A stretch of DNA of 64,000 bases from a virus. Made by a program: the position numbers and the translations under genes. The stretch lies in IMG/VR virus record IMGVR_UViG_3300044991_002272; one strand, given 5' to 3'. Every line of letters starts with the position of its first letter. The first letter of the stretch is position 1. The notes beneath the pieces were generated by a model. That model was given only the letters and a program-made list of their open reading frames with translations. It searched no databases and was not told the DNA's origin. Positions 1 to 64,000 of this stretch are shown here, piece by piece.

Positions 1-229
1 TATACCTAAGCGCACCGTCAAACAATGTTAAAGGTGTACTTACTCTCTTTCTTCCAAATGCATCAGTTGCTGTGGGGTCATCCAGTGCTATTACAGAGCC
101 AGTTACTGGTAGGGGATCAGGGCTTACAATTCTTGCCCCAACACGCAGTTCAGGATAGCCCTCATCGTCGTATTGCATAGCCAAATGCAAGTTGCGTAAC
201 TTTGAATCAATTGGCTTACTTTCAGACAT
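1..229 (-). CDS. Probable virion structural protein, 3'-truncated by the window edge
   Basis: Read manually: ATG at 229 with AAGGA RBS, TAAATA at 255-260, and an open frame to base 1 (MSESKPIDSKLRNLHLAMQYDDEGYPELRV...TDAFGRKRVSTPLTLFD). The DAFGRxRVS motif is typical of phage structural proteins. Confidence 0.6.
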   Translation of the reverse strand, partial: MSESKPIDSKLRNLHLAMQYDDEGYPELRVGARIVSPDPLPVTGSVIALDDPTATDAFGRKRVSTPLTLFDGALRY

Positions 230-277
230 GATGTAGTTCCTTGTTTTGTTTGTGTATTTATTACCCTTAAATAGTTG

Positions 278-697
278 ATGAAAAATTGGCGCAAAACACT
301 TTGGTTTATGTTGGGATTGCTGTTACTAGGAGTGGCCTATTTGGGCATCATTCTCCCAGGCATTCCTTGGAGCACACCGTCAGTTGGCGCTGCCTATTGT
401 TTCGCCAAATCAAATGATCGCTGGCACAACTGGCTCATGAACCACAGGTTGTTTGGCCCGTTCCTGCAAAATTGGACCAATAAGCGAGTTTTTCCAACAA
501 AAGGCAAATGGGCAATGGTTATCACCATGGACATTAGCCTTATCACTCTTTGGTTTACAACTGGTAACTTTTGGATATGTGGTGGAGTTGCACTGCTGAT
601 GGCAGCAGGTGCGGTTTGGGCATGGCGCTATCCTGGTAGTGTTCAAGAGTATGAGTCTAGAGTCAGCAGTGGCGCCAAAATAGGCTGGTTACGCTAG
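278..697 (+). CDS. ybaN: YbaN/DUF454-family inner membrane protein
   Basis: LGIILPGIPWSTP..A.YCFAKS..RWHNWLMNHRLFGPFL.NW signature and hydrophobic helices. Confidence 0.85.
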   Translation: MKNWRKTLWFMLGLLLLGVAYLGIILPGIPWSTPSVGAAYCFAKSNDRWHNWLMNHRLFGPFLQNWTNKRVFPTKGKWAMVITMDISLITLWFTTGNFWICGGVALLMAAGAVWAWRYPGSVQEYESRVSSGAKIGWLR

Positions 698-1645
698 ATT
701 TTGTTCAAGCCATTCAACGTATTGCGCCACACCCTGGCTCACTGAGCACATGCTGCTTGTATAACCAATTGAGCGCAGTTTTGACATTTTGGCTTGCGTG
801 AAGTTTTGGTATTTGTCCCGCAAAGGCAGTGGCATATCCACATACCGAATTTCATCTGGTAAATTTAAATTATTCAATAGAGCATGTGCTACAGTGTTGA
901 AACTTTCTGCCCTTCCGGTGCCCACATTGAAGATCCCGCTCTTGTCAGGATTGTCTAAAAACCAACGGATGACATCAACCACATCGCCTACCCACACAAA
1001 GTCTCGACTCTGTTCACCGTGGGGCAAATTTGCCACTGTGCTCTTGAACAATCGCAAGGGATTACCTTGTTTCAATTGTTTGTATTGACTATAGCATACA
1101 CTGGCCATGGCATTTTTGTGAGATTCGTGTGGACCATAGACATTGAAAAACTTCAGTCCCACCCATTGGGGTGGTGTGAGCTTTTGATTTTCAACACATT
1201 TCAAGACTTTTTGGTCAAAAACATGCTTGCTCCACCCATAAAGATTCAAAGGGCGCAAGGAGCTTAGATTAGATTCGTCATCAAAGCCAGCACTGCCATC
1301 ACCATAGGTTGCTGCTGAACTGGCATAGATGAACGGCACATTATGTTGAGAACACCATTCCCAAATGTTGGAGCTCAAGGTGAAATTATTTTTCATCACC
1401 TCATCGCCATTAGTGGCTGTGGTATCACTGATGGCGCCCAAATGGATCACCGCTTTGGGCCCACCAGCTAACGCCCGAGTGATCTCATCTGGCTGCCAAA
1501 ACTTCCACAGATCACAGTCTCGCAGGTTTGTCCATTTGCCGTCTGAACCCAAATGATCAACCACAGCCACATCATAACCACTGTTGCACAGGGATTTAAC
1601 AACGTTGGAGCCAATAAATCCAGCACCGCCAGTAACCAATATCAT
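689..1645 (-). CDS. hldD: ADP-L-glycero-D-manno-heptose 6-epimerase
   Basis: ILVTGGAGFIGSN, HLGAISDTT, YASSAATYG, PLNLYGWSK, FFNVYGPHESHK, RDFVWVGDVV, YQNFTQA motifs. Confidence 0.9.
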   Translation of the reverse strand: MILVTGGAGFIGSNVVKSLCNSGYDVAVVDHLGSDGKWTNLRDCDLWKFWQPDEITRALAGGPKAVIHLGAISDTTATNGDEVMKNNFTLSSNIWEWCSQHNVPFIYASSAATYGDGSAGFDDESNLSSLRPLNLYGWSKHVFDQKVLKCVENQKLTPPQWVGLKFFNVYGPHESHKNAMASVCYSQYKQLKQGNPLRLFKSTVANLPHGEQSRDFVWVGDVVDVIRWFLDNPDKSGIFNVGTGRAESFNTVAHALLNNLNLPDEIRYVDMPLPLRDKYQNFTQAKMSKLRSIGYTSSMCSVSQGVAQYVEWLEQNLA

Positions 1646-1666
1646 ATTATGAGCTCCTATTTGGGC

Positions 1667-2149
1667 TCAGATATTTAAACCATCCTGGAGATCGAGCTTG
1701 TCAATTCGCCCTTGATGCCGCCCGCCGTCAAAAGGAGTTTGTAGCCAGGTTAGCACACATGCTGAAGCTTGGTCAGGGCCTAGTAACCGTGCACCTAACG
1801 CAATGACATTGCTGTTATTGTGACGTCGACTGAGCTCTGCGCCCACTGGATCATGCACTAGTGCACAGCGAATGCCCTGATGGCGATTGGCTGCTATGCT
1901 CATGCCAATGCCACTGCCACAAATCAAAATACCTCTGTCAACTCGTCCGCCCAGAACACCAGCACACACTTTGGTGGCATAGTCTGGATAGTCCACTCGA
2001 TCCGCCGTTTCTGGACCAAAATCAACCACCTCATGTCCACGATTTTTCAACAGATTGACCAAGTGTGTTTTAAGTTCCACACCAGCATGATCTGATGCAA
2101 TTCCAAATGTGTAGCCCTTATTCAAGGCTGCTTTGTCAACAAAGTCCAT
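1667..2149 (-). CDS. rpiB: Ribose-5-phosphate isomerase B
   Basis: ASDHAG, VDYPDYA, GILICGSGIGMSIAANR, R.HNNSNVIALGAR, FDGGRH..RI motifs. Confidence 0.93.
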   Translation of the reverse strand: MDFVDKAALNKGYTFGIASDHAGVELKTHLVNLLKNRGHEVVDFGPETADRVDYPDYATKVCAGVLGGRVDRGILICGSGIGMSIAANRHQGIRCALVHDPVGAELSRRHNNSNVIALGARLLGPDQASACVLTWLQTPFDGGRHQGRIDKLDLQDGLNI

Positions 2150-2152
2150 ACG

Positions 2153-2338
2153 TTAAATCTCTTCCCATTTCAAATCTTTTACCGTCCCATTATACTCAGC
2201 ATCTAGCTGATCCATCAATTTGAGTTTCAAACGATTTGAATCTTTGTCCCGCAGCGCATCTACAATGGTTTCACAAGGAAGATCTTTGTCTTGAAGGAAC
2301 CCATGATCCCAAGTGATTTCAAACAATCTAAACAACAT
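2153..2338 (-). CDS. Hypothetical protein
   Basis: 61-aa ORF tightly packed in a minus-strand run. Confidence 0.55.
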   Translation of the reverse strand: MLFRLFEITWDHGFLQDKDLPCETIVDALRDKDSNRLKLKLMDQLDAEYNGTVKDLKWEEI

Positions 2339-2918
2339 TTTGTGCCTCTTTTCTCATTTTGCTAACTAGCTTGCTAATGTCCTGACGATCCATGCCAGCC
2401 AAATCATCAAAATACACCACATCCTCATTGTGGAGGAAGAATTGCATTCTGTCACTGTCTCGCAAAGGTTGCCAAAAATAGATGTAGCTTTCGTTACCAC
2501 AAGAGCCATTGGGGTTAAGCTTCACATCGCCTACACCTGTGCCGTAGTAAATTGGGCAGCGCCAAACGCCAGCATCATCCGGCCATGCAAGGCTATAGTA
2601 AGTGTCTCGCTTATAATCTTTCAACACAACTGGCATAGACTTGGGCACTAGATAACCTATAATCACAACCATCCATCGTGGATCTTTGTTTGTTAAAAAG
2701 ACATTTACCCCGTTGAATACCAGCATTCCCAATAGGAACATCACAAAACAACTGAATACTGCCTCAGCCAAGCTCAGTCCAGAGAGCAGTATGCCAACAG
2801 AGCCCAGCAGTGCTAACCCTCCAAAAACCATAAGTCCAATTGTGATACCGGCAGTGAATCCTGTGCCAAACCACTTTCGTAGACGCGTTACTGTGAAAAA
2901 GTCATCAAGTGAATTCAC
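2328..2918 (-). CDS. Hypothetical membrane protein
   Basis: Two to three N-terminal hydrophobic segments; overlaps both neighbours. Confidence 0.7.
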   Translation of the reverse strand: MNSLDDFFTVTRLRKWFGTGFTAGITIGLMVFGGLALLGSVGILLSGLSLAEAVFSCFVMFLLGMLVFNGVNVFLTNKDPRWMVVIIGYLVPKSMPVVLKDYKRDTYYSLAWPDDAGVWRCPIYYGTGVGDVKLNPNGSCGNESYIYFWQPLRDSDRMQFFLHNEDVVYFDDLAGMDRQDISKLVSKMRKEAQNVV

Positions 2919-3250
2919 TCCGAAACTCCTTTGTGTTGAAAATAACCTTTCAAAAGCTGGCGAATGTTTTCAGCGCCTACGGGATTGGCACTGTGAGTTT
3001 GATATCGAAAACCATCAGGGAAAAAAGGTGCATCCATGTCCTTGGAGATCAACCAGTGTGCAAAGTCATAGCCAGTTGGAGTGCCATCACCAAGATCGTG
3101 ATCAAAGCTCACCCCACTAGGGCAACCAAGGTCCTGGCACACAGCAACAGCCTCATCAAAGCTCCGGCATACAATCCACTCGCCAGTGTCCTCATGGGGA
3201 TAAGCCCAGCTGGGATCGCGAACATCATCAAGGAACAGAGTGTAAGTCAT
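2915..3250 (-). CDS. Cyclic-phosphate-processing receiver-like (cREC) domain protein
   Basis: LFLDDVRDP..., IVCRSFDEA, SFDHDLG, TGYDFAHWL, HSANPVGAENI motifs. Confidence 0.7.
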   Translation of the reverse strand: MTYTLFLDDVRDPSWAYPHEDTGEWIVCRSFDEAVAVCQDLGCPSGVSFDHDLGDGTPTGYDFAHWLISKDMDAPFFPDGFRYQTHSANPVGAENIRQLLKGYFQHKGVSE

Positions 3251-3274
3251 CCAATAGGCTCCTTTTCATCCACC

Positions 3275-3302
3275 ATACTAGCACAATCTGCGCCAGTGTC
3301 AA
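3275..3302 (-). promoter_or_regulatory. Sigma70-type promoter (early/middle)
   Basis: TTGACA-16 nt (ending TGTGC)-TAGTAT upstream of the cREC gene. Similar TTGACA..TGTGC-TATAG promoters lie near 5055-5082, 20862-20889 and 28405-28433. Confidence 0.7.
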
Positions 3303-3312
3303 TTTCTTATAC

Positions 3313-3747
3313 TCAGATGATGCTGCGGCTCTTGTATTCCCAAACCCGCTCCACACCGCTGAACGTGGGTGCGGGGAGACTGTCTCCAAGCGGGACCATC
3401 TTGAGTTGACTGCACTTTTCCGGTTCAAGAATGCGAGGAGTTTCCTCACACCAGCCTGTGACGTAGACTGTGATGTAGTGGCGCTGATGCTCTGGGAAAA
3501 AATCCTCTGTGAACAGTGGCACAGTGCAAGGATCTTTCAGCATGACACCAAGCTCTTCGGCGACCTCTCGCCGGGCACAGTCCAGCACAGTCTCTGAAAA
3601 CTCGAGGTGCCCTCCGGGAAAACTCCACTCACCGGCACCATAGCTGCCCTGCCGACGCATGAGCACATAGCCTCCAGGTGACAGCAGCATCACACCCACA
3701 CCTACTCTCACATCTGGAGTGATATCATGATTTTGAGATTGTGACAT
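3313..3747 (-). CDS. Nudix hydrolase
   Basis: Nudix box GGHLEFSETVLDCARREVAEELG. Confidence 0.9.
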   Translation of the reverse strand: MSQSQNHDITPDVRVGVGVMLLSPGGYVLMRRQGSYGAGEWSFPGGHLEFSETVLDCARREVAEELGVMLKDPCTVPLFTEDFFPEHQRHYITVYVTGWCEETPRILEPEKCSQLKMVPLGDSLPAPTFSGVERVWEYKSRSII

Positions 3748-4888
3748 GAGTCAGTAGATCCTTCTTGTCTATTGTATAGCCACTATCGGCCCAAATTTCT
3801 TTAAGCTGTTTGATCACCACCCCATACTCTGGGCCTGGACGCATGCCCAGCTTGATGAGATCGTAGCCAGTGACTGGAAACTCAGGCACCTCCCAAGTGT
3901 CCAGGACTGCCCTCTCAAACACATCCATGTTCTGCAGGGCAGCCAGCTCTCGTGCCCACTCCCGGGAGACACCATGCACGGCCATCTCACGGAAGGGATT
4001 TTTCCCCTTCCAGTCCCGATCGGGGTGGGCGAGATACTGGGCCAGATCAATCTCCTCCCTGCTGGCCTTCCAGTGTTTCAGCACACCTGGTACCTCTCCA
4101 CGCCACATGTACACCATCAGTGTGACTGGGTTGGTGGTATCGGGCACAGGAGGGACCTGGGGGTGCCCATACCACGGTGCACCACGAGGAAAGCCAGCAA
4201 ATCCAGCCATAAGCGGCGCACACCACATGTCATCAACCGTGCTTACCCCCTTGGGGCCCGTGATGATCTGTTTGATCTCGCTCCAGATCCTCTCTACACT
4301 GATTGTGCTCAGACCCGCGCGATGCCGTCTCACAGCAGCCAGCGCATCAGCGTCATACTCCTTGCCAAAGCGTGCAGTGAACCTATACCAACGCAGGATG
4401 CGCAGATAGTCCTCCTGGATGCGAGTGTCAGCATCGCCCACAAACCTCACCCGGCCCAGCTTGAGGTCTTCGGCACCACCAAAGGGGTCAAACAGGGCAC
4501 CATCCAGCGTCATGCTCATGGAATTTATGGTCAGATCTCTTCTCCGGCTGTCAACAAGCCAATCCCGAGTGTATCTCACCACAGCACGACGACCATCCGT
4601 GGCCACATCCTCTCGCAGGCTGGTGATCTCATACGTGACATCGTTCAGCACCACGGTTACTGTGCCATGATCCATGCCAGTGGGGCTCCAGCGTAGTTTC
4701 AGCCTCTCGTAGATGGCAGTGGCCTCTTCCGGAGTAGCATCAGTGTGCAGGTCAATGTCGTTTGGAACGTAGCCCAGCAGTGCGTCTCTTACGCAACCAC
4801 CAACCAGCCTGAGGCCAAACCCCACCAGCTGGAACGCATCACGCAGTTCCAGCAGTGCAGGAGTTGTTAGGGGTGCAGCTGGATTCAC
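3725..4888 (-). CDS. cca: Class II CCA-adding tRNA nucleotidyltransferase / poly(A) polymerase family
   Basis: VGGCVRD, DIDL, RRDLTINSM, EDYLRILR..RF motifs. Start reassigned to GTG 4888, which overlaps the TGA of the upstream small ORF. Confidence 0.88.
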   Translation of the reverse strand: MNPAAPLTTPALLELRDAFQLVGFGLRLVGGCVRDALLGYVPNDIDLHTDATPEEATAIYERLKLRWSPTGMDHGTVTVVLNDVTYEITSLREDVATDGRRAVVRYTRDWLVDSRRRDLTINSMSMTLDGALFDPFGGAEDLKLGRVRFVGDADTRIQEDYLRILRWYRFTARFGKEYDADALAAVRRHRAGLSTISVERIWSEIKQIITGPKGVSTVDDMWCAPLMAGFAGFPRGAPWYGHPQVPPVPDTTNPVTLMVYMWRGEVPGVLKHWKASREEIDLAQYLAHPDRDWKGKNPFREMAVHGVSREWARELAALQNMDVFERAVLDTWEVPEFPVTGYDLIKLGMRPGPEYGVVIKQLKEIWADSGYTIDKKDLLTHVTISKS

Positions 4889-5031
4889 TTCCAGATTTCC
4901 TTGAGCTTGCGGGTGTTGAGACGAGGCAGGGTTTGATTGCTGCTCCACAGAGCCATCATCACCAGTGGGAAGTCCAAACGGAACATCCAACAAAACAAGT
5001 ACACCAAAAACAGGCCCCAAACCAAGCTCAT
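4885..5031 (-). CDS. Small membrane protein
   Basis: MSLVWGLFLVYLFCWMFRLDFPLV..., GGAG RBS, directly below a TTGACA/TATAGT promoter, and coupled to cca by a GTGA overlap. Confidence 0.55.
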   Translation of the reverse strand: MSLVWGLFLVYLFCWMFRLDFPLVMMALWSSNQTLPRLNTRKLKEIWK

Positions 5032-5069
5032 TGCCGTGTACTCCGTTACCCCCGCACTATAGCACAAGG

Positions 5070-5483
5070 TCAAGAGTTGTCAACAGCTTTCTTTTGTGCA
5101 TGTGGGAAAAATTTTGGCACAAGGGGGATTCGGGTGAAGGGACTAGCTGGCGTCCAACCAAACCGTTTGATAACCTCGTTGCTCTCCACTGGCTTGCGAC
5201 CTGGGTTAAGGCTCCACGTGATGTGGTAGGTGCTGCCATCAGGCCGAGTGGTGCTACCCCCAATGGATAGCACAAGAGCTTGCACACCGTTATTGTCATC
5301 AGCAACCCCCACTACTGTGGCAGTTGTTTCTGTGGGCAGAGGCGTATCTGCGTCAACCCCAAACTTCAAAGTACAGTGATGTGCCACAACTTGGGAATAC
5401 TCTGCAGGAAACTTCTCCAGCAGTGCATCTTTTGTCTCCAAAGGCAATGCCCAGCCCAGGTAACCTTTCTTAACTTCAGTCAT
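5070..5483 (-). CDS. 2H phosphoesterase-family protein (putative 2',3'-cyclic phosphodiesterase)
   Basis: Two HxT motifs (HCTL, HITW) with 2H-type spacing. Confidence 0.7.
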   Translation of the reverse strand: MTEVKKGYLGWALPLETKDALLEKFPAEYSQVVAHHCTLKFGVDADTPLPTETTATVVGVADDNNGVQALVLSIGGSTTRPDGSTYHITWSLNPGRKPVESNEVIKRFGWTPASPFTRIPLVPKFFPHAQKKAVDNS

Positions 5484-6231
5484 TTGTTACTCCATAAGTT
5501 TTCAGTTCCTGGTGGCTGAGTTGCCGCTTGTTGCACACATAGGTGCCGTGGGTTTCGCTAATGAACTTCTTCAGCAGCACATCATACACACTCACTGCTC
5601 GACGCACCTTGTGAGCGTTGCCTCGGCGATCGACCCAACCTGTTACCAGTTCTGGCGTGGGCACAGGAGCCAGTTTGACCTCGTACCAAATGTTCTCGTG
5701 CTTGCGAAGTTCGACACCATTGGGCAGGGTGCGAGCAGTTTCCAGTCGCTTCCTCTCTCGTTCGGTGCGGTATGCCTTTTGCCGAGCAGTCCAACTCACA
5801 TGATTGGGATTGCGGCACAGCAAGCCATCTCGAGGATCAACGTAGAACCGTGTGAACCCGTCATTTGCCAAAGGGTAGGGCCTATACCCATTGATCCAGA
5901 TCACGCCCTCCTTGTCAACACTGGTTGCGGTCTCCACAAACTGTTTCACATGAACTCGAATGTGGTCCTGCACTGCATTGGTGACGCGGATGTTTTCACA
6001 AATTTCGCTGTAGACACTGTCCCACGGCTGGCCCACCCGACTGTTGAGAAAGCGGAGCAGTGGTGCAAGGTTTTCGTTGAGCTCTTTGCCGTTATGATTG
6101 CGTACATGTGGCGCACGCATGCTCTCGTGTGCAGTTTGCAGCTCTTCAGGAACACTACGTCCACGGCGAGTGTTGTTACCACCTCGGCGGGGACGCTCCA
6201 CAATAACCTTAGCCATATCAGATCGCATCAC
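5476..6231 (-). CDS. Conserved hypothetical basic protein
   Basis: 251-aa ORF (MAKVIVERPRRGG...LNENLAPL.RFL.SRVGQPWD.VYSEIC) with GGT RBS context. Confidence 0.75.
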   Translation of the reverse strand: MMRSDMAKVIVERPRRGGNNTRRGRSVPEELQTAHESMRAPHVRNHNGKELNENLAPLLRFLNSRVGQPWDSVYSEICENIRVTNAVQDHIRVHVKQFVETATSVDKEGVIWINGYRPYPLANDGFTRFYVDPRDGLLCRNPNHVSWTARQKAYRTERERKRLETARTLPNGVELRKHENIWYEVKLAPVPTPELVTGWVDRRGNAHKVRRAVSVYDVLLKKFISETHGTYVCNKRQLSHQELKTYGVTND

Positions 6232-6298
6232 ATACCTCGCTTTTCTGTATCAATTATTTAAAGCGTGGACCCAAATCTAGCAGGTTTGGCCTAAATGT

Positions 6299-7018
6299 CT
6301 AGAGATAAATTGTGTCCAACACATCCATCCGCACACTTACATTATACCTGGCCAGCGTGAGAAACATTTCTTTGTAAGCGTGTTGAATATCATAGCTGCT
6401 GCCCACAGGTGTTCCATGTCTAACACAAATTTGGTCGATAATTGCAATCTTTTTGTCAGGATAACCCAGCAGTTTGCTCCACACATGATCAATACCCCAC
6501 ATGAATGTGTTGCTATCAAATGATGGTGCACAAATGTCCAATGCATTTTTAGAGAAACAAGGCACCATCATTTCAACAAATGTAGTGTAACGCAAGACAG
6601 AACCCAAGACTTGTTTGGTAATGCTGTGACTGGTGTAGCTGTCTAAGGTGAGACTGGGCTGTGCAAGACTTAAATCAAATAATTTCATTGCTGCAAACAA
6701 CAAATCAATATCCTTGCCCTTGATCTCTAGATCAGGATCAGGAAACCAAATGTAATTATAGTCTTGAAACCAACCCTGTTCCCAGTAGACTTTTAAGGCT
6801 GACAGCTTGTTTGCCTGATGCAACACACATCCTTCACCAATGGTTTCTTGCCAATTTGGTGCTGGTTCGTAATAGCTAACCAACAAGTCCCAATTCCTTG
6901 TTTCTTCGCATCCAGATGTCCATAAGGAGTGATTGCTATTGCTCCCTGCCCGCACAACAACTAGATTTTCTCGGCTTGGAGTCTTGCGCAAGAGTTTTTG
7001 GATCAAAATTTCAGACAA
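6299..7018 (-). CDS. DUF707-like putative glycosyltransferase
   Basis: RNWDLLVSYY, Y.YIWFPDPDL, L.LAQPSL, FVEMMVPCFS, WGID..W, IDQICVRH pattern. Confidence 0.7.
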   Translation of the reverse strand: MSEILIQKLLRKTPSRENLVVVRAGSNSNHSLWTSGCEETRNWDLLVSYYEPAPNWQETIGEGCVLHQANKLSALKVYWEQGWFQDYNYIWFPDPDLEIKGKDIDLLFAAMKLFDLSLAQPSLTLDSYTSHSITKQVLGSVLRYTTFVEMMVPCFSKNALDICAPSFDSNTFMWGIDHVWSKLLGYPDKKIAIIDQICVRHGTPVGSSYDIQHAYKEMFLTLARYNVSVRMDVLDTIYL

Positions 7019-7155
7019 AGTTATGGCTCCTGGATTTGAGGTGATGACAAAGATAGTCGCTTGTTAAATTGAATCTATGTGCTCAACAACGACATGCCAA
7101 ATTATATAACGGTGCTACTCATAAATAAGAGTTGAGCAAGATAGAGAGTTAAAAA

Positions 7156-8691
7156 ATGGCCATAACCACATTTGCACGCATTCAACATCGCAGAGGGATC
7201 AAAACTGATCTGCCACAAGAACTTTATGAGGGTGAATTGGGGTGGTGTATTGATACTCGGGAGTTGTTTATTGGTAATGGCCAGCCCTTTGGTGGCAACA
7301 CACAAATCCTTACTTCTTATAGCCCAAATAATGATTTGATCACAAACTTTTGGCGCACAAAAGATTTGGCAATTGTGGCGTCAGTTGCCCGCCCGTTAGG
7401 GGCCAAACTCAATGATTTTGCCTCTGTAAAAGATTTTGGTGCAACTGGCAATGGATCAACCAACGACGCACCAGCCATCAATGCTGCCATTCAAGAGTTG
7501 TTTACCTCTCTAGGCAATCTAGCCGTTATTGACCAAGCCCGACAAATAACCTTGTATCTCCCTGCTGGCACATACGCGATTGAAGCCTCTATTTTGTTGT
7601 ATCCATACTTAAATTTAGTGGGTGATGGGGTAGACAACACTGTTGTTTTAGTAAATGATGCTTCCCTGCTTTGCGCGATGGAAACAGCTGACAGCCAAGG
7701 CAATACTGGTGGAAATATTGGCACAAGCGGTGCTACACTGCCCAAAAACATTTCAGTGCGCAACTTAACTGTCAGCACCAACGGCAACAAAATTGACTGT
7801 GTGTTGCTAAATCGCTATCAAAAAATTACATTTGACAATGTTCGTTTTGTAGGCCCTTATGTGCCTGCTGACAGTGGGTTATTTCCTTACTCTTCTGTAA
7901 GGCTTCAAAATCTAAGTCCAGTTGCCATTGAAGTTGAGCGTGCCAGCTTCTTGCATTGTGAATTCAGCTATTGCACATATGGAATTTATGCTGATGAAGA
8001 CGTGAGATTTACAACTGTTGTGGATTGCAGTTTCAATAATCTTTGGCGCGGTGTATGCATGGGTAGCCTAGCTGTAAATGGTGGTCCCGCTCATACTACT
8101 GTCACTGCCAGTAGTTTTTCAGACATAGACAACATTGCTGTGTTTTACGATGGTACAAATTTTGGCCTAGCTAGCACTGGCAATAGATTTTCCAATTGCG
8201 GTATCTCTGAAGGAACCAGAGCTGTGGTATTTGGAAATCCCAGCGTAAATTGTGCAAGCATAGGTGACAACTTTGATGTTGCGCAAGGTGTAGCAGACTA
8301 CGGTGTAGGTAATATACTACACAATGGCAGCCAAACAAATGTGGGAACAGCAGCTAGCCGCAACATCAGTTTCACAAAGATTTTTGCCCCTGGAGTTTCT
8401 GAAATCCTATTTTATGATGTGATGAGTGTATCAGTTGAGTTTCAAATTTCCTTGGCAGGCAGTAGCGTAAGGTCTTTGACTGGGCCAGCAGCCCCTTACA
8501 CCTTGACATTCCGCAGAAATGGCACTCCCTTTGCAACTGCTGACTTTGCGGCTGCTGGGACTGTTGCCACGCTAACGTGCGCTGCGGCAGAGACTTTCCT
8601 TCCGGGAGATGTGTTTGACGTTATTGCACCAAATCCAGATGACCCCAATATCACTGGGATAACAGTAGATTTGACAGCTTTAACTTTTTAG
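7156..8691 (+). CDS. Tailspike/fibre-like virion protein with a pectate-lyase-like beta-helix
   Basis: N-terminal RIQHRRG..L.EGELGWC.DTRELFIGNG anchor and SVKDFGATGNG..DA.AI..AI..LYLPAGTY beta-helix cap. TAAATA at 7122-7127. Confidence 0.8.
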   Translation: MAITTFARIQHRRGIKTDLPQELYEGELGWCIDTRELFIGNGQPFGGNTQILTSYSPNNDLITNFWRTKDLAIVASVARPLGAKLNDFASVKDFGATGNGSTNDAPAINAAIQELFTSLGNLAVIDQARQITLYLPAGTYAIEASILLYPYLNLVGDGVDNTVVLVNDASLLCAMETADSQGNTGGNIGTSGATLPKNISVRNLTVSTNGNKIDCVLLNRYQKITFDNVRFVGPYVPADSGLFPYSSVRLQNLSPVAIEVERASFLHCEFSYCTYGIYADEDVRFTTVVDCSFNNLWRGVCMGSLAVNGGPAHTTVTASSFSDIDNIAVFYDGTNFGLASTGNRFSNCGISEGTRAVVFGNPSVNCASIGDNFDVAQGVADYGVGNILHNGSQTNVGTAASRNISFTKIFAPGVSEILFYDVMSVSVEFQISLAGSSVRSLTGPAAPYTLTFRRNGTPFATADFAAAGTVATLTCAAAETFLPGDVFDVIAPNPDDPNITGITVDLTALTF

Positions 8692-8725
8692 TGTTTCACT
8701 AGCCTGTTTAGGCTACACACACAAA

Positions 8726-9307
8726 TTAGTGTGTGTCAAATGTCCAAAAATCGCGGAGAGTTTGTGCTGTCGTGGGATGCAACATCACCTCTGAATGGCT
8801 GGCTGGAACTTCAATTCTGGAGCCAGCACCCCAACTTCTTTGGCTGCGAAGGGTTACTACACCATCATTGTCTTCCCATAACCAAGGATTGAATCCTTTT
8901 GTGCTAATGATGTGTTGAATGGGTTGAGAATAGCTGTTTGTTTGCAGTGTTTTAACTAGCTTGCTGTTGGGTGTGATTTCATTCAAAAAATGGCTTCGAT
9001 TGACCCACCTTTGGAAGGGGGTGAGATCAATACCGCCCAACGGCGTTGCTATTGTAGTGACACTTTTAACCCAAGGCAATGAGCTCAAGCTTAAGGCAAC
9101 CAATCCTCCCATGCTGTGACCAACAACATGGTAGTGGCTTGATCCTGCCTCAAATTCTTGAGCCCTAGTGAGCACAGACTGAATATTGTCTGGTTGTAAG
9201 GGATAGTCCACAAACCTCCAGTTGAACTGGGATAGCTCGTGTTTCAAAAAACCAAAAATAAGGGGCGTGCTGAACGCCCCATGAATAGCCAGTATGTTAT
9301 ATGTCAT
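8726..9307 (-). CDS. Alpha/beta hydrolase (lipase/esterase-like)
   Basis: IHG, GHSMGG nucleophile elbow, NDGVV and terminal H catalytic motifs. Confidence 0.85.
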   Translation of the reverse strand: MTYNILAIHGAFSTPLIFGFLKHELSQFNWRFVDYPLQPDNIQSVLTRAQEFEAGSSHYHVVGHSMGGLVALSLSSLPWVKSVTTIATPLGGIDLTPFQRWVNRSHFLNEITPNSKLVKTLQTNSYSQPIQHIISTKGFNPWLWEDNDGVVTLRSQRSWGAGSRIEVPASHSEVMLHPTTAQTLRDFWTFDTH

Positions 9308-9318
9308 CGAGAGTATTT

Positions 9319-9350
9319 AAAGTGTGGATGCCTTACAGCATCCACACTTT
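9319..9350. terminator. Hairpin terminator downstream of the AAA gene
   Basis: AAAGTGTGGATGC-6 nt-GCATCCACACTTT, a 13-bp inverted repeat. Confidence 0.65.
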
Positions 9351-9353
9351 TGT

Positions 9354-11021
9354 TTAGGCTTTGATGTCTTCGAGGAATTGACGCCCAATGTCCAGTGTTT
9401 GGTTCACATGTTGAATCCCCACAGGCACACCTTGTTGACGTGCAAGTCCTTGTGCTAGGCGAATGATCGTTTTGATCTGGCGCCCATTGATCTCAACCTC
9501 AGCCAGTTCTGCAGGATCCAAGCCATCAATACCAGCAGCAGCCAGTAGGTTGGTCCAAACCTGTTCTCGTGCCTCAGCTTGCAGATTGCCATAACGAAGT
9601 GCAATTGAGATTCGGCTGTAGAAGGCTGGATCAAATTCCTTCACACGGTTAGTAGTAAGGAACAGCACTCCCTGATGATATTCTGCCAACCTGAGAAACA
9701 CACTAGTCATAGCTGACCGAAGGATATCGTGACCTCGCTTTTCAAGGAAAATGTCTGCCTCGTCAATGAGAATAACTGCATTCCAAATCTGTGCCACATC
9801 AAGGATGCGACGCAGGTTCTTTTCCAGGCTTTCGATATCAACTCCCAGCTCACCAACCGACACAGAGTAGAGTGGACGGTGCAGCAGTTCGCTAACAGCT
9901 TCAGCAGTAAGGGTCTTGCCCACACCTGGCTCACCATGGAGTAGGAAGATGCAGCCACCACCTTTGCCGCTGATAATGTCTTGGAACCCACTGCTGCTGT
10001 CAACCACAAGGCTCCGAATCAGCTCCTTCTTTTCTGGAGCCAGCACAAGCTGATCAAATGCTGCATCTCGGAACTGAATGTCTTGAATGCGGCTGACAGA
10101 AAAACGACCCCATTGCTTGGTGGCAAAACTGAAGCCGAGGATATAAGGGCTGCAACGCCACAGCTGATCTTCAGACACTGTGTTGTCATGAGAGTCGTCA
10201 CCGTCATAATCGCTGTCATCATCGCTATCGCGACTGCAAAACTGGTTATAGGTCTTGATGTCAACCATGATGCGCCCATCTGCACGCAGAGGACTCCAAC
10301 TCCACCAACCCTTGATCTGCATTTGGCCAGTGTAGTTTTGGTAGTGAGCACCTTGGGCCACTTGCACATACTTGCGACCACGAGCAGTGAGCACTTCTCG
10401 CCAGTGTGCGTCTAGAATGCGAACTGAAAGCCGGTTTACCTCACGAAGTCCGGAGAATGCATCAACTCGCACGCTGTCGCGAACAGTGCTGATTTCATTG
10501 CCGTCACTTTCCAGGCGTTCAAAAAAGATTTCCAGATAATCTCCAAAAAGGCTTTGTCGATATCGTGTATCTGTAACCACGCCAGCAAGCGGCTCGTCAT
10601 TCATAACAACAATTTCGGTCCCGCTGTTGAACAAATGACTCAGCAGCCCAAAGCTAATGACCCCCTTGTCCAGTTGATTCTGGAGGCGACTCAGTGCCTG
10701 TTTGTTTTCCAGTTCGAGGAGCTTCAGCAGCTCTTCAACGGCTGCACTTTTTTCTCGCCGGGCAGCATTCCGCAGTCGATCAATGCAATCAAACAGCATA
10801 GTGGCATGGATCTTTGGCACATCGTCATACAGCCCTTCCAGGTTCAGATACTGCCGACAAATGTCGCGCAACGGTGCACGGTTCATTTCCACCACAAGCT
10901 CTTCCACACCAGTGTGCTTGTCTTTCACAAGTTGTGTGCGAAAATGCTTGAACAATGGGGAAGTGCCAGGTGACGACTTGGTGATTTTTTTCTTAGGGTC
11001 AGCCAACTTGGTAATACTCAT
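9354..11021 (-). CDS. AAA+ ATPase (single C-terminal AAA domain, long N-terminal region)
   Basis: LLHGEPGVGKTLTAE Walker A, ILIDEAD Walker B, LFLTTNR sensor 1, FDPAFYSRI, NGRQIK. Confidence 0.88.
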   Translation of the reverse strand: MSITKLADPKKKITKSSPGTSPLFKHFRTQLVKDKHTGVEELVVEMNRAPLRDICRQYLNLEGLYDDVPKIHATMLFDCIDRLRNAARREKSAAVEELLKLLELENKQALSRLQNQLDKGVISFGLLSHLFNSGTEIVVMNDEPLAGVVTDTRYRQSLFGDYLEIFFERLESDGNEISTVRDSVRVDAFSGLREVNRLSVRILDAHWREVLTARGRKYVQVAQGAHYQNYTGQMQIKGWWSWSPLRADGRIMVDIKTYNQFCSRDSDDDSDYDGDDSHDNTVSEDQLWRCSPYILGFSFATKQWGRFSVSRIQDIQFRDAAFDQLVLAPEKKELIRSLVVDSSSGFQDIISGKGGGCIFLLHGEPGVGKTLTAEAVSELLHRPLYSVSVGELGVDIESLEKNLRRILDVAQIWNAVILIDEADIFLEKRGHDILRSAMTSVFLRLAEYHQGVLFLTTNRVKEFDPAFYSRISIALRYGNLQAEAREQVWTNLLAAAGIDGLDPAELAEVEINGRQIKTIIRLAQGLARQQGVPVGIQHVNQTLDIGRQFLEDIKA

Positions 11022-11072
11022 AAACGTGTCCTTGCTTTGTTGCGCTCACTAGGTTGTAAGCGCCAACAAACC

Positions 11073-11459
11073 TTACGTCAACGAGTTTTGTTTTTTTTCA
11101 AACTCAGCGAATTCAAGGGGACCACCCCGCTCAACCCAATTGTTGTAATCCCACTCATACAGTTGATATGATTCAGGATGCTTGCTGCTGCCATCGTCGT
11201 TTTCAAATGCCTGCTGATAGAGTGCTAATCTAGGATCATCTTGATTTACAAAATTCACGTGATAAAATCCTGTGTTTTCAGTAGGGGCTCCAACACTTGT
11301 GACCATACGGCAACTCAGTAAGTTGGCATTGAACCAATCTGTGTGAGCATCAAACACTGCTTGATTTCGTAAGCCATCTTGATCTTTGAAAAACTGAACA
11401 AACCATTGATTGGTTTTACGATTGTTTAAGATGCTTTCAGCATAGGGGATTTCAGTCAT
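11073..11459 (-). CDS. Hypothetical protein
   Basis: ATG at 11459 overlaps the end of dut. Confidence 0.6.
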   Translation of the reverse strand: MTEIPYAESILNNRKTNQWFVQFFKDQDGLRNQAVFDAHTDWFNANLLSCRMVTSVGAPTENTGFYHVNFVNQDDPRLALYQQAFENDDGSSKHPESYQLYEWDYNNWVERGGPLEFAEFEKKQNSLT

Positions 11460-11988
11460 TGCTTTTCTCCACTGTTTCAATTCCAGTGCTACCAAATCCA
11501 CCCTGTCTATTGGTTCGCATTTCTGGACGTGCTGTTGTTTCTGAAAACTTGGCTCGAAGATCCTGCACTAGTTCAGCTTGTGCAATTCTATCACCATGTT
11601 TGATAGTAAAAGGCACATCACTTATGTTAACAAGTGCAACAAACGTCTCGTGATAGTAGTCGCTGTCGATTACACCTTCACAATTGGCCAATTGTATGCC
11701 ATTTTTGAAGCTAATGCCGCTGCGTGGATGAATGCGGATGCTGTAACCATCTGGAATATTGAACACTAATCCAGTTGGGATCAACATCCGGTCTTGCGGA
11801 TACAAGGTGATTGACCCACCACTGCTGACAACGCTTTCGCTCCAAATTTTCTCATTGAACCTATTGAAACCAGTTATGCTGGATTCAGGAACGAGACAAG
11901 CACATAGATCAAAACAACTGGCTTGTTCGGTGCTGTATTGAGGAGCCAAAGCCATATCTTGTGTTTTGAAATAGTTAAAGTTGGTCAA
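11452..11988 (-). CDS. dut: Trimeric dUTPase
   Basis: ASCFDL, IPTGL, PRSG, ANCEGVIDSDY, GDRIAQ, R.GGFGSTG motifs. Confidence 0.92.
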   Translation of the reverse strand: MTNFNYFKTQDMALAPQYSTEQASCFDLCACLVPESSITGFNRFNEKIWSESVVSSGGSITLYPQDRMLIPTGLVFNIPDGYSIRIHPRSGISFKNGIQLANCEGVIDSDYYHETFVALVNISDVPFTIKHGDRIAQAELVQDLRAKFSETTARPEMRTNRQGGFGSTGIETVEKSND

Positions 11989-12311
11989 ATGTCGTCTCCA
12001 TTGCTGTTGGGTTCAATTTCCACACGCAATGGATGACCATTTGCTCGTGCAGTAGATATGGTTTCGTCTCTTTTGGTGGAGGCAATTTCGTATGAATATG
12101 TTGCTACTACTTCTCTGCCCTTATCATGGATTTGGTTGGTTAACTCCATAGCAGTCTCATAACTCTTGCCAAAGATATGCATCAAAATTAAAACAACAAA
12201 CTCATAATGAGTTTTGCTGTCATTAAAAAAAATAACATCATAGAGGCTGGGAGGCTTTAGTTCTGTTTTGGTTGTTGTTTTGGTATCAATTTCAGTTTGA
12301 GTTGCACTCAT
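11985..12311 (-). CDS. clpS: ATP-dependent Clp protease adaptor ClpS
   Basis: PPSLYDVIFFNDSKTHYEFVV..L..IF, IH.KG..VV..Y.YEIA.TK, HPLRVEIE. Confidence 0.9.
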   Translation of the reverse strand: MSATQTEIDTKTTTKTELKPPSLYDVIFFNDSKTHYEFVVLILMHIFGKSYETAMELTNQIHDKGREVVATYSYEIASTKRDETISTARANGHPLRVEIEPNSNGDDI

Positions 12312-12332
12312 AAAAATATTCCTTGGATAAGA

Positions 12333-12920
12333 CTATTTTTGTGTGCCAAATCCCAGTTTGTCAAGAACAAACTGGCTTCTCTCTTCAAGAGGCACATCTA
12401 CAGTGTAGACGGAATCATTTTTGATCATCTCACAAAAAGTGATTCGCATGTTTTGATCCAGTTTGTTAACTTGTTCCAGAGTTTGGAACCTAGTGCCGTC
12501 ACTTAAGATATTGCTGTTGCGTTTGTATGTTTCTGTTGTGGGCAAGTAAAAAATATGACTGTATCGGTTGGCAAAAATGTCAGTAACCAATCGATTGTAC
12601 ATCTCATGCAACACCAACCTTTGTCTGGGATCCTTTTGATCGCAGTATTCAATCGCATAAAAGTAAGGAGTCAGTGTTCCACTGTCTGTAACAACCCAAT
12701 CTACATTTGTGGGCACACTGTCTTCAATTTCTCGCTGCCTGGCGTAGGTGCGAAACTGTTCCCAAATTGTAGTCATTGGTCCGTTGATCCAAAGATCTTG
12801 CCGAATCCACTCTGTAACAAGTTCAACATTGGCCCCACGCTTTTTCAGCTCTACAAAAACTTCTGCTGAAATAGTGCTTTTTCCACTCCCGGGCCCGCCC
12901 ACAAATACTATTTTTTTCAT
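12333..12920 (-). CDS. NadR-like P-loop kinase/ATPase
   Basis: IVFVGGPGSGKST, ELVTEWIR, VVTDSG motifs. Confidence 0.75.
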   Translation of the reverse strand: MKKIVFVGGPGSGKSTISAEVFVELKKRGANVELVTEWIRQDLWINGPMTTIWEQFRTYARQREIEDSVPTNVDWVVTDSGTLTPYFYAIEYCDQKDPRQRLVLHEMYNRLVTDIFANRYSHIFYLPTTETYKRNSNILSDGTRFQTLEQVNKLDQNMRITFCEMIKNDSVYTVDVPLEERSQFVLDKLGFGTQK

Positions 12921-12985
12921 TACCCTACCCTTGTATATCCTTATACAAGCTTATTATGAGATTTTGGTATGTTAAATAAGCTATT

Positions 12986-13525
12986 ATGATAGAGGCACAC
13001 AAACACGCATTATTTTGGTTAGCCTACCTTGTGGTATTGGCTGGAACAGTGTTGACAGCAGCCAGCACTGGATTATTTGGCTTGATTTGGAATTATGATC
13101 TCACATTTTTGAGCACAGCTATTTTTGGTATTTGGCTGTTCACAGAAATTGCTGGTGGAATTCAACTTATTGGGTTGAGTCGAAAGATTACTGAACTCAA
13201 AAATGGTGGGGTTATATCACAAATTGATCCTGACACCCTCTGGAACAAGCACAGCTTTGTAAGTTTCATGAGCGAAATAGTTGTGGCAGCTGGTATTTTT
13301 GGTACCGTGATTGGAGTTATCTTGGCGCTGATGCCATTTTTTGGCTTGACAAGTTTTGATATCAACACCATCCAACCACACTTGTTGAAAATGTTTTCTG
13401 GTATCGCCATTGCATTTTTCCCCACAGCCATCAGTATCTTAGTGAAAATTTTCCTAGACTTTCACAGCCGCTTGCATCAAAACGCTGTGATTGACTTCTT
13501 GAAAAATCAAGGCCAAGTGAGGTGA
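12986..13525 (+). CDS. MotA/TolQ/ExbB-like multi-pass membrane protein
   Basis: Four hydrophobic segments including AGIFGTVIGVILAL and GIAIAFFPTAISI. TAAATA at 12973-12978. Confidence 0.7.
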   Translation: MIEAHKHALFWLAYLVVLAGTVLTAASTGLFGLIWNYDLTFLSTAIFGIWLFTEIAGGIQLIGLSRKITELKNGGVISQIDPDTLWNKHSFVSFMSEIVVAAGIFGTVIGVILALMPFFGLTSFDINTIQPHLLKMFSGIAIAFFPTAISILVKIFLDFHSRLHQNAVIDFLKNQGQVR

Positions 13526-14175
13526 AATTTCCCACACAAAGCAACAGTGGGGCCACTATCCTGGCAAACTTTGCTTTGACTATGTTGAAAGCTTTGTTAG
13601 TGCTGGCCTTCTTGGGACTCATGCTAATGAGTGTTGATTCAAACAAAAAGTATGAAACAGAAGGATACACCCCTCCTGTTTTTGCCATGTTGGTGGTTAC
13701 TTGGTCAAATAGCACAGACGCTGATATAGACGTGCATGTTCGCTGCCCCAACGGTGACCAGTTAAATTACGTGCGTAAAGAAGCGTGTTTTGCCAATCTA
13801 GAGCGTGATGCACGAGGTGTAGCAAGTGATTGGAGCATGATCAACAATGAACGTGTGGTTGTAGTCAACAACAGAGAAGTTGTGGCCTTTCGCACACCAG
13901 TGCCGGGAGAGTGGATAGTAAATGTGCATTATTATAATGCTCGCACACCCACACCTGTTGAAGTCAAGCTGGAAGTTATTTTATTGAACCCCAAAGTCCA
14001 CACAGCGTTTGAACGAGTTGTTACCTTACAGCGCATAGCGCAAGAGGCTCATGTGGTGCGTTTTGATGTCTCCTCTGCCAAGTGGCTGTCAGGTTTTGAC
14101 ACAACAAGAGACGTCAAGCTTGTTACACCCAGCTTGAACACGCCTCCAGGCATTCCACCAGCACCACCAAGGTAA
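13522..14175 (+). CDS. Single-TM membrane protein with a periplasmic domain
   Basis: GTG start overlapping the upstream TGA, N-terminal TM helix, ADIDVHVRCPNG and GEWIVNVHYY motifs. Confidence 0.7.
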   Translation: MKFPTQSNSGATILANFALTMLKALLVLAFLGLMLMSVDSNKKYETEGYTPPVFAMLVVTWSNSTDADIDVHVRCPNGDQLNYVRKEACFANLERDARGVASDWSMINNERVVVVNNREVVAFRTPVPGEWIVNVHYYNARTPTPVEVKLEVILLNPKVHTAFERVVTLQRIAQEAHVVRFDVSSAKWLSGFDTTRDVKLVTPSLNTPPGIPPAPPR

Positions 14176-14180
14176 GAACT

Positions 14181-14720
14181 ATGGGCACACTGTTTTTGAT
14201 TCTCTTGACCAGTATTTTCCTCTTGTTAGCTGTGAGTTTGATCTGGAGCCACTGGCATTGGAGTGTGAAAGCTCTTTTGATTGTAAGTTCACTAGCTGTG
14301 GGTATCAGTGCAAATGTAATTTGGTTTATTACGCAAGGTTATGCCCACACGGCACCGTTACCAAACAAATTTCTTTTGGCTCACACAATGTCTCGTGAAC
14401 CCAATCCTAGCAAACAAGACCTTGGTGCAATATATTATGTTATAATAGAGCAATCTGGGAACCTGTTGGTGCCTCGGCTGTATTCCAAAGCCTATTCTGA
14501 AAGCGGCCAGAGAGATGCTACTGAACTTCAAAAGCGCATCAAAGATCAAAATAGTCCCATTTGGGTAGAGAAGTCATTTGAATCAGATAGTGAAGACTCA
14601 AGTGGACAAGATTCTTTGCTTAAAAGGCAGTTGAAAGGCGTTGCAGCTGGCTTTGGTTATTATGAAGATGATGCTAGACATGGGTTGGTTCCCATGTCTA
14701 GCGCACTGCCACCAAAATAA
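14181..14720 (+). CDS. Membrane protein
   Basis: Two N-terminal TM helices; third gene of the plus-strand operon. Confidence 0.7.
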   Translation: MGTLFLILLTSIFLLLAVSLIWSHWHWSVKALLIVSSLAVGISANVIWFITQGYAHTAPLPNKFLLAHTMSREPNPSKQDLGAIYYVIIEQSGNLLVPRLYSKAYSESGQRDATELQKRIKDQNSPIWVEKSFESDSEDSSGQDSLLKRQLKGVAAGFGYYEDDARHGLVPMSSALPPK

Positions 14721-15191
14721 TTATTCTGATTCAATAGCCTTGGGCTGTGTTGAATTGATTGTAATCTTTTTGGGCTTGAGTGCCTCTGGCACATCTTGAA
14801 CAAAGTCAATCACAAGGATTCCATTCTCAAGTGTAGAGTGTTGCACACGAACATACTGGTCCATGTAAAACACACGCTTGAAGCTGCGTCCCGCAATCCC
14901 CTTGTGTAGATACACCCGGTTGGCGTCATTTGACACTTTGCCTTCAACTGTCAGCACACCGTCGTGCTCAACAATGTCAATGTCGGCGGCACTGTAACCA
15001 GCAACAGCCATGCTGAGTCGATATTCATGCTCACCAATCTTTTCCAAGTCATACGGAGGAAAAGTAGTTGCACTGTTTTGGCGTAGTGAATTGAGATTGC
15101 GCAGTGTGGGCTCAAACCCCACTGCAATGCGATTGAAATCGCGAATCATGTCTTCAAAACTTGTTGATTGAAGAGAAAGAGTATTACGCAT
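14721..15191 (-). CDS. ibpA: Small heat-shock protein (Hsp20/IbpA-like)
   Basis: FPPYDLEK..E.EYRLSMAVAGY, YLHKGIAGRSF.R.F, LENGILVI, PEALKPKKI.I motifs. Confidence 0.93.
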   Translation of the reverse strand: MRNTLSLQSTSFEDMIRDFNRIAVGFEPTLRNLNSLRQNSATTFPPYDLEKIGEHEYRLSMAVAGYSAADIDIVEHDGVLTVEGKVSNDANRVYLHKGIAGRSFKRVFYMDQYVRVQHSTLENGILVIDFVQDVPEALKPKKITINSTQPKAIESE

Positions 15192-15197
15192 ATTTGA

Positions 15198-15215
15198 CCT
15201 CCTATAAAAGCGAAG
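15198..15215 (-). promoter_or_regulatory. ROSE-like RNA thermometer hairpin of hsp20
   Basis: CUUCGCU-uuuau-AGGAGG: UYGCU pairs with the SD and leaves a bulged G. Confidence 0.75.
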
Positions 15216-15265
15216 TTTATGTTGAAGCCCTAATCAGGCACTTCTGCTGAACTATCTCAGCACAT

Positions 15266-15296
15266 TATTTATAGTCAACAGTTGAATTTTTGTCAA
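15266..15296 (-). promoter_or_regulatory. hsp20 promoter (TTGACA-17-TATAAA, overlapping T4-type TATAAATA)
   Basis: Read directly from the sequence. Confidence 0.7.
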
Positions 15297-15305
15297 CCAA
15301 AGAAA

Positions 15306-15334
15306 AAAATAGGGCTCAAAAAGAGCCCTATTTT
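15306..15334. terminator. Intrinsic terminator downstream of rpsU
   Basis: AAAATAGGGCTC-AAAAA-GAGCCCTATTTT with flanking A/T tracts. Confidence 0.8.
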
Positions 15335-15417
15335 GCCTTAAGCTTTCTCTTGTGTTCTCCGCAATTGAGATTATCGCCTCCTTTTTGAGATTATCCGGCA
15401 GAGAACAAACAGGTCCG

Positions 15418-15642
15418 TCACCAAGGGTCAAGAGTTGCTTTCTTACGTAGCCACCGAATTTTTGCTTCGGCTTTCTCACGACGACGACGAGTAGTTGGCT
15501 TCTCATAGTATCTGCGCCTGCGCAGCTCCTTTGTTACGCCTTCTTGATTCATCCGTCGCTTGAGTTGGCTGATGGCACTTTCAATGTGGTTATTGTTAAC
15601 CCGCACTGTCATGCCTTTTTTATTCAGATGGAAATCGTCCAT
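15418..15642 (-). CDS. rpsU: 30S ribosomal protein bS21
   Basis: V.V.NN.IESA..QLKR....EG..KELRRRRYYEKPT.RRRR.K..A signature. Confidence 0.88.
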   Translation of the reverse strand: MDDFHLNKKGMTVRVNNNHIESAISQLKRRMNQEGVTKELRRRRYYEKPTTRRRREKAEAKIRWLRKKATLDPW

Positions 15643-15658
15643 ACTTCCTCACAGTGTA

Positions 15659-16354
15659 TTATGTGTAGACAGCGTAATTGTGTGACTGCAACACCCATTT
15701 ATTATGTGGCACATGTTTTAGCATGTCAAAAAATTCCGTGGAAACAAAATGCTGATTGAACATTTCCATTACAGGAGTTTCCAATGTGTCGTTCCAGTGG
15801 TTAACGAGACGATTCTTAGCTACGCTTTCGTAATAACCTTCATGACCACCATATATGGCATCAGGAGGGAGGCGTTCTCTGCGTGGGCGGCGGCCTTTGT
15901 ACAAACTCTCCAGCGCACCACCTTTGAATATGTCAGTGTGGTACCAATTGGGCTTGCCGTTCACTTCTCTCACATACTCAATTACCACTGTGTCTATATG
16001 ACCTTGCCAGCAGGGTTCATTCATTATCTTTTGAATATTTTTCCACACATCACGATCAAAGCCATTGACATACAGCACATTGCCTTGTTTGTGACCTTGG
16101 CCAGTTTTCCATTTGCCACCTTTGTCCCAAACCAGACGTATAACGCCCTTGCGATATCCTTCCCAAAGGGCTTTGGCAGGTTTTTCTTTTACGTAATCAG
16201 GTAAGCGCAGTTGGCCGCTGTGCGCAACAAGCCAATCTCGATGATTGCGAAAGCTGCCCACATCAACAAGCTGACTGTCAATGTAAAAATATGCCTCGCC
16301 CAATTCATCTGGGCGAGGCAGTAACTTTGTATTGGTTAAATCTTGGATACGCAT
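15659..16354 (-). CDS. Hypothetical protein
   Basis: 231-aa ORF with TAAATA just upstream. Confidence 0.7.
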   Translation of the reverse strand: MRIQDLTNTKLLPRPDELGEAYFYIDSQLVDVGSFRNHRDWLVAHSGQLRLPDYVKEKPAKALWEGYRKGVIRLVWDKGGKWKTGQGHKQGNVLYVNGFDRDVWKNIQKIMNEPCWQGHIDTVVIEYVREVNGKPNWYHTDIFKGGALESLYKGRRPRRERLPPDAIYGGHEGYYESVAKNRLVNHWNDTLETPVMEMFNQHFVSTEFFDMLKHVPHNKWVLQSHNYAVYT

Positions 16355-16361
16355 GCCCTAT

Positions 16362-16976
16362 TTAAGGGGTTGTTGCGTCTTTTGGTGCTGGTGTTGATGC
16401 TGGTATCTGTTTGTTGGCAACCAAGATAGCAGTAATGCTATTACCTTGCATGCTGGGTTCTTTTTCATATTTGAAATTGCCCACAAGGCTTACAAACTGA
16501 TCAATTACCCCAAACCCCAGTTTTGTGAAACTCATTTCTCTGCCACGGAACTTGATAACAACTTTGACTCGGCAATTGTCTGCTAGAAAATCACGTGCCT
16601 TAGTGGCTTTGACATTTATATCGTGACTATCAGTCACAGGGCGAAGTTGAATTTCTTTCATTTGAACCTCGCTTTCGCGACTCTTTTTAGCACGCTCTTT
16701 GGCAGCAAGTTTCAGTGCATAGAGATGCTTGTTTAGGTCCAAAATCTTCACCACCATTGGTGTAGATTGTTGATTGATTACCACCAGATCAAGTCCAGCT
16801 CGCTGTGCTTGAAACAACGCATCTTTGGTTTTCACAACACCAACATTTGTTCCTTCAGCGTCGATCAGCCTTACCTCAGGCGCACGGATGCGTTCGTTGG
16901 CCAGCATGGCAGGTTCTTTCATAGAGTTGTCTCGGTCCTTTCTGTTTACTGGCTGATTATAGCTGGGAGTGTTCAT
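16362..16976 (-). CDS. infC: Translation initiation factor IF-3
   Basis: NERIRAPEVRLIDAEG.N.GV, GLDLV, KEIQLRP..D.HD..VK, VKVVIKFRGRE motifs. Confidence 0.92.
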   Translation of the reverse strand: MNTPSYNQPVNRKDRDNSMKEPAMLANERIRAPEVRLIDAEGTNVGVVKTKDALFQAQRAGLDLVVINQQSTPMVVKILDLNKHLYALKLAAKERAKKSRESEVQMKEIQLRPVTDSHDINVKATKARDFLADNCRVKVVIKFRGREMSFTKLGFGVIDQFVSLVGNFKYEKEPSMQGNSITAILVANKQIPASTPAPKDATTP

Positions 16977-18207
16977 CAGTCAACACTTGTTTCAAGGGAG
17001 TGAGGTTTTGAACATTATCCAGCGTGACTGTTAAGTCAGTGACTCCTTGATCACGCAAGGAGGTGATTTGAAATTGGCTTTCCATCAACACCCGTTCAAT
17101 TACAGCACGCAACCCTCGGGCGCCAGTTTTTTTGGTCAGCACCTGCTTGGCAACTTCATCCACTGCATCATCTTCAAATTCCAAACTGATGCCATCTAGT
17201 TGGAACAGTTTTTGAAATTGTTTAACAATGCTGTTTTTTGGTTCCACTAAAATCTTTTTCAATGTATCATGATCAAGATCGTCAAAACTCAAGATAACAG
17301 GTATGCGCCCACAAAGTTCAGGAATCATACCAAATGATATGAGATCTTCCGTTGTTACTTGACTCATCAAACGCTGGGTCTTATCTGGGCTGTGCTGTTC
17401 TTTAGTAGCACTCAAAAATCCAATACCACTGGTTTTTTCATCCAAACGTGCCTCAATGATTTTGTCAAGTCCTTCAAATGCACCACCAACGATGAACAAC
17501 ACATTCTGTGTGTTCATAGTAACAAACTCACCGTTGGGGTTCTTGCGGCCGCCCATGGGACTGAATTTCACATCGCTGCCTTCAATAATTTTCAAAAGAG
17601 CTTGTTGGACACCTTCGCCACTGACATCTCTAGTAGTGCTTACGTTCTCTCCTTTGCGTCCTATCTTGTCAATTTCATCAATGAAAACAATGCCTTTTTC
17701 TGCCAATTCCATATTGTTCTCAGCAGCCTGGTATAGACGTGCAAGGCACTCCTCTGGGTCTAATCCCACATATCCTGTTTGGCTTAGGCTGGTAGCATCA
17801 ACCACAGCAAATGGCACTTCCAGGATTTTTGCTAGGGTTTTGACCATATGAGTTTTGCCAACACCACTGTTGCCAATCATCATAATGTTGCTTTTGTCAA
17901 TACTGACACCATCCACAACTGGATTGTTGACACGTTTCAAGTGGTTGTAAATTGCCACAGCCAATGACTTTTTGGCATTTTTTTGCCCAATCACATGTTG
18001 ATCCAAATACTCAACAATTTTGGGAGGCGTTAATTCTTTGGGAATGATGTGTACATTTTGTTCGTCTTGTGGTTTGATAATTTCCATACACAAGGTAATA
18101 CATTCACTGCAAATAAATGTATTACTACCTGCAATGAGTGTTTTTACTTGAGTTTGGTTTTTTCCACAAAAACTACAATAATGTAGAGCTTTGATGTTTG
18201 TGGTCAT
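16957..18207 (-). CDS. clpX: ATP-dependent Clp protease ATP-binding subunit ClpX
   Basis: CSFCGK..ICSEC zinc finger, KSNIMMIGNSGVGKT, FIDEIDKI, TRDVSGEGVQQALLKIIEG, TGARGLR. Confidence 0.95.
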   Translation of the reverse strand: MTTNIKALHYCSFCGKNQTQVKTLIAGSNTFICSECITLCMEIIKPQDEQNVHIIPKELTPPKIVEYLDQHVIGQKNAKKSLAVAIYNHLKRVNNPVVDGVSIDKSNIMMIGNSGVGKTHMVKTLAKILEVPFAVVDATSLSQTGYVGLDPEECLARLYQAAENNMELAEKGIVFIDEIDKIGRKGENVSTTRDVSGEGVQQALLKIIEGSDVKFSPMGGRKNPNGEFVTMNTQNVLFIVGGAFEGLDKIIEARLDEKTSGIGFLSATKEQHSPDKTQRLMSQVTTEDLISFGMIPELCGRIPVILSFDDLDHDTLKKILVEPKNSIVKQFQKLFQLDGISLEFEDDAVDEVAKQVLTKKTGARGLRAVIERVLMESQFQITSLRDQGVTDLTVTLDNVQNLTPLKQVLTDEHSQL

Positions 18208-18635
18208 ACCTTCCTACTATATGTTGTTAATTCAAGGATAAATGTGTTTAAGGATGCACATTTTTGGCCTGCATATTCTGCCAATTTTTGTATTTCTGCA
18301 CTTGCTTGTTCTTGGCCAATTCTGACCAAACCTTTGCCTGATAACGCCAAGGACAGTGTTGACCAGTCGGTTACTTGTATGAAGGAACCATCCATATGGT
18401 TTTGATTGATAATAAGCCAGTCAATCATATCTGTTTGACTTAAGTCCATGCTGGACAAATAGTAAAAGGCAAAACTGTAATCAGCAAAATCATTTTGGCA
18501 ATGAGCAACAAGCTCTTCCATAGCTTGTTGCTCGAGGCCAACTATCAATGCTTTTATAGTCTTGGGAGGTGGTAACCACAAGGACGGAAAGCTTACAAGA
18601 TGTATCAAAGTCATTTGACCGTTGTCAAAAGTCAT
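18204..18635 (-). CDS. Hypothetical protein
   Basis: ATGA overlap with the clpX start. Confidence 0.65.
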   Translation of the reverse strand: MTFDNGQMTLIHLVSFPSLWLPPPKTIKALIVGLEQQAMEELVAHCQNDFADYSFAFYYLSSMDLSQTDMIDWLIINQNHMDGSFIQVTDWSTLSLALSGKGLVRIGQEQASAEIQKLAEYAGQKCASLNTFILELTTYSRKV

Positions 18636-18705
18636 CTCTCAATCCAGCCCTTGTTTTTACTCAATAACATTCCAAACTATAATCAATCTCCAATGTAAGT
18701 CAACA

Positions 18706-19854
18706 TCAAACGTTGTTGATAATTGAAACAGTGATGTTGTCTTCAACATCAGTAACCACAGTGTCAAGAGCCGCTGCTGTTACACGCAAGATTTCCAAAG
18801 GATTGGGTCTTGCACAGGCATTGCCATAGCCTTGGATTGTGGGATCAAATACCTCTTGGTTGCCCTGCAAGTCCACAATCAATGCCTCTGCTACTAATCT
18901 CTTTAATGCATTGACGCCAGTGAGATAGCTGCCAAGGCTAGTGCTGTCTTCGTAGTACAAGTGGCTGGGACGATCATAACCCACAGTCCACGCCATAGTT
19001 GTTACAGGTGCTTCGCCTGTGAAATTGCCGGTTTTGATCACATCATCCAAAAATATAGGGCTGATCAGCAAGCCTAGGTTGTTTACGATCTGTTCCCAGC
19101 GCATGTTGGCACGCTCTTTAGCCAAACTCAAGGCATAAGTGGTGGGATAGCCGCCATAGTTGCCTGCAACGTAGCCCAACTTGGCAAGGCTGCCAGCAAC
19201 TGAACCATCCAATAATGCAAATGGTTGACCATTTACTGAGGCTAACTGAATCTTATCACCACAAGCCAAAGCGCTCACGTTAGTGGCATAGCTCAAGCTG
19301 TTGATGGTGTTGATAACACCAGCTTGATTTAAGGCACCAGTAGCAAAGGTTACTGTGACACCGTTTATTTTGATGTTGTCGCCATTCAACACAGGAAAAG
19401 CTGTTGCAGTGCTTACTTGAATCTCATAACCTTGATAGGTTATGGCAGGTAATCCCAAATCAGTCCGTGCTGTTCCAGTGCCACTGGCAATAGTAATGCT
19501 CGACCCCTCATACCCTGGAGAGTTAGTGACTGTGAGGTAATTTGTTACTGTGCCTGAATGAGCACAAACGCCTGTGAGGCGTTGGCTACTATTGATGTCA
19601 CTGATTACAGCGGCAAGGTTACCTGCGCCGGTGAACACAATTTCGATGCCATTTAAGAAAATGCTATGGCCAGGTGTCACAGTTGGAGTCGATATAGTAC
19701 CAGTAACACTCACTCTGCGATTGTAGGCCTCAGGTTTGGTGTTGTCAACACCACCAGCTTGCGTTCCTGTAAGGGCATTGTAGTCTGTGGGTGCATTACC
19801 AGTCCATGTAATTCTGTAATAGGTGGGCTGAAATGAAGGTGTTGGCATACTCAA
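18706..19854 (-). CDS. Probable virion structural protein with flagellin-hook-IN-like repeats
   Basis: Two (I/L)NG(I/V).(I/V).F...AVI..IN units, Thr/Gly-rich composition, TAAATA at 19883-19888. Confidence 0.65.
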   Translation of the reverse strand: MSMPTPSFQPTYYRITWTGNAPTDYNALTGTQAGGVDNTKPEAYNRRVSVTGTISTPTVTPGHSIFLNGIEIVFTGAGNLAAVISDINSSQRLTGVCAHSGTVTNYLTVTNSPGYEGSSITIASGTGTARTDLGLPAITYQGYEIQVSTATAFPVLNGDNIKINGVTVTFATGALNQAGVINTINSLSYATNVSALACGDKIQLASVNGQPFALLDGSVAGSLAKLGYVAGNYGGYPTTYALSLAKERANMRWEQIVNNLGLLISPIFLDDVIKTGNFTGEAPVTTMAWTVGYDRPSHLYYEDSTSLGSYLTGVNALKRLVAEALIVDLQGNQEVFDPTIQGYGNACARPNPLEILRVTAAALDTVVTDVEDNITVSIINNV

Positions 19855-19897
19855 TCCTCAAAAATCTCTTGCTTTGTAGGATTATTTATGCAGTGGC

Positions 19898-20344
19898 TTA
19901 GAGATCAACCCCATCACAAACAAACTCACTTTCCGTCCCATAGACTACCCGCGGAATACCAAACTCCATAATGCAACGGCGGCAGCCTTTGCAAGGCTTG
20001 CTTGTGCCCACAATCCACTCCTTGCTGGTTTCGTAGGGCCGCTTAACACGCACCACATACAATGTGGCACGCTCTAGGATATCTACATTGTGACGCTTCA
20101 AGGCGTTGAAGATGGCATGAGTTTCCGCATGCCAGAATTGGCTGTGCTCGTTCTTGCCAAATTTATTAGCAAAAGGATGCGAACGAAGGCTGTTGTTACC
20201 AAAACTGACAATGTCTCCCCGAACTGCAATAGCAGCAGCCAGCCTAGCGTTGGCTACAGGCGCCACATCCTGTGCCATGTGCAGCAGAGTCTTGAGAATC
20301 TTATGATCACGCGGCAAAAGCGTTTGCGTCGTGTGAGGTTCCAT
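19898..20344 (-). CDS. Zinc-dependent cytidine/deoxycytidylate deaminase-family protein
   Basis: HAE and SKPCKGC zinc-binding motifs. Confidence 0.8.
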   Translation of the reverse strand: MEPHTTQTLLPRDHKILKTLLHMAQDVAPVANARLAAAIAVRGDIVSFGNNSLRSHPFANKFGKNEHSQFWHAETHAIFNALKRHNVDILERATLYVVRVKRPYETSKEWIVGTSKPCKGCRRCIMEFGIPRVVYGTESEFVCDGVDL

Positions 20345-20355
20345 GGTAGTGAGCC

Positions 20356-20835
20356 CTAACGGTTGGGAATTTCACGAATGCGATATGCGATGAACATTTT
20401 CCAACGTTGTTTAAGCTCAAATTTCATAACCAGCCAAATCAGTGTCAAAGCACTTGCCCAAATGCTGCCCATGATGTAAAATCCAATTGCTACACCCAAG
20501 ATAATAGCATAGCGTAGTGTGTCGCGCCAAGAGCTTTCCAAGGCCATTTCCACCATAGTTTTGTCAAATACTTGTTCCAGCTTCCAGTTTTGTACTCGGG
20601 AGGGGCTGGCCATAATCCACAAAATGCTGGTTGAAATGGTAGTGAGCAGCACATATACGATACTAATGAGCTTGCTCATCTCTCCCAGCTTCCAGTCAGG
20701 AAAGGGATTGAAAACCATAAAGACTGCACAAAGTCCAAGAACAAGATAGAACCAAGGCTCTTGTTTTTTACCTACTTCATTATCTTGAGTTTTCCAAAGC
20801 CGCTCAAGATAACGCAGTTGATGTTGCTCAAGCAT
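20356..20835 (-). CDS. Hypothetical membrane protein
   Basis: Four hydrophobic segments and GAGG RBS below a sigma70-type promoter (20862-20889). Confidence 0.65.
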   Translation of the reverse strand: MLEQHQLRYLERLWKTQDNEVGKKQEPWFYLVLGLCAVFMVFNPFPDWKLGEMSKLISIVYVLLTTISTSILWIMASPSRVQNWKLEQVFDKTMVEMALESSWRDTLRYAIILGVAIGFYIMGSIWASALTLIWLVMKFELKQRWKMFIAYRIREIPNR

Positions 20836-20912
20836 TTGAAAAGTCCTCTGTATGTGTGCCTACTATAGCACAGCACACAGAAGTGTCAAGTGCTATCAGT
20901 CAAAAAGATCGC

Positions 20913-21392
20913 TCAAAACAGGTCTTCGTTATCAACCCTATGTCCTACCCGCATAGCCATATTACTATCAGTTTCGCGGACTTGGACCATACTGCACCAA
21001 ATTCTTTTAGCCTCTTCAGCACCGTAATTGGGCAGAAATACACCGTTTACATACTTATAGAGAAAGTCTGCAATGCCTTCGCATCCAGTTTTTTCCACTT
21101 CGGTAATTTTGGCCAATCCCTTGCGCCCCAGATCCAAAAGAGTTTCCCTATGAGGGTCATCGTTGGCCACCAGAAGTGTATGATCAAACCAATCCTCCAG
21201 CAGCGCCTTAAGTGGTTTCAAACCACCAAAATCCATGCACCAGTTACGTGCATCTAGAGTATCACATTCAAATTCAAAATGAAAACTTAGTGAGTACCCA
21301 TGGAGCCACCGGCAGTGACTATCTGCTCTCCATTGACGATACGCTACTGGTCCAATTTGTCTATAAGTTTTTGTACTAATCCATTTTGCCAT
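20913..21392 (-). CDS. queD: 6-pyruvoyl-tetrahydropterin synthase / QueD-like protein
   Basis: AYRQWRADSHC..LHGY, W..DFGGLK..K..LED.FDHTLL, RETDSN motifs. Confidence 0.8.
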   Translation of the reverse strand: MAKWISTKTYRQIGPVAYRQWRADSHCRWLHGYSLSFHFEFECDTLDARNWCMDFGGLKPLKALLEDWFDHTLLVANDDPHRETLLDLGRKGLAKITEVEKTGCEGIADFLYKYVNGVFLPNYGAEEAKRIWCSMVQVRETDSNMAMRVGHRVDNEDLF

Positions 21393-21495
21393 CTATTCTC
21401 TCCAAATCTGAGTGTTTGATGACTGTACAGAGTGTTTAGAGTGGGATGAACAGTCCAAGTCCACTTTCAACACTATTTAAATATATGAGTCTGAA

Positions 21496-21891
21496 TTAGT
21501 CAACTGGCCAGCTGAGTTTCAACCAAGTGGAGACGTCACTCAAAGAACTGAGGTCACCAACAATCTCCACATTCCATTTGGCATTCAACTTAGTTGATAG
21601 GTCTTCCCACATAGTATAAAAGCTAACAGGGGTTGAGACTCTGGCTGATACCAAAACATCAGGAGTCACTATTTCCATCTCCCAGGTATCAGGGAAGCTC
21701 TTGGCTGCGTCTGCCCATCCACGTGAGAGACCTCTGTCAAACGTGAAGTCAAACTCAGGAATACTTATCCTACTGACACCCCAGCTGGGGCTGCCCGAGA
21801 AAAGGCTATAATTGGTTGCCCGTTGAAATTTGTGAATCAAATCCACAAATTCCTTGACAACAGCCACTTGGTGCATTTTTTCGCGTGTCAT
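21496..21891 (-). CDS. Hypothetical protein
   Basis: 131-aa ORF below a TTGACA promoter. Confidence 0.6.
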   Translation of the reverse strand: MTREKMHQVAVVKEFVDLIHKFQRATNYSLFSGSPSWGVSRISIPEFDFTFDRGLSRGWADAAKSFPDTWEMEIVTPDVLVSARVSTPVSFYTMWEDLSTKLNAKWNVEIVGDLSSLSDVSTWLKLSWPVD

Positions 21892-22039
21892 TCTGCGCAG
21901 CTTACAAGGTTCTTGAAATGTGTCAACCCAAACCTAAATATTGCACCTTATTGGAAGATCTGTATGACGCAAGCCTATGAAAACGTGTCTTATTTGATGG
22001 TCAAAAAACTGGAACTTGATAAGTTTGAAGGAATGCGAG

Positions 22040-22615
22040 ATGGTAAATGTCAAAGAAATTGAGAAAAGTTACAGAACGTATTTTGATGGTCCAGGATTTG
22101 TAACCTCAAAAGGCAGTCTCAGAATCAATCCCACCACTGGCAAAATCACTGTTTTGAACAATGTTTTCTTGTGGCGTAGTCCGCCTGATGGAAAATTGCC
22201 AGTGGAATTTGAAGCAGCGAATTTCAGTATGCAAATACAAAACCGCAATTTAACCTCTCTAGAAGGTTGCCCACAGACGGTTAGACAAAATTTTAATTGC
22301 AGAGGCAACAAATTGACCACCTTGCTTGGTGGGCCAAAAAAAGTAGGAGGGACCTACGAGGCTAGCAATAATCCGTTGGAGAACCTTGACGGCCTTGCTA
22401 CTGAAATTGGAAACACCTTATACCTTCCCTACCATCCCCAGTTGCCTTTGTTGAGGGCCTTAGTGGCACCACAAATTGTGTTTGCCAATTTTAGCTTAGA
22501 CCATAAACCCCCTGTTGCTATTATGAAAAAATACGAAGGGCAAGGCAAAAGGGCTTTGTTTGAATGCCAAAAAGAACTGGAAGATGCAGGGTATGAAGGC
22601 AATGCCAGATGGTAA
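22040..22615 (+). CDS. 21-aa-repeat (LRR-like) protein, array 1 copy 1
   Basis: LTSLEGCP..V...F.C..N repeats and C-terminal KYEGQGKRALFECQKELEDAGYEGNARW. Start reassigned to ATG 22040. Confidence 0.85.
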   Translation: MVNVKEIEKSYRTYFDGPGFVTSKGSLRINPTTGKITVLNNVFLWRSPPDGKLPVEFEAANFSMQIQNRNLTSLEGCPQTVRQNFNCRGNKLTTLLGGPKKVGGTYEASNNPLENLDGLATEIGNTLYLPYHPQLPLLRALVAPQIVFANFSLDHKPPVAIMKKYEGQGKRALFECQKELEDAGYEGNARW

Positions 22616-23370
22616 GTCTACGAGAAAGTGTCCTGAAAATATTTCACTATAACTTTGATTTTCATGCCGGGACAAGTCATTCAGGAAAAATAGAGGTGGA
22701 TGATGCAGGCCTAGTCTCAGCATATGGCAACGTGAGTCTCCGGCTCTCTGCAACAATTTTGCCTTGCCGTTTCAAATTGGTTACAGGAGATTTCCTCTGC
22801 TCAAAAAACAACTTAACTAGTCTGTTGGGCAGTCCTCTCGAAGTTATGGGTGATTTTGATGCTCGTGAGAATGAACTTGAGACACTTGAAGGTTTTCCAA
22901 AAACAGTGGGCGGGGTAACTTGGGTCAATCATAACAAGCTGAATAGTTTGAGGGGGGTACCAAACATCTCTCCTGGCGGCAGTTTTTTTTGCTATAAGAA
23001 TCAACTGTCTTCTCTTGAAGGTGCGCCTGAGAGTGTCGATGGTGATTTTCGCTGTGACATCAATAATCTCACCAATCTCAAAGGTGCTCCCACCAAAGTC
23101 TCAGGCTATTTCACTTGCATAGATAACCCACTATCAAGCCTTGATGGTGCGCCACGAGAAATGGCGGGTTTTTGGGGCCCGTATCACAAAAATCTCCCGT
23201 TATTACGAACATTGGTTGCAGATGACATAGCCTTGTATCCTACTTTGAATCAAGATGCTAGAGCTGTGAAAAACATCCTTATGAAATACGCAGGGCAAGG
23301 CAAACGGGCTTTGTTTGATTGCCAAAAAGAACTGGAAGACTCTGGCTATGAAGGAAACGCAAAATGGTAG
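22609..23370 (+). CDS. LRR-like protein, array 1 copy 2
   Basis: Same repeats and C-terminal motif; 7-nt overlap with copy 1. Confidence 0.85.
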   Translation: MVSLRESVLKIFHYNFDFHAGTSHSGKIEVDDAGLVSAYGNVSLRLSATILPCRFKLVTGDFLCSKNNLTSLLGSPLEVMGDFDARENELETLEGFPKTVGGVTWVNHNKLNSLRGVPNISPGGSFFCYKNQLSSLEGAPESVDGDFRCDINNLTNLKGAPTKVSGYFTCIDNPLSSLDGAPREMAGFWGPYHKNLPLLRTLVADDIALYPTLNQDARAVKNILMKYAGQGKRALFDCQKELEDSGYEGNAKW

Positions 23371-23957
23371 ATGAAGAATCTATATTACGTATTTTTGAAC
23401 ACTATTTTGAAAATTCTGAAGACATCATCCAGAGAGGCAGATACAGATTTCTGAAAGAAAACGGTTCTCTTAACATCCTTGGCAATGTTATAAGAAGAAA
23501 TGGCCTGCACATGCCTGACGGCATGTGGCCAGTGAATTTTGGGACTATCCATGGTAATGTGGGTATGAACAACTGTGGATTGACAAGCCTAGAAGGCAGC
23601 CCAGAAGTTGTGCACGGTAGCATGAGCATTGATGACAATCCACTGACCAATCTTGTGGGATTGACCCAACAAATCTCTGGCCAACTCAATATTTCTGGAA
23701 TTAACTTCAAGAGTCTTGAAGGTTTACCTCCAGACCAAAGTGTAGTTGTATCTTGGTATCCAAATATGCCTATGTTGCGACTCCTAACATGCAAATGGAT
23801 CGAGCTGGAATGGTTTCAAATGCGCGATCCAGCTGACTCCCACCCCAAACAAGTGTTGAGTATTTTGAGAAAATATCGCAGATTTGGCAAAAAGGGCATG
23901 TTTGATTGTCAAAAGGACTTGGAAGATGCTGGATTTGAAGGGAATGCTCGATGGTAG
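23364..23957 (+). CDS. LRR-like protein, array 1 copy 3
   Basis: Same repeats and C-terminal motif. Confidence 0.85.
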   Translation: MVDEESILRIFEHYFENSEDIIQRGRYRFLKENGSLNILGNVIRRNGLHMPDGMWPVNFGTIHGNVGMNNCGLTSLEGSPEVVHGSMSIDDNPLTNLVGLTQQISGQLNISGINFKSLEGLPPDQSVVVSWYPNMPMLRLLTCKWIELEWFQMRDPADSHPKQVLSILRKYRRFGKKGMFDCQKDLEDAGFEGNARW

Positions 23958-24505
23958 ACAAAGAAGAGATCTTGAGAGTGTTTCGAAAATACTTTGACCC
24001 TTTTGATCAATATCTCCTATCCAAACAAATGCAAATACGTGATGATGGCACAGTAGATGTGCAGTGGAATGTTTACATGCTTGATGAACTGGCTGAGATA
24101 CCAGTCAAGTTCGGCACAGTGACGGGGGATTTTGTTGCTGAAGAAAAAGGCCTTAAAACCTTACACAACATGCCCAAACTTGTAACTGGCGACTGTGAGT
24201 TGGCTGGTAACAAGCTCACCACACTGATTGGTGCTCCCTTAGAGGTGGGTGGCAATTTTTTTGTAAACCGCAACCCGCTTGTTTCTCTTGACGGCTTTCC
24301 ACAAAAGGTAGGCAAAAGGGTCAGTTTGAAATGGGGGCCATCCCTGCCATTGCTGAGAACTCTAAACGCCCGTGAGGTAGTGCTGTATGGTCAACCTAGG
24401 GTTATGGCAATAATGAACAAATATGCAGGACAAGGCAAACGAGCAATGTTTGATTGTCAAAAAGACTTGGAAGATGCAGGATTTGAAGGCAACGCAAAAT
24501 GGTAG
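23951..24505 (+). CDS. LRR-like protein, array 1 copy 4
   Basis: Same repeats and C-terminal motif. Confidence 0.85.
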   Translation: MVDKEEILRVFRKYFDPFDQYLLSKQMQIRDDGTVDVQWNVYMLDELAEIPVKFGTVTGDFVAEEKGLKTLHNMPKLVTGDCELAGNKLTTLIGAPLEVGGNFFVNRNPLVSLDGFPQKVGKRVSLKWGPSLPLLRTLNAREVVLYGQPRVMAIMNKYAGQGKRAMFDCQKDLEDAGFEGNAKW

Positions 24506-25050
24506 ACAAACAGGAAATTCGAAAGTTGTTCAAACATTGGTTTGATACAGACAGTGCGGAGTTCGAAATAAACGATGATGGTACCATAAGTTGTGAAGGA
24601 TCCATCACCACTGATTACAATTTCCCAGGCAAACTGCCTGTGAAATTCAAAGAATTTAAGGGCACATTGTTCCTCAGGAAAGCTAATCTACACACCCTAG
24701 AAGGGTCACCTGAATACATGGACGGTGATTTGCGCGTGAGCAGAAATCAACTCACCAATCTCAAAGGTGCACCTGAAGTCATCACCGGCGTTTTCAATAT
24801 CATGAAGAACCCTCTCACCAGTCTCGAAGGGTTTCCCAGCAGTGTTGGCACAGTATTTTTAGACGATGATCCAAATTTGCCAATGTTGAGATTGTTGACT
24901 GCCCAAGAAATCAAAATTCAAGGCAGCCGAGATCCCAACTACACTGTATCAAACATTTTGAATAAGTATGCAGGACAAGGAAAACGTGCAATGTTTGATG
25001 CCCAAAAAGAATTGGAAGATGCTGGATTTGAAAAAAATGCTCGCTGGTGA
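24499..25050 (+). CDS. LRR-like protein, array 1 copy 5
   Basis: Same repeats and C-terminal motif. Confidence 0.85.
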   Translation: MVDKQEIRKLFKHWFDTDSAEFEINDDGTISCEGSITTDYNFPGKLPVKFKEFKGTLFLRKANLHTLEGSPEYMDGDLRVSRNQLTNLKGAPEVITGVFNIMKNPLTSLEGFPSSVGTVFLDDDPNLPMLRLLTAQEIKIQGSRDPNYTVSNILNKYAGQGKRAMFDAQKELEDAGFEKNARW

Positions 25051-25113
25051 AGGTTGACGTCTATGATGTTGCACCGCAACATAAATAGACTAGACACAAA
25101 GGGGAGAATAACA

Positions 25114-25269
25114 ATGAACAACGATATCGCACGAAGCGTTACCAATTGGTATGCTACTGTAGCCGCAACTTATATGGACACAGCAGCAAAAATGTATGAA
25201 GCTCATATGAACCTGGTAACAGAAATGAGCAAGGTCAATATCAAAGATATTTGGCCTCAAAAGAAATAA
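25114..25269 (+). CDS. Small hypothetical protein (51 aa, amphipathic)
   Basis: TAAATA at 25082-25087, GGGGAG RBS, terminator directly downstream. Confidence 0.65.
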   Translation: MNNDIARSVTNWYATVAATYMDTAAKMYEAHMNLVTEMSKVNIKDIWPQKK

Positions 25270-25270
25270 G

Positions 25271-25300
25271 CAAAAAGCCCGCGTTAAGCGGGCTTTTTTG
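25271..25300. terminator. Bidirectional intrinsic terminator
   Basis: CAAAAAGCCCGC-GTTAA-GCGGGCTTTTTTG between convergent genes. Confidence 0.85.
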
Positions 25301-25307
25301 TCTATGA

Positions 25308-25499
25308 TTAGCGATCAATTTCAATTGTGTTGTATTGGGTGAACAAAGCTACTACTTCTTGTTCGCTGTTGCAGACAATCTTCGATGTAATCCAATCACT
25401 TTCCTTGTCCCGTCCGGTGATTTCAACCATCCATCCGTTGTCATACCGATAGATGTTGAAGGATTCACCAACCTTCTTCATTGTTCCTAGTTTTGACAT
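25308..25499 (-). CDS. Small conserved hypothetical phage protein
   Basis: MSKLGTMKKVGESFNIYRYDNGWMVEITGRD..., AAGGA RBS. Confidence 0.7.
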   Translation of the reverse strand: MSKLGTMKKVGESFNIYRYDNGWMVEITGRDKESDWITSKIVCNSEQEVVALFTQYNTIEIDR

Positions 25500-25509
25500 G
25501 TTTTTCCTT

Positions 25510-25929
25510 TCATGAATTGGCCATTTTGGCTTGAATTTCCTTAACATGTTTGCAGGCTCGGCCAAAACCGCCCGCCACACACGAGCAGTGCCAACGGCTG
25601 CCGCTCCTAGACACCACATAGGATGCGCCTTTGCTGCCTGTTACCATCCAGCTGGTGTCTTTTTCCTTTTTCACAGGAGCTACAGAAGGCGGCAAGGTTT
25701 CACTGCCATCAGCTCGAACAATCTTGACTACGTGTTCCATTTTGAAACTGCGCACAGGGATTTTTATATCATTACTTGTGATACAAATATGTGGCCCCTC
25801 TAGCCAAGAAAAAGTTGGAACTACAATGCCCTCAAAAATTGAGGTTCGATTAGCAGGCCAACCCTGAACTTTGGTAAGGTCCCGACTTTCAATCCTTACC
25901 CGTTCACCATCAGCCGGCAATCCTGACAT
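25510..25929 (-). CDS. SWIM zinc-finger protein
   Basis: V.GSKG..Y.V.....WHCSC.......CKHV. Start at ATG 25929 below a TTGACA-17-TACGTT promoter. Confidence 0.75.
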   Translation of the reverse strand: MSGLPADGERVRIESRDLTKVQGWPANRTSIFEGIVVPTFSWLEGPHICITSNDIKIPVRSFKMEHVVKIVRADGSETLPPSVAPVKKEKDTSWMVTGSKGASYVVSRSGSRWHCSCVAGGFGRACKHVKEIQAKMANS

Positions 25930-25997
25930 GCTGTTAACCTTCTCTCTATGTGGAGAACGTAGCATTCCTTCCCCAAAGTGTCAACCTAAATATGTGT

Positions 25998-26345
25998 ATG
26001 AAAAGCCACCCCCTAGTTCCTGAAATCACAAATTTTGTCAAATGGGCCAAAAAAGAATTAGATATCCAAACTCCAGTGGTAGTAAGATTACGATCCAGTC
26101 GTATGAAACATGGCATACAAAGCACTTTTGGTGGTTATGATCCCATCAACAGGAAGATTACAGTGTCTGTTGACGGTCGCCACCTATTGGATATTTGTCG
26201 GACTATCGCACATGAACTGGTTCACCAGAAGCAAAGTGAGCTACAAGAGTTAACCAATCAGGATGGTGAAACAGGAAGTGCTATTGAGAACGAAGCCAAT
26301 TCTGTTGCTGGAATATTGATGCGCAATTGGGGAAAGAGTTTTTAA
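25998..26345 (+). CDS. Hypothetical HExxH (zincin-like) protein
   Basis: RTIAHELVH...E..ANSVAG motif; TAAATA at 25987-25992. Confidence 0.7.
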   Translation: MKSHPLVPEITNFVKWAKKELDIQTPVVVRLRSSRMKHGIQSTFGGYDPINRKITVSVDGRHLLDICRTIAHELVHQKQSELQELTNQDGETGSAIENEANSVAGILMRNWGKSF

Positions 26346-26349
26346 AAAC

Positions 26350-26853
26350 TAACTCATATCTACGCAGGTATTGGGACTCAGAACATGCTCTCCCAGCAAA
26401 TATGTGGGAAAACAAAAACAAGACTACTACTATAGGCACCAGTCTCAGATGGTTTTGTTGTGAGTGTGTTAGCACTTGGGGCGGTTGCACGGTACCCTCA
26501 GACATTCCTGTCCACAACCTGTCTCTCTACTAAGTAGATGCAGCGGAAAAAATTGGTTTGAAAACCATAAACAAACCAATTCCGTGATCGATGTTCATGC
26601 ACAAAACAGAGCGATCCTTTGGCAACATGCCTCACATGTTGAAGATAATTTTGGGTCTATGTTCCACTTGACCGTGTATTCCGAGTTCGAACTGGAGAGC
26701 TTCTTTGTGAGGGAACCAGCTGTGCTTCTCGGTCCGGCAGGCAGAGTCTACCGATTTGTTTGCGTTCCTGATGGAGTACCATCCCTTCCGCCAGCGGAGC
26801 CAATTACCGCCATATTGTGTCTGCTGTAGACATTAGTTTGCTACAGCAGACAC
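26350..26853. ncRNA. Candidate large structured non-coding RNA or origin-like region
   Basis: About 500 nt with no credible ORF in an otherwise gene-dense genome, and many inverted repeats. Confidence 0.4.
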
Positions 26854-26949
26854 AAGTGCGTCAACACCAAGTGTCCAAAAACTCTACAATTTTTTGTTAT
26901 AGACAGTTAGCCTTTGGGATTTTCATTATAAGGACTAGTGTGACAAAAT

Positions 26950-27219
26950 TCAGCTGATGGGCAAAGTTTTCTCAACTGGAGGAGCGGGTATTGACTCAGA
27001 TTCCTTGCTGCCCTTCTGACCAGCTAGCCAACCAAGTGCAGTGCTGGCCAAACTCAGCATAGCAGCCATCCAATCACCCGGAGGGCTCATGTCTACACCA
27101 GCTGTTTTGGCTGCCATGATGATGAACCCAATGGCAATGAATGCCAAGACTGTGACACTGCATACTGCTATGCCTGCATAGTCTTTCCAGTTGTTTGGAC
27201 TTTTCTTATTTTGATCCAC
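26950..27219 (-). CDS. Small two-TM membrane protein (holin-like topology)
   Basis: Two hydrophobic helices, GGAG RBS. Confidence 0.6.
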   Translation of the reverse strand: MDQNKKSPNNWKDYAGIAVCSVTVLAFIAIGFIIMAAKTAGVDMSPPGDWMAAMLSLASTALGWLAGQKGSKESESIPAPPVEKTLPIS

Positions 27220-27769
27220 TTACAATCTCCAAAGTTAATCGGTCTGTTTCAGGATATTCAATTACTTGTTGCCCTTCCTTGCATTCATATACCAAAATTC
27301 CACGCAATCGAGCCTTGCCTCCTGGCACAGACTCAAGATCATTTATTTTGATGAGAAACTGGAAATTTTCAAAACCTGTTGAAGTCTTACCAACACTTCG
27401 ATTGGCGCTGGTGGTGATTTGATGAATAAAACCATCACGGTCTATTATGTGTGCATCAAAGCTGCGCAACGGACAATCATCGCGGAATTTTTTCCGGCTG
27501 GCTGCCACTTGAAAACTGCTGTAGCTGTTTGTGGGCGTGATGCCGAAACCTTCTGGATCCCAAATCAACACCGGTTCAGCAGTTTTGAAAAATCTGTCGT
27601 AAATTGTGTGTGCACCCAGCAATATTGTAATTGCCACTGCCGCAAATTGAAATTTAGCCAAATGTTGTTTAATAAAATCGCCTGTCGCCAAATTGTTCCT
27701 ACCACCAAAAAGTTGCCCAGCCCAATGCTGCTGCCAAATAAAAGGCTGTGGCACTTGACAGTGCCACAA
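27206..27769 (-). CDS. Hypothetical membrane-anchored protein (start uncertain)
   Basis: One TM segment and a two-Cys periplasmic domain. Confidence 0.55.
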   Translation of the reverse strand: MWHCQVPQPFIWQQHWAGQLFGGRNNLATGDFIKQHLAKFQFAAVAITILLGAHTIYDRFFKTAEPVLIWDPEGFGITPTNSYSSFQVAASRKKFRDDCPLRSFDAHIIDRDGFIHQITTSANRSVGKTSTGFENFQFLIKINDLESVPGGKARLRGILVYECKEGQQVIEYPETDRLTLEIVSGSK

Positions 27770-27878
27770 ATGTCATGACCCAAATTTTTCTGAAGGCTCT
27801 AATGGTTGCAGCCATTTGGCAAATACCTTAAAAACATAAGGTATTTAAAATATTGTGGGCTTACCAAAACCCGTTAGT

Positions 27879-28379
27879 TTATAGCTCTTGAGCTTTCCAC
27901 CAACGAGCCATACTGCCTTCACCAATCTGATCGCACAGCCGCACAAACTCCCCATTCATCCCCAACAGATGGTCAAAATGTTCAGCCAACAGCATATTTG
28001 GGCAAGGCCTTTCACGATGAGCCAACAGCCAAGCTTCAGCCTCCTCAAGACGGTGTGTGCCGTTGCTTTGGAGCCAGAGTGCCAATCCAGTGGCTGTACT
28101 TCTGCTTACTCCGGCGTAGCAGTGTACTACGACACGAGCATCAAAAGGTAGTGATGCACCGAAATCAATGACTCTCTGGGCATGAGCAAGAGTAGGTGCG
28201 TTGGCACAAGTGGAATTTTCCTCATCTTCCACACGAAGCCAAATCCAATTTTCAGGACTGATCCTGTTGGGCTTGTGGACATCATCACCAGGATCCAAAA
28301 GAGTCACTAGGTGTGTTGCATCCATGCTTCTCACTCGAGCACGCACTTGACTCTTTGCGCAAACCAAAAATTCAGGCAC
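27879..28379 (-). CDS. Protein-tyrosine/dual-specificity phosphatase-like protein
   Basis: VVHCYAGVSRSTA (CX5R), P.PN.L..EH.D..LG. Confidence 0.85.
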   Translation of the reverse strand: MPEFLVCAKSQVRARVRSMDATHLVTLLDPGDDVHKPNRISPENWIWLRVEDEENSTCANAPTLAHAQRVIDFGASLPFDARVVVHCYAGVSRSTATGLALWLQSNGTHRLEEAEAWLLAHRERPCPNMLLAEHFDHLLGMNGEFVRLCDQIGEGSMARWWKAQEL

Positions 28380-28429
28380 TAGGATACTCCTTATTCAGTG
28401 TGCCTCTATAGCACACATGCGCGTGCATG

Positions 28430-28649
28430 TCAAGCTGGATTACACACAAGCTTGCGTGAGGTTTTGAATTTGCTGCAACTGCAATATTTGCAGCCCGCAG
28501 CAGCCCAATCCTCGTAGGGGTCAAAAATGTCTTGCATAGGTGTGCTGGCATTCTGGGTCAGCACACACTCGACTGTCGCCAAAATTTGGGTTGTAGTAGT
28601 ATTTTGTGCGGCTCACACGCCTTTTGAAGTATGCTGGTTCATCGCTCAT
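28430..28649 (-). pseudogene. Small Cys/His-rich protein gene interrupted by a +1 frameshift at CAT-TTT-TGA-C (pseudogene, assembly error or programmed frameshift)
   Basis: Frame 0 gives ...YNPNFGDSRVCADPECQHTYARHF*. The +1 frame continues DPYEDWAAAGCKYCSCSKF... to TGA at 28430. Confidence 0.6.
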
Positions 28650-28682
28650 GTGCGCAGCATATGCGGAAAAAATTGTTCAGTC

Positions 28683-28720
28683 AAGAAGGAAGGCAGCATT
28701 TTTCAATGCTGCCTTCCTTG
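28683..28720. terminator. Long hairpin downstream of dnaK
   Basis: AAGGAAGGCAGCATT-TTTC-AATGCTGCCTTCCTT. Confidence 0.7.
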
Positions 28721-28724
28721 GAGC

Positions 28725-30560
28725 TCAAGAGTTTTGGGTGGGTTCAGCTGAGGTTTCAGCCTGTGTATTTTTGTAGATTTCCTCACCCAGCTTCATGGAG
28801 ATTTCACTAAGTTTTGTAGTTTCTTTCTCAATGATTTCAACATCCTCTCCGTCTAATACATGACGCAACGTAGCTAACTGGGGTTCAGCTTCTGCACGAA
28901 GTGTTTCAGAGATTTTGTCGACATTTTCCTTAAGCACCCGCTCTACTGAAGCGATAACGCCATCAGCATTGTTGCGTGCATCTGCAACGCGCCGACGCTC
29001 CTGGTCCGCTGCTTCGTTTTCTTCAGCTTGACGGATCATTTCTAAAATCTCAGCCTCTGACAGTCCACCGTTTGCTTGGATGGAGATTTGTTGAGTTTTG
29101 CCAGTGCCCTTGTCTTGTGCACTGACAGTGACAATGCCATTCGCATCAATATCAAATGCTACGGCGATCTGGGGGCCGCCGCGCGGTGCTGGTGGAATGT
29201 CTTTGAGGTCAAATTGACCTAGCGATTTATTATCTCGCGCCATACTTCTCTCACCTTGGAACACTTTGATAGTAACTGCCTGCTGGTTGTCTTCAGCAGT
29301 ACTGAAAACTTGTTCCTTTTTGGTTGGGATCGTGGTGTTCTTTTCGATGAGTTTGGTGAACACACCTCCCATTGTCTCAATTCCTAGGCTAAGTGGAGTC
29401 ACATCCAGCAGCAGCACATCCTTCACATCACCTTGCAGAACACCAGCCTGCACAGCCGCACCAATAGCCACAGCCTCATCTGGATTTACAGAGTGGTTGG
29501 GCTCCTTGCCAAAGAAGTCTCGGATGGCTTGGCGCACTGCTGGAATACGTGTGGTGCCACCAACGAGGATAATCTCTTTTATCTCATTTTTGTTGATTGA
29601 TGCATCCTTAAGTGCCGCCTGGCACGGGGCTATGATGCGCTTCACAAGATCAGAGGTCAGCTCTTCGAACTTTGCACGAGAGAGCTTCACCAACAGATGT
29701 TTGGGACCAGAAGAGTCAGCTGTGATATAAGGCAAGTTGACTTCAGTTTCACTAGTGCTGCTGAGTTCAATCTTTGCACGCTCTGCGGCTTCACGCAAAC
29801 GTTGCACAGCCATTTTGTCCTTCCGGAGATCTAGCCCTTGGTCACGCAAGAACTCTTGAGCAAGATAGTCTGTTACTCGGGCATCAAAATCCGCACCACC
29901 AAGATGTGTATCACCATTGGTGCTGAGCACCTCTACAACACCACTACCAATATCTAGTACACTGACGTCATGTGTGCCACCGCCTGAATCCACAACAATT
30001 ACCTTGCCATCACCACCTTTGTCAGTGCTGAAAGCTAGAGCTGCTGCTGTGGGTTCATTTATGATACGCATCACTTCAAGTCCAGCAATGCGGCCAGCAT
30101 CTTTTGTTGCCTGTCGTTGTGCATCATCAAAATATGCAGGTACTGTCAGAACAGCTTGGGAGACTTTTTTCCCCAGATAGGTTTCTGCCGTTTCTTTCAT
30201 CTTCAACAGCACCTGAGCGCCAATCTCAGCTGGACTGCGAGCCTGACCTCGGGTTTCTACCCATGCATCGCCATTGTCAGCCTTGACAATTTTGTAAGGT
30301 AGTGTTTTCATATCTGCTGCGACTGATGGATCCGCAAAGCGCCGACCAATCAGGCGCTTGCTTTCAAAAACTGTGTTTTCGGGATTTGTAACAGCCTGTC
30401 GTTTGGCAGCTTGTCCAACCAGTTGTTCCTTGTCAGTCCAAGCCACAATGCTGGGGGTTGTGCGTGCACCTTCTGCGTTTTCAATTACGCGAGCTGTGCC
30501 ATTTTCCATAATGGCCACGCATGAATTCGTAGTTCCAAGATCTATCGCAATGATAGTCAT
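28725..30560 (-). CDS. dnaK: Chaperone DnaK (Hsp70)
   Basis: [60 protein letters not shown] motifs. Confidence 0.97.
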
Positions 30561-30566
30561 TTTGTT

Positions 30567-30587
30567 ATCTCCTTCTTAAAGCAAGAT
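30567..30587 (-). promoter_or_regulatory. ROSE-like RNA thermometer hairpin of dnaK
   Basis: AUCUUGCU-uuaaga-AGGAGAU: UUGCU pairs with the SD and leaves a bulged G. An upstream hairpin lies at 30594-30616. Confidence 0.7.
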
Positions 30588-30631
30588 GTTTAGGGAGTTA
30601 CTTTTGAGTCAACTCCATGTTATATTTACTG

Positions 30632-31477
30632 TTATTCGTCTTTGGATGCAACAGGATTGATAATATTGTTCAAACTTACCCAGTCATTCAAGTTGTTCTG
30701 CATGATCTCAAAATATTCTTGGGCTATTTCAGTTCCAACAAAATGTCGCCCCAGTTTCAATGCCTCTACACCAGTTGTTCCACTGCCTGCAAATGGGTCC
30801 AAGATTACATCTCCTGGATTGCTCCAACTGATGATATGATCATGGGCCATAGCTGTGGGCATTTTGGCTGGATGAGAAATGCTCTTGCATGGCCGTTCTT
30901 GCCCTGCTGTTTTCATGCGCCAAATATTGCCTCGCATACCAAACTCTGAGTAGTCCTTTCTCGACCCCCTGTCTTGCATGAGACCATCCTTGTTACGCAC
31001 TGTGTTCTTACCAAATGTTGCCATGCGTGCATGATCAGGATTATTTAATGCTGTAGTAGGTTTGTCTTTGATGGGATTGAAGGTTTTGGGTTTTCCAAGG
31101 CTGAACACAAACATCCACTCTGCCAATTGGTGGTACCGGTTGCTGCTGGGATTGCTGAAGTTGGCTTTTTCGTAAACCATGGTATCGTGCAGTCGCCAAC
31201 CACTGTCTATGAATTTCAAAGCTTGTCGAAAGCTTGTGCCAGTTTCACTGCCATTCACAACTTGATCAGCCACATTCCACATGACAATACCACCAGGCTT
31301 TGTTACTCTTTTGAGTTCCTTCAACAACTCATCAAAATCCCAAGTGTGGCCTTTGTAGTCTCGGAGGCTGTCGTAAGGAGGACTAGTGACAGTGAGATCA
31401 ATGCTGGCGTCAAGAACATGCTGTTTCAGCATGCCAACATTATCACCTTGATAAATGCTGTAAGGCAAGGTGCTCAA
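30632..31477 (-). CDS. Beta-class amino (N4-C/N6-A) DNA methyltransferase
   Basis: TVTSPPY catalytic motif N-terminal to HPAKMP and VILDPFAGSGTT SAM-binding motif. Confidence 0.9.
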   Translation of the reverse strand: MSTLPYSIYQGDNVGMLKQHVLDASIDLTVTSPPYDSLRDYKGHTWDFDELLKELKRVTKPGGIVMWNVADQVVNGSETGTSFRQALKFIDSGWRLHDTMVYEKANFSNPSSNRYHQLAEWMFVFSLGKPKTFNPIKDKPTTALNNPDHARMATFGKNTVRNKDGLMQDRGSRKDYSEFGMRGNIWRMKTAGQERPCKSISHPAKMPTAMAHDHIISWSNPGDVILDPFAGSGTTGVEALKLGRHFVGTEIAQEYFEIMQNNLNDWVSLNNIINPVASKDE

Positions 31478-32883
31478 GAGTTGTGTCCTACAGCCGCAGC
31501 TACATTATCATAGCGTGGATTGTTCAGCGTTTCCAGCATCACAGTCAACGGCGAAAACTCCTCGCATTTCAAAATGCTTTTCAAGATGCTTGGAGAGAAT
31601 CCACTTACCAAAGCAGCCCCTGTGCTGTGTGCCCTTACGGGAAAATTTCCTGCGCGAGCATTCAGGTTCCACCAAACAATTTTTGGAGTTGAGTAGCCGT
31701 GACGTTGGAAAGTTTCTTGAGCAATGTTCCAAGCCATTTGGTTTGCATCGCTTGAGGAGTCAAACTCTTGATCACTCAGCACCAGCACCACCTTGGGCAT
31801 TTCACTGTTGGGCACATTACCCATCACAGCTACACGCAAGATCTCACGGAAAGCTCGTTCAATGCTGGTGTTCATGCCCCAATGCAGTGTGCTGATTTGG
31901 CGCACCTTCTCCGTCAAGCTGCCTTGCAGTCGCTCAATTCGACTATCACCTGAAAAGGTCAACAGCAAGTCTTTGAAAGCGCCCTGTTGTTTGTCACTTA
32001 CATAGAGCCCCAAACTCAAGGCCACCTCCATACAGGAGAGTTTGGAGTTGCCGCCAACAGCACTACTCATGCTACCAGAGGTGTCAACCATTGGAAGGAT
32101 GTTGTCCTCACCCAACAGATTTGGTAGGCTGTCCCATTGAGCTTGCGCAACTTCTGCATCGCCATTACGCATGCTCTTCAACACATCGTAGGGAAAGAGA
32201 ACGGAGCTGTTCACACGGGCAACACCAGTTTTCAAACCCTCTTTCCAAAGGTTGTAGCGTGCTGGATCATTTTTCAAAAAAGCCTTTTGATAGCGAGCAC
32301 TGGCTACAGAAGGCAATTGGCTATAGTGAATGTTGTGCCATTGTCGCGCACACATCTGTTGTTCCACTGTGTGACATTGGTTAACCACTAACTGGCGATA
32401 TTCTTTGGGAGTTTTGATTCCCAAGAGTTTGCGCAAGCGATTGGCTAGTTGTCCTTGGCGCGGGGCATATTTGGCTGCTAGTGCCTTGCCTTTGTGCAGC
32501 TCATCAGCATAATATGCTAGTGCAACCTGTTGCACTAGTGGATGAGCAATACTGAGTAAGTCGTCATATCTACCAAACTCAGGGATCAATGTGAGCAAGC
32601 GAATTGCCAGCTCTGGATCCTTCTCACACAGTTGGTTGAACAATTTCCGGAAAATATCGCGTTCACCAGCACCACCGCGTGCATCACGTGCCCAAAACAG
32701 GGTTTTCACTGTCAGCAGTGTATCACAACTGAATGCAGCAGAAAATTGAGTAGACAGATTTTTGCCTCGACTGCTGCCGATGACAGCAAAGAGATCCAAT
32801 ACAGGATTGTTGGTTGTTGCATTGGTGGGCATGCCATTGGCTGTTTCTGAGTGGGTGAGATCAACGGCTGCTGCAAAGCTCAT
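31474..32883 (-). CDS. DUF2828-type TROVE-like/vWA protein (Ro60-like architecture)
   Basis: FWARDARGGAGER..FR, IPEFGRYDDL, AAKYAPR, YQKAFLKND, vWA MVDTSGSM, LSDQEFD, WNL. Start reassigned to ATG 32883 (GAGGA RBS). Confidence 0.85.
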   Translation of the reverse strand: MSFAAAVDLTHSETANGMPTNATTNNPVLDLFAVIGSSRGKNLSTQFSAAFSCDTLLTVKTLFWARDARGGAGERDIFRKLFNQLCEKDPELAIRLLTLIPEFGRYDDLLSIAHPLVQQVALAYYADELHKGKALAAKYAPRQGQLANRLRKLLGIKTPKEYRQLVVNQCHTVEQQMCARQWHNIHYSQLPSVASARYQKAFLKNDPARYNLWKEGLKTGVARVNSSVLFPYDVLKSMRNGDAEVAQAQWDSLPNLLGEDNILPMVDTSGSMSSAVGGNSKLSCMEVALSLGLYVSDKQQGAFKDLLLTFSGDSRIERLQGSLTEKVRQISTLHWGMNTSIERAFREILRVAVMGNVPNSEMPKVVLVLSDQEFDSSSDANQMAWNIAQETFQRHGYSTPKIVWWNLNARAGNFPVRAHSTGAALVSGFSPSILKSILKCEEFSPLTVMLETLNNPRYDNVAAAVGHNS

Positions 32884-32913
32884 GCAAAATTTCCTCATGC
32901 ATATGTGTAGTGA

Positions 32914-32942
32914 ACTATACCCTGTAAACAGGGTTGTGTCAA
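32914..32942 (-). promoter_or_regulatory. Sigma70 promoter of the DUF2828 gene with a palindromic spacer
   Basis: TTGACA-CAACCCTGTTTACAGGG-TATAGT (17-bp spacer containing CCCTGT/ACAGGG). Confidence 0.8.
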
Positions 32943-33208
32943 AAATGTCGCAGCTTGATTTCAGCAATCAATTCTTGGAAACTGTCATCTTTCAAATCAA
33001 GAGGAAAGCCTTGCAGTCGGTTATTGTAGATTGGCAGCGTGTATCTAGTGTTCTCTACTTCAAAAAAGATTACAAACTTGTCATTTACTACGTCTTGAGC
33101 TATATCAATGTTCTGAGCCGAGACTTCTGCAATGATCTCGTAGATCAAGGGGCTTAACCAACGATATGTTTGATAGCTGATGTATTGTGCATTTATTTGA
33201 GTAGTCAC
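32939..33208 (-). CDS. Hypothetical protein (89 aa)
   Basis: GTG start with AAGGAG RBS lying inside the 3' stem of RNA unit 3. Confidence 0.65.
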   Translation of the reverse strand: MTTQINAQYISYQTYRWLSPLIYEIIAEVSAQNIDIAQDVVNDKFVIFFEVENTRYTLPIYNNRLQGFPLDLKDDSFQELIAEIKLRHF

Positions 33209-33415
33209 AGGATCTCCTTTGTATCACACATGATGCGATTTTAAGTTTGCGGAAGAGATCCTTTGTGGTGGGCACGGATTTGGATGTGGAATTGAACCAC
33301 TGGTTTTGATAAACAAAACGTTATCCAAAGGTTTGCTGAACCAAATCCTCAAGCCCGTAAACAGAATGCTGTTTTTGCACTTTTCCAATTGCATAAACTT
33401 TGCTGTAAGCATTCT
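33209..33415 (-). ncRNA. Array of three stem-closed RNA units with a shared C(A/C)GCAAA core; unit 2 is tRNA-like
   Basis: Terminal stems AGAATGCT/AGCATTCT (33415-33363), GGATTTGG/CCAAATCC (33348-33276) and AGGATCTC/GAGATCCT (33262-33209). Unit 2 has the T-arm GTGG-TTCAATT-CCAC. Confidence 0.65.
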
Positions 33416-33423
33416 TCCTTTTA

Positions 33424-33452
33424 AGGATATATGACAAATAGTGTTGTGTCAA
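33424..33452 (-). promoter_or_regulatory. Sigma70 promoter directly upstream of the RNA-unit array
   Basis: TTGACA-17-TATCCT; predicted +1 falls just before unit 1. Confidence 0.7.
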
Positions 33453-34273
33453 ATAGCAATTTCAATTTCCACTGGAGTCCAACCAAGGTTTTCACCAGGA
33501 TAGCCTCGAGCGTTGTTGATGTAGCGAACACCAGTCAGCACCCGGTCCTGACGATCATGCGTGTGACCAAAGCACCAAGCCCGAATGTTTGAGTTGGTGA
33601 TGGGTTCCAAGAGTGTGTTTGCATAACTGCCATTTAGCATAACCCACTTGGGGTTTGGATTATACTTCAGCAGTGCTCGATTTGGTGCATGATGCGTCAG
33701 TACCACCACTGGGTGTGCTGAGTTGGTTACAGTGTTTTGGATATACTCAGCATCCGCTTTTGCAGAGTCTACAATTGCTTGCACCTTGTATTCTGTTCCC
33801 CACTGGATATAGCGAGCATCATTCATGTAATGTAGGTAAGCTGAGGATTGCTGCTCAAAGTCAAATGGGCTACCAGCTTGGAAATCATGCCAACCAGTAG
33901 CACCCACAAACTTCACACCGTTGACCACAACACTACCTCGATGCAGAAATGAGACATTATGTGCTTTGTTGTATCGGCTGTAGTGGTCGTAGATTTCCTC
34001 AACAGTGCGCGGATAGGGATACTGAGCGTCAAACTCTGGGTCACTCAGTCGAGTGGAATGAAATCCTAGGTTATAGAAGTCGTGATTTCCAGCCACCCAA
34101 ATTACATGTTCAAATCGCTGACCAGCTTCACGCAGCCACCGGCTTCCAGCGCGAACATCATTTTCAATGTCGCCACACACCACAAGTGGAGTGGCAGAGT
34201 CAACCTCGTCAAGAAGCTGCCAATCCCACCCACTGTGGTCAATGTGAATGTCAGAGATGAGGGCAAATTTCAT
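33449..34273 (-). CDS. Calcineurin-like metallophosphoesterase
   Basis: SDIH, CGDI, VAGNHDFY, THHAP, FGHTH motifs. Confidence 0.9.
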   Translation of the reverse strand: MKFALISDIHIDHSGWDWQLLDEVDSATPLVVCGDIENDVRAGSRWLREAGQRFEHVIWVAGNHDFYNLGFHSTRLSDPEFDAQYPYPRTVEEIYDHYSRYNKAHNVSFLHRGSVVVNGVKFVGATGWHDFQAGSPFDFEQQSSAYLHYMNDARYIQWGTEYKVQAIVDSAKADAEYIQNTVTNSAHPVVVLTHHAPNRALLKYNPNPKWVMLNGSYANTLLEPITNSNIRAWCFGHTHDRQDRVLTGVRYINNARGYPGENLGWTPVEIEIAI

Positions 34274-34297
34274 AAGAATATCTTTCCAAAGAAGAAG

Positions 34298-34510
34298 CAG
34301 GTCACAAACTCAAGATCAAACAGAGACTCTAACAAAGAACAAACGACAACCAACAAACTGCAAAACACAATCCCAATATAGCAGCACAACAAAAAACAAA
34401 TGGCGCCTGTGAGGCTTACCGAAAACGTGCTGAGCAATGGGTTTAGCCCTGGAGGATGTTATCCATCCTGTCAATGATAATGTCTTGTTTTTTCCTTCAC
34501 TTGTGACCTG
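34298..34510 (-). ncRNA. Candidate structured RNA closed by a 10-bp terminal stem and containing a UUG heptad tract
   Basis: CAGGTCACAA (34510-34501) pairs with TTGTGACCTG (34307-34298). Internal GGATG/CATCC hairpin; (TTGN4)x6 at 34370-34329. Confidence 0.5.
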
Positions 34511-34530
34511 ATTGTGCAGGCTTTGTGGGC

Positions 34531-35100
34531 CTACACAATACCTAGAGACTCAAGCCATGTCCAGTCTTGGTCTCGAATATTGATTTCAGTAGAGATGTTA
34601 GCAGTCATAAGCTCTTCACCAATAGCTGTCTGCCTGCGACGCAGTGTGACCAGCTGTGTGTTGAACTTCTCAATGTCGGTAAGGCTGAACACACCAACAG
34701 AAAAGCTTTCGGTGATTCGGTAAGAGCTTTTCTCATTGGCAACCGAGATGCTTTTGGCACGCTCTGCCAGGTGTGTGCTGCTGGGAACAGGAGTGCTCTT
34801 CACCAGCCGGGAGAACCGCGAAATCTGAGCAGCTACTACAGCCTGCTCACATAGCAGTTTACTAACACTGCACTTTACATTGGCTGCACCCACTTGCTCT
34901 CGGATGTTTGCGAGTGTTGACTCAAGACGATCAATCTCATCAATTGCACGCATTTGCGCACCACGAGCAATTGCCAGCATCTCATCATTTACTGACCAAA
35001 GTTCCATAGTTAGTTCGCCAGTAAGCTGTGATTGACGCTCACTGATAGCAGCTCGAATGCTGTTTTGCACAGCAGCAGCCTTGCGCAGATTCAATTTCAT
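34531..35100 (-). CDS. Conserved hypothetical coiled-coil phage protein
   Basis: MKLNLRKAAAVQ..I...; start at ATG 35100 below a TTGACG-17-TAGAAT promoter. Confidence 0.75.
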   Translation of the reverse strand: MKLNLRKAAAVQNSIRAAISERQSQLTGELTMELWSVNDEMLAIARGAQMRAIDEIDRLESTLANIREQVGAANVKCSVSKLLCEQAVVAAQISRFSRLVKSTPVPSSTHLAERAKSISVANEKSSYRITESFSVGVFSLTDIEKFNTQLVTLRRRQTAIGEELMTANISTEINIRDQDWTWLESLGIV

Positions 35101-35168
35101 CTCGTTGTCCCTATCAGCGTTTTGTTGTAGCAAATTCTAGCTGAGGGCAGAGGTTACGTCAAACCCTT

Positions 35169-35321
35169 TCAAATAGGCATGTGAATTTTTTGATGACGTT
35201 GAGTTTCAACCCTTTTCAATCGGCACTCAAAGTCAACAACATCAACAGCTTCACTCAGATAGCGTTCCTCATTGGTCATGCAATAATGGTGCCACCATTG
35301 ACGAATTTTTTCCAAAAACAT
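35169..35321 (-). CDS. Small DUF3563-like protein (50 aa), absent from the ORF track
   Basis: MFLEKIRQWWHHYCMTNEERYLSEAVDVVDFECRLKRVETQRHQKIHMPI; CAGGAG RBS; TAAATA at 35343-35348. Confidence 0.65.
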   Translation of the reverse strand: MFLEKIRQWWHHYCMTNEERYLSEAVDVVDFECRLKRVETQRHQKIHMPI

Positions 35322-35373
35322 AATAGTTCTCCTGTTTTTGGCTATTTAACAGGAAATTGTTGCAGTGCACAAA

Positions 35374-36078
35374 TTACCATCTTGCATTTCCTTCAAATCC
35401 TGCATCTTCCAATTCTTTTTGGCAATCAAACATTGCTCGTTTGCCTTGTCCCAAGAATGGTTTCATTATGTTTATGACTTCAGTAGCTTTGCTGGGAAAC
35501 TCAATACTGGCGAGACTAAGGTTATTTGCCACCAATGTACGCAAGAGAGGCATGTCTTCGCGCCAATCGAGGGCTACATGAGACACATCCACAGGAAAGC
35601 CCTCTAGTGAGCGTAGATTTGGATTTCGTATAGCCACCATTATTCCATCTACTTTTTTGGGCCCGCCGATGAAATTTGTGATATTTGTGTCCAAAAGCAA
35701 AAACTCTCCGCGGATATGAACAGGCGCGCCTTGCAGGGTGCGTAGTGGGTTGTCTGAGCAGACATATGCCCCAAAAACTTCAGTAGGGCCACCTTCAAGT
35801 GAAGTGAGCTTGTTATCCTGACACTTAAAACTGCCTTCCACTGTATAAGGACAGCCTACTAAACTTTTCAAGTTACTATTACTCACATTGAAGTGTCGCC
35901 GCACATAACCAAACTTCACCGGCAGTGTTGAAGTGAGTTTGCCGTCAAATGTGCGAAAGTTTTTGTTCAACGCATCTACACCGGTAGCCGAGACTTGACC
36001 CTCGTCATCAATATCAACTGGACCAGAAAAGGCAAAATTGATTTTCAGGAGGTCCCATATGTCAGCTTCAGTTACCAA
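35374..36078 (-). CDS. LRR-like protein, array 2 copy 4
   Basis: 21-aa repeats and C-terminal GQGKRAMFDCQKELEDAGFEGNARW; TTG start in the junction. Confidence 0.85.
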   Translation of the reverse strand: MVTEADIWDLLKINFAFSGPVDIDDEGQVSATGVDALNKNFRTFDGKLTSTLPVKFGYVRRHFNVSNSNLKSLVGCPYTVEGSFKCQDNKLTSLEGGPTEVFGAYVCSDNPLRTLQGAPVHIRGEFLLLDTNITNFIGGPKKVDGIMVAIRNPNLRSLEGFPVDVSHVALDWREDMPLLRTLVANNLSLASIEFPSKATEVINIMKPFLGQGKRAMFDCQKELEDAGFEGNARW

Positions 36079-36752
36079 TGTGCGTTCCCTTCAAATCCAG
36101 CGTCCTCTAGATCCTTTTGGCATTCAAACAAGTATCGTATGCCGTTTCCTGCGTATTTGTTTAGAATTTGTTTGACTGTCCAAACGTCAAGATTATCAGG
36201 ATAAAATTCAATTTTTTTGGCCATTAGTGTGCGAAGCAAAGGCAGCCGGTTTTTGTATGTGATGTGTACAGTGTCGCCAACCTCAGGAAACCCCTCAAGT
36301 GACCGGAGCTTGGTATTACTGTAGCACCAAAAATCGCTGCCAACAGAGGCAGGTGCCCCCAGTAGTGATGACAACAGTGGGTTCTGTGAGCAATAGAAGG
36401 TGCTAAGAACTTCAACAGGTCCTCCCTCAAGTGATTTTAGGAGCTGGTTCTTTCGACAGCGAAACCCTGTGACTTTTTGTGGGGCGCCAGCTAGTGATGT
36501 GAGTTTAGTGTTGTCGCACCAGAAATCACCGCCAATCACTTGGGGTGCACCTTCAAGAGATATCAATTTTTCGTTGTTTCTGCAAAAGAAATCTCCAGCT
36601 ACATCACCAAACCGCACAGGCAATCTCGCCGTATCGTGTGTTAGCTCCACATGCCCATTACAAGAGACCAGTCCGTGATCGTCAATGGTTATCTCACCAG
36701 TTGTTTTAAAATATTTTTTCAACAACTCCATTATTTCATTCTTGTCTACCAC
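36072..36752 (-). CDS. LRR-like protein, array 2 copy 3
   Basis: Same family; GTG start in the junction. Confidence 0.85.
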   Translation of the reverse strand: MVDKNEIMELLKKYFKTTGEITIDDHGLVSCNGHVELTHDTARLPVRFGDVAGDFFCRNNEKLISLEGAPQVIGGDFWCDNTKLTSLAGAPQKVTGFRCRKNQLLKSLEGGPVEVLSTFYCSQNPLLSSLLGAPASVGSDFWCYSNTKLRSLEGFPEVGDTVHITYKNRLPLLRTLMAKKIEFYPDNLDVWTVKQILNKYAGNGIRYLFECQKDLEDAGFEGNAHW

Positions 36753-37480
36753 CTTGCATTTCCTTCAAATCCAGCATCTTCCAGTTCTTTTTGGCAATCA
36801 AACATTGCTCGTTTGCCTTGTCCTGCATAGAGGTTTAAAATTGTTTCAATTGTTTTGTCCTCTCGGTAGGGATAGAATTGAACCTTTTTTGCCAGCAAAC
36901 AACGAAGCAGTGGCAAAGTGGAGCTATAGGAGAGATGTAAGATTCCAGGTATGGTTGGCAAGCCTTCAAGTGTGGTGAGCTGCTGGTTGATGTGGCAGAA
37001 GAAATCACCACCAACTGAAGTGGGTGCACCTTCAAGTGTGGTGAGCTGGTTGTTGTAGCAGAAGAAATTACCACCAACTGAAGTGGGTGCACCTTCAAGT
37101 GTGGTGAGCTGGTTGTTGTCGCACCAGAAACTACCACCAACTGAAGTGGGTGCACCTTCAAGTGTGGTGAGCTGCTGGTTGCTGCACGAGAAATCACCAC
37201 CAACTGAAGTGGGTGCACCTTCAAGTGTGGTGAGCTGGTTGTTGTAGCAGAAGAAATTACCACCAACTGAAGTGGGTGCACCTTCAAGTGTGGTGAGCTG
37301 GTTGATATGGCAGAAGAAATCACCACCAACCTTATCAAAAGCAACAGGCAATCTCTTCAACTTCTTTTTTAGATTTACCATACCTGTACAACTAACCAAT
37401 CCCTTATCATCAATGGTTATTGAACCAGTTGTTTTGAAATTAGCTTTCAACAAAGCCATTATTTCTTTTTTGTCTACCAT
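36746..37480 (-). CDS. LRR-like protein, array 2 copy 2 (near-perfect DNA repeats)
   Basis: Six LTTLEGAPTSVGGxFxCxxNQ-type units. Confidence 0.88.
   Translation of the reverse strand: MVDKKEIMALLKANFKTTGSITIDDKGLVSCTGMVNLKKKLKRLPVAFDKVGGDFFCHINQLTTLEGAPTSVGGNFFCYNNQLTTLEGAPTSVGGDFSCSNQQLTTLEGAPTSVGGSFWCDNNQLTTLEGAPTSVGGNFFCYNNQLTTLEGAPTSVGGDFFCHINQQLTTLEGLPTIPGILHLSYSSTLPLLRCLLAKKVQFYPYREDKTIETILNLYAGQGKRAMFDCQKELEDAGFEGNARW
37007..37300 (-). repeat. In-frame 63-bp tandem repeat: five identical 42-bp blocks separated by 21-bp variable segments
   Basis: ACCACCAACTGAAGTGGGTGCACCTTCAAGTGTGGTGAGCTG starts at 37007, 37070, 37133, 37196 and 37259. Confidence 0.95.
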
Positions 37481-38112
37481 TTTGCATTCCCTTCAAATCC
37501 AGCATCTTCCAAGTCCTTTTGACAATCAAACAAACCCTTTTTGCCTTTGCCAGCATATTTGTTCAATATCTTGGCTACCTGGTAAGCCTTCTCGAAAGTG
37601 TCACCTGTGTTTGAGAACCCAACTTCCTTAGCAACCAAAGTTCTCAACAAAGGCAAACTATTGTGCCATGTTAAGTCAACACTTGTTCCAACGTGGTTAG
37701 GAAACCCTTGTAAGGAGGTTAACCAGTTACCATGGCAGCTGAGTCTGCCTGGAATTTCAGTAGGCAGGCCTGTTAAATCACTCAAACGATTATAAGAGCA
37801 ATTGTATTCGCCGCCTACAATCTTTGTTGGTCCATGTTCAAGAGACTCTAGTTCGTTACCAGAGCAATAAAAGGACCCGCACTCTTGTGGCGCACCTAAG
37901 AGAGATTCAAGCCCCATGCTGGCAAAGCCGCAGACGCCTGTGACTTTTTTGAAACGCACAGGTAGCTGGGGAAAGGATTGCCCTACTCCCCAAGCTACAA
38001 TATCACCGTCAACAACTATCTCATTACTGGGACTCAAGGAGATTTTGGTTGTGCTAGGCACATCAAAATTTTTGTAGACCCAACTCTCTACTTGTTCTTT
38101 TGTGTCCAGCAT
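37474..38112 (-). CDS. LRR-like protein, array 2 copy 1
   Basis: Same family; ATG 38112 overlaps the TGA of the vWA gene (TGATG). Confidence 0.82.
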   Translation of the reverse strand: MLDTKEQVESWVYKNFDVPSTTKISLSPSNEIVVDGDIVAWGVGQSFPQLPVRFKKVTGVCGFASMGLESLLGAPQECGSFYCSGNELESLEHGPTKIVGGEYNCSYNRLSDLTGLPTEIPGRLSCHGNWLTSLQGFPNHVGTSVDLTWHNSLPLLRTLVAKEVGFSNTGDTFEKAYQVAKILNKYAGKGKKGLFDCQKDLEDAGFEGNAKW

Positions 38113-40421
38113 CAGAGGTGACTGAAGTTGGGTGTGTTTTGACCCAATTTTTTGACAGCCTTGCGCCAAGTGTATTCATTATCACTTATGAAAAACACAT
38201 TCCTTTTGTGGGCTTTCCACATTGTCAAGAATTGTTTCCAGTTTTGAGAATCATCCACGATGTCACTGTCACTAAAGATCATAATATTGAATCCTTCCGC
38301 AGCAGCAGCACTGAGCTGACTTGCCATGGAACCGCTAAACAGCGTGGCACCAGTGCCATGCTGTTGCAGCACATTGTTCCATCCTTTTATTTGTTTGTTT
38401 TTGTCCACAGGTTGACTCAATTGACTTAGGTTGGCGATAGGAGCGTAATAATTTTGCCCTTGATTTACAACAAAGTTTTCATGATCTCCAGCGAAAAACA
38501 TAACACCAAAAGGATAATCCACTTTGCCCAATTGTTTCAACAATGTTTCTGCTTCTTTCAAAGCTTGTGGCACAGCAGCCCACATGCTGCCTGAAGTGTC
38601 AAAAACAAACAACACTTTGTTAACAGGAACAGGACGCTTGACTTCACCGGGTTTGATTGCTGCCGCGCCCAGTTTGGCTGCTATGGGTGCGCCAGTAATG
38701 TTTCTTCGGCTGGGTTTGGTATAACTGGTGTCAATAGCCAATTGGCTGCTGGAAACCATTTTCCTAATCAAAGCTTTCCAGTTCATTTTAGGAGTAATAT
38801 CTTCCACACGTTTTTTGGCAGTGCCTAATGTCAAGTCACCACTGGCTCTAGATCCAGATGTACTCTGTTGTTCAGGTGAAGGAGGAGGCGGCGAATCCCG
38901 TTCTTCACGATTTTCCAATTTGTCTTTCAACTTCTCGTGAATTTCATCAGGAGTTGGTCCATAGACTTTTTTAGGTTTTTTACCTGCCTTTTCGCCTGGC
39001 TTTTTTTCTTTTTCTTCGCTAGGAGGCGATGGCGGTGGTGGAGGTGGAGGTGGTTCGCCTTCCATTTGAGTTTGTGGTGGAGGCGGAGTATCAGAGGGAG
39101 GAGCAGGAGGTGTAGGCGGTTGCGAACCTGGGTCCTTATAAGGTTGCATCCAAGTTACGTCATCAGATTTCCAACGCCCTTCCATCAAGACTCGTTTTTG
39201 GCGGCTTTCCGTTAAATTGCCTCGAGCTACACCAGTTCCTTTGGGGTAGTTCAATTTTTGTGTGGCTTGGTCAGGTGTCAAGATTTGTGTGTCAAAAGAA
39301 CCATCAGGATCAATTTTTGTGACTTCACCATAGGATCCATCTGGTAAGCGTACAACGTCTCCCACACTGGCTTTGTAAGGCACTTTGATTACAGGTGCAT
39401 CAGGACCTTTGGGTTGGGGTGGCAGTTTGTTGGGTTCTTCATCAATTTCTGCCATACCTTCCCAAGTTTTTCTCAAATGGGGTGGCAGCTTTTTCAACTC
39501 ATCGTGAACCAATTGGGCCATTTCGCTATAGCTGCTTTGCCGGTCACTATTGATGTGATCGCTGAACAAGCCTATTGGCAACTGTTGGTAATTGTTTTTG
39601 ACTAAGTCGTAATTGCTACGGAAATCGCTTGCCCAGTTGTGTATTTTGTGACTGAACTCTGGCATTTGTTTGCCATAATTGAAGTCACCCCAGGCAAAGT
39701 GCATGTATTCGTGCATAATGAGAAACTCCACATACACATATGCATCTGGAATAGATCCGCCATTGCTTTGATATTTCTTGCCTTCGCCTTGGGCACCTTC
39801 AATTACAGCCCAGTCCATGAGATTTTGCATGAAATGAGTATTGAAAACAAAGTCTCCACGTTCTGTAGCACAGGCAGTTTTCACACCATTGAACTTTTTG
39901 AACTCTGGCAGATCGCTAGGAATCAAAATGGGATGAACTTTCCAGATTCTGCGAATTGGGTCAGCAGGTTGTTTCAAAGGGCGGAACATAGGATGCTCTT
40001 GCTGAACCATTTGAGCCAGTTTCAAAAACGTTGTGGGATCAAACTGAACCAATTGTGGATTTGGACGATTGGTATTGTGCCGTACTGACGAAACTAGATC
40101 AAACACCGCATTCTCAGCAGCATTGTGTGCAATTGTTTCATACAATATAGGACTATATTTTTTGATCTCTTCAATTTCTGCCATTTTTTTCTTAACATCA
40201 CGAATGATAATTGCCACAGGTACACCTGTGACTTCACTTGCATGTTGAATTACTTCTTGAATATGAGGATCTTGTAGAGAACTCTTTTTGAAGGGCGTTT
40301 CGCCCATTTCGCGTGCACGCATAGTCCAAGCCTCAGTAACCCTTGTTCTGGCGGTTACTGAGGTCTTGGTATCCAAAGCCAAAAGTGTTTTGGCTAAATT
40401 GCTCTTGACAGAAAATGCCAT
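38112..40421 (-). CDS. Putative metallopeptidase + Pro-rich linker + vWA domain protein (DUF2201-like)
   Basis: TACAT...FVFN, MHEYMHF (HExxH), polyproline linker, VLFVFDTSGSM MIDAS, IFSDSD. Confidence 0.8.
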   Translation of the reverse strand: MAFSVKSNLAKTLLALDTKTSVTARTRVTEAWTMRAREMGETPFKKSSLQDPHIQEVIQHASEVTGVPVAIIIRDVKKKMAEIEEIKKYSPILYETIAHNAAENAVFDLVSSVRHNTNRPNPQLVQFDPTTFLKLAQMVQQEHPMFRPLKQPADPIRRIWKVHPILIPSDLPEFKKFNGVKTACATERGDFVFNTHFMQNLMDWAVIEGAQGEGKKYQSNGGSIPDAYVYVEFLIMHEYMHFAWGDFNYGKQMPEFSHKIHNWASDFRSNYDLVKNNYQQLPIGLFSDHINSDRQSSYSEMAQLVHDELKKLPPHLRKTWEGMAEIDEEPNKLPPQPKGPDAPVIKVPYKASVGDVVRLPDGSYGEVTKIDPDGSFDTQILTPDQATQKLNYPKGTGVARGNLTESRQKRVLMEGRWKSDDVTWMQPYKDPGSQPPTPPAPPSDTPPPPQTQMEGEPPPPPPPPSPPSEEKEKKPGEKAGKKPKKVYGPTPDEIHEKLKDKLENREERDSPPPPSPEQQSTSGSRASGDLTLGTAKKRVEDITPKMNWKALIRKMVSSSQLAIDTSYTKPSRRNITGAPIAAKLGAAAIKPGEVKRPVPVNKVLFVFDTSGSMWAAVPQALKEAETLLKQLGKVDYPFGVMFFAGDHENFVVNQGQNYYAPIANLSQLSQPVDKNKQIKGWNNVLQQHGTGATLFSGSMASQLSAAAAEGFNIMIFSDSDIVDDSQNWKQFLTMWKAHKRNVFFISDNEYTWRKAVKKLGQNTPNFSHL

Positions 40422-40439
40422 TGTTGGTCCTATCTTTGA

Positions 40440-43136
40440 TTATGTTCCTGCTGGTTTTCTGAAACTTCTTACTTTGGCTGCAATCTTGCGTTGATAATCC
40501 ATCAACGTGTTTTGATACCCCTCTACAGCAGCCAAGGCAGCTTTTGATGCAGCCTGATCAGTTTTGGCAAGATCTTTAGCCTCTTCTTCCATTCTCTCAA
40601 TATCAGCAATGAACACGCTGCTCCAGAACTTTCTCAACGCAGCTTCCATACTTTGTCCAATTTGGCTACTGAGCTTGTGAACATTCATTGCCATGATAAT
40701 TTCATCAACAATGAAGTTCACTTTGTCGATCAAATCTTGGCTTATTTGAACTACACCATCTTGCATGACTTTTTTGTTATGCGTTTTGCTGACCAACAGA
40801 TCAAACTTGTTGGCCTCTTGTGCAGCAACGTTTGTTAACCAAGCTAGGAACTCATTGGTGAAGTCAGCTGGGCTGAATTGTGTGTCAACCCAATTCATAA
40901 ATGCCACATTGTCTTTCAAATGCTTGCTGGGATTACGAACTGCGCTGTCAAAAATACTTTCAAGTGAGGCACCAGTTGTTTCCGCAGTTGTGAGCTTTTC
41001 TTTTTGTTCTTGTAACCATAGATCCAGTTGATCCACAAACATTTCTCTATCAACTTCGTTTTTGAAGAGAACATTGTCCATAGTCATCATAATCTTTTTG
41101 CTGGCCATTTTCAACACTGCATCAACGTAGCTATCACTGTCAAATTCGCCGTCTGGTCTCACAAATTGCTCTTTTTTCTCAACCACTCTATCCAAACCGC
41201 GTTGAAGTGCCAACAGCATGTCTGAATACTCTCTGCCACTGATATACACATCGTCATCGCCCACTTGAATATAAAATTGGCGGCTGTCAGAATGGATGTT
41301 ACGGCTGGGGTCAGGCACGTCCAGTTTGAATTTATCTGCAAAGTTGTGAACCAACATACGAGCTATTTCACTAGCCTCTTCACTCAAATCAGCCCGCATC
41401 AAAGCCTCGCTATCATGGAAATCCTTTTGCGAACTCCATCGAGGCGCGGCAGCAATATAGTCGGTTGCGTCTTTCATATGGCCAGTTAGTGGTTGTGTTT
41501 TGATATCAGTGGGATTCATAGCAGCCACAACAATTATATTGTAAGGCAGCTTGACATCATCAGTGAAACTTTTGTTCAAAATCACTCTGCGCAATGTGTT
41601 ATAAGTGGCTGCTTCTTCAGGACGATTGAATTCATCAAAGAACAAGAGATACTGCTTGGATTTTTCAAGCCATTCTTGTTTCCTGGCTTCAGAGATTTTG
41701 GATGAGTTAAGAAAAGCTTCTTTCTTCTTCTCCATCTCATCCATAATCTTCTTATACAATGGAGGATCAGCAAACTTCACATCATATCTGCCGTCCTTTT
41801 CTTGAGGCAATGGAATACCTGTTACATCTTCAGGACGCAATCCACTGCAAGAAACACGAATAAGGCGCAAGTTCAACTTGTCAGCAATGGACGCCATTTC
41901 TGCGGTTTTACCAATGCCAGGTTGTCCAGCAACAATAGGAACATAGGCTCTAGCATCGCCCATTTTTTGAGCCATTTCAACCTGATGCATCAGGGTATCA
42001 CGCCAAAGAGTTGGACTGTTGGGGCTTACTGATGCCAGTTCACTACCACTTGTATCTCTGATAATATCTCGGACTATGGCATCAACCTTGCTGTATAGCT
42101 TGCTGGTGTTTTCAATGTCCTGGAAATTGGCTTTGATATTGGCCAAAAGAGCAGCAGCATCTTCTGTTGTTTTGACTGGCACTGCTGCATTTACATAACT
42201 GATAATCTGTTCCCAGCGACGAGGACTTGTTCTGATTTCATTCTCAACATCATCAAAACTGATGTGCTCATCTTTTATGGCTTTGTAAAAAGCTGTTGCT
42301 ACCTCTGGCTTGAGATGCACACCATCTTTTTCAAATTTGGCAGTCAAATAATGAAAGAAATCACTTTTGTTGGGCGGGGTGAAATGAATTTGTTGAAACT
42401 GATAATTCAAAGGCATTTTTTCAACAGTGCCACCCACATCTTGTAGGTTGCTGGCATACAAACTATACACGTTTGACGGCAAAGGATCTTGACCCACTCG
42501 TTTGTCAATCACCAATTCACGCAAAATGTTGCGCACACCGCCAGTTACTTGGCGCATGAACTCATCAAGGAACAGGATACTTTTGTATTTGCTACGAACC
42601 TCACTGACTCTGCGAGGAATACTTGTGTTGGTGCCACCTAATGCTTGCCAAATGGCCTTGGTGTTGTTGCTGGCATTGGTGTTGATATGATTCAACAGTT
42701 CTTGGTCACTGACTGGCTTTTGGGCTTGTAACAGGGAAACCAAGTGACTTTTACCATAAACCACGTCCCAGTCTTTTGTGCTGATCTGTTCACTACCGGC
42801 TTTTTTGGCTTTGGTAAGGGGATTGTAGACCATAAAAGGAATGTTAACAAGATGCTCTTCAGTAATGTGCGGAGCTTCCACAACCACTGCATTCATACCC
42901 ACTAATTCAGCCAACTGTGCAACAAAGGTGGTTTTGCCAATACCAGTTGGTCCCACAAGGATAACACCTGAAATGTGATCCAGCATGTTGTCCAACACGT
43001 CTTCAATCATTTCTGTTCGAGAATTCAGTGTAGCACTGCTGACAGATATTTTGGCTGGTGCTGGTTTTGCGCCACTGCCGGGAGAGACAGCTTCCAATAA
43101 TGCGTTTTGTAATACTCTAGTAATCTTTGATTTCAT
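40440..43136 (-). CDS. Tandem two-domain AAA+ ATPase (MoxR-like)
   Basis: Two Walker A (GPTGIGKT, GQPGIGKT) and two Walker B (LFLDEF, LFFDEF) motifs, plus SPRRW/SGREY sensor-2-like motifs. Confidence 0.85.
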   Translation of the reverse strand: MKSKITRVLQNALLEAVSPGSGAKPAPAKISVSSATLNSRTEMIEDVLDNMLDHISGVILVGPTGIGKTTFVAQLAELVGMNAVVVEAPHITEEHLVNIPFMVYNPLTKAKKAGSEQISTKDWDVVYGKSHLVSLLQAQKPVSDQELLNHINTNASNNTKAIWQALGGTNTSIPRRVSEVRSKYKSILFLDEFMRQVTGGVRNILRELVIDKRVGQDPLPSNVYSLYASNLQDVGGTVEKMPLNYQFQQIHFTPPNKSDFFHYLTAKFEKDGVHLKPEVATAFYKAIKDEHISFDDVENEIRTSPRRWEQIISYVNAAVPVKTTEDAAALLANIKANFQDIENTSKLYSKVDAIVRDIIRDTSGSELASVSPNSPTLWRDTLMHQVEMAQKMGDARAYVPIVAGQPGIGKTAEMASIADKLNLRLIRVSCSGLRPEDVTGIPLPQEKDGRYDVKFADPPLYKKIMDEMEKKKEAFLNSSKISEARKQEWLEKSKQYLLFFDEFNRPEEAATYNTLRRVILNKSFTDDVKLPYNIIVVAAMNPTDIKTQPLTGHMKDATDYIAAAPRWSSQKDFHDSEALMRADLSEEASEIARMLVHNFADKFKLDVPDPSRNIHSDSRQFYIQVGDDDVYISGREYSDMLLALQRGLDRVVEKKEQFVRPDGEFDSDSYVDAVLKMASKKIMMTMDNVLFKNEVDREMFVDQLDLWLQEQKEKLTTAETTGASLESIFDSAVRNPSKHLKDNVAFMNWVDTQFSPADFTNEFLAWLTNVAAQEANKFDLLVSKTHNKKVMQDGVVQISQDLIDKVNFIVDEIIMAMNVHKLSSQIGQSMEAALRKFWSSVFIADIERMEEEAKDLAKTDQAASKAALAAVEGYQNTLMDYQRKIAAKVRSFRKPAGT

Positions 43137-43138
43137 TA

Positions 43139-43399
43139 TCAATCCCATTTCAATATACGAGCCCACAAGTCTGGATCAGTGTCTCTAATCAGTTCCAATT
43201 CACTACCTGGCTTCACTGAGTGACCAGGAGGCAACACACCTGTCATAGGCTGAGAGGTATTGTGTGTTACCTCTCGCATTTGGTGAGGGATTTTGAATTT
43301 TAACTTTTTCTCAACCAATGATGGTGGACTGGCAACAACGGATTGCGTGGTCTTTTTTTGAGGTTTTTGTGGCTTTTTGGCAAATTCGTTGGCTTGCAT
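43139..43399 (-). CDS. Hypothetical protein
   Basis: GAGGA RBS, TAAATA at 43426-43431; first gene of the AAA/vWA operon. Confidence 0.65.
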   Translation of the reverse strand: MQANEFAKKPQKPQKKTTQSVVASPPSLVEKKLKFKIPHQMREVTHNTSQPMTGVLPPGHSVKPGSELELIRDTDPDLWARILKWD

Positions 43400-43445
43400 A
43401 AGGATTTCCTCGTGAATTTCAAAGGTATTTATTGTAGTGCACGGT

Positions 43446-44861
43446 TTATGATTTGTTGCGAGGCAAAGATTTCAAAAGAGCTTGAGTCTCTTTTTTGTAA
43501 TTGTCGCGAATCTTTTTGGGATCTTTGAGCAACTGTTGCAGTGCATCAATTTCAAGGGTCAAGCGTGCAATGTCTTCAATAATCTTCTCAACACTGTCCT
43601 TGGACCATCGATAGCTGGGAAGGCCTACAATTCGATCCAGTTGGTCTTCGTCTAGGCAAACGCCTTTGACCAGTTTTTCAACTCTAGCTTGCACTTCAGC
43701 ACGATTTTGGGCCAAGGGCAAGAATTTGGGCAAGCCACCCTCAACACAGAGTTTGATAGCTTTGGCAAAGTTCAGTTCTCGTGTGAGATCAGCAATTTGT
43801 TTTTCATAACGCTTGGCATACCAACTTAGTCTCCACTCCACAAATGCTTGCACTAGCGACTCAGGATTGGGATATTGGCGGATGCTGGCGCCGTTGAAGT
43901 CTAGAACAACCAATCGCTGTGTTGTCTTGCTTTTGAGTTTCAAAAATCCAATGAACTTGTCTTCATCCCAGCCTTCAATCGAACCTCTTTTGAATCTGAT
44001 TTCTACGTCAATTGTTTTGGTGCTGCGGTCAATGTAGGTGGTGATGCTGCCGTCATCTTCCATTTGATTTAGTCGAGCTTTGAACTTTTCAAGGCTGAGA
44101 TCAGGCGGCAACTCAGTTACCCGTAACACTGTGCTGCCTTCAATCTTGACCTTTCCGGTGAACTCATAGCTGTTATTGCCAAGAGAATTGACACCTACAT
44201 TGAGATAATCAAAGCTGGGCAGTAGTGCGGGCAATGGTTTTTTGTCAATAGCAGCCACAGTTGCAGCCACTAGGTTTTCCAAGCTGTGGGGCAAGATCTC
44301 TGTACTCCAGCCCACAGCAATACCGCTCACACCATTTAGCAGCACCAATGGCACAAGTGGCAGAAAGTTCACTGGTTCCAGAGTGCTGCCATCATAATTG
44401 GGCTTCAATGGCACAATGTCAAGGTCAGTGTAGAGCAATGCGTCAGCAGCCCGACCACGTTTTACATAAGTGTATCGAGGTGCACCCCAACTGTCTGGAC
44501 CAACTCGAGTGCCAAATGCACCAATGCCATCAAACAATGGAACATTGTTCAGATACGGTGCTGCCAGTCTACTGATGGTTTCAGCAGCACTAACGTCTCC
44601 GTGAAGAAACAGCCCTTCTTGAATCGCAGAACCGGCAAGGCTGATGGTCTTAACCTTCTCACTTTTGCTTCTCATCAACCACAGCATCTTACGTTGTCCA
44701 TCCTTCAAACCATCACAAATGCTGGGAATAGCCCGGTTTTGGGCAGTGTAGATGGCATATTCTTTGGAGCTTGTGTTGATGAAGGCGCTTGTTTGCCCGC
44801 CAATGTCCACAATGTCTGGTGTCACAGGTGTAGTTGATGTTCCTGCTCGAGACTTCTTCAT
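43446..44861 (-). CDS. Type IIA DNA topoisomerase, breakage-reunion subunit (T4 gp52-like)
   Basis: RAIPS..DGLK.GQRK, HGD, GAFGTR, GAPRY (catalytic Tyr), P.VLLNG..GIAVGW; no C-terminal pinwheel domain. Confidence 0.92.
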   Translation of the reverse strand: MKKSRAGTSTTPVTPDIVDIGGQTSAFINTSSKEYAIYTAQNRAIPSICDGLKDGQRKMLWLMRSKSEKVKTISLAGSAIQEGLFLHGDVSAAETISRLAAPYLNNVPLFDGIGAFGTRVGPDSWGAPRYTYVKRGRAADALLYTDLDIVPLKPNYDGSTLEPVNFLPLVPLVLLNGVSGIAVGWSTEILPHSLENLVAATVAAIDKKPLPALLPSFDYLNVGVNSLGNNSYEFTGKVKIEGSTVLRVTELPPDLSLEKFKARLNQMEDDGSITTYIDRSTKTIDVEIRFKRGSIEGWDEDKFIGFLKLKSKTTQRLVVLDFNGASIRQYPNPESLVQAFVEWRLSWYAKRYEKQIADLTRELNFAKAIKLCVEGGLPKFLPLAQNRAEVQARVEKLVKGVCLDEDQLDRIVGLPSYRWSKDSVEKIIEDIARLTLEIDALQQLLKDPKKIRDNYKKETQALLKSLPRNKS

Positions 44862-44862
44862 G

Positions 44863-46755
44863 TTAAATTTCCATCCATTGTTTTCTGAGATCAGCTTTTG
44901 TGTGATTGAACAAGAGGTCAAGAGTCCCGTCAAGTTTGCCATCATCAGTCAAAGGCACAAGCCTGGGCTTCAACAAACTGTTGCGCCAATCAACTTCTTC
45001 CAAACTGCCCAGGCCCTTTGCCCTAGTGGGCTTGGGACAACCTTCCCAGTCACGTCCATTGTAATTGGTGTGGTCATCACTGTACCAATAATGCCGGTTC
45101 TTTTTCTTGTCCTCTTGAATAATGAATGGTGTTGAGAACACAAGGAAAAATGGTTGTTGCTGAGGATCAAACAATTCTGACCAGTGCAGATAAAAGAAGT
45201 TAACCAAAAGAGCCATAATGTTAGCGCCATCTGTGTCACTGTCACAAGTGATCCACACTTGTCCATACCTCAAGTTGTCACGAACACATTTTTGTCCCAG
45301 TGTTAGCCCAATGCTGCTCATGATGTCTTGTAGCACACTGTTGTCCAACACTGTTTTGTTGCTCTCACCTCTCACATTTAGGATCTTGCCCCGCAAAGGC
45401 AGGCCACCATGCACATCTGGATCACGCACCGCTGCCACACTGCTAACTGCCGAATCACCTTCTGTAATCAACAAGATGCATTTGGTTCGATCTTTTCCTG
45501 TGGCATCCATTAGCTTGGGCACTTTGGTGCGCAGCACTTTTCGTGCCAGCTTGGCTGTTTCAGCATCATCTTTTTTCTGAGTACGAGCTGCACAACGGGC
45601 ATAGATTTGATCAATCCATTCTTTGTGATCCTTTTGAATCCTCTTGTACAGCTTGTCGTCATCCAAGGCTGTGCGAATGTATGACTCCACGTCCTCATTG
45701 ATTAGTCTTGTTTTGTTTTGGCTATCAAAGTTAGGAGCGTGCATCTGCGTAATATTGTAGACCAAGATGCCTTCTTGAATGTCACTTCTGTTGGGTGTGA
45801 GTGCCCGCCTACGACTTTCTTTCTCTAAGCTTTTGAGAAGATTGGAGAAAAATACACGTTTGAACACATCTATGTGGTGCCCACCGTTGAACGCAGGAAT
45901 ATCATTTACTGTGCTGTGAACAAACTCACCCTCAGTTTGAAAATTTGGCACAAGGAAAAATGTGCTGAGAAAATTGTCTGCTTCCGAGGTGATTTTGATG
46001 AAGTTGGAATCTGAGAAAAATGTTTTCTCCACAGTGTTTTTGACAACCACTTTTTCACCATTGAATGTGAATTTAACAGTGGGATGATTGGCTGCCACCT
46101 CATACACTCGAGATTGAACAAAACTTGTGGGCAGGATGCGATGTTTGAACACACCCTTGCTGAGAGTGAAAGTCAACTCTGTGCCAGACTTGGCTGCGCT
46201 TTTGATGATTTTGGGATCACTTACTTGTAAGTCTTTGAACACAGCATTGGGTTCGGAAAATGTTTGTGTAAACTTGCTGCCGTCCCGATACACGGTTACT
46301 GTACTGGTTTCACAGCAATGGATTGTAGCCGAGCTGCCAATACCATTTGTGCCTCGGACTTCCCCACGTTCGCCAAAATTACGTCCAGCACGTGGATACA
46401 CCAGCACCATAGTGGCTTTGTGCATGTTTTCACTTTCATCCCAGTCAATGGGAATACCACGCCCATCATCTTTCACACTGAAGCTGCCTGCTGTTTCATC
46501 GTAAGAAACGTCAATACGGGATCCAGAGCTGTGACCAATTACCTCATCTAGAGCATTATCAAATATCTCGCGAAAAGCGCAATACATGGCTGGTGTCCAT
46601 GTGACTTCTTGTGCTTCCAGTTTTTTGCCAGTCCAGTTGATGACAGTTTGTGTATGCGGGCTTCTGCTGCCCAAATACATTTCAGTGCGTAATCTGATAT
46701 GGTCCCCGTCGCTTAGCTTCCTGATATCGTTGTTGCTCATGTTCTCTGTACTCAA
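44863..46755 (-). CDS. Type IIA DNA topoisomerase, ATPase/TOPRIM subunit (T4 gp39+60-like)
   Basis: EIFDNALDE, DDGRGIP, G.NGIG, LITEGDSA, PLRGKILN, CDSDTDG, KGLGS motifs. Confidence 0.93.
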   Translation of the reverse strand: MSTENMSNNDIRKLSDGDHIRLRTEMYLGSRSPHTQTVINWTGKKLEAQEVTWTPAMYCAFREIFDNALDEVIGHSSGSRIDVSYDETAGSFSVKDDGRGIPIDWDESENMHKATMVLVYPRAGRNFGERGEVRGTNGIGSSATIHCCETSTVTVYRDGSKFTQTFSEPNAVFKDLQVSDPKIIKSAAKSGTELTFTLSKGVFKHRILPTSFVQSRVYEVAANHPTVKFTFNGEKVVVKNTVEKTFFSDSNFIKITSEADNFLSTFFLVPNFQTEGEFVHSTVNDIPAFNGGHHIDVFKRVFFSNLLKSLEKESRRRALTPNRSDIQEGILVYNITQMHAPNFDSQNKTRLINEDVESYIRTALDDDKLYKRIQKDHKEWIDQIYARCAARTQKKDDAETAKLARKVLRTKVPKLMDATGKDRTKCILLITEGDSAVSSVAAVRDPDVHGGLPLRGKILNVRGESNKTVLDNSVLQDIMSSIGLTLGQKCVRDNLRYGQVWITCDSDTDGANIMALLVNFFYLHWSELFDPQQQPFFLVFSTPFIIQEDKKKNRHYWYSDDHTNYNGRDWEGCPKPTRAKGLGSLEEVDWRNSLLKPRLVPLTDDGKLDGTLDLLFNHTKADLRKQWMEI

Positions 46756-46799
46756 AAATTGTAGTGTGATTATATGTAGTGTTTTTGTTGGGTCAAAAC

Positions 46800-46830
46800 A
46801 AAAGGGCAGGAATATTATTCCTGCCCTTTT
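46800..46830. terminator. Intrinsic terminator downstream of the BI-1 gene
   Basis: AAAAGGGCAGGAAT-ATT-ATTCCTGCCCTTTT. Confidence 0.8.
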
Positions 46831-46853
46831 TAAATCTCAAATTGTTGATACTG

Positions 46854-47540
46854 TTATTCTCGATCACCAATCAAGTTGAGGAGCAGCTGAAAGATGTTGA
46901 TGAAGTTCAAGTAGAGACTTAGTGCCCCATACAAACTGCTTTTGGCAGGACTGTCAAATCCAAACACTTCACCATTGCTGTAGTAATCATTCTTCAAGTT
47001 TTGTGTGTCGTAAGCCGTGAGCCCCACAAACACAATAACGCCAATAATGCTCACAACAAAGGTCAAGATTGAACTGGCTAGCCAAATGTTTACAACACTG
47101 GCTATCAATACTCCAATCAGGCCCACCATCAAGAAAGTACCCATGCTTGTGAGGTCACGGGAGGTAGCATAACCATACACGCTGGCAGCACCAAAAGTGG
47201 CACTGGTAATGAAAAACACAGTGGCAATACTAGTGCCAGTGAACTTGAGGAAAATTGTGCTCATGCTCAATCCCATGCTGACAGAAAATAGCCAAAACAG
47301 GAGATTGGCTGTGCTGTAGCTGAGTCGTTCAATACCAAAACTCAACACCAACACAAATGCCAAGGGCAAGAGCATAAGGCCAATGCCTGTCCATCCTGTC
47401 ATGAGAGCGGCAAAAAATTTAGATACCAGCCAAGCTGTAGCTCCTGTTACAACCAAGGCGGCTGTCATTCGATTGTAGATGCCCAGCATGAACGTTCGAA
47501 GTCCGGCGTCATAACTGGAGTCGGCAGCAAGTGTGTTCAT
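46854..47540 (-). CDS. yccA: Bax inhibitor-1/YccA family membrane protein
   Basis: YDAGLRTFMLGIYN.M, F.IT.ATFGA.S.YGY.T.RDL..MG.FL, TAYDTQ.LK, GALSLYLNFINIF. Confidence 0.92.
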   Translation of the reverse strand: MNTLAADSSYDAGLRTFMLGIYNRMTAALVVTGATAWLVSKFFAALMTGWTGIGLMLLPLAFVLVLSFGIERLSYSTANLLFWLFSVSMGLSMSTIFLKFTGTSIATVFFITSATFGAASVYGYATSRDLTSMGTFLMVGLIGVLIASVVNIWLASSILTFVVSIIGVIVFVGLTAYDTQNLKNDYYSNGEVFGFDSPAKSSLYGALSLYLNFINIFQLLLNLIGDRE

Positions 47541-47559
47541 TGTAATTCCTTTTAAAAGT

Positions 47560-47820
47560 GCAACCGCTTCTGTTCCAAGGAGGGTTGCCCTCCCGCTGAG
47601 ACTATGCGGCTATTAGACCGGTAGACTCAAATGCAACGTTGTTGTCGTTAGCATTTGTACGTTTAGAACTGTTCCCATCTCTGGGCGGCCATATCTCACC
47701 GAATGCCTCCTTCAACCCTTACTGCCTGCAATCGATCCTATTTCATCCCCGTTTGGTGGAGATGCGGAAGCACTGCCCTCCCGGTCTTGCATAGCCTATT
47801 TGATTGCTATCAACAGCATC
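47560..47820 (-). ncRNA. ssrA: Permuted (two-piece) tmRNA
   Basis: Acceptor piece ends GGGAG-GGCAGTG-CTTCC-G-CATCTCC-A-CCA (3' end 47754), then AAC, then coding piece GGGGATGAAATAGGATCGA (from 47750) with a G3:U70 pair. Tag ANDNNVAFESTGLIAA* at 47652-47602. Outer ends approximate. Confidence 0.92.
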
Positions 47821-47827
47821 ACTTCCT

Positions 47828-47855
47828 AGTATATCAGGTATTCTTCAGTTGTCAA
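47828..47855 (-). promoter_or_regulatory. Sigma70 promoter of ssrA
   Basis: TTGACA-16-TATACT. Confidence 0.75.
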
Positions 47856-47858
47856 CCA

Positions 47859-48698
47859 TTAGGTTGGTGGTGTGCCAAATTGTGCCACGGGTGACCCCTG
47901 TTGTGCTGCGGCAAGACAGGGATTCACTCCGGAAACACTGCGACTGAAGCCAGATGCAAATCCAGATGTTAATGCTGTTGTGATATTTTGTGTTTCGCGA
48001 GCTACTGCTCCTGTAACTTGGCTTATACCAGCGCCAATGGTGCCTAGCAAGCTGCTGACCCCACTTATGGCGCCAGTGAGTACTCCCACAGCACTCCTTA
48101 CAACTCCAGCAGCAGCTTGTACAACAGCAGAAATGCCACCCACAACTGCCCCAATCAAGCCAGAAATGGCAGAGGTTATAGCCCCAATTATGCGTGCAGG
48201 GATACTTACAAGAGCTCCTACAAATTGGCCTATAGCACTAGTAATAGATCCCAATGTGTCGTTGTATCGGCCTTGTATGGTTCCTATGTAATCACCAACA
48301 GTAGCACACCTACTGGGATCTTGTGCTCTACCTGGTTGAAAAAAGTCATTTATTGCCCGAAATATTCGCGTACCGTCATCCACAATCCTGTCTCTATGAC
48401 TTGCCAACAGTGTGCCAAAGCCGCCTATTTGGCCAACAGCTTGCAATGGTCCCAAGCTCTGTTGCACTGCCCTCTGAGCGTCAGGATCATTGGCTGCGGC
48501 TGCTTGTGCAGCTTGTATAGCATCATTTATAGCTACTACTTGAGGTTGATTAGCATCTTCGTTAATCTGTCTAACCAATCGATCATAGGCCGGATTGACT
48601 CGAGGTGGTGGTAGATCCTCAATTTGTATACTCGCTATTTCATTAGGGGTTGCTATGACATTGAAGGCCACATACCCGCCGTCTCGCTCACCAGCCAT
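47859..48698 (-). CDS. Hypothetical, probably virion-associated protein with an amphipathic Gly/Ala/Ser-rich region
   Basis: TAAATA at 48721-48726, AGGAG RBS, periodic small and hydrophobic residues. Confidence 0.65.
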   Translation of the reverse strand: MAGERDGGYVAFNVIATPNEIASIQIEDLPPPRVNPAYDRLVRQINEDANQPQVVAINDAIQAAQAAAANDPDAQRAVQQSLGPLQAVGQIGGFGTLLASHRDRIVDDGTRIFRAINDFFQPGRAQDPSRCATVGDYIGTIQGRYNDTLGSITSAIGQFVGALVSIPARIIGAITSAISGLIGAVVGGISAVVQAAAGVVRSAVGVLTGAISGVSSLLGTIGAGISQVTGAVARETQNITTALTSGFASGFSRSVSGVNPCLAAAQQGSPVAQFGTPPT

Positions 48699-48744
48699 AT
48701 TTGATGTTCTCCTTTTTGATTATTTAAAGGAGAAATCAGGGAGG

Positions 48745-49026
48745 TTATTGTGGAGATATGCTGCCAGCTTTGACTTTTGCCTCTAGATCGGTATAACCGC
48801 CAATATGCACGCTGTCGATCCAAATTTGAGGCACAGTTTTGGCACTTGGTAACTTGTGCAACAGCTCAGCCTTGGTAACATATTGTTGGTTTGATGCAGC
48901 AGGTGCTTCATCGTATCCAGGGCTGATGATAAATTCCTTGTAGGGAATATTCAAACTCTTGAGTAGGTCTTTGGCCCGGTCACAATAGGGGCAAAAATGT
49001 TTGCTCCAAATCTCTGCTTGCATCAT
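48745..49026 (-). CDS. Glutaredoxin
   Basis: CPYC active site, KTVPQIWID..HIGGYTDL. Confidence 0.92.
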   Translation of the reverse strand: MMQAEIWSKHFCPYCDRAKDLLKSLNIPYKEFIISPGYDEAPAASNQQYVTKAELLHKLPSAKTVPQIWIDSVHIGGYTDLEAKVKAGSISPQ

Positions 49027-49095
49027 AGGTTTCCTTTGGTATTTCTTGTAATATACCTGATCACCCAACGTCGTGTCAAAACGTTGGGTGTCTGA

Positions 49096-50232
49096 TTATA
49101 GAGTCATCCCGGAGAATGTCTTGTCTGTTACGTCCATCTTTGCATCTCCAATACGATAGCTTGACAGCTCAACTTCTTGTGGGCTCACTTGAACTTCTTT
49201 TCCGCTGATCCACTTTTGTGTCCACGGCAATGGATTGGGGCGCCGCCCAAAAGTGCTGGGAATACCAATGCTTTCCATACGAGTTCCTGCTATGTATTCA
49301 ACATAGTCCTTCAAAAGTGGTGCATTTAAACCAATCATGCTGCCGTCTTTGAACAAGTAGTCTGCCCATGCAATTTCCTGTGCCACTGCTGACTCAAATA
49401 GCTGTTGGCACTCTAGGGCCATTTCATCACGAATATCAGCAAACTCTGGATCGTCTTTTGGCAACAGTTTGATGAGAGTTTGTGTGCTGCCTAGATGTAG
49501 GTTTTCATCACGGCAAATCAGCTTGATGATTTTAGCATTGCCTTCCATCTTTTTAAGTTCGGCAAATGCAAAACTGCAAGCAAATGAAACATAAAAACGC
49601 ACACCTTCTAGTGCATTCACACTGTTCAGTGCCATCCAAATGCGCTTTTTCAGTTCTCGCTTGCTGATTGTGATTGTTTGCCCATTTACAATATGCACTC
49701 CTTCACCCAGCACATGGTATTGCATAGTGTAGTTGATGAGATTGTCATAGTGCTGAGTAATATCTCGTGCACAATCTGCAATCTCCTGAATGTTCATCAG
49801 CTCATCAAGAACCTTGCTGGGATCACTGTAGATGTTGCGGATGATGTGCGTGTAGCTTTTACTGTGGATAGTCTCACTGAATGCCCAAGTTTGGATCCAA
49901 ATTTCCAGTTCAGGCAGACTGCAAAGGGGCAGGAATGCTGTGTTGGGTGCTCGTCCCTGTACGCTGTCAAGCACAATTTGTCGTTTTAAATTTGCTGTGA
50001 AGATATGCTGCTCATGTGCAGTTAGCTTTCGAAAGTCGTTAGCATCCTTGTTAAGCTCGATCTCCTGGGGACGCCAAAAAAAGCTGAGTTGTTCTTCAGT
50101 CAAACGATCAAATACTCTGTATTTCATGCGATCATACCGCGCTACTGTAGTAGTACCGCTGTCATCCAAGAATGCAAGGGATTTCACATGATCTTTGTTG
50201 TTAGTGCTGCTGTCTAGTGTATGGTATGCCAC
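49096..50232 (-). CDS. nrdB: Class Ia ribonucleotide reductase beta subunit
   Basis: FFWRPQE, DSVQGR, FSETIHSKSYTHI, LEGVRFYVSF, RDENLH motifs. Confidence 0.95.
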   Translation of the reverse strand: MAYHTLDSSTNNKDHVKSLAFLDDSGTTTVARYDRMKYRVFDRLTEEQLSFFWRPQEIELNKDANDFRKLTAHEQHIFTANLKRQIVLDSVQGRAPNTAFLPLCSLPELEIWIQTWAFSETIHSKSYTHIIRNIYSDPSKVLDELMNIQEIADCARDITQHYDNLINYTMQYHVLGEGVHIVNGQTITISKRELKKRIWMALNSVNALEGVRFYVSFACSFAFAELKKMEGNAKIIKLICRDENLHLGSTQTLIKLLPKDDPEFADIRDEMALECQQLFESAVAQEIAWADYLFKDGSMIGLNAPLLKDYVEYIAGTRMESIGIPSTFGRRPNPLPWTQKWISGKEVQVSPQEVELSSYRIGDAKMDVTDKTFSGMTL

Positions 50233-50296
50233 GGTGTTCTTCTCTCAGTTTTTGACTATTATGTGCTAGGGGATACGTATAGCAAGAGCATGCACC

Positions 50297-52600
50297 TTAG
50301 ATGGTGCACGCCTCACAAGCTTCTTCTTCTTGATCTGCGTTGTCTGCTATCATTTGATCGCTGTCTACTTCTTGTTGGCCATCTAGTGTGTTAAAGTAGT
50401 AACCAGTTCGAATACCCAATTTATACATGAGAATCTGATGACGAAGCAGTTCACTCATAGGCAGTTGACGCTCAGGATAAAAGTTGGGGTTGTAGCTGGT
50501 GTTTAGACTGACACTTTGATCAATCCACTTGTTAATAATAGCACAAATTTTGATGTAGCCTTCTGGACTTTTCTGATCCCACAAGAGTTCGTAGCGATTT
50601 TTTAGGCGCCGAGACTCCGGGACCACTTGCTTCACCACAAAATCCTTGTTTTGTTTAATGCTGATCAAGTCTCGAGGAGGTTCAATACCATTGGTGGCGT
50701 TGCTGATTAGGCTGCTGGCCTCGCTGGGCATGCAGGCCATCAGTGTGGCATTGCGGATGCCATACTGTTGCAGGTCTTCACGCAGCTTGCTCCAAGGAAA
50801 CCGCTCTTGATGTGGCACCAATTGGTCTACGTCTGCTTTGCGTGTTTCGTGTGGGAACACGCCATCACTGTATTTGAGATCGGCAAAACCAGGGCATGCT
50901 CCCCTTTCTTTGGCCAAGTCAACACTGGCCCGAATCATATAGTAGCTCCATGCCTCGCAATATTCATCAATGGCAGAAAGAGCACTGTCATCGCTGTAGC
51001 GCAATCCCATTCGGGCCAACCAATAGGCCAAGTTGATGATGCCTACGCCCAAGTTGCGATACTGGCGGCAGTTGTTTTCGGCACCACGCACTGGATACAG
51101 CTGGTAGTCAAGAAGCGCATCTAGAGCTCGCACAGCCAAGCGGCACGGGCGTTCAAAATCCTTGGGTTCGCGGATACGTCCCCAGTTGATAGCACTGAGT
51201 GTGCAGAGGCTGATGCTGGGATCTTCGCTGTGAATATCCTGGAGAGGTGTGGTGGTCTGAAGTATTTCTAGGCAAAGATTGGATTGTCTAACTGGGGCAA
51301 CCTCTGGTTTGTAAGGACCATGCGAGTTCACGTGGTCTACGTTCATGAAGTAGATCCGGCCTGTGTTCTTCCGCTCATTCATGAACTGTGTAAAGAGGTC
51401 AATAGCCTTGATAGTTTTCTTCCGGATTGTGGGATCCTGCTCATACTGCTCGTACAATATTTTGAACTGATCTTGATCAGCAAAGAACGCTTCATACAGC
51501 CCAGGTACATCGCTGGGACTGAACAGTGTGAGATCGCCACCTTGAATCAATCGTTCGTAGGCCAGCTTGTTGAACTGAACACAATAGTCCAAATGACGAG
51601 CGCGATTTTTATCTGTACCTTTGTTGTTTTTCAGCACCACCATGTCCTCAAACTCAAAGTGCCAAAACTGGAAAAACACTGTAGCTGCCCCCCCTCTCAC
51701 ACCACCTTGACTACAACTGCGCACAGCTGACTCAAGATGTTTCACAAATGGCACTATTCCTGTATGAAATGCACGGCCGCCACGTACCGGGCTACCAACA
51801 CCTCGCACACGACCAATGTTAACACCGATTCCAGCCTTTTGGCTTATGTAACGGGTGATAGCATGTGGTACGGCACCTAAGACGCTGTCAATGGTGTCAT
51901 CAGCTTCAATCAAAACACAAGACGAGAATTGCTTGTCAGGAGTTCGCACACCAGCCATAATAGGCGTGGGCAAGCTGATGTCGTGCTGACTGATGGCATC
52001 GTAGTATTCTTTTACATACTTCATCCTTGCGTTAGCTGGGTAGCTGTGAAACAACGTAGCTGCAATCAGCATCAAAGACATTTGTGGAGTTTCGAAGATT
52101 TGCCCGGTGACACGGTTCTTCACCAAATACTTTCCCCGCCACTGTTCCATTGCAGCAAATGTGAGATCAAAATCACGCTCATGGTCAATGTAAGTATCCA
52201 AAACTTGGAATTCATCTGGGGTGTACCATTGTAGTAATTCATCAGTATAAAATCCCAGATTCACTACTTTTCGAACATGTTCCAGTAATAGCGGTGTTTC
52301 AAAATTCCCATATGCTTCTTTTCTGATATGATGATTTACCAATCGTGCAGCAACAAATTGATAGTTAGGAGTCTCCAATTCAATGAGATCAGCTGCTGCT
52401 TTGATTAGCGTCTCCTGAATATCTACAGTTTTCATTCCTGCATAAAACTGCAATTGACTCCGAATTTCCACCTCGCTGGCACTTACTCCACTGAGCCCCT
52501 CTGTGGCCCACATCACTTGTCGATGGATCTTATCAATATCAAGAGGTTCTTTGTGACCATCCCTTTTAACGACAAAAATGCTGTCGGACCTTACGCTCAT
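50297..52600 (-). CDS. nrdA: Class Ia ribonucleotide reductase alpha subunit with ATP cone
   Basis: VVKRDG ATP cone, PTPIMAG.RT..QFSSCVL, SQGGVRGGA, SNLCLEI, MPSE.SS, CEACTI tail. Confidence 0.96.
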   Translation of the reverse strand: MSVRSDSIFVVKRDGHKEPLDIDKIHRQVMWATEGLSGVSASEVEIRSQLQFYAGMKTVDIQETLIKAAADLIELETPNYQFVAARLVNHHIRKEAYGNFETPLLLEHVRKVVNLGFYTDELLQWYTPDEFQVLDTYIDHERDFDLTFAAMEQWRGKYLVKNRVTGQIFETPQMSLMLIAATLFHSYPANARMKYVKEYYDAISQHDISLPTPIMAGVRTPDKQFSSCVLIEADDTIDSVLGAVPHAITRYISQKAGIGVNIGRVRGVGSPVRGGRAFHTGIVPFVKHLESAVRSCSQGGVRGGAATVFFQFWHFEFEDMVVLKNNKGTDKNRARHLDYCVQFNKLAYERLIQGGDLTLFSPSDVPGLYEAFFADQDQFKILYEQYEQDPTIRKKTIKAIDLFTQFMNERKNTGRIYFMNVDHVNSHGPYKPEVAPVRQSNLCLEILQTTTPLQDIHSEDPSISLCTLSAINWGRIREPKDFERPCRLAVRALDALLDYQLYPVRGAENNCRQYRNLGVGIINLAYWLARMGLRYSDDSALSAIDEYCEAWSYYMIRASVDLAKERGACPGFADLKYSDGVFPHETRKADVDQLVPHQERFPWSKLREDLQQYGIRNATLMACMPSEASSLISNATNGIEPPRDLISIKQNKDFVVKQVVPESRRLKNRYELLWDQKSPEGYIKICAIINKWIDQSVSLNTSYNPNFYPERQLPMSELLRHQILMYKLGIRTGYYFNTLDGQQEVDSDQMIADNADQEEEACEACTI

Positions 52601-52709
52601 GGCATACCTTTCCAGTCTATTTCAAATTGTTTGCAAGATTATAAATGCTATTGTAAATGGCATCGTGGGCTATTTAAATCCATGACCACTGCCCAAACCC
52701 TATAAATTA

Positions 52710-53177
52710 CTATTTTTTTTCAGGACTAAATTGGCTTTGCCAATTGCGGCCATCAAATGCCCATCGAGAATGCACTTGGCAACTGCTGATTACAGAGGCA
52801 GGTAACTGGTCTAGCCAACCATAATTCAAGACCTGTCCATGTGTTTTGGCAACAATTTTTTGAACATGGTTCACTCGATCAGTTATCAATAACAGTGACA
52901 AGTCCTGAAAATGTTCAGGACTGCTCAAGATCAATGTGTAGGCTACACCAAGAGTCAAAGCGCCTTCACAAAATCGGTTGTTGTGTAGCAATTCCCATGG
53001 TGAGGGCCATTTTTGAGCATTGTCCCAGTCTATCAAAGGATTCTCGATAGGAGCTTGTTTCCAAAAAGTCAGAGCCATGTTTATTTTGGAAACTGGATCA
53101 GACTGCTGAGATACCTGTTCTCTGAGAAGTTTCCAAGATAAACGCCTACTATTGGGATCAAGAAGAAATGGATTCAT
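52710..53177 (-). CDS. Hypothetical protein
   Basis: 155-aa ORF (WPSPWELL..N.FC) overlapping the exonuclease stop. Confidence 0.7.
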   Translation of the reverse strand: MNPFLLDPNSRRLSWKLLREQVSQQSDPVSKINMALTFWKQAPIENPLIDWDNAQKWPSPWELLHNNRFCEGALTLGVAYTLILSSPEHFQDLSLLLITDRVNHVQKIVAKTHGQVLNYGWLDQLPASVISSCQVHSRWAFDGRNWQSQFSPEKK

Positions 53178-53871
53178 TGCTGATCAAAGAAGGCATTGGG
53201 TGTTTGTCATAATACATCATCAGCCGGTCTAACCAAAGTTTTTCATACTCTTCCAGTTGATGTGGCTCCAAAACAAATTCTTGATATGAAAGATCTCGGC
53301 TAACCATGAAAATTACACCCTGTTGGATATTGGTACCAAAGGTTTGATTGTGGGCCATAATGTAGGCAGTAAGTTGCAGAAAGTAGTCTTGCACATGGTC
53401 AAGTTTTTTGGGCTTGTTGGTGGTTTTGAAATCCATTATAGCTTCCTGCCCTTTGTAGACACCTACCAAATCTGTAGTCCCAGCCCAAAGCTGTTCATAC
53501 CGTAGAGGTACTTCAATACCCCAAACTTCTGATACGTTTGACAGTCCTTGATCAATAATCACATCTGCCATCTGTTTGGCCATAACTCGACCAACATTTG
53601 TGCCACCTGGACGCTCTTCCTGTTTGATCCAACACTCAAGATGACTATGCATCATACTGCCCAACCCAGTACTCTCTTTTGTGATTTGGTCAGCCGCAGC
53701 ATCGCCTATTCGTTTCCGCCACTCCAGCAAATGAGTCATATCCTTGCTTTTGCTTAAGATTGTTGTTACTGAAGGCACTTTGTGGCCATCTGGGGTTAGA
53801 TAGTGTCTCGTTCCATTATCTTCACTTCTCTTACTGAGACCATAATCAAAAAGGGATGCAACTGGGATCAT
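53158..53871 (-). CDS. PD-(D/E)xK exonuclease
   Basis: PSVTTIL, G..MH..LE, E..L...WAGTTDLV....IMDFKT, YFLQL.AY..A. Confidence 0.88.
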   Translation of the reverse strand: MIPVASLFDYGLSKRSEDNGTRHYLTPDGHKVPSVTTILSKSKDMTHLLEWRKRIGDAAADQITKESTGLGSMMHSHLECWIKQEERPGGTNVGRVMAKQMADVIIDQGLSNVSEVWGIEVPLRYEQLWAGTTDLVGVYKGQEAIMDFKTTNKPKKLDHVQDYFLQLTAYIMAHNQTFGTNIQQGVIFMVSRDLSYQEFVLEPHQLEEYEKLWLDRLMMYYDKHPMPSLISNESISS

Positions 53872-53898
53872 AACTGTGACTTTATACGATGCAATGCT

Positions 53899-54396
53899 CT
53901 ATTGCAATGTCCTGCTGTATTTCTGTTCCAATTGAACTTTCTTCAGTAAGTTAAGATCTTGAAAGCTACCAAAACTATGAAACACACTGCTAGCTAAAAT
54001 TTGTTCTCTGCTTATTTGTAATCTTAACCAATTGTGATTTATGAATATTTTCTCTTGATCTTTTAAGAAATAACTGTTGGGCTGTACTTCAATACTGCTA
54101 GTAGGCGTTACAGCTACAAAAATTGTAGAGCCTTGATATTGCCAAATTTCTTTCGAGATAGTGGATATTGGAACAGATGACTGGGACATTTTGTCAGCCA
54201 AAAGCTCTGCGGTATGTTGGCTTTTGTCTTTCTGACCAAACTCAGCAATGAACATCATGGCCTTCTTTACATCTGGCTTGACGTTCATTTTTTGGATGTC
54301 ATGCGGACAAAGAGTTTCAGCATCTTTCAACAGTTGCTGAATCTGAGGGTCCTTGCTCTTTTTCAAGAAAAAGTAAGGATTACGGTCGCTTCTCAT
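53899..54396 (-). CDS. Hypothetical protein
   Basis: ATG next to the stop of the upstream structural gene. Confidence 0.6.
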   Translation of the reverse strand: MRSDRNPYFFLKKSKDPQIQQLLKDAETLCPHDIQKMNVKPDVKKAMMFIAEFGQKDKSQHTAELLADKMSQSSVPISTISKEIWQYQGSTIFVAVTPTSSIEVQPNSYFLKDQEKIFINHNWLRLQISREQILASSVFHSFGSFQDLNLLKKVQLEQKYSRTLQ

Positions 54397-54399
54397 CAG

Positions 54400-56871
54400 T
54401 TACCACTTAACGTTCCAGCTAATTGTATCACCTGTTGACGTGTTAGTGTATCTATTGATAGTGTACCCCAAATCTGTGAAGTATTTGATAACAGCGTTCA
54501 TTTGATCTGCCATAGGACGCACTAGTAATTCACTACTGGGACTTTGATTTTTCCATACTTTGTAATAGTCTCGGCTGGCTTCATATTGTATTAAACTAAA
54601 ATTGCCAGTGCCGCTTCCTAGAGAGGCAACAGCCACAGCAAGGATACCTGTGGAGATATCCGGTGCACTTATGGTTACAGATGGTATAGTCTGATACTCA
54701 TCTCCACTTTCCAAGACTTGAATCAGCTCAATGCTAAAACTTCTATTTGTGTTGCTGGTGGGGGCCACAGGAGTGCCTATTTGGCCGGCACCAAAACCCA
54801 AAAGTAATAAAGGGTCACTAACATAATTGGTGCCACCATTTATAATATCTACACTCAAAATACCTGTAGGTGTCATGCGTGCTACTGCTGTTGCAGCTCC
54901 TGCAACTATTACTGAAGGCACATGTGTATATCCAGTGCCATTGGCAATTACACTTATGCTCTGTAATGTAGTGGGTATAATATTAGCGGTTCCCACAGCA
55001 TTACCTGCAATTGTTACGCTAGGTGCACTTGTATATCCAGACCCAGGATCAATTACTGTAATGGTGTCAATAACATCACCAATAAGATCAGCAATTGCCA
55101 ATGCCCCTGTGCCACCGCCACCGCTTATAGTGACTTCCGGCGCTGTCACGTAACCTGAACCTGGATCGTCCACAGTAATGGTGTTTACCCCAGTTGGTGT
55201 CAACTGTGCCTGCGCTGTTGCACCACTTCCGCCACTTATGGTTGCTATAGGAACACTAGTGTAGTTGGCACCATTGTCTGTAATTATTATTTGGGAAACT
55301 GCACCCACAGAGATTGTGGCATATCCGGCTGCGCCGGCACCACCACCGCTTGTGAACACAACTAAGGGGCTAGTAATATAACCACTTCCACCACTAGCTA
55401 ACGTTACTGATTTCACGCCCATAGTCAATGTCCAGCTTGCACCTATACCATTGCCACCCACAAAATTGTTACTTTGTAATTGTGGCAAGGCTGTGTATAT
55501 GCCTGGGTTGACTATATTCCACGTTAAAATTCTTCCTTGGCTGTCAGTAGTGAGCACTTGTATTTGTGTGCTTGCCAATCCAATCCCGCCACTTGCTAGG
55601 AGTTGATCTCCTTGCGTATAGCCAACACCTGCATTTACTAGGAAAGCACCCACAGTCAACATGCTTATGCTGAACACTGTGGCACCACTACCAAGAGCCT
55701 GTATAGACACATTTGGAACGCTCGTATATGTTGCACCACCATTGTTGGTTATGGCAACTGTAGCAACAGTTGTTGGTACCAATCTTACAGATGCAGTGGC
55801 TCCGCTACCAGCAAGGGCTTGTACAGTGGGTTGGCCAGTAAACCCAGCTCCTGGATTTGTTATTACAACATTTACTACAGCGCCGCCAGAAATTAGAGTC
55901 GTAGCTGTGGCATTTGTTCCACCACCTCCGCCTATTGATACCAAGGGAGGATTCACATACTGTATGCCTCCGTTGGAAATGCTGATGCTAGATATGCCCA
56001 TGCTGAGTGTGAATTGGCAACCAGAGCCTGTGCCACTTGAGCTTGTAATAGCACCACTCAATGTTGGTAGTACACTGTAATTACCAGCGTTAGTAACGGA
56101 AATAGATGTTACTGCACCACCATTAACACCTGTTGCTTTGGCAATAAATGCTGTGCCTGTCCCGCCTATTACATAAATGAGATCATTTAAATTATAGCCA
56201 CTGCCCCCAAATAAGACTGTTACACTTACAACTTTAAATGTGCAAGGACCTAGGACAGCGCCGGTGCCCACAGTGAAAAAACTGGCATTTGGAATATCAG
56301 TGTAACCAGAGCCACTTGTGAGCAAACTCACTATGGCTACAGGACCTGAAGATTGTAAGACGGCTTGTGCAGTAGCGGGAATAGTGGGTTGACCCCCAAC
56401 AAAACCAATTGTGGGCGGACTCAAGTATCCACTACCAGTATTGGATACTGCAACTGTTGTTACCCCTTGACCAAAATCTATGGAAATTGGCTGACCACTA
56501 GCTGCATTGGCTTTGCTAGTTGCCAGTTTTATAGTGTCTGGGTTTATGTAAATCACGTAATAATATTTTGTAGACAACAGTGGCGGGGGTAACTCACCAG
56601 TGCTGCTCACTACCACAACATCACCGGTACGAAATGGATGCGAGGTGATTGTTAGAGTATCTGTTACTGGATCAACAGTGAAGGGGATTACAGGGTCAGG
56701 ACTGCTTTCTGTTATCAAAGTATTGTCAGTAACGTCGACTTCGTAATCACCTCGCTGCACAGCAAAAAGTATTTCACGTTCAATACCTGTTATTTCACTA
56801 TGAACTGCAATGTCTTTGACAATATTGTTTCTTGCTTCAACAGCAGTAATAAACCAACTAGTTGTAACCAT
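54400..56871 (-). CDS. Large virion structural protein with Gly-rich repeats (baseplate/fibre-like)
   Basis: Many V..I.V...GSGY...P.V.I.GGGG.GA.A.A units between conserved non-repeat termini. Confidence 0.8.
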   Translation of the reverse strand: MVTTSWFITAVEARNNIVKDIAVHSEITGIEREILFAVQRGDYEVDVTDNTLITESSPDPVIPFTVDPVTDTLTITSHPFRTGDVVVVSSTGELPPPLLSTKYYYVIYINPDTIKLATSKANAASGQPISIDFGQGVTTVAVSNTGSGYLSPPTIGFVGGQPTIPATAQAVLQSSGPVAIVSLLTSGSGYTDIPNASFFTVGTGAVLGPCTFKVVSVTVLFGGSGYNLNDLIYVIGGTGTAFIAKATGVNGGAVTSISVTNAGNYSVLPTLSGAITSSSGTGSGCQFTLSMGISSISISNGGIQYVNPPLVSIGGGGGTNATATTLISGGAVVNVVITNPGAGFTGQPTVQALAGSGATASVRLVPTTVATVAITNNGGATYTSVPNVSIQALGSGATVFSISMLTVGAFLVNAGVGYTQGDQLLASGGIGLASTQIQVLTTDSQGRILTWNIVNPGIYTALPQLQSNNFVGGNGIGASWTLTMGVKSVTLASGGSGYITSPLVVFTSGGGAGAAGYATISVGAVSQIIITDNGANYTSVPIATISGGSGATAQAQLTPTGVNTITVDDPGSGYVTAPEVTISGGGGTGALAIADLIGDVIDTITVIDPGSGYTSAPSVTIAGNAVGTANIIPTTLQSISVIANGTGYTHVPSVIVAGAATAVARMTPTGILSVDIINGGTNYVSDPLLLLGFGAGQIGTPVAPTSNTNRSFSIELIQVLESGDEYQTIPSVTISAPDISTGILAVAVASLGSGTGNFSLIQYEASRDYYKVWKNQSPSSELLVRPMADQMNAVIKYFTDLGYTINRYTNTSTGDTISWNVKW

Positions 56872-57203
56872 TAGTCTTTTCTCCTCTGCAAAGCTTTTTT
56901 GGCCATTTTCTCTACAGTTTTTTGATCCTCTTGATCATCTTTGGCTTCAGGCTCTGGATCGTCTGTTTCCACGTCAAGGGAGATTTCTTTTTCGTCAACA
57001 TCTTTGACAATACCTATGTTCCTAGCATTGTCTTGAATCCATTTCTTGGTAACCCAAAATCCAGAACCTTCAAGGCTTTGACGTATTTGTTTCAAACTCA
57101 CACTAGGAACTTGATTGGCATGTAATGTAGTTAACAACAACGCAAGTTGCTCGCGGATGTTATCAACATTGTTGGCTTCATTTAAAAATTCATGTGCTCT
57201 CAT
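56871..57203 (-). CDS. Hypothetical late protein
   Basis: MRAHEFLNE...; TAAATA at 57210-57215. Confidence 0.7.
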   Translation of the reverse strand: MRAHEFLNEANNVDNIREQLALLLTTLHANQVPSVSLKQIRQSLEGSGFWVTKKWIQDNARNIGIVKDVDEKEISLDVETDDPEPEAKDDQEDQKTVEKMAKKALQRRKD

Positions 57204-57234
57204 AATCAGTATTTAACAATGAGGGACGGAGATG

Positions 57235-57263
57235 AAAAAAGGGAGTTTTTAAACTCCCTTTTT
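57235..57263. terminator. Intrinsic terminator
   Basis: AAAAAAGGGAGTTT-TT-AAACTCCCTTTTT. Confidence 0.8.
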
Positions 57264-57265
57264 GC

Positions 57266-59221
57266 TTAGCGCTCAATACGCTTTTTCAAATACTGTTTTG
57301 CTTTGTCTATGTTGCTGGGGTCTATCAAACGATATTCCTTCAATGTGTCTTGTTGGAACTCAAGCCACATCAGGCGTTTTTCAGCACTTTCAAACAAACG
57401 ATGCACTTTTTGGCCGTTGGTTTGAATACCAATTACGCCATAGGGCGTGGAACCAAGATTTTTATCCAAGCTCTGTAGTTTTGTTTGTGCTTCTGCCACT
57501 GCTGTTTTTCTGTTGGAAATAAGCTTTTGAACTTTACCTTGTAATGTTTGTGCTTCTTGGACTTTCTCTTTGATTGAGCGCATTTGTAGTCTAATGGCAT
57601 CGCCTTCCAATCCATAACCTAAATTCAATGGATCTGTAATGCGACCTTCATTTAGTTTTTTGGCAAACTGAGTCTTGTGTTCCGCCAATTGTGTCTTGAG
57701 TTGATTGAACTTTTTGATAAGTGATTCCAAGAGTGCATTGACTTGAGCTAGTTGGGATTCTTCCTTCTTGCTCTTTTCTGGGTGCATACCATAATAGGCG
57801 CCCAACGCCATTTTTGTGCGCTCAGCTTTGTTCTTGCCTTTGAACTTGGGATCATCACTGTGAACAAAGTCACTTATGATTTCACCTTGACTCATTTTCT
57901 TTGTGATTTTTTCGTCAATTTTGGCATTAGATAGCTTTTCAGCAGCATCTTGTGCAGCTTTCTTTTGAGTAGGAGTCAGCATTTGTCCATTTTTCTTTTT
58001 GCCGGTAATAGCCATAGTAGCTAGTTCAGCAACACTGCCTTCATCTGCTTCCTTGATTTTGCCCCAGTTGTTTTCCTGCTTGGCACGCAAAGCAAAGTTG
58101 ATTTGGTGGACCTCTTTTTGTTCTTTGGCACTGCGTTCTTCTTTGGCCATCAACTTTTTCTTGCTAGCCTTCAGTTCAGCTATTGTATAACCTTCCCACT
58201 TGCCAATGTCTTTCTTGGCAGTCTTCATCTTGGCATCCCAAGCCTCAGCTACTATTTTACTGCCGCATGATTTGCACTTCATGTGACCAGGTTTGTCCAT
58301 TTCGTAGACACCTGTACCGCATTCCATGCATTTTTTGCTGGCTTCAGCCAAACCTCTTTTGCTAGCACGGCCCAAAGGCTCTTCTTTAGGACCGCTTGTT
58401 GCAGGGCTAGCAGAAAACTCTTGATCCAAGTCAATGTCTGCACCCTGCTCTTGGGAGGGTTCACTTGGCAAGGGAGCAGAAATATCCGCAGAGGTTGATG
58501 GTGTTTGGCCGCCCTGTAGGGCCATAATAGCATTATCAGTTTCGTCTTTGGCTTTGATTACCGCATCCAATACACTTTGCAGATTGGTTTTCAAAACTTC
58601 ATTGAATGCATTAGCTTGTTCCTGCCCAAATTGAGCTTTCATTGTATCAACCAATGGCATAAGTGCATCTACACTCATTTTGGCAGCATCTTCCGCCATA
58701 TCTTGAAGTTGGTCACTGATGTCTTTGGCAGCCAGGAGAGTTTCAGCTTGCTCTAGGTTTTGATCTTCCTTCAGCTTCTTCTTCTTTTGTTTGGCTTTAT
58801 CAGCAGCACGCATTCTGCTGCCCCAAACCTCATCCTTTTCGCTTTCAATCTTTCCGTCGCCATCCCAGTCTCTGGTGGCCATTTTTTCTTTGAGGTTGCC
58901 TTTGCGCATGTAATGGTCCTTGTTGCGATATTGTTCTTCACCCTCTTTGACAGATTTCTTGCGTCGTTTTGGGGCAATTTCCAGCAGCATATATACAGCT
59001 TCAGTAATCAATGCTGCTTTGGTGTATTCAGGGTTGGTGTAATAACTGTTGAATGCACTTTGTTCAACAATTTTTTGCTTCAAAGCCTCATAGACGCTTT
59101 GCGTTTCTAATAGAGAGATTTCGTCATCTGAGGCTAATTCCCACTGATGCACATGCTTCAAAGTGTGCAATATTTGGGAGAGTTTTCTGTCTCTGTCGAA
59201 ATCTAGAGAATTGACGAACAT
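57266..59221 (-). CDS. Putative prohead core/scaffolding-like protein
   Basis: Highly charged, coiled-coil, Glu-rich protein with a DWDGDGKIES motif; TAAATA at 59247-59252. Confidence 0.65.
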   Translation of the reverse strand: MFVNSLDFDRDRKLSQILHTLKHVHQWELASDDEISLLETQSVYEALKQKIVEQSAFNSYYTNPEYTKAALITEAVYMLLEIAPKRRKKSVKEGEEQYRNKDHYMRKGNLKEKMATRDWDGDGKIESEKDEVWGSRMRAADKAKQKKKKLKEDQNLEQAETLLAAKDISDQLQDMAEDAAKMSVDALMPLVDTMKAQFGQEQANAFNEVLKTNLQSVLDAVIKAKDETDNAIMALQGGQTPSTSADISAPLPSEPSQEQGADIDLDQEFSASPATSGPKEEPLGRASKRGLAEASKKCMECGTGVYEMDKPGHMKCKSCGSKIVAEAWDAKMKTAKKDIGKWEGYTIAELKASKKKLMAKEERSAKEQKEVHQINFALRAKQENNWGKIKEADEGSVAELATMAITGKKKNGQMLTPTQKKAAQDAAEKLSNAKIDEKITKKMSQGEIISDFVHSDDPKFKGKNKAERTKMALGAYYGMHPEKSKKEESQLAQVNALLESLIKKFNQLKTQLAEHKTQFAKKLNEGRITDPLNLGYGLEGDAIRLQMRSIKEKVQEAQTLQGKVQKLISNRKTAVAEAQTKLQSLDKNLGSTPYGVIGIQTNGQKVHRLFESAEKRLMWLEFQQDTLKEYRLIDPSNIDKAKQYLKKRIER

Positions 59222-59264
59222 GATCCAAACTTCCAATGTTTAGATCTATTTATGGGTTCTCTTG

Positions 59265-59564
59265 TCAAAAATTGAAGCTTTTACCACATCCGCAGGAAAT
59301 TGACGCTTGGGGTATGTCTAGGACAAATTTTTGTTCCCCCAAGCTGATTTTATAGTCTAAGGTGGCGTTGCCCAACAGTTCCAGACTTTGTGGGTCAATC
59401 AATACATGTCCAAAGTTAAGATCGTCAGGGCGAATGTCGTTGCAGATTTCAAACTTTTTTTCAAAGCCGCTGCATCCACCGCTCTCAATGAGAATCCTAA
59501 ATCTTCCCCCAAGAGGGAGAATTTTGGACAGTTGTGTTTGTGCTTGGTCTGTAACAAGTATCAT
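59265..59564 (-). CDS. HesB/IscA-family Fe-S cluster assembly accessory protein
   Basis: ESGGCSGF, IDPQS..LL....LDY, SCGCGKSF. Confidence 0.9.
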   Translation of the reverse strand: MILVTDQAQTQLSKILPLGGRFRILIESGGCSGFEKKFEICNDIRPDDLNFGHVLIDPQSLELLGNATLDYKISLGEQKFVLDIPQASISCGCGKSFNF

Positions 59565-60229
59565 GGCAAGCTGTTGTAGATTTTTTTGATACGACTTTTA
59601 GCTGTCATTGCTTTATCCATTGCTGCTACTCGACGTGCTTCAAATAGACTGGTATCGTGGCCCTTGCCTTCCATCAGACTCTTTTTGGCACGGCGCTTGA
59701 ATCGAATAGCATCCATTTTGTGGCTAGTATAGGCGGCTTCCGCTTCCAAAAGATCTCTGACGCTTTGGCTGTTGATATAGAGGCCGCTGTTTAGCATTTT
59801 TACCAAGCCATGTGCAGCTTCATAAAGGCCCAGTTCGTGAGCCAAAACTTCACCAGAAATCTTGTTAACAACACTGTAATGTTGTTTGTTGACCAGCCTA
59901 GTTTCATCTAGATTGATTTTGATTTCATAGCGCCCTATTTTGATACCAGCATAGGTTGTTTCAGTTACAAGAGCTTGTGCTAGCTCAGGATTGTTGTCAC
60001 TTTCCAACAAGATATCTGTTGACACTTGACCTACAACATTGTTTAGCCGCGTCAACACTTGCGCCATAGCATCAACATCTGCCCTAGTAACTTGCCCAGC
60101 ACCAGCCAGTTCTAGGGGAGCAGAACTGGCTGGACTGCGCGCTGAGCGAGGACTCTGTGGAGTTTTTTCTCCGTTCATAATCTGCAAGAGACGGCTCATT
60201 GCGTCTTTGTCTTCATTACTAACTGTCAT
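59561..60229 (-). CDS. Hypothetical (probable head-associated) protein
   Basis: ATG 60229 next to the upstream TAG; lies in the late gene run. Confidence 0.7.
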   Translation of the reverse strand: MTVSNEDKDAMSRLLQIMNGEKTPQSPRSARSPASSAPLELAGAGQVTRADVDAMAQVLTRLNNVVGQVSTDILLESDNNPELAQALVTETTYAGIKIGRYEIKINLDETRLVNKQHYSVVNKISGEVLAHELGLYEAAHGLVKMLNSGLYINSQSVRDLLEAEAAYTSHKMDAIRFKRRAKKSLMEGKGHDTSLFEARRVAAMDKAMTAKSRIKKIYNSLP

Positions 60230-60230
60230 A

Positions 60231-60458
60231 CTAGATTCTCCATTGATCACTTGGGTCGTCAAAGCTATAATAGAGTTTATCATCCCGTTTAACTCGTGTC
60301 AACACTCCACGGGCTACAAGATTTTTTGCTACTACTTTTTCTCTATCCGAAAGAGAACTTTTGGCTATTGAGCCTTGATTGCCAGTTATTTTATTGATCA
60401 AAAGATTTTCTTCATTGCTGACTGGCGTTCGCCAGGCACCCAGTTCAATAATCTTCAT
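60231..60458 (-). CDS. Small hypothetical protein (winged-helix-like)
   Basis: LSDREKVVAKNLVARGVL.R pattern. Confidence 0.7.
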   Translation of the reverse strand: MKIIELGAWRTPVSNEENLLINKITGNQGSIAKSSLSDREKVVAKNLVARGVLTRVKRDDKLYYSFDDPSDQWRI

Positions 60459-61452
60459 TCTCTAGCACCTCTGGAATATTGCTGCCAGCACCTTGAGATG
60501 TTCGTATGATTTGAAGATCTTGTAAGGCAGCTTGCATAGTATCCAAACTGTTGGCTAACCTCTTGGCATTGGCACCTGCAAATTTATAGTCAGGGCTTCC
60601 GCTTGTTAAGTCAGCACTCAAATCACGGAATTGTCGTTGTATTCTCAAACGGAGGCCTTCCAGTGTTACTGTTGCGTCCACATTCAAAATTTTAACTCTC
60701 GTTTTGTCCATAGGTTGTTCAGGATCAAATTCCACAACCACGCGCATGCCCAGAGGCAACTTGTCTTCACGAATCCCATCTGAGGCTTCTGGCAATGTGT
60801 CTACACCTGCCAAAGTCAGCATCCTGGCTAAACTGGGCATTTGCGTCATGCCCATAACCTGTTCATTTAGTGGCCCACAATCAGCTCGAGGCACCATTGT
60901 CAACTTGTGATCAAGAATAATACCCACAGTGTTATTGGGACCACGAGGAACACGTACCTCAACAATTTGATCTTTGTAAATTACTTGTTCCATGAATTCT
61001 TCCTTGGCGTGATGGAGGATCGTTTGTGCTTGCGATTTTGTAACGTTTTCTGTTTTTTGATTGGAAACATGATGATACAGTCCTTGCATGGTTTTGGGAT
61101 CAAGAGTAGGCCAAGTCAATTCCCAATCTTGATCGCTCAGCGATCCCACAATACTTAAAATTTGGCGTATTCTTGTACGCTGTCCTAGTTTGGAATCTTT
61201 TTCCAAGCTATGTAGTTTGTCTTGTACATCGTCTAACGTCGTTTTTTTGCTGCCCATGTTTGTGAACTGCAATAGTTGTAAGGCTTGTTTGATATTCTGT
61301 TTTTCAACACTAGCGACTAAATTTATCAGTTGATCAGCTGGAAGGTCATCAACAGCTTGTTTTACCTGTTTGGGGCTGAATCTACTGGCCTTGCTTAATA
61401 TTCTTACAACGTCAGCAATGCTGTTTTCATGTAGTGGGGTCATTGCGGTCAC
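60445..61452 (-). CDS. Hypothetical protein
   Basis: 335-aa ORF in the late gene run. Confidence 0.7.
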   Translation of the reverse strand: MTAMTPLHENSIADVVRILSKASRFSPKQVKQAVDDLPADQLINLVASVEKQNIKQALQLLQFTNMGSKKTTLDDVQDKLHSLEKDSKLGQRTRIRQILSIVGSLSDQDWELTWPTLDPKTMQGLYHHVSNQKTENVTKSQAQTILHHAKEEFMEQVIYKDQIVEVRVPRGPNNTVGIILDHKLTMVPRADCGPLNEQVMGMTQMPSLARMLTLAGVDTLPEASDGIREDKLPLGMRVVVEFDPEQPMDKTRVKILNVDATVTLEGLRLRIQRQFRDLSADLTSGSPDYKFAGANAKRLANSLDTMQAALQDLQIIRTSQGAGSNIPEVLENEDY

Positions 61453-61597
61453 TGCTTATAGGAAACATGGGTTTTAAAGGTTTGGAGTTAACATCTAATT
61501 TTTCCACAGGAATGTTAAGAGCACGCAATACTCCATTTTTCCTTTGAAAAACAGTTTTTGTGGCCTTGTGGGTTTCAAAAAGTTGTTGAGTATTCAT
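61427..61597 (-). CDS. Small hypothetical protein
   Basis: MNTQQLFETHKATK.VF.RK.G; TAAATA at 61622-61627. Confidence 0.55.
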   Translation of the reverse strand: MNTQQLFETHKATKTVFQRKNGVLRALNIPVEKLDVNSKPLKPMFPISSDRNDPTT

Positions 61598-61647
61598 CTT
61601 GTTTCTCACACAAATATCGTATATTTATACGGCGAACATTACAGACG

Positions 61648-61675
61648 ACAAAAGGCGCATTTCTGCGCCTTTTGT
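61648..61675. terminator. Intrinsic terminator
   Basis: ACAAAAGGCGCA-TTTC-TGCGCCTTTTGT. Confidence 0.8.
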
Positions 61676-61697
61676 ACACTGTCTATACCAATAAGGT

Positions 61698-62321
61698 TTA
61701 GAGTTCTTCGCGAACCTTGCCGATAATGTTGCGGGCGGCGTTGCTGCCGCTAACAACAAAGCTTGTTGCAGAGATAACAGAAGTAGCTGTTGTGATCACA
61801 CCGTCAATGGCATTCAGGAACTGATAGCCATTTGTGTTGCTTTCTACAGTGCTTGTGTCCAACAACCAAGCTGGGTTACGCTCAGTGGCCAGGTTGATGT
61901 AGTAACCTGTTTGTGCGCCATTGAAATCGCTACCAAAGTCCACAGCATTTACACCACTGGTCAACACTGTTGCACCAGCACCGTCAGAAATAGCAGCAGT
62001 GCTCACAGCTACGATCACAGGGTTGGCACGAGTGGCAAATGTGTTCAACAGCTTTGTGAGGTTAGCTTGCTTTGCACCAGCATCATTGTAGGCAGCGTCA
62101 CTGGTGTAGGTTTGGCTTGCTCCATTGCCATCCACAATGGTGATGGTGCGGCTGGCGCTCAAAGAGGTCCAGTTACGAGCCTTCAGTGCTTGAGCCAAAG
62201 GAGCTGTGACATTGGTGGGAAAGCAGGGGATCACAGTTACCAGTTGGAAGAAATTTAGATTGCCGGTGAGGAACTCGCCACCGCGAGAACCGCCGTTTAC
62301 GTTGGTTTGACCATAGGCCAT
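61698..62321 (-). CDS. Probable abundant virion structural protein
   Basis: MAYGQTNVNGGSRGGEFLTGNLNFF...; strong AAGGAG RBS, own TAAATA (62357-62362) and own terminator. Confidence 0.75.
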   Translation of the reverse strand: MAYGQTNVNGGSRGGEFLTGNLNFFQLVTVIPCFPTNVTAPLAQALKARNWTSLSASRTITIVDGNGASQTYTSDAAYNDAGAKQANLTKLLNTFATRANPVIVAVSTAAISDGAGATVLTSGVNAVDFGSDFNGAQTGYYINLATERNPAWLLDTSTVESNTNGYQFLNAIDGVITTATSVISATSFVVSGSNAARNIIGKVREEL

Positions 62322-62359
62322 AGTTTTGTCTCCTTAAGAGTGCATTATTGCAAGGGTAT

Positions 62360-62536
62360 TTATTGTTTACGACTTTTTTTGCGCTTTTTTGGCTTGTTTG
62401 GCACATATCCAAACAAACTGGGGCGTCTCATTACAATACCAAAAGGATTGGTTACTGATGCGATAGAGCCAGCTGAGCTACTCCCGCCTGTGGCCATTTC
62501 AGTTAATGGTTTGAGCAATAATTCACTTATTTTCAT
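62360..62536 (-). CDS. Small basic hypothetical protein (58 aa), absent from the ORF track
   Basis: MKISELLLKPLTEMATGGSSSAGSIASVTNPFG...KPKKRKKSRKQ; ATGA overlap with the upstream gene. Confidence 0.65.
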   Translation of the reverse strand: MKISELLLKPLTEMATGGSSSAGSIASVTNPFGIVMRRPSLFGYVPNKPKKRKKSRKQ

Positions 62537-63279
62537 TTGATCCCTCCTGCCAGTGCCTTTCCAAGGTAGTATGCGCCTATACCAATGCCTGCTGTTATGG
62601 CAAGCTGTTTCAACAAGCTGAGTTTTTTCTTTTCTGGGCCTTGACCCACTTGCGGAGCAACGCAGCCTGCGCCAGTTTCGGGATCACAAACATCTTTCAA
62701 TTCCCAATTATGAGAGTGTGCTAGATTGTCCAATTCATGGACTATGTCCCCACGAGCTGCTCTAGATCGTAATGCTTGGAGCAATCGGGTAACGCACAGT
62801 TTTTTGCCATCCAAGTCAATATGGAGGGAATTCCAGTCAGCAACAATACGTCTAATACTGCGATAGTTTTGGGTCTTGATGCGCAATGAAGTTTCAATTT
62901 GATACAGAATCTGAGATGCTTGTTTTTGATCAAAATTTGTGTTTTGTATATTCTTCAAGAAGCGTTTGACAAGACGTTCGTCCATTGAAGGTGGTTCCTT
63001 GTTCAATACAAAATACAACAAGTCATATAAATCAGGGGCACCAGGATGCCAAGTGCGAAAGTTACTATAGCGTAATGTTTTGTTAGCATATTGCTGTGCA
63101 AACTTTTGTGTGCTTGACTCTACACGCAGGAGTTGTAGGCTTACAAGATACAGAAACACAAGGTTTTCTGCATTGTCCTGATTCAAGGTTGACAAAGAAC
63201 TGAAAAATGGAAGTAATCTGCTTTCAGCCACAATGCTTTCTGGTTCAGAGAAGCGAGTAATAGGAGATGCTAATCTCAT
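62533..63279 (-). CDS. Hypothetical (probable virion) protein
   Basis: 248-aa ORF with a hydrophobic C-terminal helix. Confidence 0.7.
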   Translation of the reverse strand: MRLASPITRFSEPESIVAESRLLPFFSSLSTLNQDNAENLVFLYLVSLQLLRVESSTQKFAQQYANKTLRYSNFRTWHPGAPDLYDLLYFVLNKEPPSMDERLVKRFLKNIQNTNFDQKQASQILYQIETSLRIKTQNYRSIRRIVADWNSLHIDLDGKKLCVTRLLQALRSRAARGDIVHELDNLAHSHNWELKDVCDPETGAGCVAPQVGQGPEKKKLSLLKQLAITAGIGIGAYYLGKALAGGIK

Positions 63280-64000
63280 TTGTATTTGGGTACTTTTGTT
63301 GTCGTCACTTGAGCAACGTCTGGCGACTGCTTGGGTTGCCTTTTGGCTCTTGTAGCCGATTTTGCAACTGGGGCCGCTGTAGGCTTTAATGTAGATGGTT
63401 GGGTCGCAGCTGGCATACTTTGGCCATATCCCGGAAGTTGCATTGATTGAACCTTGTCGCCTGCAATATTCAAGCGATAAGGCCGTTCTTTTGGCTTCGG
63501 GCTAAGAGCTTGTGCCAGTTTTGTATCCCGCTGGAATCCTTGTGGTTTTTGTTGTACCCAGTCCGCTGCGGCCCAAGGTTTGCTGGAAGCCGCTCCTGCT
63601 GAGGCGGCTGTTGGACTTGTTGAATTGGTGGATGTTCCAGCCTGTGAGAATGCTTTTTGCAAGATATCAGGACCAATTGCTCCACGGGTTAACCACGCAT
63701 ATTTGGGATCTTTTTTCAATTGTTCAATTTTGTCTTGTAAACGGGCTCGCTCATCATTTGCAAATTTAGCAAAATCCAGCTTTGGTGGCTCACCAAGCTG
63801 TGTAGGAGCAGGCGTAGGAGCTGTCGCACCCTGCTTTGGGGGCTCAGAAGGTGCAACAGGATCTACGGATGATCTAGTGAACTCATTAGGGTTGTCTTTG
63901 CGAAAGCGGGCTTGTATTTCTGGAGTGATCCCATTTTTGGCTAACTCTTGACGCAATAGTTCTAATTGAGATTGTACTCTGGCAGACAGCTGACCAGTTC
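63276..64000 (-). CDS. Hypothetical Pro/Ala-rich protein, 5'-truncated by the window edge
   Basis: The frame stays open from 63956 to the window end. Confidence 0.6.
   Translation of the reverse strand, partial: TGQLSARVQSQLELLRQELAKNGITPEIQARFRKDNPNEFTRSSVDPVAPSEPPKQGATAPTPAPTQLGEPPKLDFAKFANDERARLQDKIEQLKKDPKYAWLTRGAIGPDILQKAFSQAGTSTNSTSPTAASAGAASSKPWAAADWVQQKPQGFQRDTKLAQALSPKPKERPYRLNIAGDKVQSMQLPGYGQSMPAATQPSTLKPTAAPVAKSATRAKRQPKQSPDVAQVTTTKVPKYK

Follow-up and report, generated by a model that had tools for sequence, protein, structure and literature searches.

Arrays of leucine-rich repeat paralogs in a phage genome whose conserved gene ends carry the start signals of the next gene

We describe what is probably a phage multigene family, found in a 64,000-nucleotide stretch of DNA from an uncultured jumbo phage (the window, as we call the whole stretch analyzed), in which arrays of translationally coupled leucine-rich repeat (LRR) binder cassettes recombine at their conserved ends and carry their diversity on the concave face. 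The encoded products would be small cytoplasmic LRR proteins composed of an N-terminal cap, three to six clear 21-residue repeats with a core Cys and a C-terminal helical subdomain of about 55 residues. The arrays would be expressed polycistronically: the last codons of each gene encode a Shine-Dalgarno (SD)-like AAGG, GAGG or GGAG and the next start codon overlaps the Trp-stop, which would allow a terminating ribosome to re-initiate on the following cassette. The conserved tail and head could then act as homology arms, at which recombination would swap, delete or add variable LRR bodies, and the outcome would be a fast-turning repertoire with its diversity on the predicted concave binding face. 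The targets are presumably host or competitor proteins, bound in the course of take-over or counter-defence, and the swaps between strains and the variable concave face suggest a part in an arms race.

The original prediction of nine LRR-like paralogs, five on the plus strand and four on the minus strand, was confirmed by our analysis. The copies, and a tandem repeat found within one of them, are the following:

22040-22615, plus strand: p1, 191 aa, 3 clear LRR units, tail ...GYEGNARW; the ortholog L019p4 is 74% identical
22609-23370, plus strand: p2, 253 aa, 6 LRR units, without an ortholog in the relative L019
23364-23957, plus strand: p3, 197 aa, 3 LRR units; relatives L019p6 (59%) and L036p3 (57%)
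23951-24505, plus strand: p4, 184 aa, 3 LRR units, the copy used for the structure model
24499-25050, plus strand: p5, 183 aa, last copy of the plus array
37474-38112, minus strand: m1, 212 aa, 4 LRR units, first copy of the minus array
36746-37480, minus strand: m2, 244 aa, 6 LRR units
36963-37330, minus strand: tandem 63-bp repeat within m2, 5.8 copies
36072-36752, minus strand: m3, 226 aa, 5 LRR units, GTG start
35374-36078, minus strand: m4, 234 aa, 5 LRR units, TTG start, last copy of the minus array

The overall identity of p1 to the other copies is 34-44%, and copy-versus-copy HMM E-values of 1e-67 to 1e-113 indicate that the resemblance is not due to chance. The N-termini had been described as divergent, and this did not hold: they vary little and follow the consensus MVDKxEI...F. 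The strong conservation claimed for the C-terminus was found as described, with the last 28 residues nearly invariant across the nine copies. Among 155 distinct repeats the conserved positions of the 21-residue unit are L1, L4, G6, P8, V11, F15, C17 and N20, and the nine copies contain between 3 and 6 clear units each. Five units of the 63-bp repeat in m2 share an identical 39-nt scaffold and differ in a few codons of the G-x-F-x-C-x-x-N segment, mostly by amino-acid changes.

Structure prediction, which had been proposed as a check, was carried out for p4 and returned an LRR solenoid; the AlphaFold2 model (pLDDT 94.9, pTM 0.90) has short strands every 21 residues. The top VIA-align matches and the leading Foldseek matches in the PDB and viral libraries are all LRR proteins, with U2A', SDS22, internalins, IpaH and InlJ (3bz5) as the top structural matches (Z 7-8.4). 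Tandem LxxLxLxxN-type repeats in the sequence and, in the model, a curved solenoid with one parallel strand per repeat place these proteins in the LRR superfamily. None of the nine copies has a match in Pfam; a precomputed PF12799 (LRR_4) match exists for some homologs and for 17% of one Atlas cluster. Searches of Pfam, PHROGs, PADLOC and NCBIfam returned nothing informative for the LRR proteins beyond weak matches to phrog_21719, SspH2-LRR and InlJ-LRR. Sequence entropy is highest at four positions of the repeat, 14, 16, 18 and 19 (x3, x5, x7 and x8 of LxxLxLxxN), so that the most variable positions are the four predicted to line the concave face. The earlier proposal of variable binding surfaces therefore stands with respect to where the variability lies, while binding itself is a prediction. 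Between one pair of strains, nonsynonymous and synonymous differences number 22:14 in p1-p4 versus 14:42 in twelve flanking genes, a ratio that implies relaxed or locally diversifying selection and not a dN/dS above 1. The synonymous sites of the paralogs are saturated in the gene bodies, and orthologs are 56-75% identical.

The family comprises 869 clusters at 50% identity. The tail pattern has no relative in 185,579 prokaryote genomes and the tail found no match in 50,697 GenBank phage records; matches in Vibrio phage and huge phages cover the repeats only, and the literature searched contains no description of this LRR family. Judged by these sequence searches, the family is phage-restricted and belongs to uncultured phages whose genomes measure roughly 400 kb, where it is without annotation.

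All seven within-array junctions of the window have the form (A/G/T)TGG-TA(A/G), which gives a 7-nt overlap with the preceding stop, and each start (ATG, GTG in m3 or TTG in m4) has GAAGG 9 nt ahead of it. The self-coupling overlap that had been proposed thus applies to seven of the nine starts. It does not apply to m1, whose ATG at 38112 overlaps the stop of the upstream gene in a TGATG, a junction also present in the relative L038. The start of p1 is preceded by a remnant of a further tail, and two other elements flank the plus array:

21935-21940, plus strand: TAAATA promoter-like motif, some 100 nt ahead of the plus array, a lead only
21950-22046, plus strand: degenerate cassette-tail remnant, seen in a DNA alignment with all nine tails
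25272-25298, no strand assigned: G+C-rich 11-bp hairpin with flanking A-run and T-run, about 220 nt past p5, resembling a terminator on either strand

The remnant has two frame-breaking indels and has kept the GAAGG and the ATGGTAA that form the ribosome-binding site (RBS) and start of p1. At the other end of the array, the tail of p5 reads ...FEKNARW, the GAAGG is lost and CGC-TGG-TGA leaves no start codon available. Of the TAAATA sites that were compared with the ORF list, most are correctly oriented and precede an ORF start by 10-100 nt, and the stretch around the motif (TGTCAACCCAAACCTAAATATTGCA) is conserved upstream of the orthologous L019 array. Promoter and terminator scans inside the arrays gave counts at chance level. 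A start that overlaps the upstream stop, with its SD inside the upstream gene, is the layout of termination-reinitiation operons, and we would predict coupling on this basis.

The claim that the tail is conserved at the DNA level was borne out. Among the nine copies, tail DNA identity is 78% versus 46% for the remaining sequence, and positions with the same amino acid use the same codon in 65% of cases in the tail, where codon usage predicts 45%; the corresponding values are 61% (expected 43%) for the first 28 columns and 34% (expected 32%) for the middle. In relatives, the overlapped start is present in 81/81 internal junctions of the Trp-type subfamily and SD-like runs of at least 4 nt in 65/78. 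The two residues that precede N-A-x-W vary, and across the 81 internal junctions their codons co-vary in a way that retains AAGG, GAGG or GGAG. Glu ahead of a GG codon is encoded by GAA (27:4) and otherwise by GAG (25:2; Fisher p = 7e-10), and a second-position Glu is GAG in 39/48 cases versus 28% elsewhere in these genes. The start-forming base is C in none of the internal junctions but in 4/10 array-terminal copies (CTG), with the caveat that junction and terminal-copy counts are not phylogenetically independent and that the four CTG cases represent perhaps three events. Array-terminal copies have lost the signals (FEK, FDK or FDR, in addition to the CTG) and retain the protein tail. These patterns agree with the earlier proposal that the tail supplies the SD and start of the next gene, and they indicate that nucleotide-level selection keeps both. 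The SD-retaining codon co-variation is new here and offers a clean natural case of dual coding constraint. A distant Leu-type subfamily ends in Leu and has a TTATGA overlap in place of the Trp-stop, a second overlap solution that is likewise new here. Concerted evolution by within-genome gene conversion was considered as a source of the tail DNA conservation and is not supported, since tail identity is equal between paralogs of the same genome (0.755) and across genomes (0.749). There is extra codon conservation outside the SD and start, for which neither signal nor concerted evolution offers a cause.

The cassettes turn over among relatives. A strain that is 98-100% identical elsewhere carries an unrelated fifth-cassette body in place of the p5 body (24520-24952); the breakpoints, 24519 and 24953, fall within the conserved head and tail, and the strain has kept the resident tail. 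In the minus array, the block of 99.3% identity with the near-identical strain begins at 35451, which is the start of the m4 tail, and upstream of this breakpoint that strain has an m2-like cassette. The orthologous locus of a more distant relative holds 11 copies versus 5 in the window, in a changed order. Comparison of copy number, another of the checks proposed, thus revealed differences in number and content among relatives, even between strains that are 98-100% identical, and the expandable repertoire that had been envisaged is seen in cassettes gained, lost and swapped. These are real swappable cassettes, which is new here. Such arrays would give a virus a compact way to maintain a large, fast-changing set of binders, with one short conserved block doing three jobs: it would complete the fold, bear the next RBS and start, and provide a recombination site without loss of expression. 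Should the targets prove to be host proteins of defence or physiology, the family could supply natural binders in abundance, and the locus would be a marker for host-range evolution.

The original interpretation fared less well on the nature of the tail, which it took for a docking tag. In the p4 model the LRR is followed by the tail, about 55 residues folded into a helical subdomain (pLDDT about 95-98 over residues 130-184) that forms one rigid body with the LRR (pTM 0.90). In its clearest matches the tail profile lies at the very C-terminal end of proteins no longer than about 310 residues, and of the 118 matches listed with a length of 150 residues or more, 112 have an LRR body, which speaks against a mobile tag carried on many folds; in three long repeat proteins (P0121, P0122, P0257) the match is confined to the first half of the profile, and these appear to be unrelated. 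Given its rigidity and its LRR partners, the tail may be mainly a family-specific C-terminal cap, the case that the original prediction had named as its own refutation. The reading that the block is only a structural C-cap overlaid by translation signals, with no common partner and with arrays that still encode variable binders, is a plausible if not favored one. It agrees with the alignment of LRR-plus-cap proteins such as U2A' through model residue 174, with the near absence of the tail from other folds and with the hydrophobic terminal residue, Trp or Leu, of both subfamilies; ordinary helix capping could account for the invariant D, G and N of the tail. Against it, 28 near-invariant residues, many of them charged, next to bodies of 34-44% identity are more than a cap seems to need. 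The QKxLxDxG...NA core is retained across the Trp-type and Leu-type subfamilies, the tail modeled alone is predicted to be an autonomous helical unit (pLDDT 85.7), and P0162 and P0241 bear the tail on non-LRR N-terminal parts. The isolated tail matched no solved structure in sequence (best E 0.36) and found no match in fold comparison (Foldseek E >=6; VIA Z <=2.7). We infer that the constant subdomain has a shared function beyond capping the solenoid.

One such function would be to serve a phage ATP-dependent machine, and the genes upstream of the minus array are of interest in this respect:

38112-40421, minus strand: 769-aa gene coupled to m1, with a DUF2201_N putative metallopeptidase domain (Pfam PF13203, E 1.4e-6, above cutoff)
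40440-43166, minus strand: 908-aa protein with two AAA+ modules (Pfam AAA and AAA_5), upstream in the same gene string

The translation of the 769-aa gene contains HExxH (MHEYMH) and DxSxS (DTSGS) motifs. The LRR proteins might be substrate adaptors whose LRR face picks the target and whose tail docks on the AAA+/HExxH-DxSxS pair or on the phage ClpXP, by analogy with F-box/LRR receptors or SspB; we consider this unlikely. The TGATG coupling and the gene string are kept in L038, with 70% (DUF2201_N) and 75% (double-AAA+) amino acid identity, the phage has a full ClpX of its own (525 bits vs a cutoff of 359), and a ClpP gene adjoins a third array in the near-identical strain. However, the linkage to the AAA+ and DUF2201_N genes, which a MoxR-type AAA+/vWA partner system would call for, is seen in the window and one relative, the plus array and the arrays of L013, L026 and L029 have unrelated neighbors, and the tail is folded and not a flexible docking peptide. 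The two genes were not found in the other related viral contigs, which are 17-62% complete fragments, so that this absence is uninformative. Doubtful still is the stronger version, in which the constant subdomain is a universal docking module for this pair or for ClpXP and the arrays are reprogrammable substrate receptors; if true, it would be a phage counterpart of F-box/LRR targeting that acquires new specificities through LRR-body swaps between invariant self-translating junctions. Least probable are virion-associated adhesins or decoration proteins, with the tail anchored on the particle and the variable LRR binding cell-surface or environmental ligands: phage receptor-binding proteins commonly pair a constant anchor with a variable binder, structural genes share the window (54400-59236) and TAAATA precedes both LRR gene strings, but the arrays sit outside the structural module among dnaK, methyltransferase, phosphatase and replication genes, TAAATA also precedes the dnaK and RNR genes and is therefore no late-gene marker, and the proteins are small and matched no known anchor domain.

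Our preferred reading, recombining arrays of LRR binders, can be compared with several known systems. InlJ, with its cysteine ladder, and the IpaH/SspH LRRs have similarly short repeats of 20-21 residues with a core-strand Cys (F-x-C-x-x-N), and the LRR parts of SspH2 and InlJ gave weak profile matches, but the scores fall far short of the family cutoffs (31.7 vs 1243 and 25.5 vs 1700). The C-terminal NEL ligase domain of IpaH/SspH has about 300 residues, whereas the phage copies have only about 55 post-LRR residues, and this region matched neither the Pfam/NCBIfam NEL models nor solved structures. Unlike internalins, the phage proteins begin with MVDK... and have no signal peptide or cell-wall anchor visible on reading the sequences; the helical subdomain of the phage-only family has no counterpart in InlJ, IpaH or SspH. 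With the U2A'/SDS22 class the whole p4 model aligns, tail included (U2A' Z 8.3, 139 residues, rmsd 4.2; SDS22 Z 8.2), which would fit a capping role, at least in part, for the tail, although sequence identity is about 10% and these Z-scores are within the range common for unrelated repeat proteins; this class offers no parallel to the arrays or the embedded translation signals. CDI/Rhs orphan toxin arrays (VENN junction) and pilS silent cassettes are systems in which a conserved block bounds a swapped variable module. The phage arrays would be analogous in that a conserved homology arm borders the variable module, with breakpoints in head and tail, but they appear to differ in lacking a toxin-immunity logic and in consisting of complete translated genes and not silent or orphan ones. 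Large viruses have repeat-protein multigene families (LRR, ankyrin, F-box; the gene 'accordions' of poxviruses; cf. PMC5753266) that vary in copy number. Like the phage arrays, the giant-virus and poxvirus families comprise tandem binder-type paralogs whose copy number shifts between close relatives. The phage units differ in that they embed the RBS and start of the next gene in their conserved coding end, belong to a virus of a prokaryotic host and would, by their predicted coupling, form translational chains of up to 11 units.

The original prediction had proposed nine LRR-like paralogs in the window, and all nine ORFs, five on the + strand and four on the - strand, were found exactly where it had placed them:

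22040-22615, + strand: ORF p1
22609-23370, + strand: ORF p2
23364-23957, + strand: ORF p3
23951-24505, + strand: ORF p4
24499-25050, + strand: ORF p5
37474-38112, - strand: ORF m1
36746-37480, - strand: ORF m2
36072-36752, - strand: ORF m3
35374-36078, - strand: ORF m4

Overall identity to the first copy is 34-44% among the paralogs, with near-invariance over the last 28 residues. Each of the seven within-array junctions reads [A/G/T]TGG-TA[A/G], a 7-nt overlap in which the Trp codon and stop of one gene supply the ATG, GTG or TTG start and the GTA (Val) codon of the next, with GAAGG 9 nt upstream of the overlapped start. The start of m1 is exceptional: its ATG and the TGA of the preceding 769-aa gene overlap as TGATG.

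The AlphaFold2 model of the 184-aa copy p4, built on 46 family sequences (pLDDT 94.9, pTM 0.90), has short strands at 21-residue spacing and a helical C-terminal part. Its best VIA-align matches are all LRR proteins, among them U2A', SDS22, internalins, IpaH, InlJ and YopM, at Z 7-8.4, a range that the tool warns is common; the leading PDB matches found by Foldseek are also LRR proteins, as are many in the viral library. None of the nine copies reaches the Pfam LRR models, precomputed LRR_4 hits are present on some homologs, and one copy weakly matches the SspH2 and InlJ profiles in their LRR parts. Each copy contains 3-6 clear repeat units, which conserve L1, L4, G6, P8, V11, F15, C17 and N20; the Cys conserved at a core position recalls the "cysteine ladder" of InlJ, as a resemblance rather than membership. 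Among 155 distinct repeats, entropy peaks (3.2-3.6 bits) at positions 14, 16, 18 and 19, which alternate with the core residues F15 and C17 and correspond to x3, x5, x7 and x8 of LxxLxLxxN, which form the concave face of known LRR proteins. Five 63-bp units of m2 share an identical 39-nt scaffold and differ in only a few codons at these variable positions, mostly with amino-acid changes. Between two near-identical strains, p1-p4 show 22 nonsynonymous and 14 synonymous differences, and twelve flanking genes show 14 and 42, respectively.

The DNA encoding the conserved C-terminus, or tail, had been predicted to be conserved in its own right, and it is indeed conserved beyond what protein constraint predicts: synonymous codon identity among the window copies is 0.65 in the tail (0.45 expected) and 0.61 in the conserved gene start, or head (0.43 expected), and is at expectation in the middle. 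Scans of two collections, viral contigs and metagenome contigs, yielded 52 loci. Throughout the subfamily ending in Trp, the overlapped start is present at 81 of 81 non-redundant internal junctions. The two residues before N-A-x-W are variable (EG, EE, SE, PE, GE, AE, LE, ED and others), and their codons still preserve AAGG, GAGG or GGAG. A Glu in the first of these positions is encoded by GAA if the next codon begins with GG (27:4) and by GAG before any other codon (25:2; Fisher p = 7e-10). The GAG rule is broken twice, by GAA-AGG, in which AAGG is still formed, and by the window's terminal copy p5. For a Glu in the second position, GAG is used 39 times out of 48, compared with a GAG share of 28% in the remainder of these genes. 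The junctions and this codon co-variation uphold the proposal that a Shine-Dalgarno sequence (SD) and a start codon lie inside the conserved coding end. Internal junctions never have C before TGG; CTG, hence no start, occurs in 4 of 10 non-redundant array-terminal copies, an excess with a hypergeometric estimate of p ~8e-5 that perhaps reflects just three independent events. Terminal copies also tend toward loss of the SD (FEK, FDK, FDR) and keep the protein tail; selection on the tail as protein therefore does not depend on coupling. A distant subfamily ending in Leu uses TTATGA, i.e. an ATGA overlap, which is a second solution to the same design.

Five lines of evidence show that the units behave as cassettes. 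A 71-kb viral contig from a near-identical strain has 98-100% DNA identity to the window across p1-p4 and both flanks. Identity falls to only 33-64% in the p5 body (24520-24952), one breakpoint lying ~20 nt inside the head and the other where the tail begins. A 196-aa family member with 46% identity to p5 takes its place and retains the peculiar tail end of p5 (...FDAQKELEDAGFEKNARW). On the - array of the same strain, a 99.3% identical block starts at 35451, the start of the m4 tail, and upstream of this position the strain carries an m2-like cassette; its third array, ~51 kb away, has at least 9 copies. A more distant relative, with flanking proteins 60-97% identical, has 11 copies at the orthologous + locus, where orthologs of p1, p4, p3 and p5 appear in changed order and p2 is without ortholog, and 4 copies, one of them p3-like, after its AAA+ and DUF2201_N genes. 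Arrays with 7 to 10 copies are present in other phages. A fossil tail upstream of p1 is frame-broken and still supplies GAAGG and ATGGTAA. One related array, at locus L013, is headed by a 51-aa ORF (7794-7949, +) of ~20 residues plus the family tail (...ALFACQKELEDSGVGLHARW), joined by a TAATG overlap to the stop of the 117-aa gene before it and by ATGGTAA to the first LRR cassette after it; from its sequence it looks like a tail-only leader. Array content thus varies across relatives, and their junctions, swaps and copy-number changes support the original interpretation of self-coupling cassettes. Tail similarity is no higher within a genome than between genomes, so ongoing tail homogenisation is unsupported. 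We also observed that a 71,398-bp IMG/VR contig (G005), classed with inverted terminal repeats, breaks at both ends inside m2-like LRR cassettes of oppositely oriented arrays; the "ITR" of this record most likely reflects broken assembly at repeated cassettes and not a genome terminus.

In the full model the tail comprises ~55 residues (short helix, strand, two helices; pLDDT 95-98), and modelled alone it is a confident helical unit (pLDDT 85.7) for which no fold match and no sequence match was found. A tail-only profile searched against 1.84 billion representative proteins found 869 clusters. In the best 150 matches the tail is the extreme C-terminus of proteins of up to ~310 residues, three long repeat proteins excepted, and 112 of the 118 tail-bearing proteins of at least 150 residues among them have an LRR body; P0162 and P0241 join the tail to a different N-terminal part. 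Because of this placement on LRR bodies in nearly all long matches, we reject the alternative of a tag moving among folds: the tail is an integral subdomain of this protein family. Tails of both subfamilies have a QKxLxDxG...NA core in common, and the very strong sequence conservation argues for a putative shared surface function. The profile also matched, at positions 8-37 only, P0121 (1640 aa), P0122 (2149 aa) and P0257 (1329 aa), which consist of 10-21 tandem ~55-residue units of the pattern ...F..KY.P.K...VD.IL..Y.GKE..L...L..KYG...; this is probably an unrelated helical-hairpin repeat, despite its likeness to the first half of the tail.

The window belongs to a large phage genome and also encodes a T4-type topoisomerase II (~53% identical to its counterparts in Agrobacterium phage Atu_ph07 and Sinorhizobium phage Phosso), ribonucleotide reductase (RNR), virion proteins and further AAA+ proteins. 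For related viral contigs of 71-181 kb, completeness is rated at 17-62%, and a genome size of ~400 kb is implied by those of 71 kb and 181 kb. Protein-quality-control machinery is plentiful:

16957-18207, - strand: full-length ClpX (525 bits against a cutoff of 359)
9354-11021, - strand: IteA-like or protease-like AAA+ protein
28725-30560, - strand: DnaK-like protein, 611 aa, read from the ORF list

TAAATA is not over-represented in the window (26 sites, e.g. 7122, 12973, 21935, 30623, 43426 and 52671; 23 expected). Most of the sites compared with the ORF list stand, correctly oriented, 10-100 nt before the start of an ORF, and the ORFs they precede include dnaK, RNR and both LRR gene strings; the motif resembles a general phage promoter of T4-late type. 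Between the + array and the convergent genes, a perfect 11-bp G+C-rich hairpin (25272-25298), with A5 and T5 on its flanks, could terminate transcription bidirectionally. The HCxxGxxRS motif (VVHCYAGVSRST) of a 166-aa protein (27879-28379, -) suggests a dual-specificity or tyrosine phosphatase; weak homologs of this protein (24-29% identity) lie upstream of LRR arrays at L013 and L018.

A gene string with a double-AAA+ protein and a DUF2201_N protein (HExxH and DxSxS motifs) ends in the coupled - array, and this string and its TGATG overlap are conserved in a relative. Other arrays adjoin unrelated genes, among them ClpP, Pol III alpha, Sir2, a methyltransferase and a cell-wall hydrolase; the ClpP gene (L006:6316-6882, -) adjoins the third array of the near-identical strain. 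In two different phages (L006:5983-6315, +; L026:14517-14834, +) the last LRR cassette is followed by a conserved protein of ~105-110 aa without a family match, which at L006 starts from that cassette's TTGGTAA junction. In two phages (L013:7453-7806, +; L029:8294-8647, +) the gene immediately upstream of the LRR array encodes a conserved 117-aa protein whose N-terminus is hydrophobic and signal-peptide-like; no signal peptide is visible in the N-termini of the LRR proteins. No member of the family was detected in the 185,579 prokaryote genomes searched or in GenBank phages, and its protein atlas entries are viral, unnamed clusters only. The reading we favour is an intracellular binder repertoire that diversifies, with a putative role in take-over or counter-defence; candidate adaptors for a protease or remodeller would be an attractive special case.

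Viral LRR multigene families are already known, as are overlapped, coupled genes. What is unusual here is that one conserved coding end is at once a fold element, a ribosome-binding site plus start and a recombination arm, in chains of up to 11 units, and that comparisons show selection on each role.

What the first reader, a model, noticed from the sequence alone, without database searches (positions are those of the whole stretch)
33209..33415. Three tandem stem-closed RNA units sharing a CMGCAAA core
Each unit has a different 8-bp terminal stem, followed by TACAGCAAA, TTCAGCAAA or TTCCGCAAA, then a variable inner hairpin, then the closing strand and GT. Stem sequences differ while pairing is preserved, which suggests structural selection. 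The predicted transcription start is a few nt before unit 1. This resembles a processed multi-unit ncRNA cassette rather than a CRISPR array or terminators. I recognise no named family for it.
Basis: seen in the sequence. Interest (0 to 1): 0.8.

Follow-up and report, generated by a model that had tools for sequence, protein, structure and literature searches.

The report
Partner RNAs of phage Ro60-like protein
Three small folded RNA genes in a lake-water phage lie just ahead of a gene for a ring-shaped Ro60-like protein (DUF2828). They belong to a widespread RNA family that I found in neither Rfam nor the papers I could search; it accompanies this protein in many phages and some bacteria and resembles the unexplained Class I RNAs of social amoebae.

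Summary
On the minus strand, 33415-33206, three adjacent units each have a different 8-10 bp closing stem, an unpaired UACAGCAA, UUCAGCAA or UCCGCAA next to the 5' strand, variable inner hairpins and a GU tail.

They are not a local oddity. A covariance model built from such units gave 118 matches in 99 loci that encode relatives of the gene 320 nt downstream. All 118 were on that gene's strand, none inside it, with strong stem covariation. In three whole bacterial genomes the only matches lay beside that gene.

The gene encodes a DUF2828+DUF7788 protein. Its confident model matches only Ro60/Rsr over its full length, although Pfam's TROVE family does not match it.

The array is the best-conserved stretch of the locus (90% against 67-80% for neighbouring genes), and a sigma-70-like promoter ends about 8 nt before unit 1.

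Best reading: Y-RNA-like partner RNAs of a Ro60-like protein, with a handle unlike the canonical Ro60 site. No Rfam family reaches threshold. The nearest is Dictyostelium Class I RNA, then YrlA for relatives' long units. Binding and expression are inferred, not shown.

This scan has noted the same pairing before on other DNA (146 notes, at least 129 genomes).

The parts
33424..33452 (-). Sigma-70-like promoter of the RNA array (TTGACA, 17 nt, TATCCT). The predicted start is near 33417.
   Evidence: 10 of 12 matches. The -35 hexamer is conserved in relatives, and a better -10 (TATAGT) stands at the same place in L122. This is a consensus match only; the start has not been mapped.
33360..33415 (-). 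Unit 1: 8-bp closing stem, unpaired UACAGCAAA, one inner hairpin, tail GUU.
   Evidence: Model R1 scores 37.6 bits (this unit was in the seed). Rfam RF01414 scores 21.5 bits, below its threshold of 41.5.
33273..33348 (-). Unit 2: 8-bp closing stem, unpaired UUCAGCAAA, two inner hairpins, tail GUG. The second hairpin is a T-arm look-alike (GUGG-UUCAAUU-CCAC).
   Evidence: Model R1 scores 26.6 bits, E 4.6e-5, and this unit was not in the seed. A weak tRNA-Sec match rests on the T-arm.
33206..33262 (-). Unit 3: 9-10 bp closing stem, unpaired UCCGCAAA, one inner hairpin, tail GUG. Its 3' strand holds AAGGAG, and its tail GUG is the start codon of the next ORF.
   Evidence: Model R1 scores 42.0 bits (this unit was in the seed). 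Rfam RF01414 scores 15.8 bits.
32939..33208 (-). Small ORF of 89 aa between the array and the DUF2828 gene. It is real but specific to this lineage, and its role is unknown.
   Evidence: It keeps 55% protein identity with the relative L122 over its full length. Only close relatives appear in the protein search. No Pfam or PHROG family matches it.
32914..32942 (-). Second sigma-70-like promoter (TTGACA, 17 nt, TATAGT), ahead of the DUF2828 gene.
   Evidence: 11 of 12 matches. This is a consensus match only.
31474..32886 (-). Gene for the presumed protein partner: a DUF2828 + DUF7788 protein of 470 aa from the ATG at 32886. Its fold is Ro60-like: a helical ring plus a vWA domain with an intact MIDAS motif.
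   Evidence: Pfam. PHROG 850, named 'RNA-binding protein'. AlphaFold model with pLDDT 91 and pTM 0.91. The top 13 Foldseek matches in the PDB are all Ro60, Rsr or phage phiLo Ro60. D268, S270, S272, T340 and D372 are invariant in 35 sequences. The homologues are about 470 aa long, which supports the ATG at 32886 as the start.

Best explanation
The three units are genes for small non-coding RNAs that act as partners of the Ro60-like DUF2828 protein encoded 320 nt downstream. This would be a second kind of Ro60/Y-RNA ribonucleoprotein.

Each RNA has a constant 'handle' and a variable inner module.
- The handle is a 7-8 bp stem that joins the 5' and 3' ends (family consensus A-G-G-W-U-N-N-N pairing with N-N-N-A-W-C-C-U), an unpaired U-W-C-A/C-G-C-A-A directly after the 5' strand, and a G (usually GU) after the 3' strand.
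- The inner modules here are a plain hairpin in U1 and U3, and a hairpin plus a T-arm mimic in U2.

Proposed mechanism. The array is transcribed from the promoter at 33452-33424 and probably cut into three RNAs of about 55-75 nt. The ring protein recognises the handle. The variable modules then gate the protein or tether it to other factors or RNA substrates, as Y RNAs do for Ro60/Rsr.

Shown here: the structure, its covariation, its strand-specific linkage to the DUF2828 gene, its strong sequence conservation, and the Ro60-like fold of the protein.

Inferred: transcription, processing, binding of the handle by the protein, and the downstream function.
For: 1. Linkage to the gene.
- NC[AC]GCAA is 5 times denser in the 400 nt upstream of DUF2828 genes, on the gene's strand, than elsewhere (3.98 against 0.75 per kb).
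- There, 64% of these motifs have a closing stem of at least 7 bp, against 6-10% in controls.
- Model R1 gives 118 matches at E<=0.01 in 99 loci, found in 68 of them. All are on the gene's strand: 105 upstream (median distance 120 nt), 13 downstream, none inside the gene.
- In three whole bacterial genomes (17.8 Mb) the only matches at E<=0.01 are those beside the DUF2828 gene.

2. Structure.
- All 8 stem pairs show changes on both sides.
- 306 cells have a change on both sides, against 101 in shuffles (0 of 500 shuffles reach the observed value).
- 92% of cells are paired, against 32-45% when the 3' partner is slid (the seed set gives the same picture).

3. Conservation.
- The array is 90% identical to that of a relative whose flanking genes are 67-80% identical and whose leader is 55% identical.
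- The stem changes are G-C to G-U and U-G to U-A.

4. Partner protein.
- The confident model matches Ro60, Rsr and phage phiLo Ro60 over its full length (E 1.5e-8 to 4.8e-6, TM up to 0.64). After these come vWA domains only.
- The MIDAS residues are invariant.

5. Parallels with Y RNAs.
- In relatives the same handle encloses permuted tRNA-like modules. These give sub-threshold YrlA matches, one over the full model length.
- Mycobacterium phage Finemlucis has an unannotated three-unit array, with a tRNA-like middle unit and a terminator, directly after its 'Ro-like RNA binding protein' gene. Felixounavirus EC6 has four units after its homologue.

6. A promoter ends about 8 nt before U1.
Against: - There is no expression evidence and no binding evidence of any kind.
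- The handle is unlike the known Ro60-binding site, which is a helix with a CGAA motif. How the protein would bind it is therefore unknown.
- 31 of the 99 loci gave no model match. Some have short flanks; others may be more divergent or may truly lack the RNAs.
- The seed units were chosen by a rule that demanded a stem, and alignment A4 is fitted to the model. The percentage paired is therefore inflated. The strand bias, the position bias, the whole-genome specificity and control (b) do not depend on that choice.
- U3 overlaps the ribosome-binding site and start codon of the next ORF, and no terminator follows the array. At this locus the RNAs could therefore also be, or only be, part of an mRNA leader.
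Confidence: 0.7

Rival explanations
1. The units are cis-acting leader elements of the mRNA for the 89-aa ORF and the DUF2828 gene. For example, they could be operator sites where the DUF2828 protein represses its own operon, or structures that mask the ribosome-binding site. On this reading they are not free-standing RNAs.
For: The array lies between a promoter and the next ORF, with no terminator. The 3' strand of U3 contains AAGGAG, and its tail GUG is the ORF's start codon. 105 of 118 family members lie upstream of the gene.
Against: 13 units lie downstream of the gene. In Finemlucis and EC6 all units lie downstream, among tRNA genes or ahead of a terminator. The DUF2828 gene here has its own strong promoter after the array. 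The small ORF exists only in this lineage, whereas the RNA family is widespread. Units that carry whole tRNA-like modules make little sense as operators.
Confidence: 0.12
2. The units are independent tRNA-related RNAs that only share neighbourhoods with DUF2828 because both sit in phage tRNA/RNA-repair islands. They could be decoys or baits for host tRNA-cleaving defence nucleases, or punctuation signals for RNase P/Z-type processing. On this reading they do not bind the DUF2828 protein.
For: Many related loci are tRNA arrays. Some units enclose sequences that score as tRNA, and U2 has a T-loop hairpin. The window also encodes a CCA-adding enzyme and a tmRNA.
Against: This window has no tRNA genes at all, yet it has the array right at the DUF2828 gene. 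In three bacterial genomes the only matches lie next to that gene. The constant part of the family is the handle, not the tRNA-like part.
Confidence: 0.12
3. The region is not an RNA feature. It would instead encode the 62-aa ORF at 33412-33224, or act at the DNA level as inverted repeats for a DNA-binding protein or for recombination.
For: An ATG-started ORF of 62 aa spans the array on the same strand. The stems are inverted repeats in the DNA.
Against: The ORF is not kept in the relative L122, where a 1-nt indel breaks it into 28-48 aa pieces. It matches no Pfam family, and gene callers placed no gene there in the relatives. All 118 family matches are on one strand, and G-U pairs are used in the stems. 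Neither fits a DNA palindrome.
Confidence: 0.03

Closest known systems
Ro60 (Rsr, TROVE + vWA) with Y RNAs, especially bacterial and phage YrlA/YrlB (Rfam RF02553; Chen et al. 2014, PMC4201824)
   Same: - Small RNAs are encoded within a few hundred nt of the ring-protein gene and on its strand.
- The 5' and 3' ends pair into a closing stem.
- A constant protein-side part is combined with variable modules.
- In related loci the module is a permuted tRNA-like domain (T arm before D arm), as in YrlA.
- The protein has the Ro60 fold and a MIDAS-bearing vWA domain.
   Different: - By sequence the protein is DUF2828/DUF7788, not TROVE: no TROVE match even at E<=10, and no PDB match by profile.
- The handle is a short stem plus unpaired CAGCAA, not the long helix with the conserved Ro60 site.
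- RF02553 gives no match in the window. In relatives it reaches at most 31.7 bits against a threshold of 69.
- The window's units are short (56-76 nt), and only U2 has a tRNA-like piece.
Thermus phage phiLo Ro60 with Yrl1/Yrl2 (Hu et al. 2025, PMC12135203; PDB 9kop, 9l5y)
   Same: A phage-encoded Ro60-fold protein of about 460 aa, with small RNAs encoded just upstream of its gene. It is among the top structural matches to the window's protein. For phiLo, binding of the RNAs and an effect on host PNPase were shown by experiment.
   Different: The phiLo RNAs were picked by the canonical CGAA motif in an internal bulge; the units here have none of that and use CAGCAA. Identity over the Foldseek alignments with the phiLo chains is only 17-19%, and the sequence profile does not find them.
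Class I RNAs of dictyostelid social amoebae (Rfam RF01414; Kjellin et al. 2021, PMC7919456)
   Same: - RNAs of 42-65 nt with a short stem joining the 5' and 3' ends.
- A conserved unpaired motif directly after the 5' strand: CCUUACAGCAA there, CUUACAGCAA in U1.
- A variable rest, and a conserved ...CUG 3' end.
- The genes are often clustered.
- RF01414 is the best non-tRNA Rfam match for U1 and U3 and for units in two other loci (35.2 and 30.1 bits). It matched nothing except such units in the stretches searched.
   Different: - All scores are below Rfam's threshold of 41.5 (21.5 and 15.8 bits in the window).
- A further batch of 11 loci gave no RF01414 match.
- Class I RNAs are eukaryotic, each with its own DUSE promoter, and are reported as unique to Dictyostelia. 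Their known direct binder is the RRM protein Rnp1A.
- I could not test whether dictyostelids encode a DUF2828 protein.

Membership tests
Y RNA / YrlA (Rfam RF02553, RF00019) | Match to the family's covariance model at its gathering score | tested here: not met
   No Y RNA or YrlA match in the window at the gathering threshold, nor at E<=10 around the finding. In related loci YrlA reaches 24.7-31.7 bits against a threshold of 69.
Y RNA / YrlA (Rfam RF02553, RF00019) | Encoded beside, and on the strand of, a Ro60 orthologue carrying a TROVE domain | tested here: inconclusive
   Position and strand fit. The neighbour has the Ro60 fold but does not match Pfam TROVE even at E<=10.
Y RNA / YrlA (Rfam RF02553, RF00019) | Long terminal stem holding the conserved Ro60-binding helix (CGAA-type motif) | tested here: not met
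   The stems are 8-10 bp with variable sequence. The conserved element is an unpaired UWCMGCAA. The motif is described.
Y RNA / YrlA (Rfam RF02553, RF00019) | tRNA-like domain (T arm, D arm, closed acceptor stem) in at least one RNA of the locus | tested here: inconclusive
   U2 has only a T-arm-like hairpin. Full permuted tRNA-like modules occur in units of other loci.
Dictyostelium Class I RNA (Rfam RF01414) | Match to the covariance model at its gathering score (41.5 bits) | tested here: not met
   U1 scores 21.5 bits and U3 15.8 bits. The best related unit scores 35.2 bits.
Dictyostelium Class I RNA (Rfam RF01414) | Short stem joining the ends, an 11-nt motif CCUUACAGCAA next to the 5' strand, length 42-65 nt | tested here: inconclusive
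   Stem and length fit for U1 and U3. U1 has 10 of the 11 motif bases, while U2 and U3 have UUCAGCAA and UCCGCAA. U2 is 76 nt long.
Dictyostelium Class I RNA (Rfam RF01414) | Dictyostelid gene with a DUSE promoter about 60 nt upstream | tested here: not met
   The window is phage DNA with a bacterial sigma-70-like promoter. The feature is described.
tRNA | Cloverleaf recognised by ARAGORN or Rfam RF00005 | tested here: not met
   There are no tRNA genes in the window and no RF00005 match.
CRISPR array | Near-identical direct repeats separated by unique spacers | tested here: not met
   There are no direct repeats of the units. The only repeats are three different inverted pairs.
Ro60 / TROVE protein family (for the neighbouring gene) | Helical-repeat ring plus C-terminal vWA domain with a MIDAS motif | tested here: met
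   Model with pLDDT 91. The 13 best PDB matches are all Ro60, Rsr or phiLo Ro60 over the full length. D-x-S-x-S, T and D are invariant.
Ro60 / TROVE protein family (for the neighbouring gene) | Sequence match to Pfam TROVE (PF05731) or to solved Ro60 chains | tested here: not met
   Pfam gives only DUF2828, DUF7788 and a weak VWA_2 match at E<=10. The profile search of PDB sequences finds no Ro60.

The most novel reading that the evidence does not exclude
The 'stem + CAGCAA' RNAs and the Class I RNAs of dictyostelid amoebae would be one RNA family, or a convergent solution to binding one protein family. DUF2828 proteins would then be the long-missing core partner of Class I RNAs. That would define a second Ro60/Y-RNA-like ribonucleoprotein system shared by phages, bacteria, archaea and eukaryotes. 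Class I RNAs would then not be a dictyostelid invention tied to multicellularity.
Probability: 0.15. Interest if true: 0.9.

Novelty: new variant of a known kind. Interest (0 to 1): 0.75.

Why it matters
Ro60 and its Y RNAs are a classic RNA-surveillance particle and a lupus autoantigen. Their bacterial and phage versions are only beginning to be understood.

Here a second, sequence-unrelated-looking branch of Ro60-fold proteins (DUF2828) turns out to have its own partner-RNA family with a different handle. By tblastn this protein is present in 710 cultured phage records, including Felix O1-type, mycobacterial, Listeria and Staphylococcus phages.

That gives these unannotated intergenic RNAs a testable function in well-studied laboratory phages. 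It gives DUF2828 a concrete hypothesis. It also offers a modular 'handle plus cargo' RNA design, in which the cargo ranges from plain hairpins to T arms to whole tRNA-like domains.

The likeness of the handle to Dictyostelium Class I RNAs, published as unique to social amoebae, makes an open question directly testable: what do those abundant RNAs bind?

Tried and rejected
- blastn of the locus against GenBank phages found no match.
- The nearest held virus record, G001, is a 9%-complete fragment and has no model match.
- Expression: no RNA holder is listed among the public runs. The stretch is held only in lake-water and aquatic DNA metagenomes.
- The profile of the protein against PDB sequences found no Ro60. 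The link to Ro60 is at fold level only.
- The 'atlas' fold library was not available.
- The protein-atlas search returned only viral DUF2828 clusters and said nothing about eukaryotes.
- Avesson et al. 2011, which lists the four Class I RNA-binding proteins, is not held. The supplements of Chen et al. 2014, which list the 22 phages, are not held. I therefore could not check whether any DUF2828 phage was among their YrlA hosts, or whether a DUF2828 protein was among the Class I binders.
- The papers that mention DUF2828 (5) concern plants or a tardigrade and say nothing about RNA.
- The 89-aa ORF shows no similarity to the small ORFs that precede the DUF2828 gene in EC6 and Finemlucis, so there is no evidence for a conserved small protein partner.
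- TTGACACAAC, shared by the two promoters, is not enriched in the window.
- CRISPR, tRNA, terminator and coding readings were rejected.

Full report
**What is in the sequence**

The finding lies on the minus strand, like every gene around it. From 33415 down to 33206 there are three adjacent units.
- U1, 33415-33360: stem AGAAUGCU/AGCAUUCU and core UACAGCAAA.
- U2, 33348-33273: stem GGAUUUGG/CCAAAUCC and core UUCAGCAAA.
- U3, 33262-33206: stem AGGAUCUC(U)/(G)GAGAUCCU and core UCCGCAAA.

Each unit ends with G-U after the closing strand. The repeat finder returns exactly these three inverted-repeat pairs and no direct repeats of the units.

Folded alone, each unit gives closing stem, unpaired core and inner hairpin(s). 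U2 has two hairpins, and the second (GUGG-UUCAAUU-CCAC) carries a T-loop sequence. The array folds better than shuffles on the minus strand (z -3.28) and less so on the plus strand (z -1.73).

The bare 9-mer is not over-represented in the window: 3 found, 3.95 expected. But all three copies sit in this 207-nt stretch on one strand.

**Context**

The window is part of a lake-water phage. Four near-identical 71-kb IMG/VR contigs match it. It encodes topoisomerase II subunits, ribonucleotide reductase and virion proteins, and the stretch occurs in lake-water DNA metagenomes.

Upstream of the array is a metallophosphoesterase gene (33449-34273). Downstream lie an 89-aa ORF (32939-33208), a 470-aa DUF2828+DUF7788 gene (31474-32886), a DNA methylase gene and an Hsp70 gene.

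A sigma-70-like promoter, TTGACA-17-TATCCT, ends at 33424. That places the start about two bases before U1. A second, stronger promoter precedes the DUF2828 gene. No terminator-like site follows the array.

**The units belong to a family that travels with the DUF2828 gene**

I collected 80 viral and 37 genomic loci that encode relatives of the protein, each oriented with the gene on the plus strand.

*Pattern scan.* A simple scan for a stem of at least 7 bp, then NC[AC]GCAA, then a closing strand gave 232 same-strand hits and 48 opposite-strand hits. These figures count all 121 loci fetched so far, including eight near-identical copies of the window's own contig. The later counts use the de-duplicated set.

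In 106 non-redundant loci:
- 89 hits lie within 250 nt upstream on the gene's strand, against 1 on the other strand.
- The core alone is 5 times denser in the upstream 400 nt than elsewhere.
- 64% of those cores have a closing stem, against 6-10% in controls.

*Covariance model.* Model R1, built from 46 units, found only the three units in the 64-kb window with filters off. U2 was not in the seed and still scored 26.6 bits, E 4.6e-5.

In 99 loci R1 gave 118 matches at E<=0.01.
- All are on the gene's strand.
- 105 are upstream (median distance 120 nt), 13 downstream, none inside the gene.
- They fall in 68 of the 99 loci.

In whole-genome searches of five bacterial genomes, three had matches at E<=0.01. 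Each of those matches is the one next to the DUF2828 gene (only 150 first-look candidates per genome were scored).

*Covariation.* All eight stem pairs change on both sides. There are 306 double changes against 101 in shuffles (0 of 500 shuffles reach that). 92% of cells are paired, against 32-45% when the partner is slid (the seed alignment gives the same picture). The eighth pair is weak.

The seeds were chosen with a stem rule, and A4 is fitted to the model, so the percentage paired is inflated. The strand, position and genome-wide results do not depend on that.

*Family handle.* It reads A-G-G-W-U-N-N-N, then U-W-C-A/C-G-C-A-A, then a variable part, then N-N-N-A-W-C-C-U, then G (117 of 118), then U or A.

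**Selection at this locus**

Relatives with 92% and 78% identical DUF2828 proteins keep the same gene order and the same three units.

Against the 78% relative:
- the array is 90% identical;
- the flanking genes are 67-80% identical;
- the leader is 55% identical.

The few stem changes turn G-C into G-U or U-G into U-A.

The 62-aa ORF that overlaps the array is broken in that relative and was not called as a gene. The 89-aa ORF is a real gene (55% protein identity) but exists only in this lineage.

**The partner protein**

The AlphaFold model is confident (pLDDT 91, pTM 0.91). Its 13 best PDB matches are all Ro60: Xenopus and human Ro60, Deinococcus Rsr, and Thermus phage phiLo Ro60. They align over the full length at E 1.5e-8 to 4.8e-6 and TM up to 0.64. 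After them come isolated vWA domains.

The MIDAS residues (D268, S270, S272, T340, D372) are invariant in 35 sequences.

By sequence the protein is not TROVE. Pfam gives only DUF2828 and DUF7788, plus a weak VWA_2 match, at E<=10, and a profile search of PDB sequences finds no Ro60. PHROGs names the family 'RNA-binding protein'.

tblastn finds the protein in 710 cultured phage records: Escherichia and Salmonella Felix O1-type phages, and Mycobacterium, Listeria, Staphylococcus, Campylobacter and Vibrio phages. Mycobacteriophage annotators call it 'Ro-like RNA binding protein'.

In two such phages, both DUF2828 by Pfam, R1 finds unannotated units directly after the gene.
- Finemlucis has three units. 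The middle one has a permuted tRNA-like module, and a terminator follows the array.
- Felixounavirus EC6 has four units among its tRNA genes.

**How it most likely works**

The anatomy is that of a Y RNA: ends paired, a constant protein-side element and a variable module. The neighbour is a Ro60-fold protein. In other loci the same handle encloses permuted tRNA-like domains or even sequences that score as tRNA. These give sub-threshold YrlA matches, one over the full model length.

I therefore read the units as Y-RNA-like partners of the DUF2828 protein. The handle would be the protein-binding part. The inner modules would be adaptors that gate the ring or tether it to other factors, as shown for Rsr-Y RNA-PNPase and for phiLo Ro60.

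Transcription, cutting into three RNAs, binding and function are all inferences. I found no RNA data.

At this locus U3 also covers the AAGGAG and the GUG start of the 89-aa ORF, so a local regulatory side-effect is possible.

**Comparison with what is known**

The window has no Y RNA or YrlA match, and the handle is not the canonical Ro60 site. Chen et al. searched TROVE-annotated genomes, and the phiLo RNAs were picked by a CGAA motif.

The nearest Rfam family for U1 and U3 is Dictyostelium Class I RNA. It shares the short end-joining stem, CUUACAGCAA next to the 5' strand, the ...CUG end and a similar length.
- The scores are 21.5 and 15.8 bits in the window, and 35.2 and 30.1 bits for units in two other loci. 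The threshold is 41.5.
- In the stretches searched the model matched nothing but such units.
- A further batch of 11 loci gave no match.

Class I RNAs are published as unique to Dictyostelia, with the RRM protein Rnp1A as the known direct binder. I could not test whether dictyostelids have a DUF2828 protein, so homology remains a minority reading.

I found no paper that links DUF2828 to RNAs. A jumbo-phage survey mentions only ROT/TROVE proteins with a tRNA-like partner.

**Earlier notes of this scan**

After I had formed this reading (notes), a look-up showed that the scan has recorded the same DUF2828 + CAGCAA pairing many times on other DNA: 146 notes in at least 129 genomes, including Felix O1-type phages. 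One note carries a later check that kept the observation at 90 in 100 and gave its bold reading 6 in 100. I treated these notes as leads. My scores rest on the tests above.

**Verdict**

The feature is a real, strongly conserved three-gene array of a widespread, uncatalogued RNA family linked to a Ro60-like protein. It is a new variant of the Ro60/Y-RNA kind. Confidence is about 0.9 that these are functional structured RNAs tied to DUF2828, and about 0.7 that they are its bound partners.

Noticed in passing
window 47557-47869 (-): A two-piece (permuted) tmRNA gene in this phage: RF04321 at 76.5 bits and alpha_tmRNA at 68.8 bits, both above threshold. A related DUF2828 locus, L038, also has one 1.4 kb upstream of the gene (L038 746-1072, 142.5 bits).
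   Followed up: no
window 3725-5020 (-): A phage-encoded CCA-adding tRNA nucleotidyltransferase (PHROG 2244; NCBIfam matches below cut-off), although ARAGORN finds no tRNA gene in the 64-kb window. It could act on host tRNAs or on tRNA-like RNAs.
   Followed up: partly
window 28725-30560 (-): A full-length Hsp70/DnaK gene (851.8 bits), kept in synteny with the DUF2828 gene and a DNA methylase gene in relatives.
   Followed up: no
window 33206-33225 (-): The 3' strand of unit 3's closing stem contains AAGGAG, and its tail GUG is the start codon of the conserved 89-aa ORF. Folding of unit 3 would therefore hide that ORF's ribosome-binding site.
   Followed up: partly
L042 3966-4065; L105 2223-2340: Family units whose handle encloses a sequence that scores as a complete tRNA (RF00005 at 55.7 and 45.4 bits). 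These are not only tRNA-like fragments.
   Followed up: no
L127 3939-4198 (Mycobacterium phage Finemlucis, MF185728.1 about 42312-42571): An unannotated three-unit array directly after gp55 ('Ro-like RNA binding protein'), followed by an intrinsic-terminator-like hairpin. The layout matches the window's: plain unit, tRNA-like unit, plain unit.
   Followed up: partly
L041 5430-5574; L022 5803-5947: Polynucleobacter-1 RNA (RF01718; 91.5 and 83.2 bits, above threshold) lies 1.5-2 kb downstream of the DUF2828 gene in two viral contigs.
   Followed up: no
window 32933-32942 and 33443-33452 (-): Both promoter-like sites of the locus begin with the same 10-mer, TTGACACAAC. The 10-mer is not enriched in the window as a whole.
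   Followed up: yes
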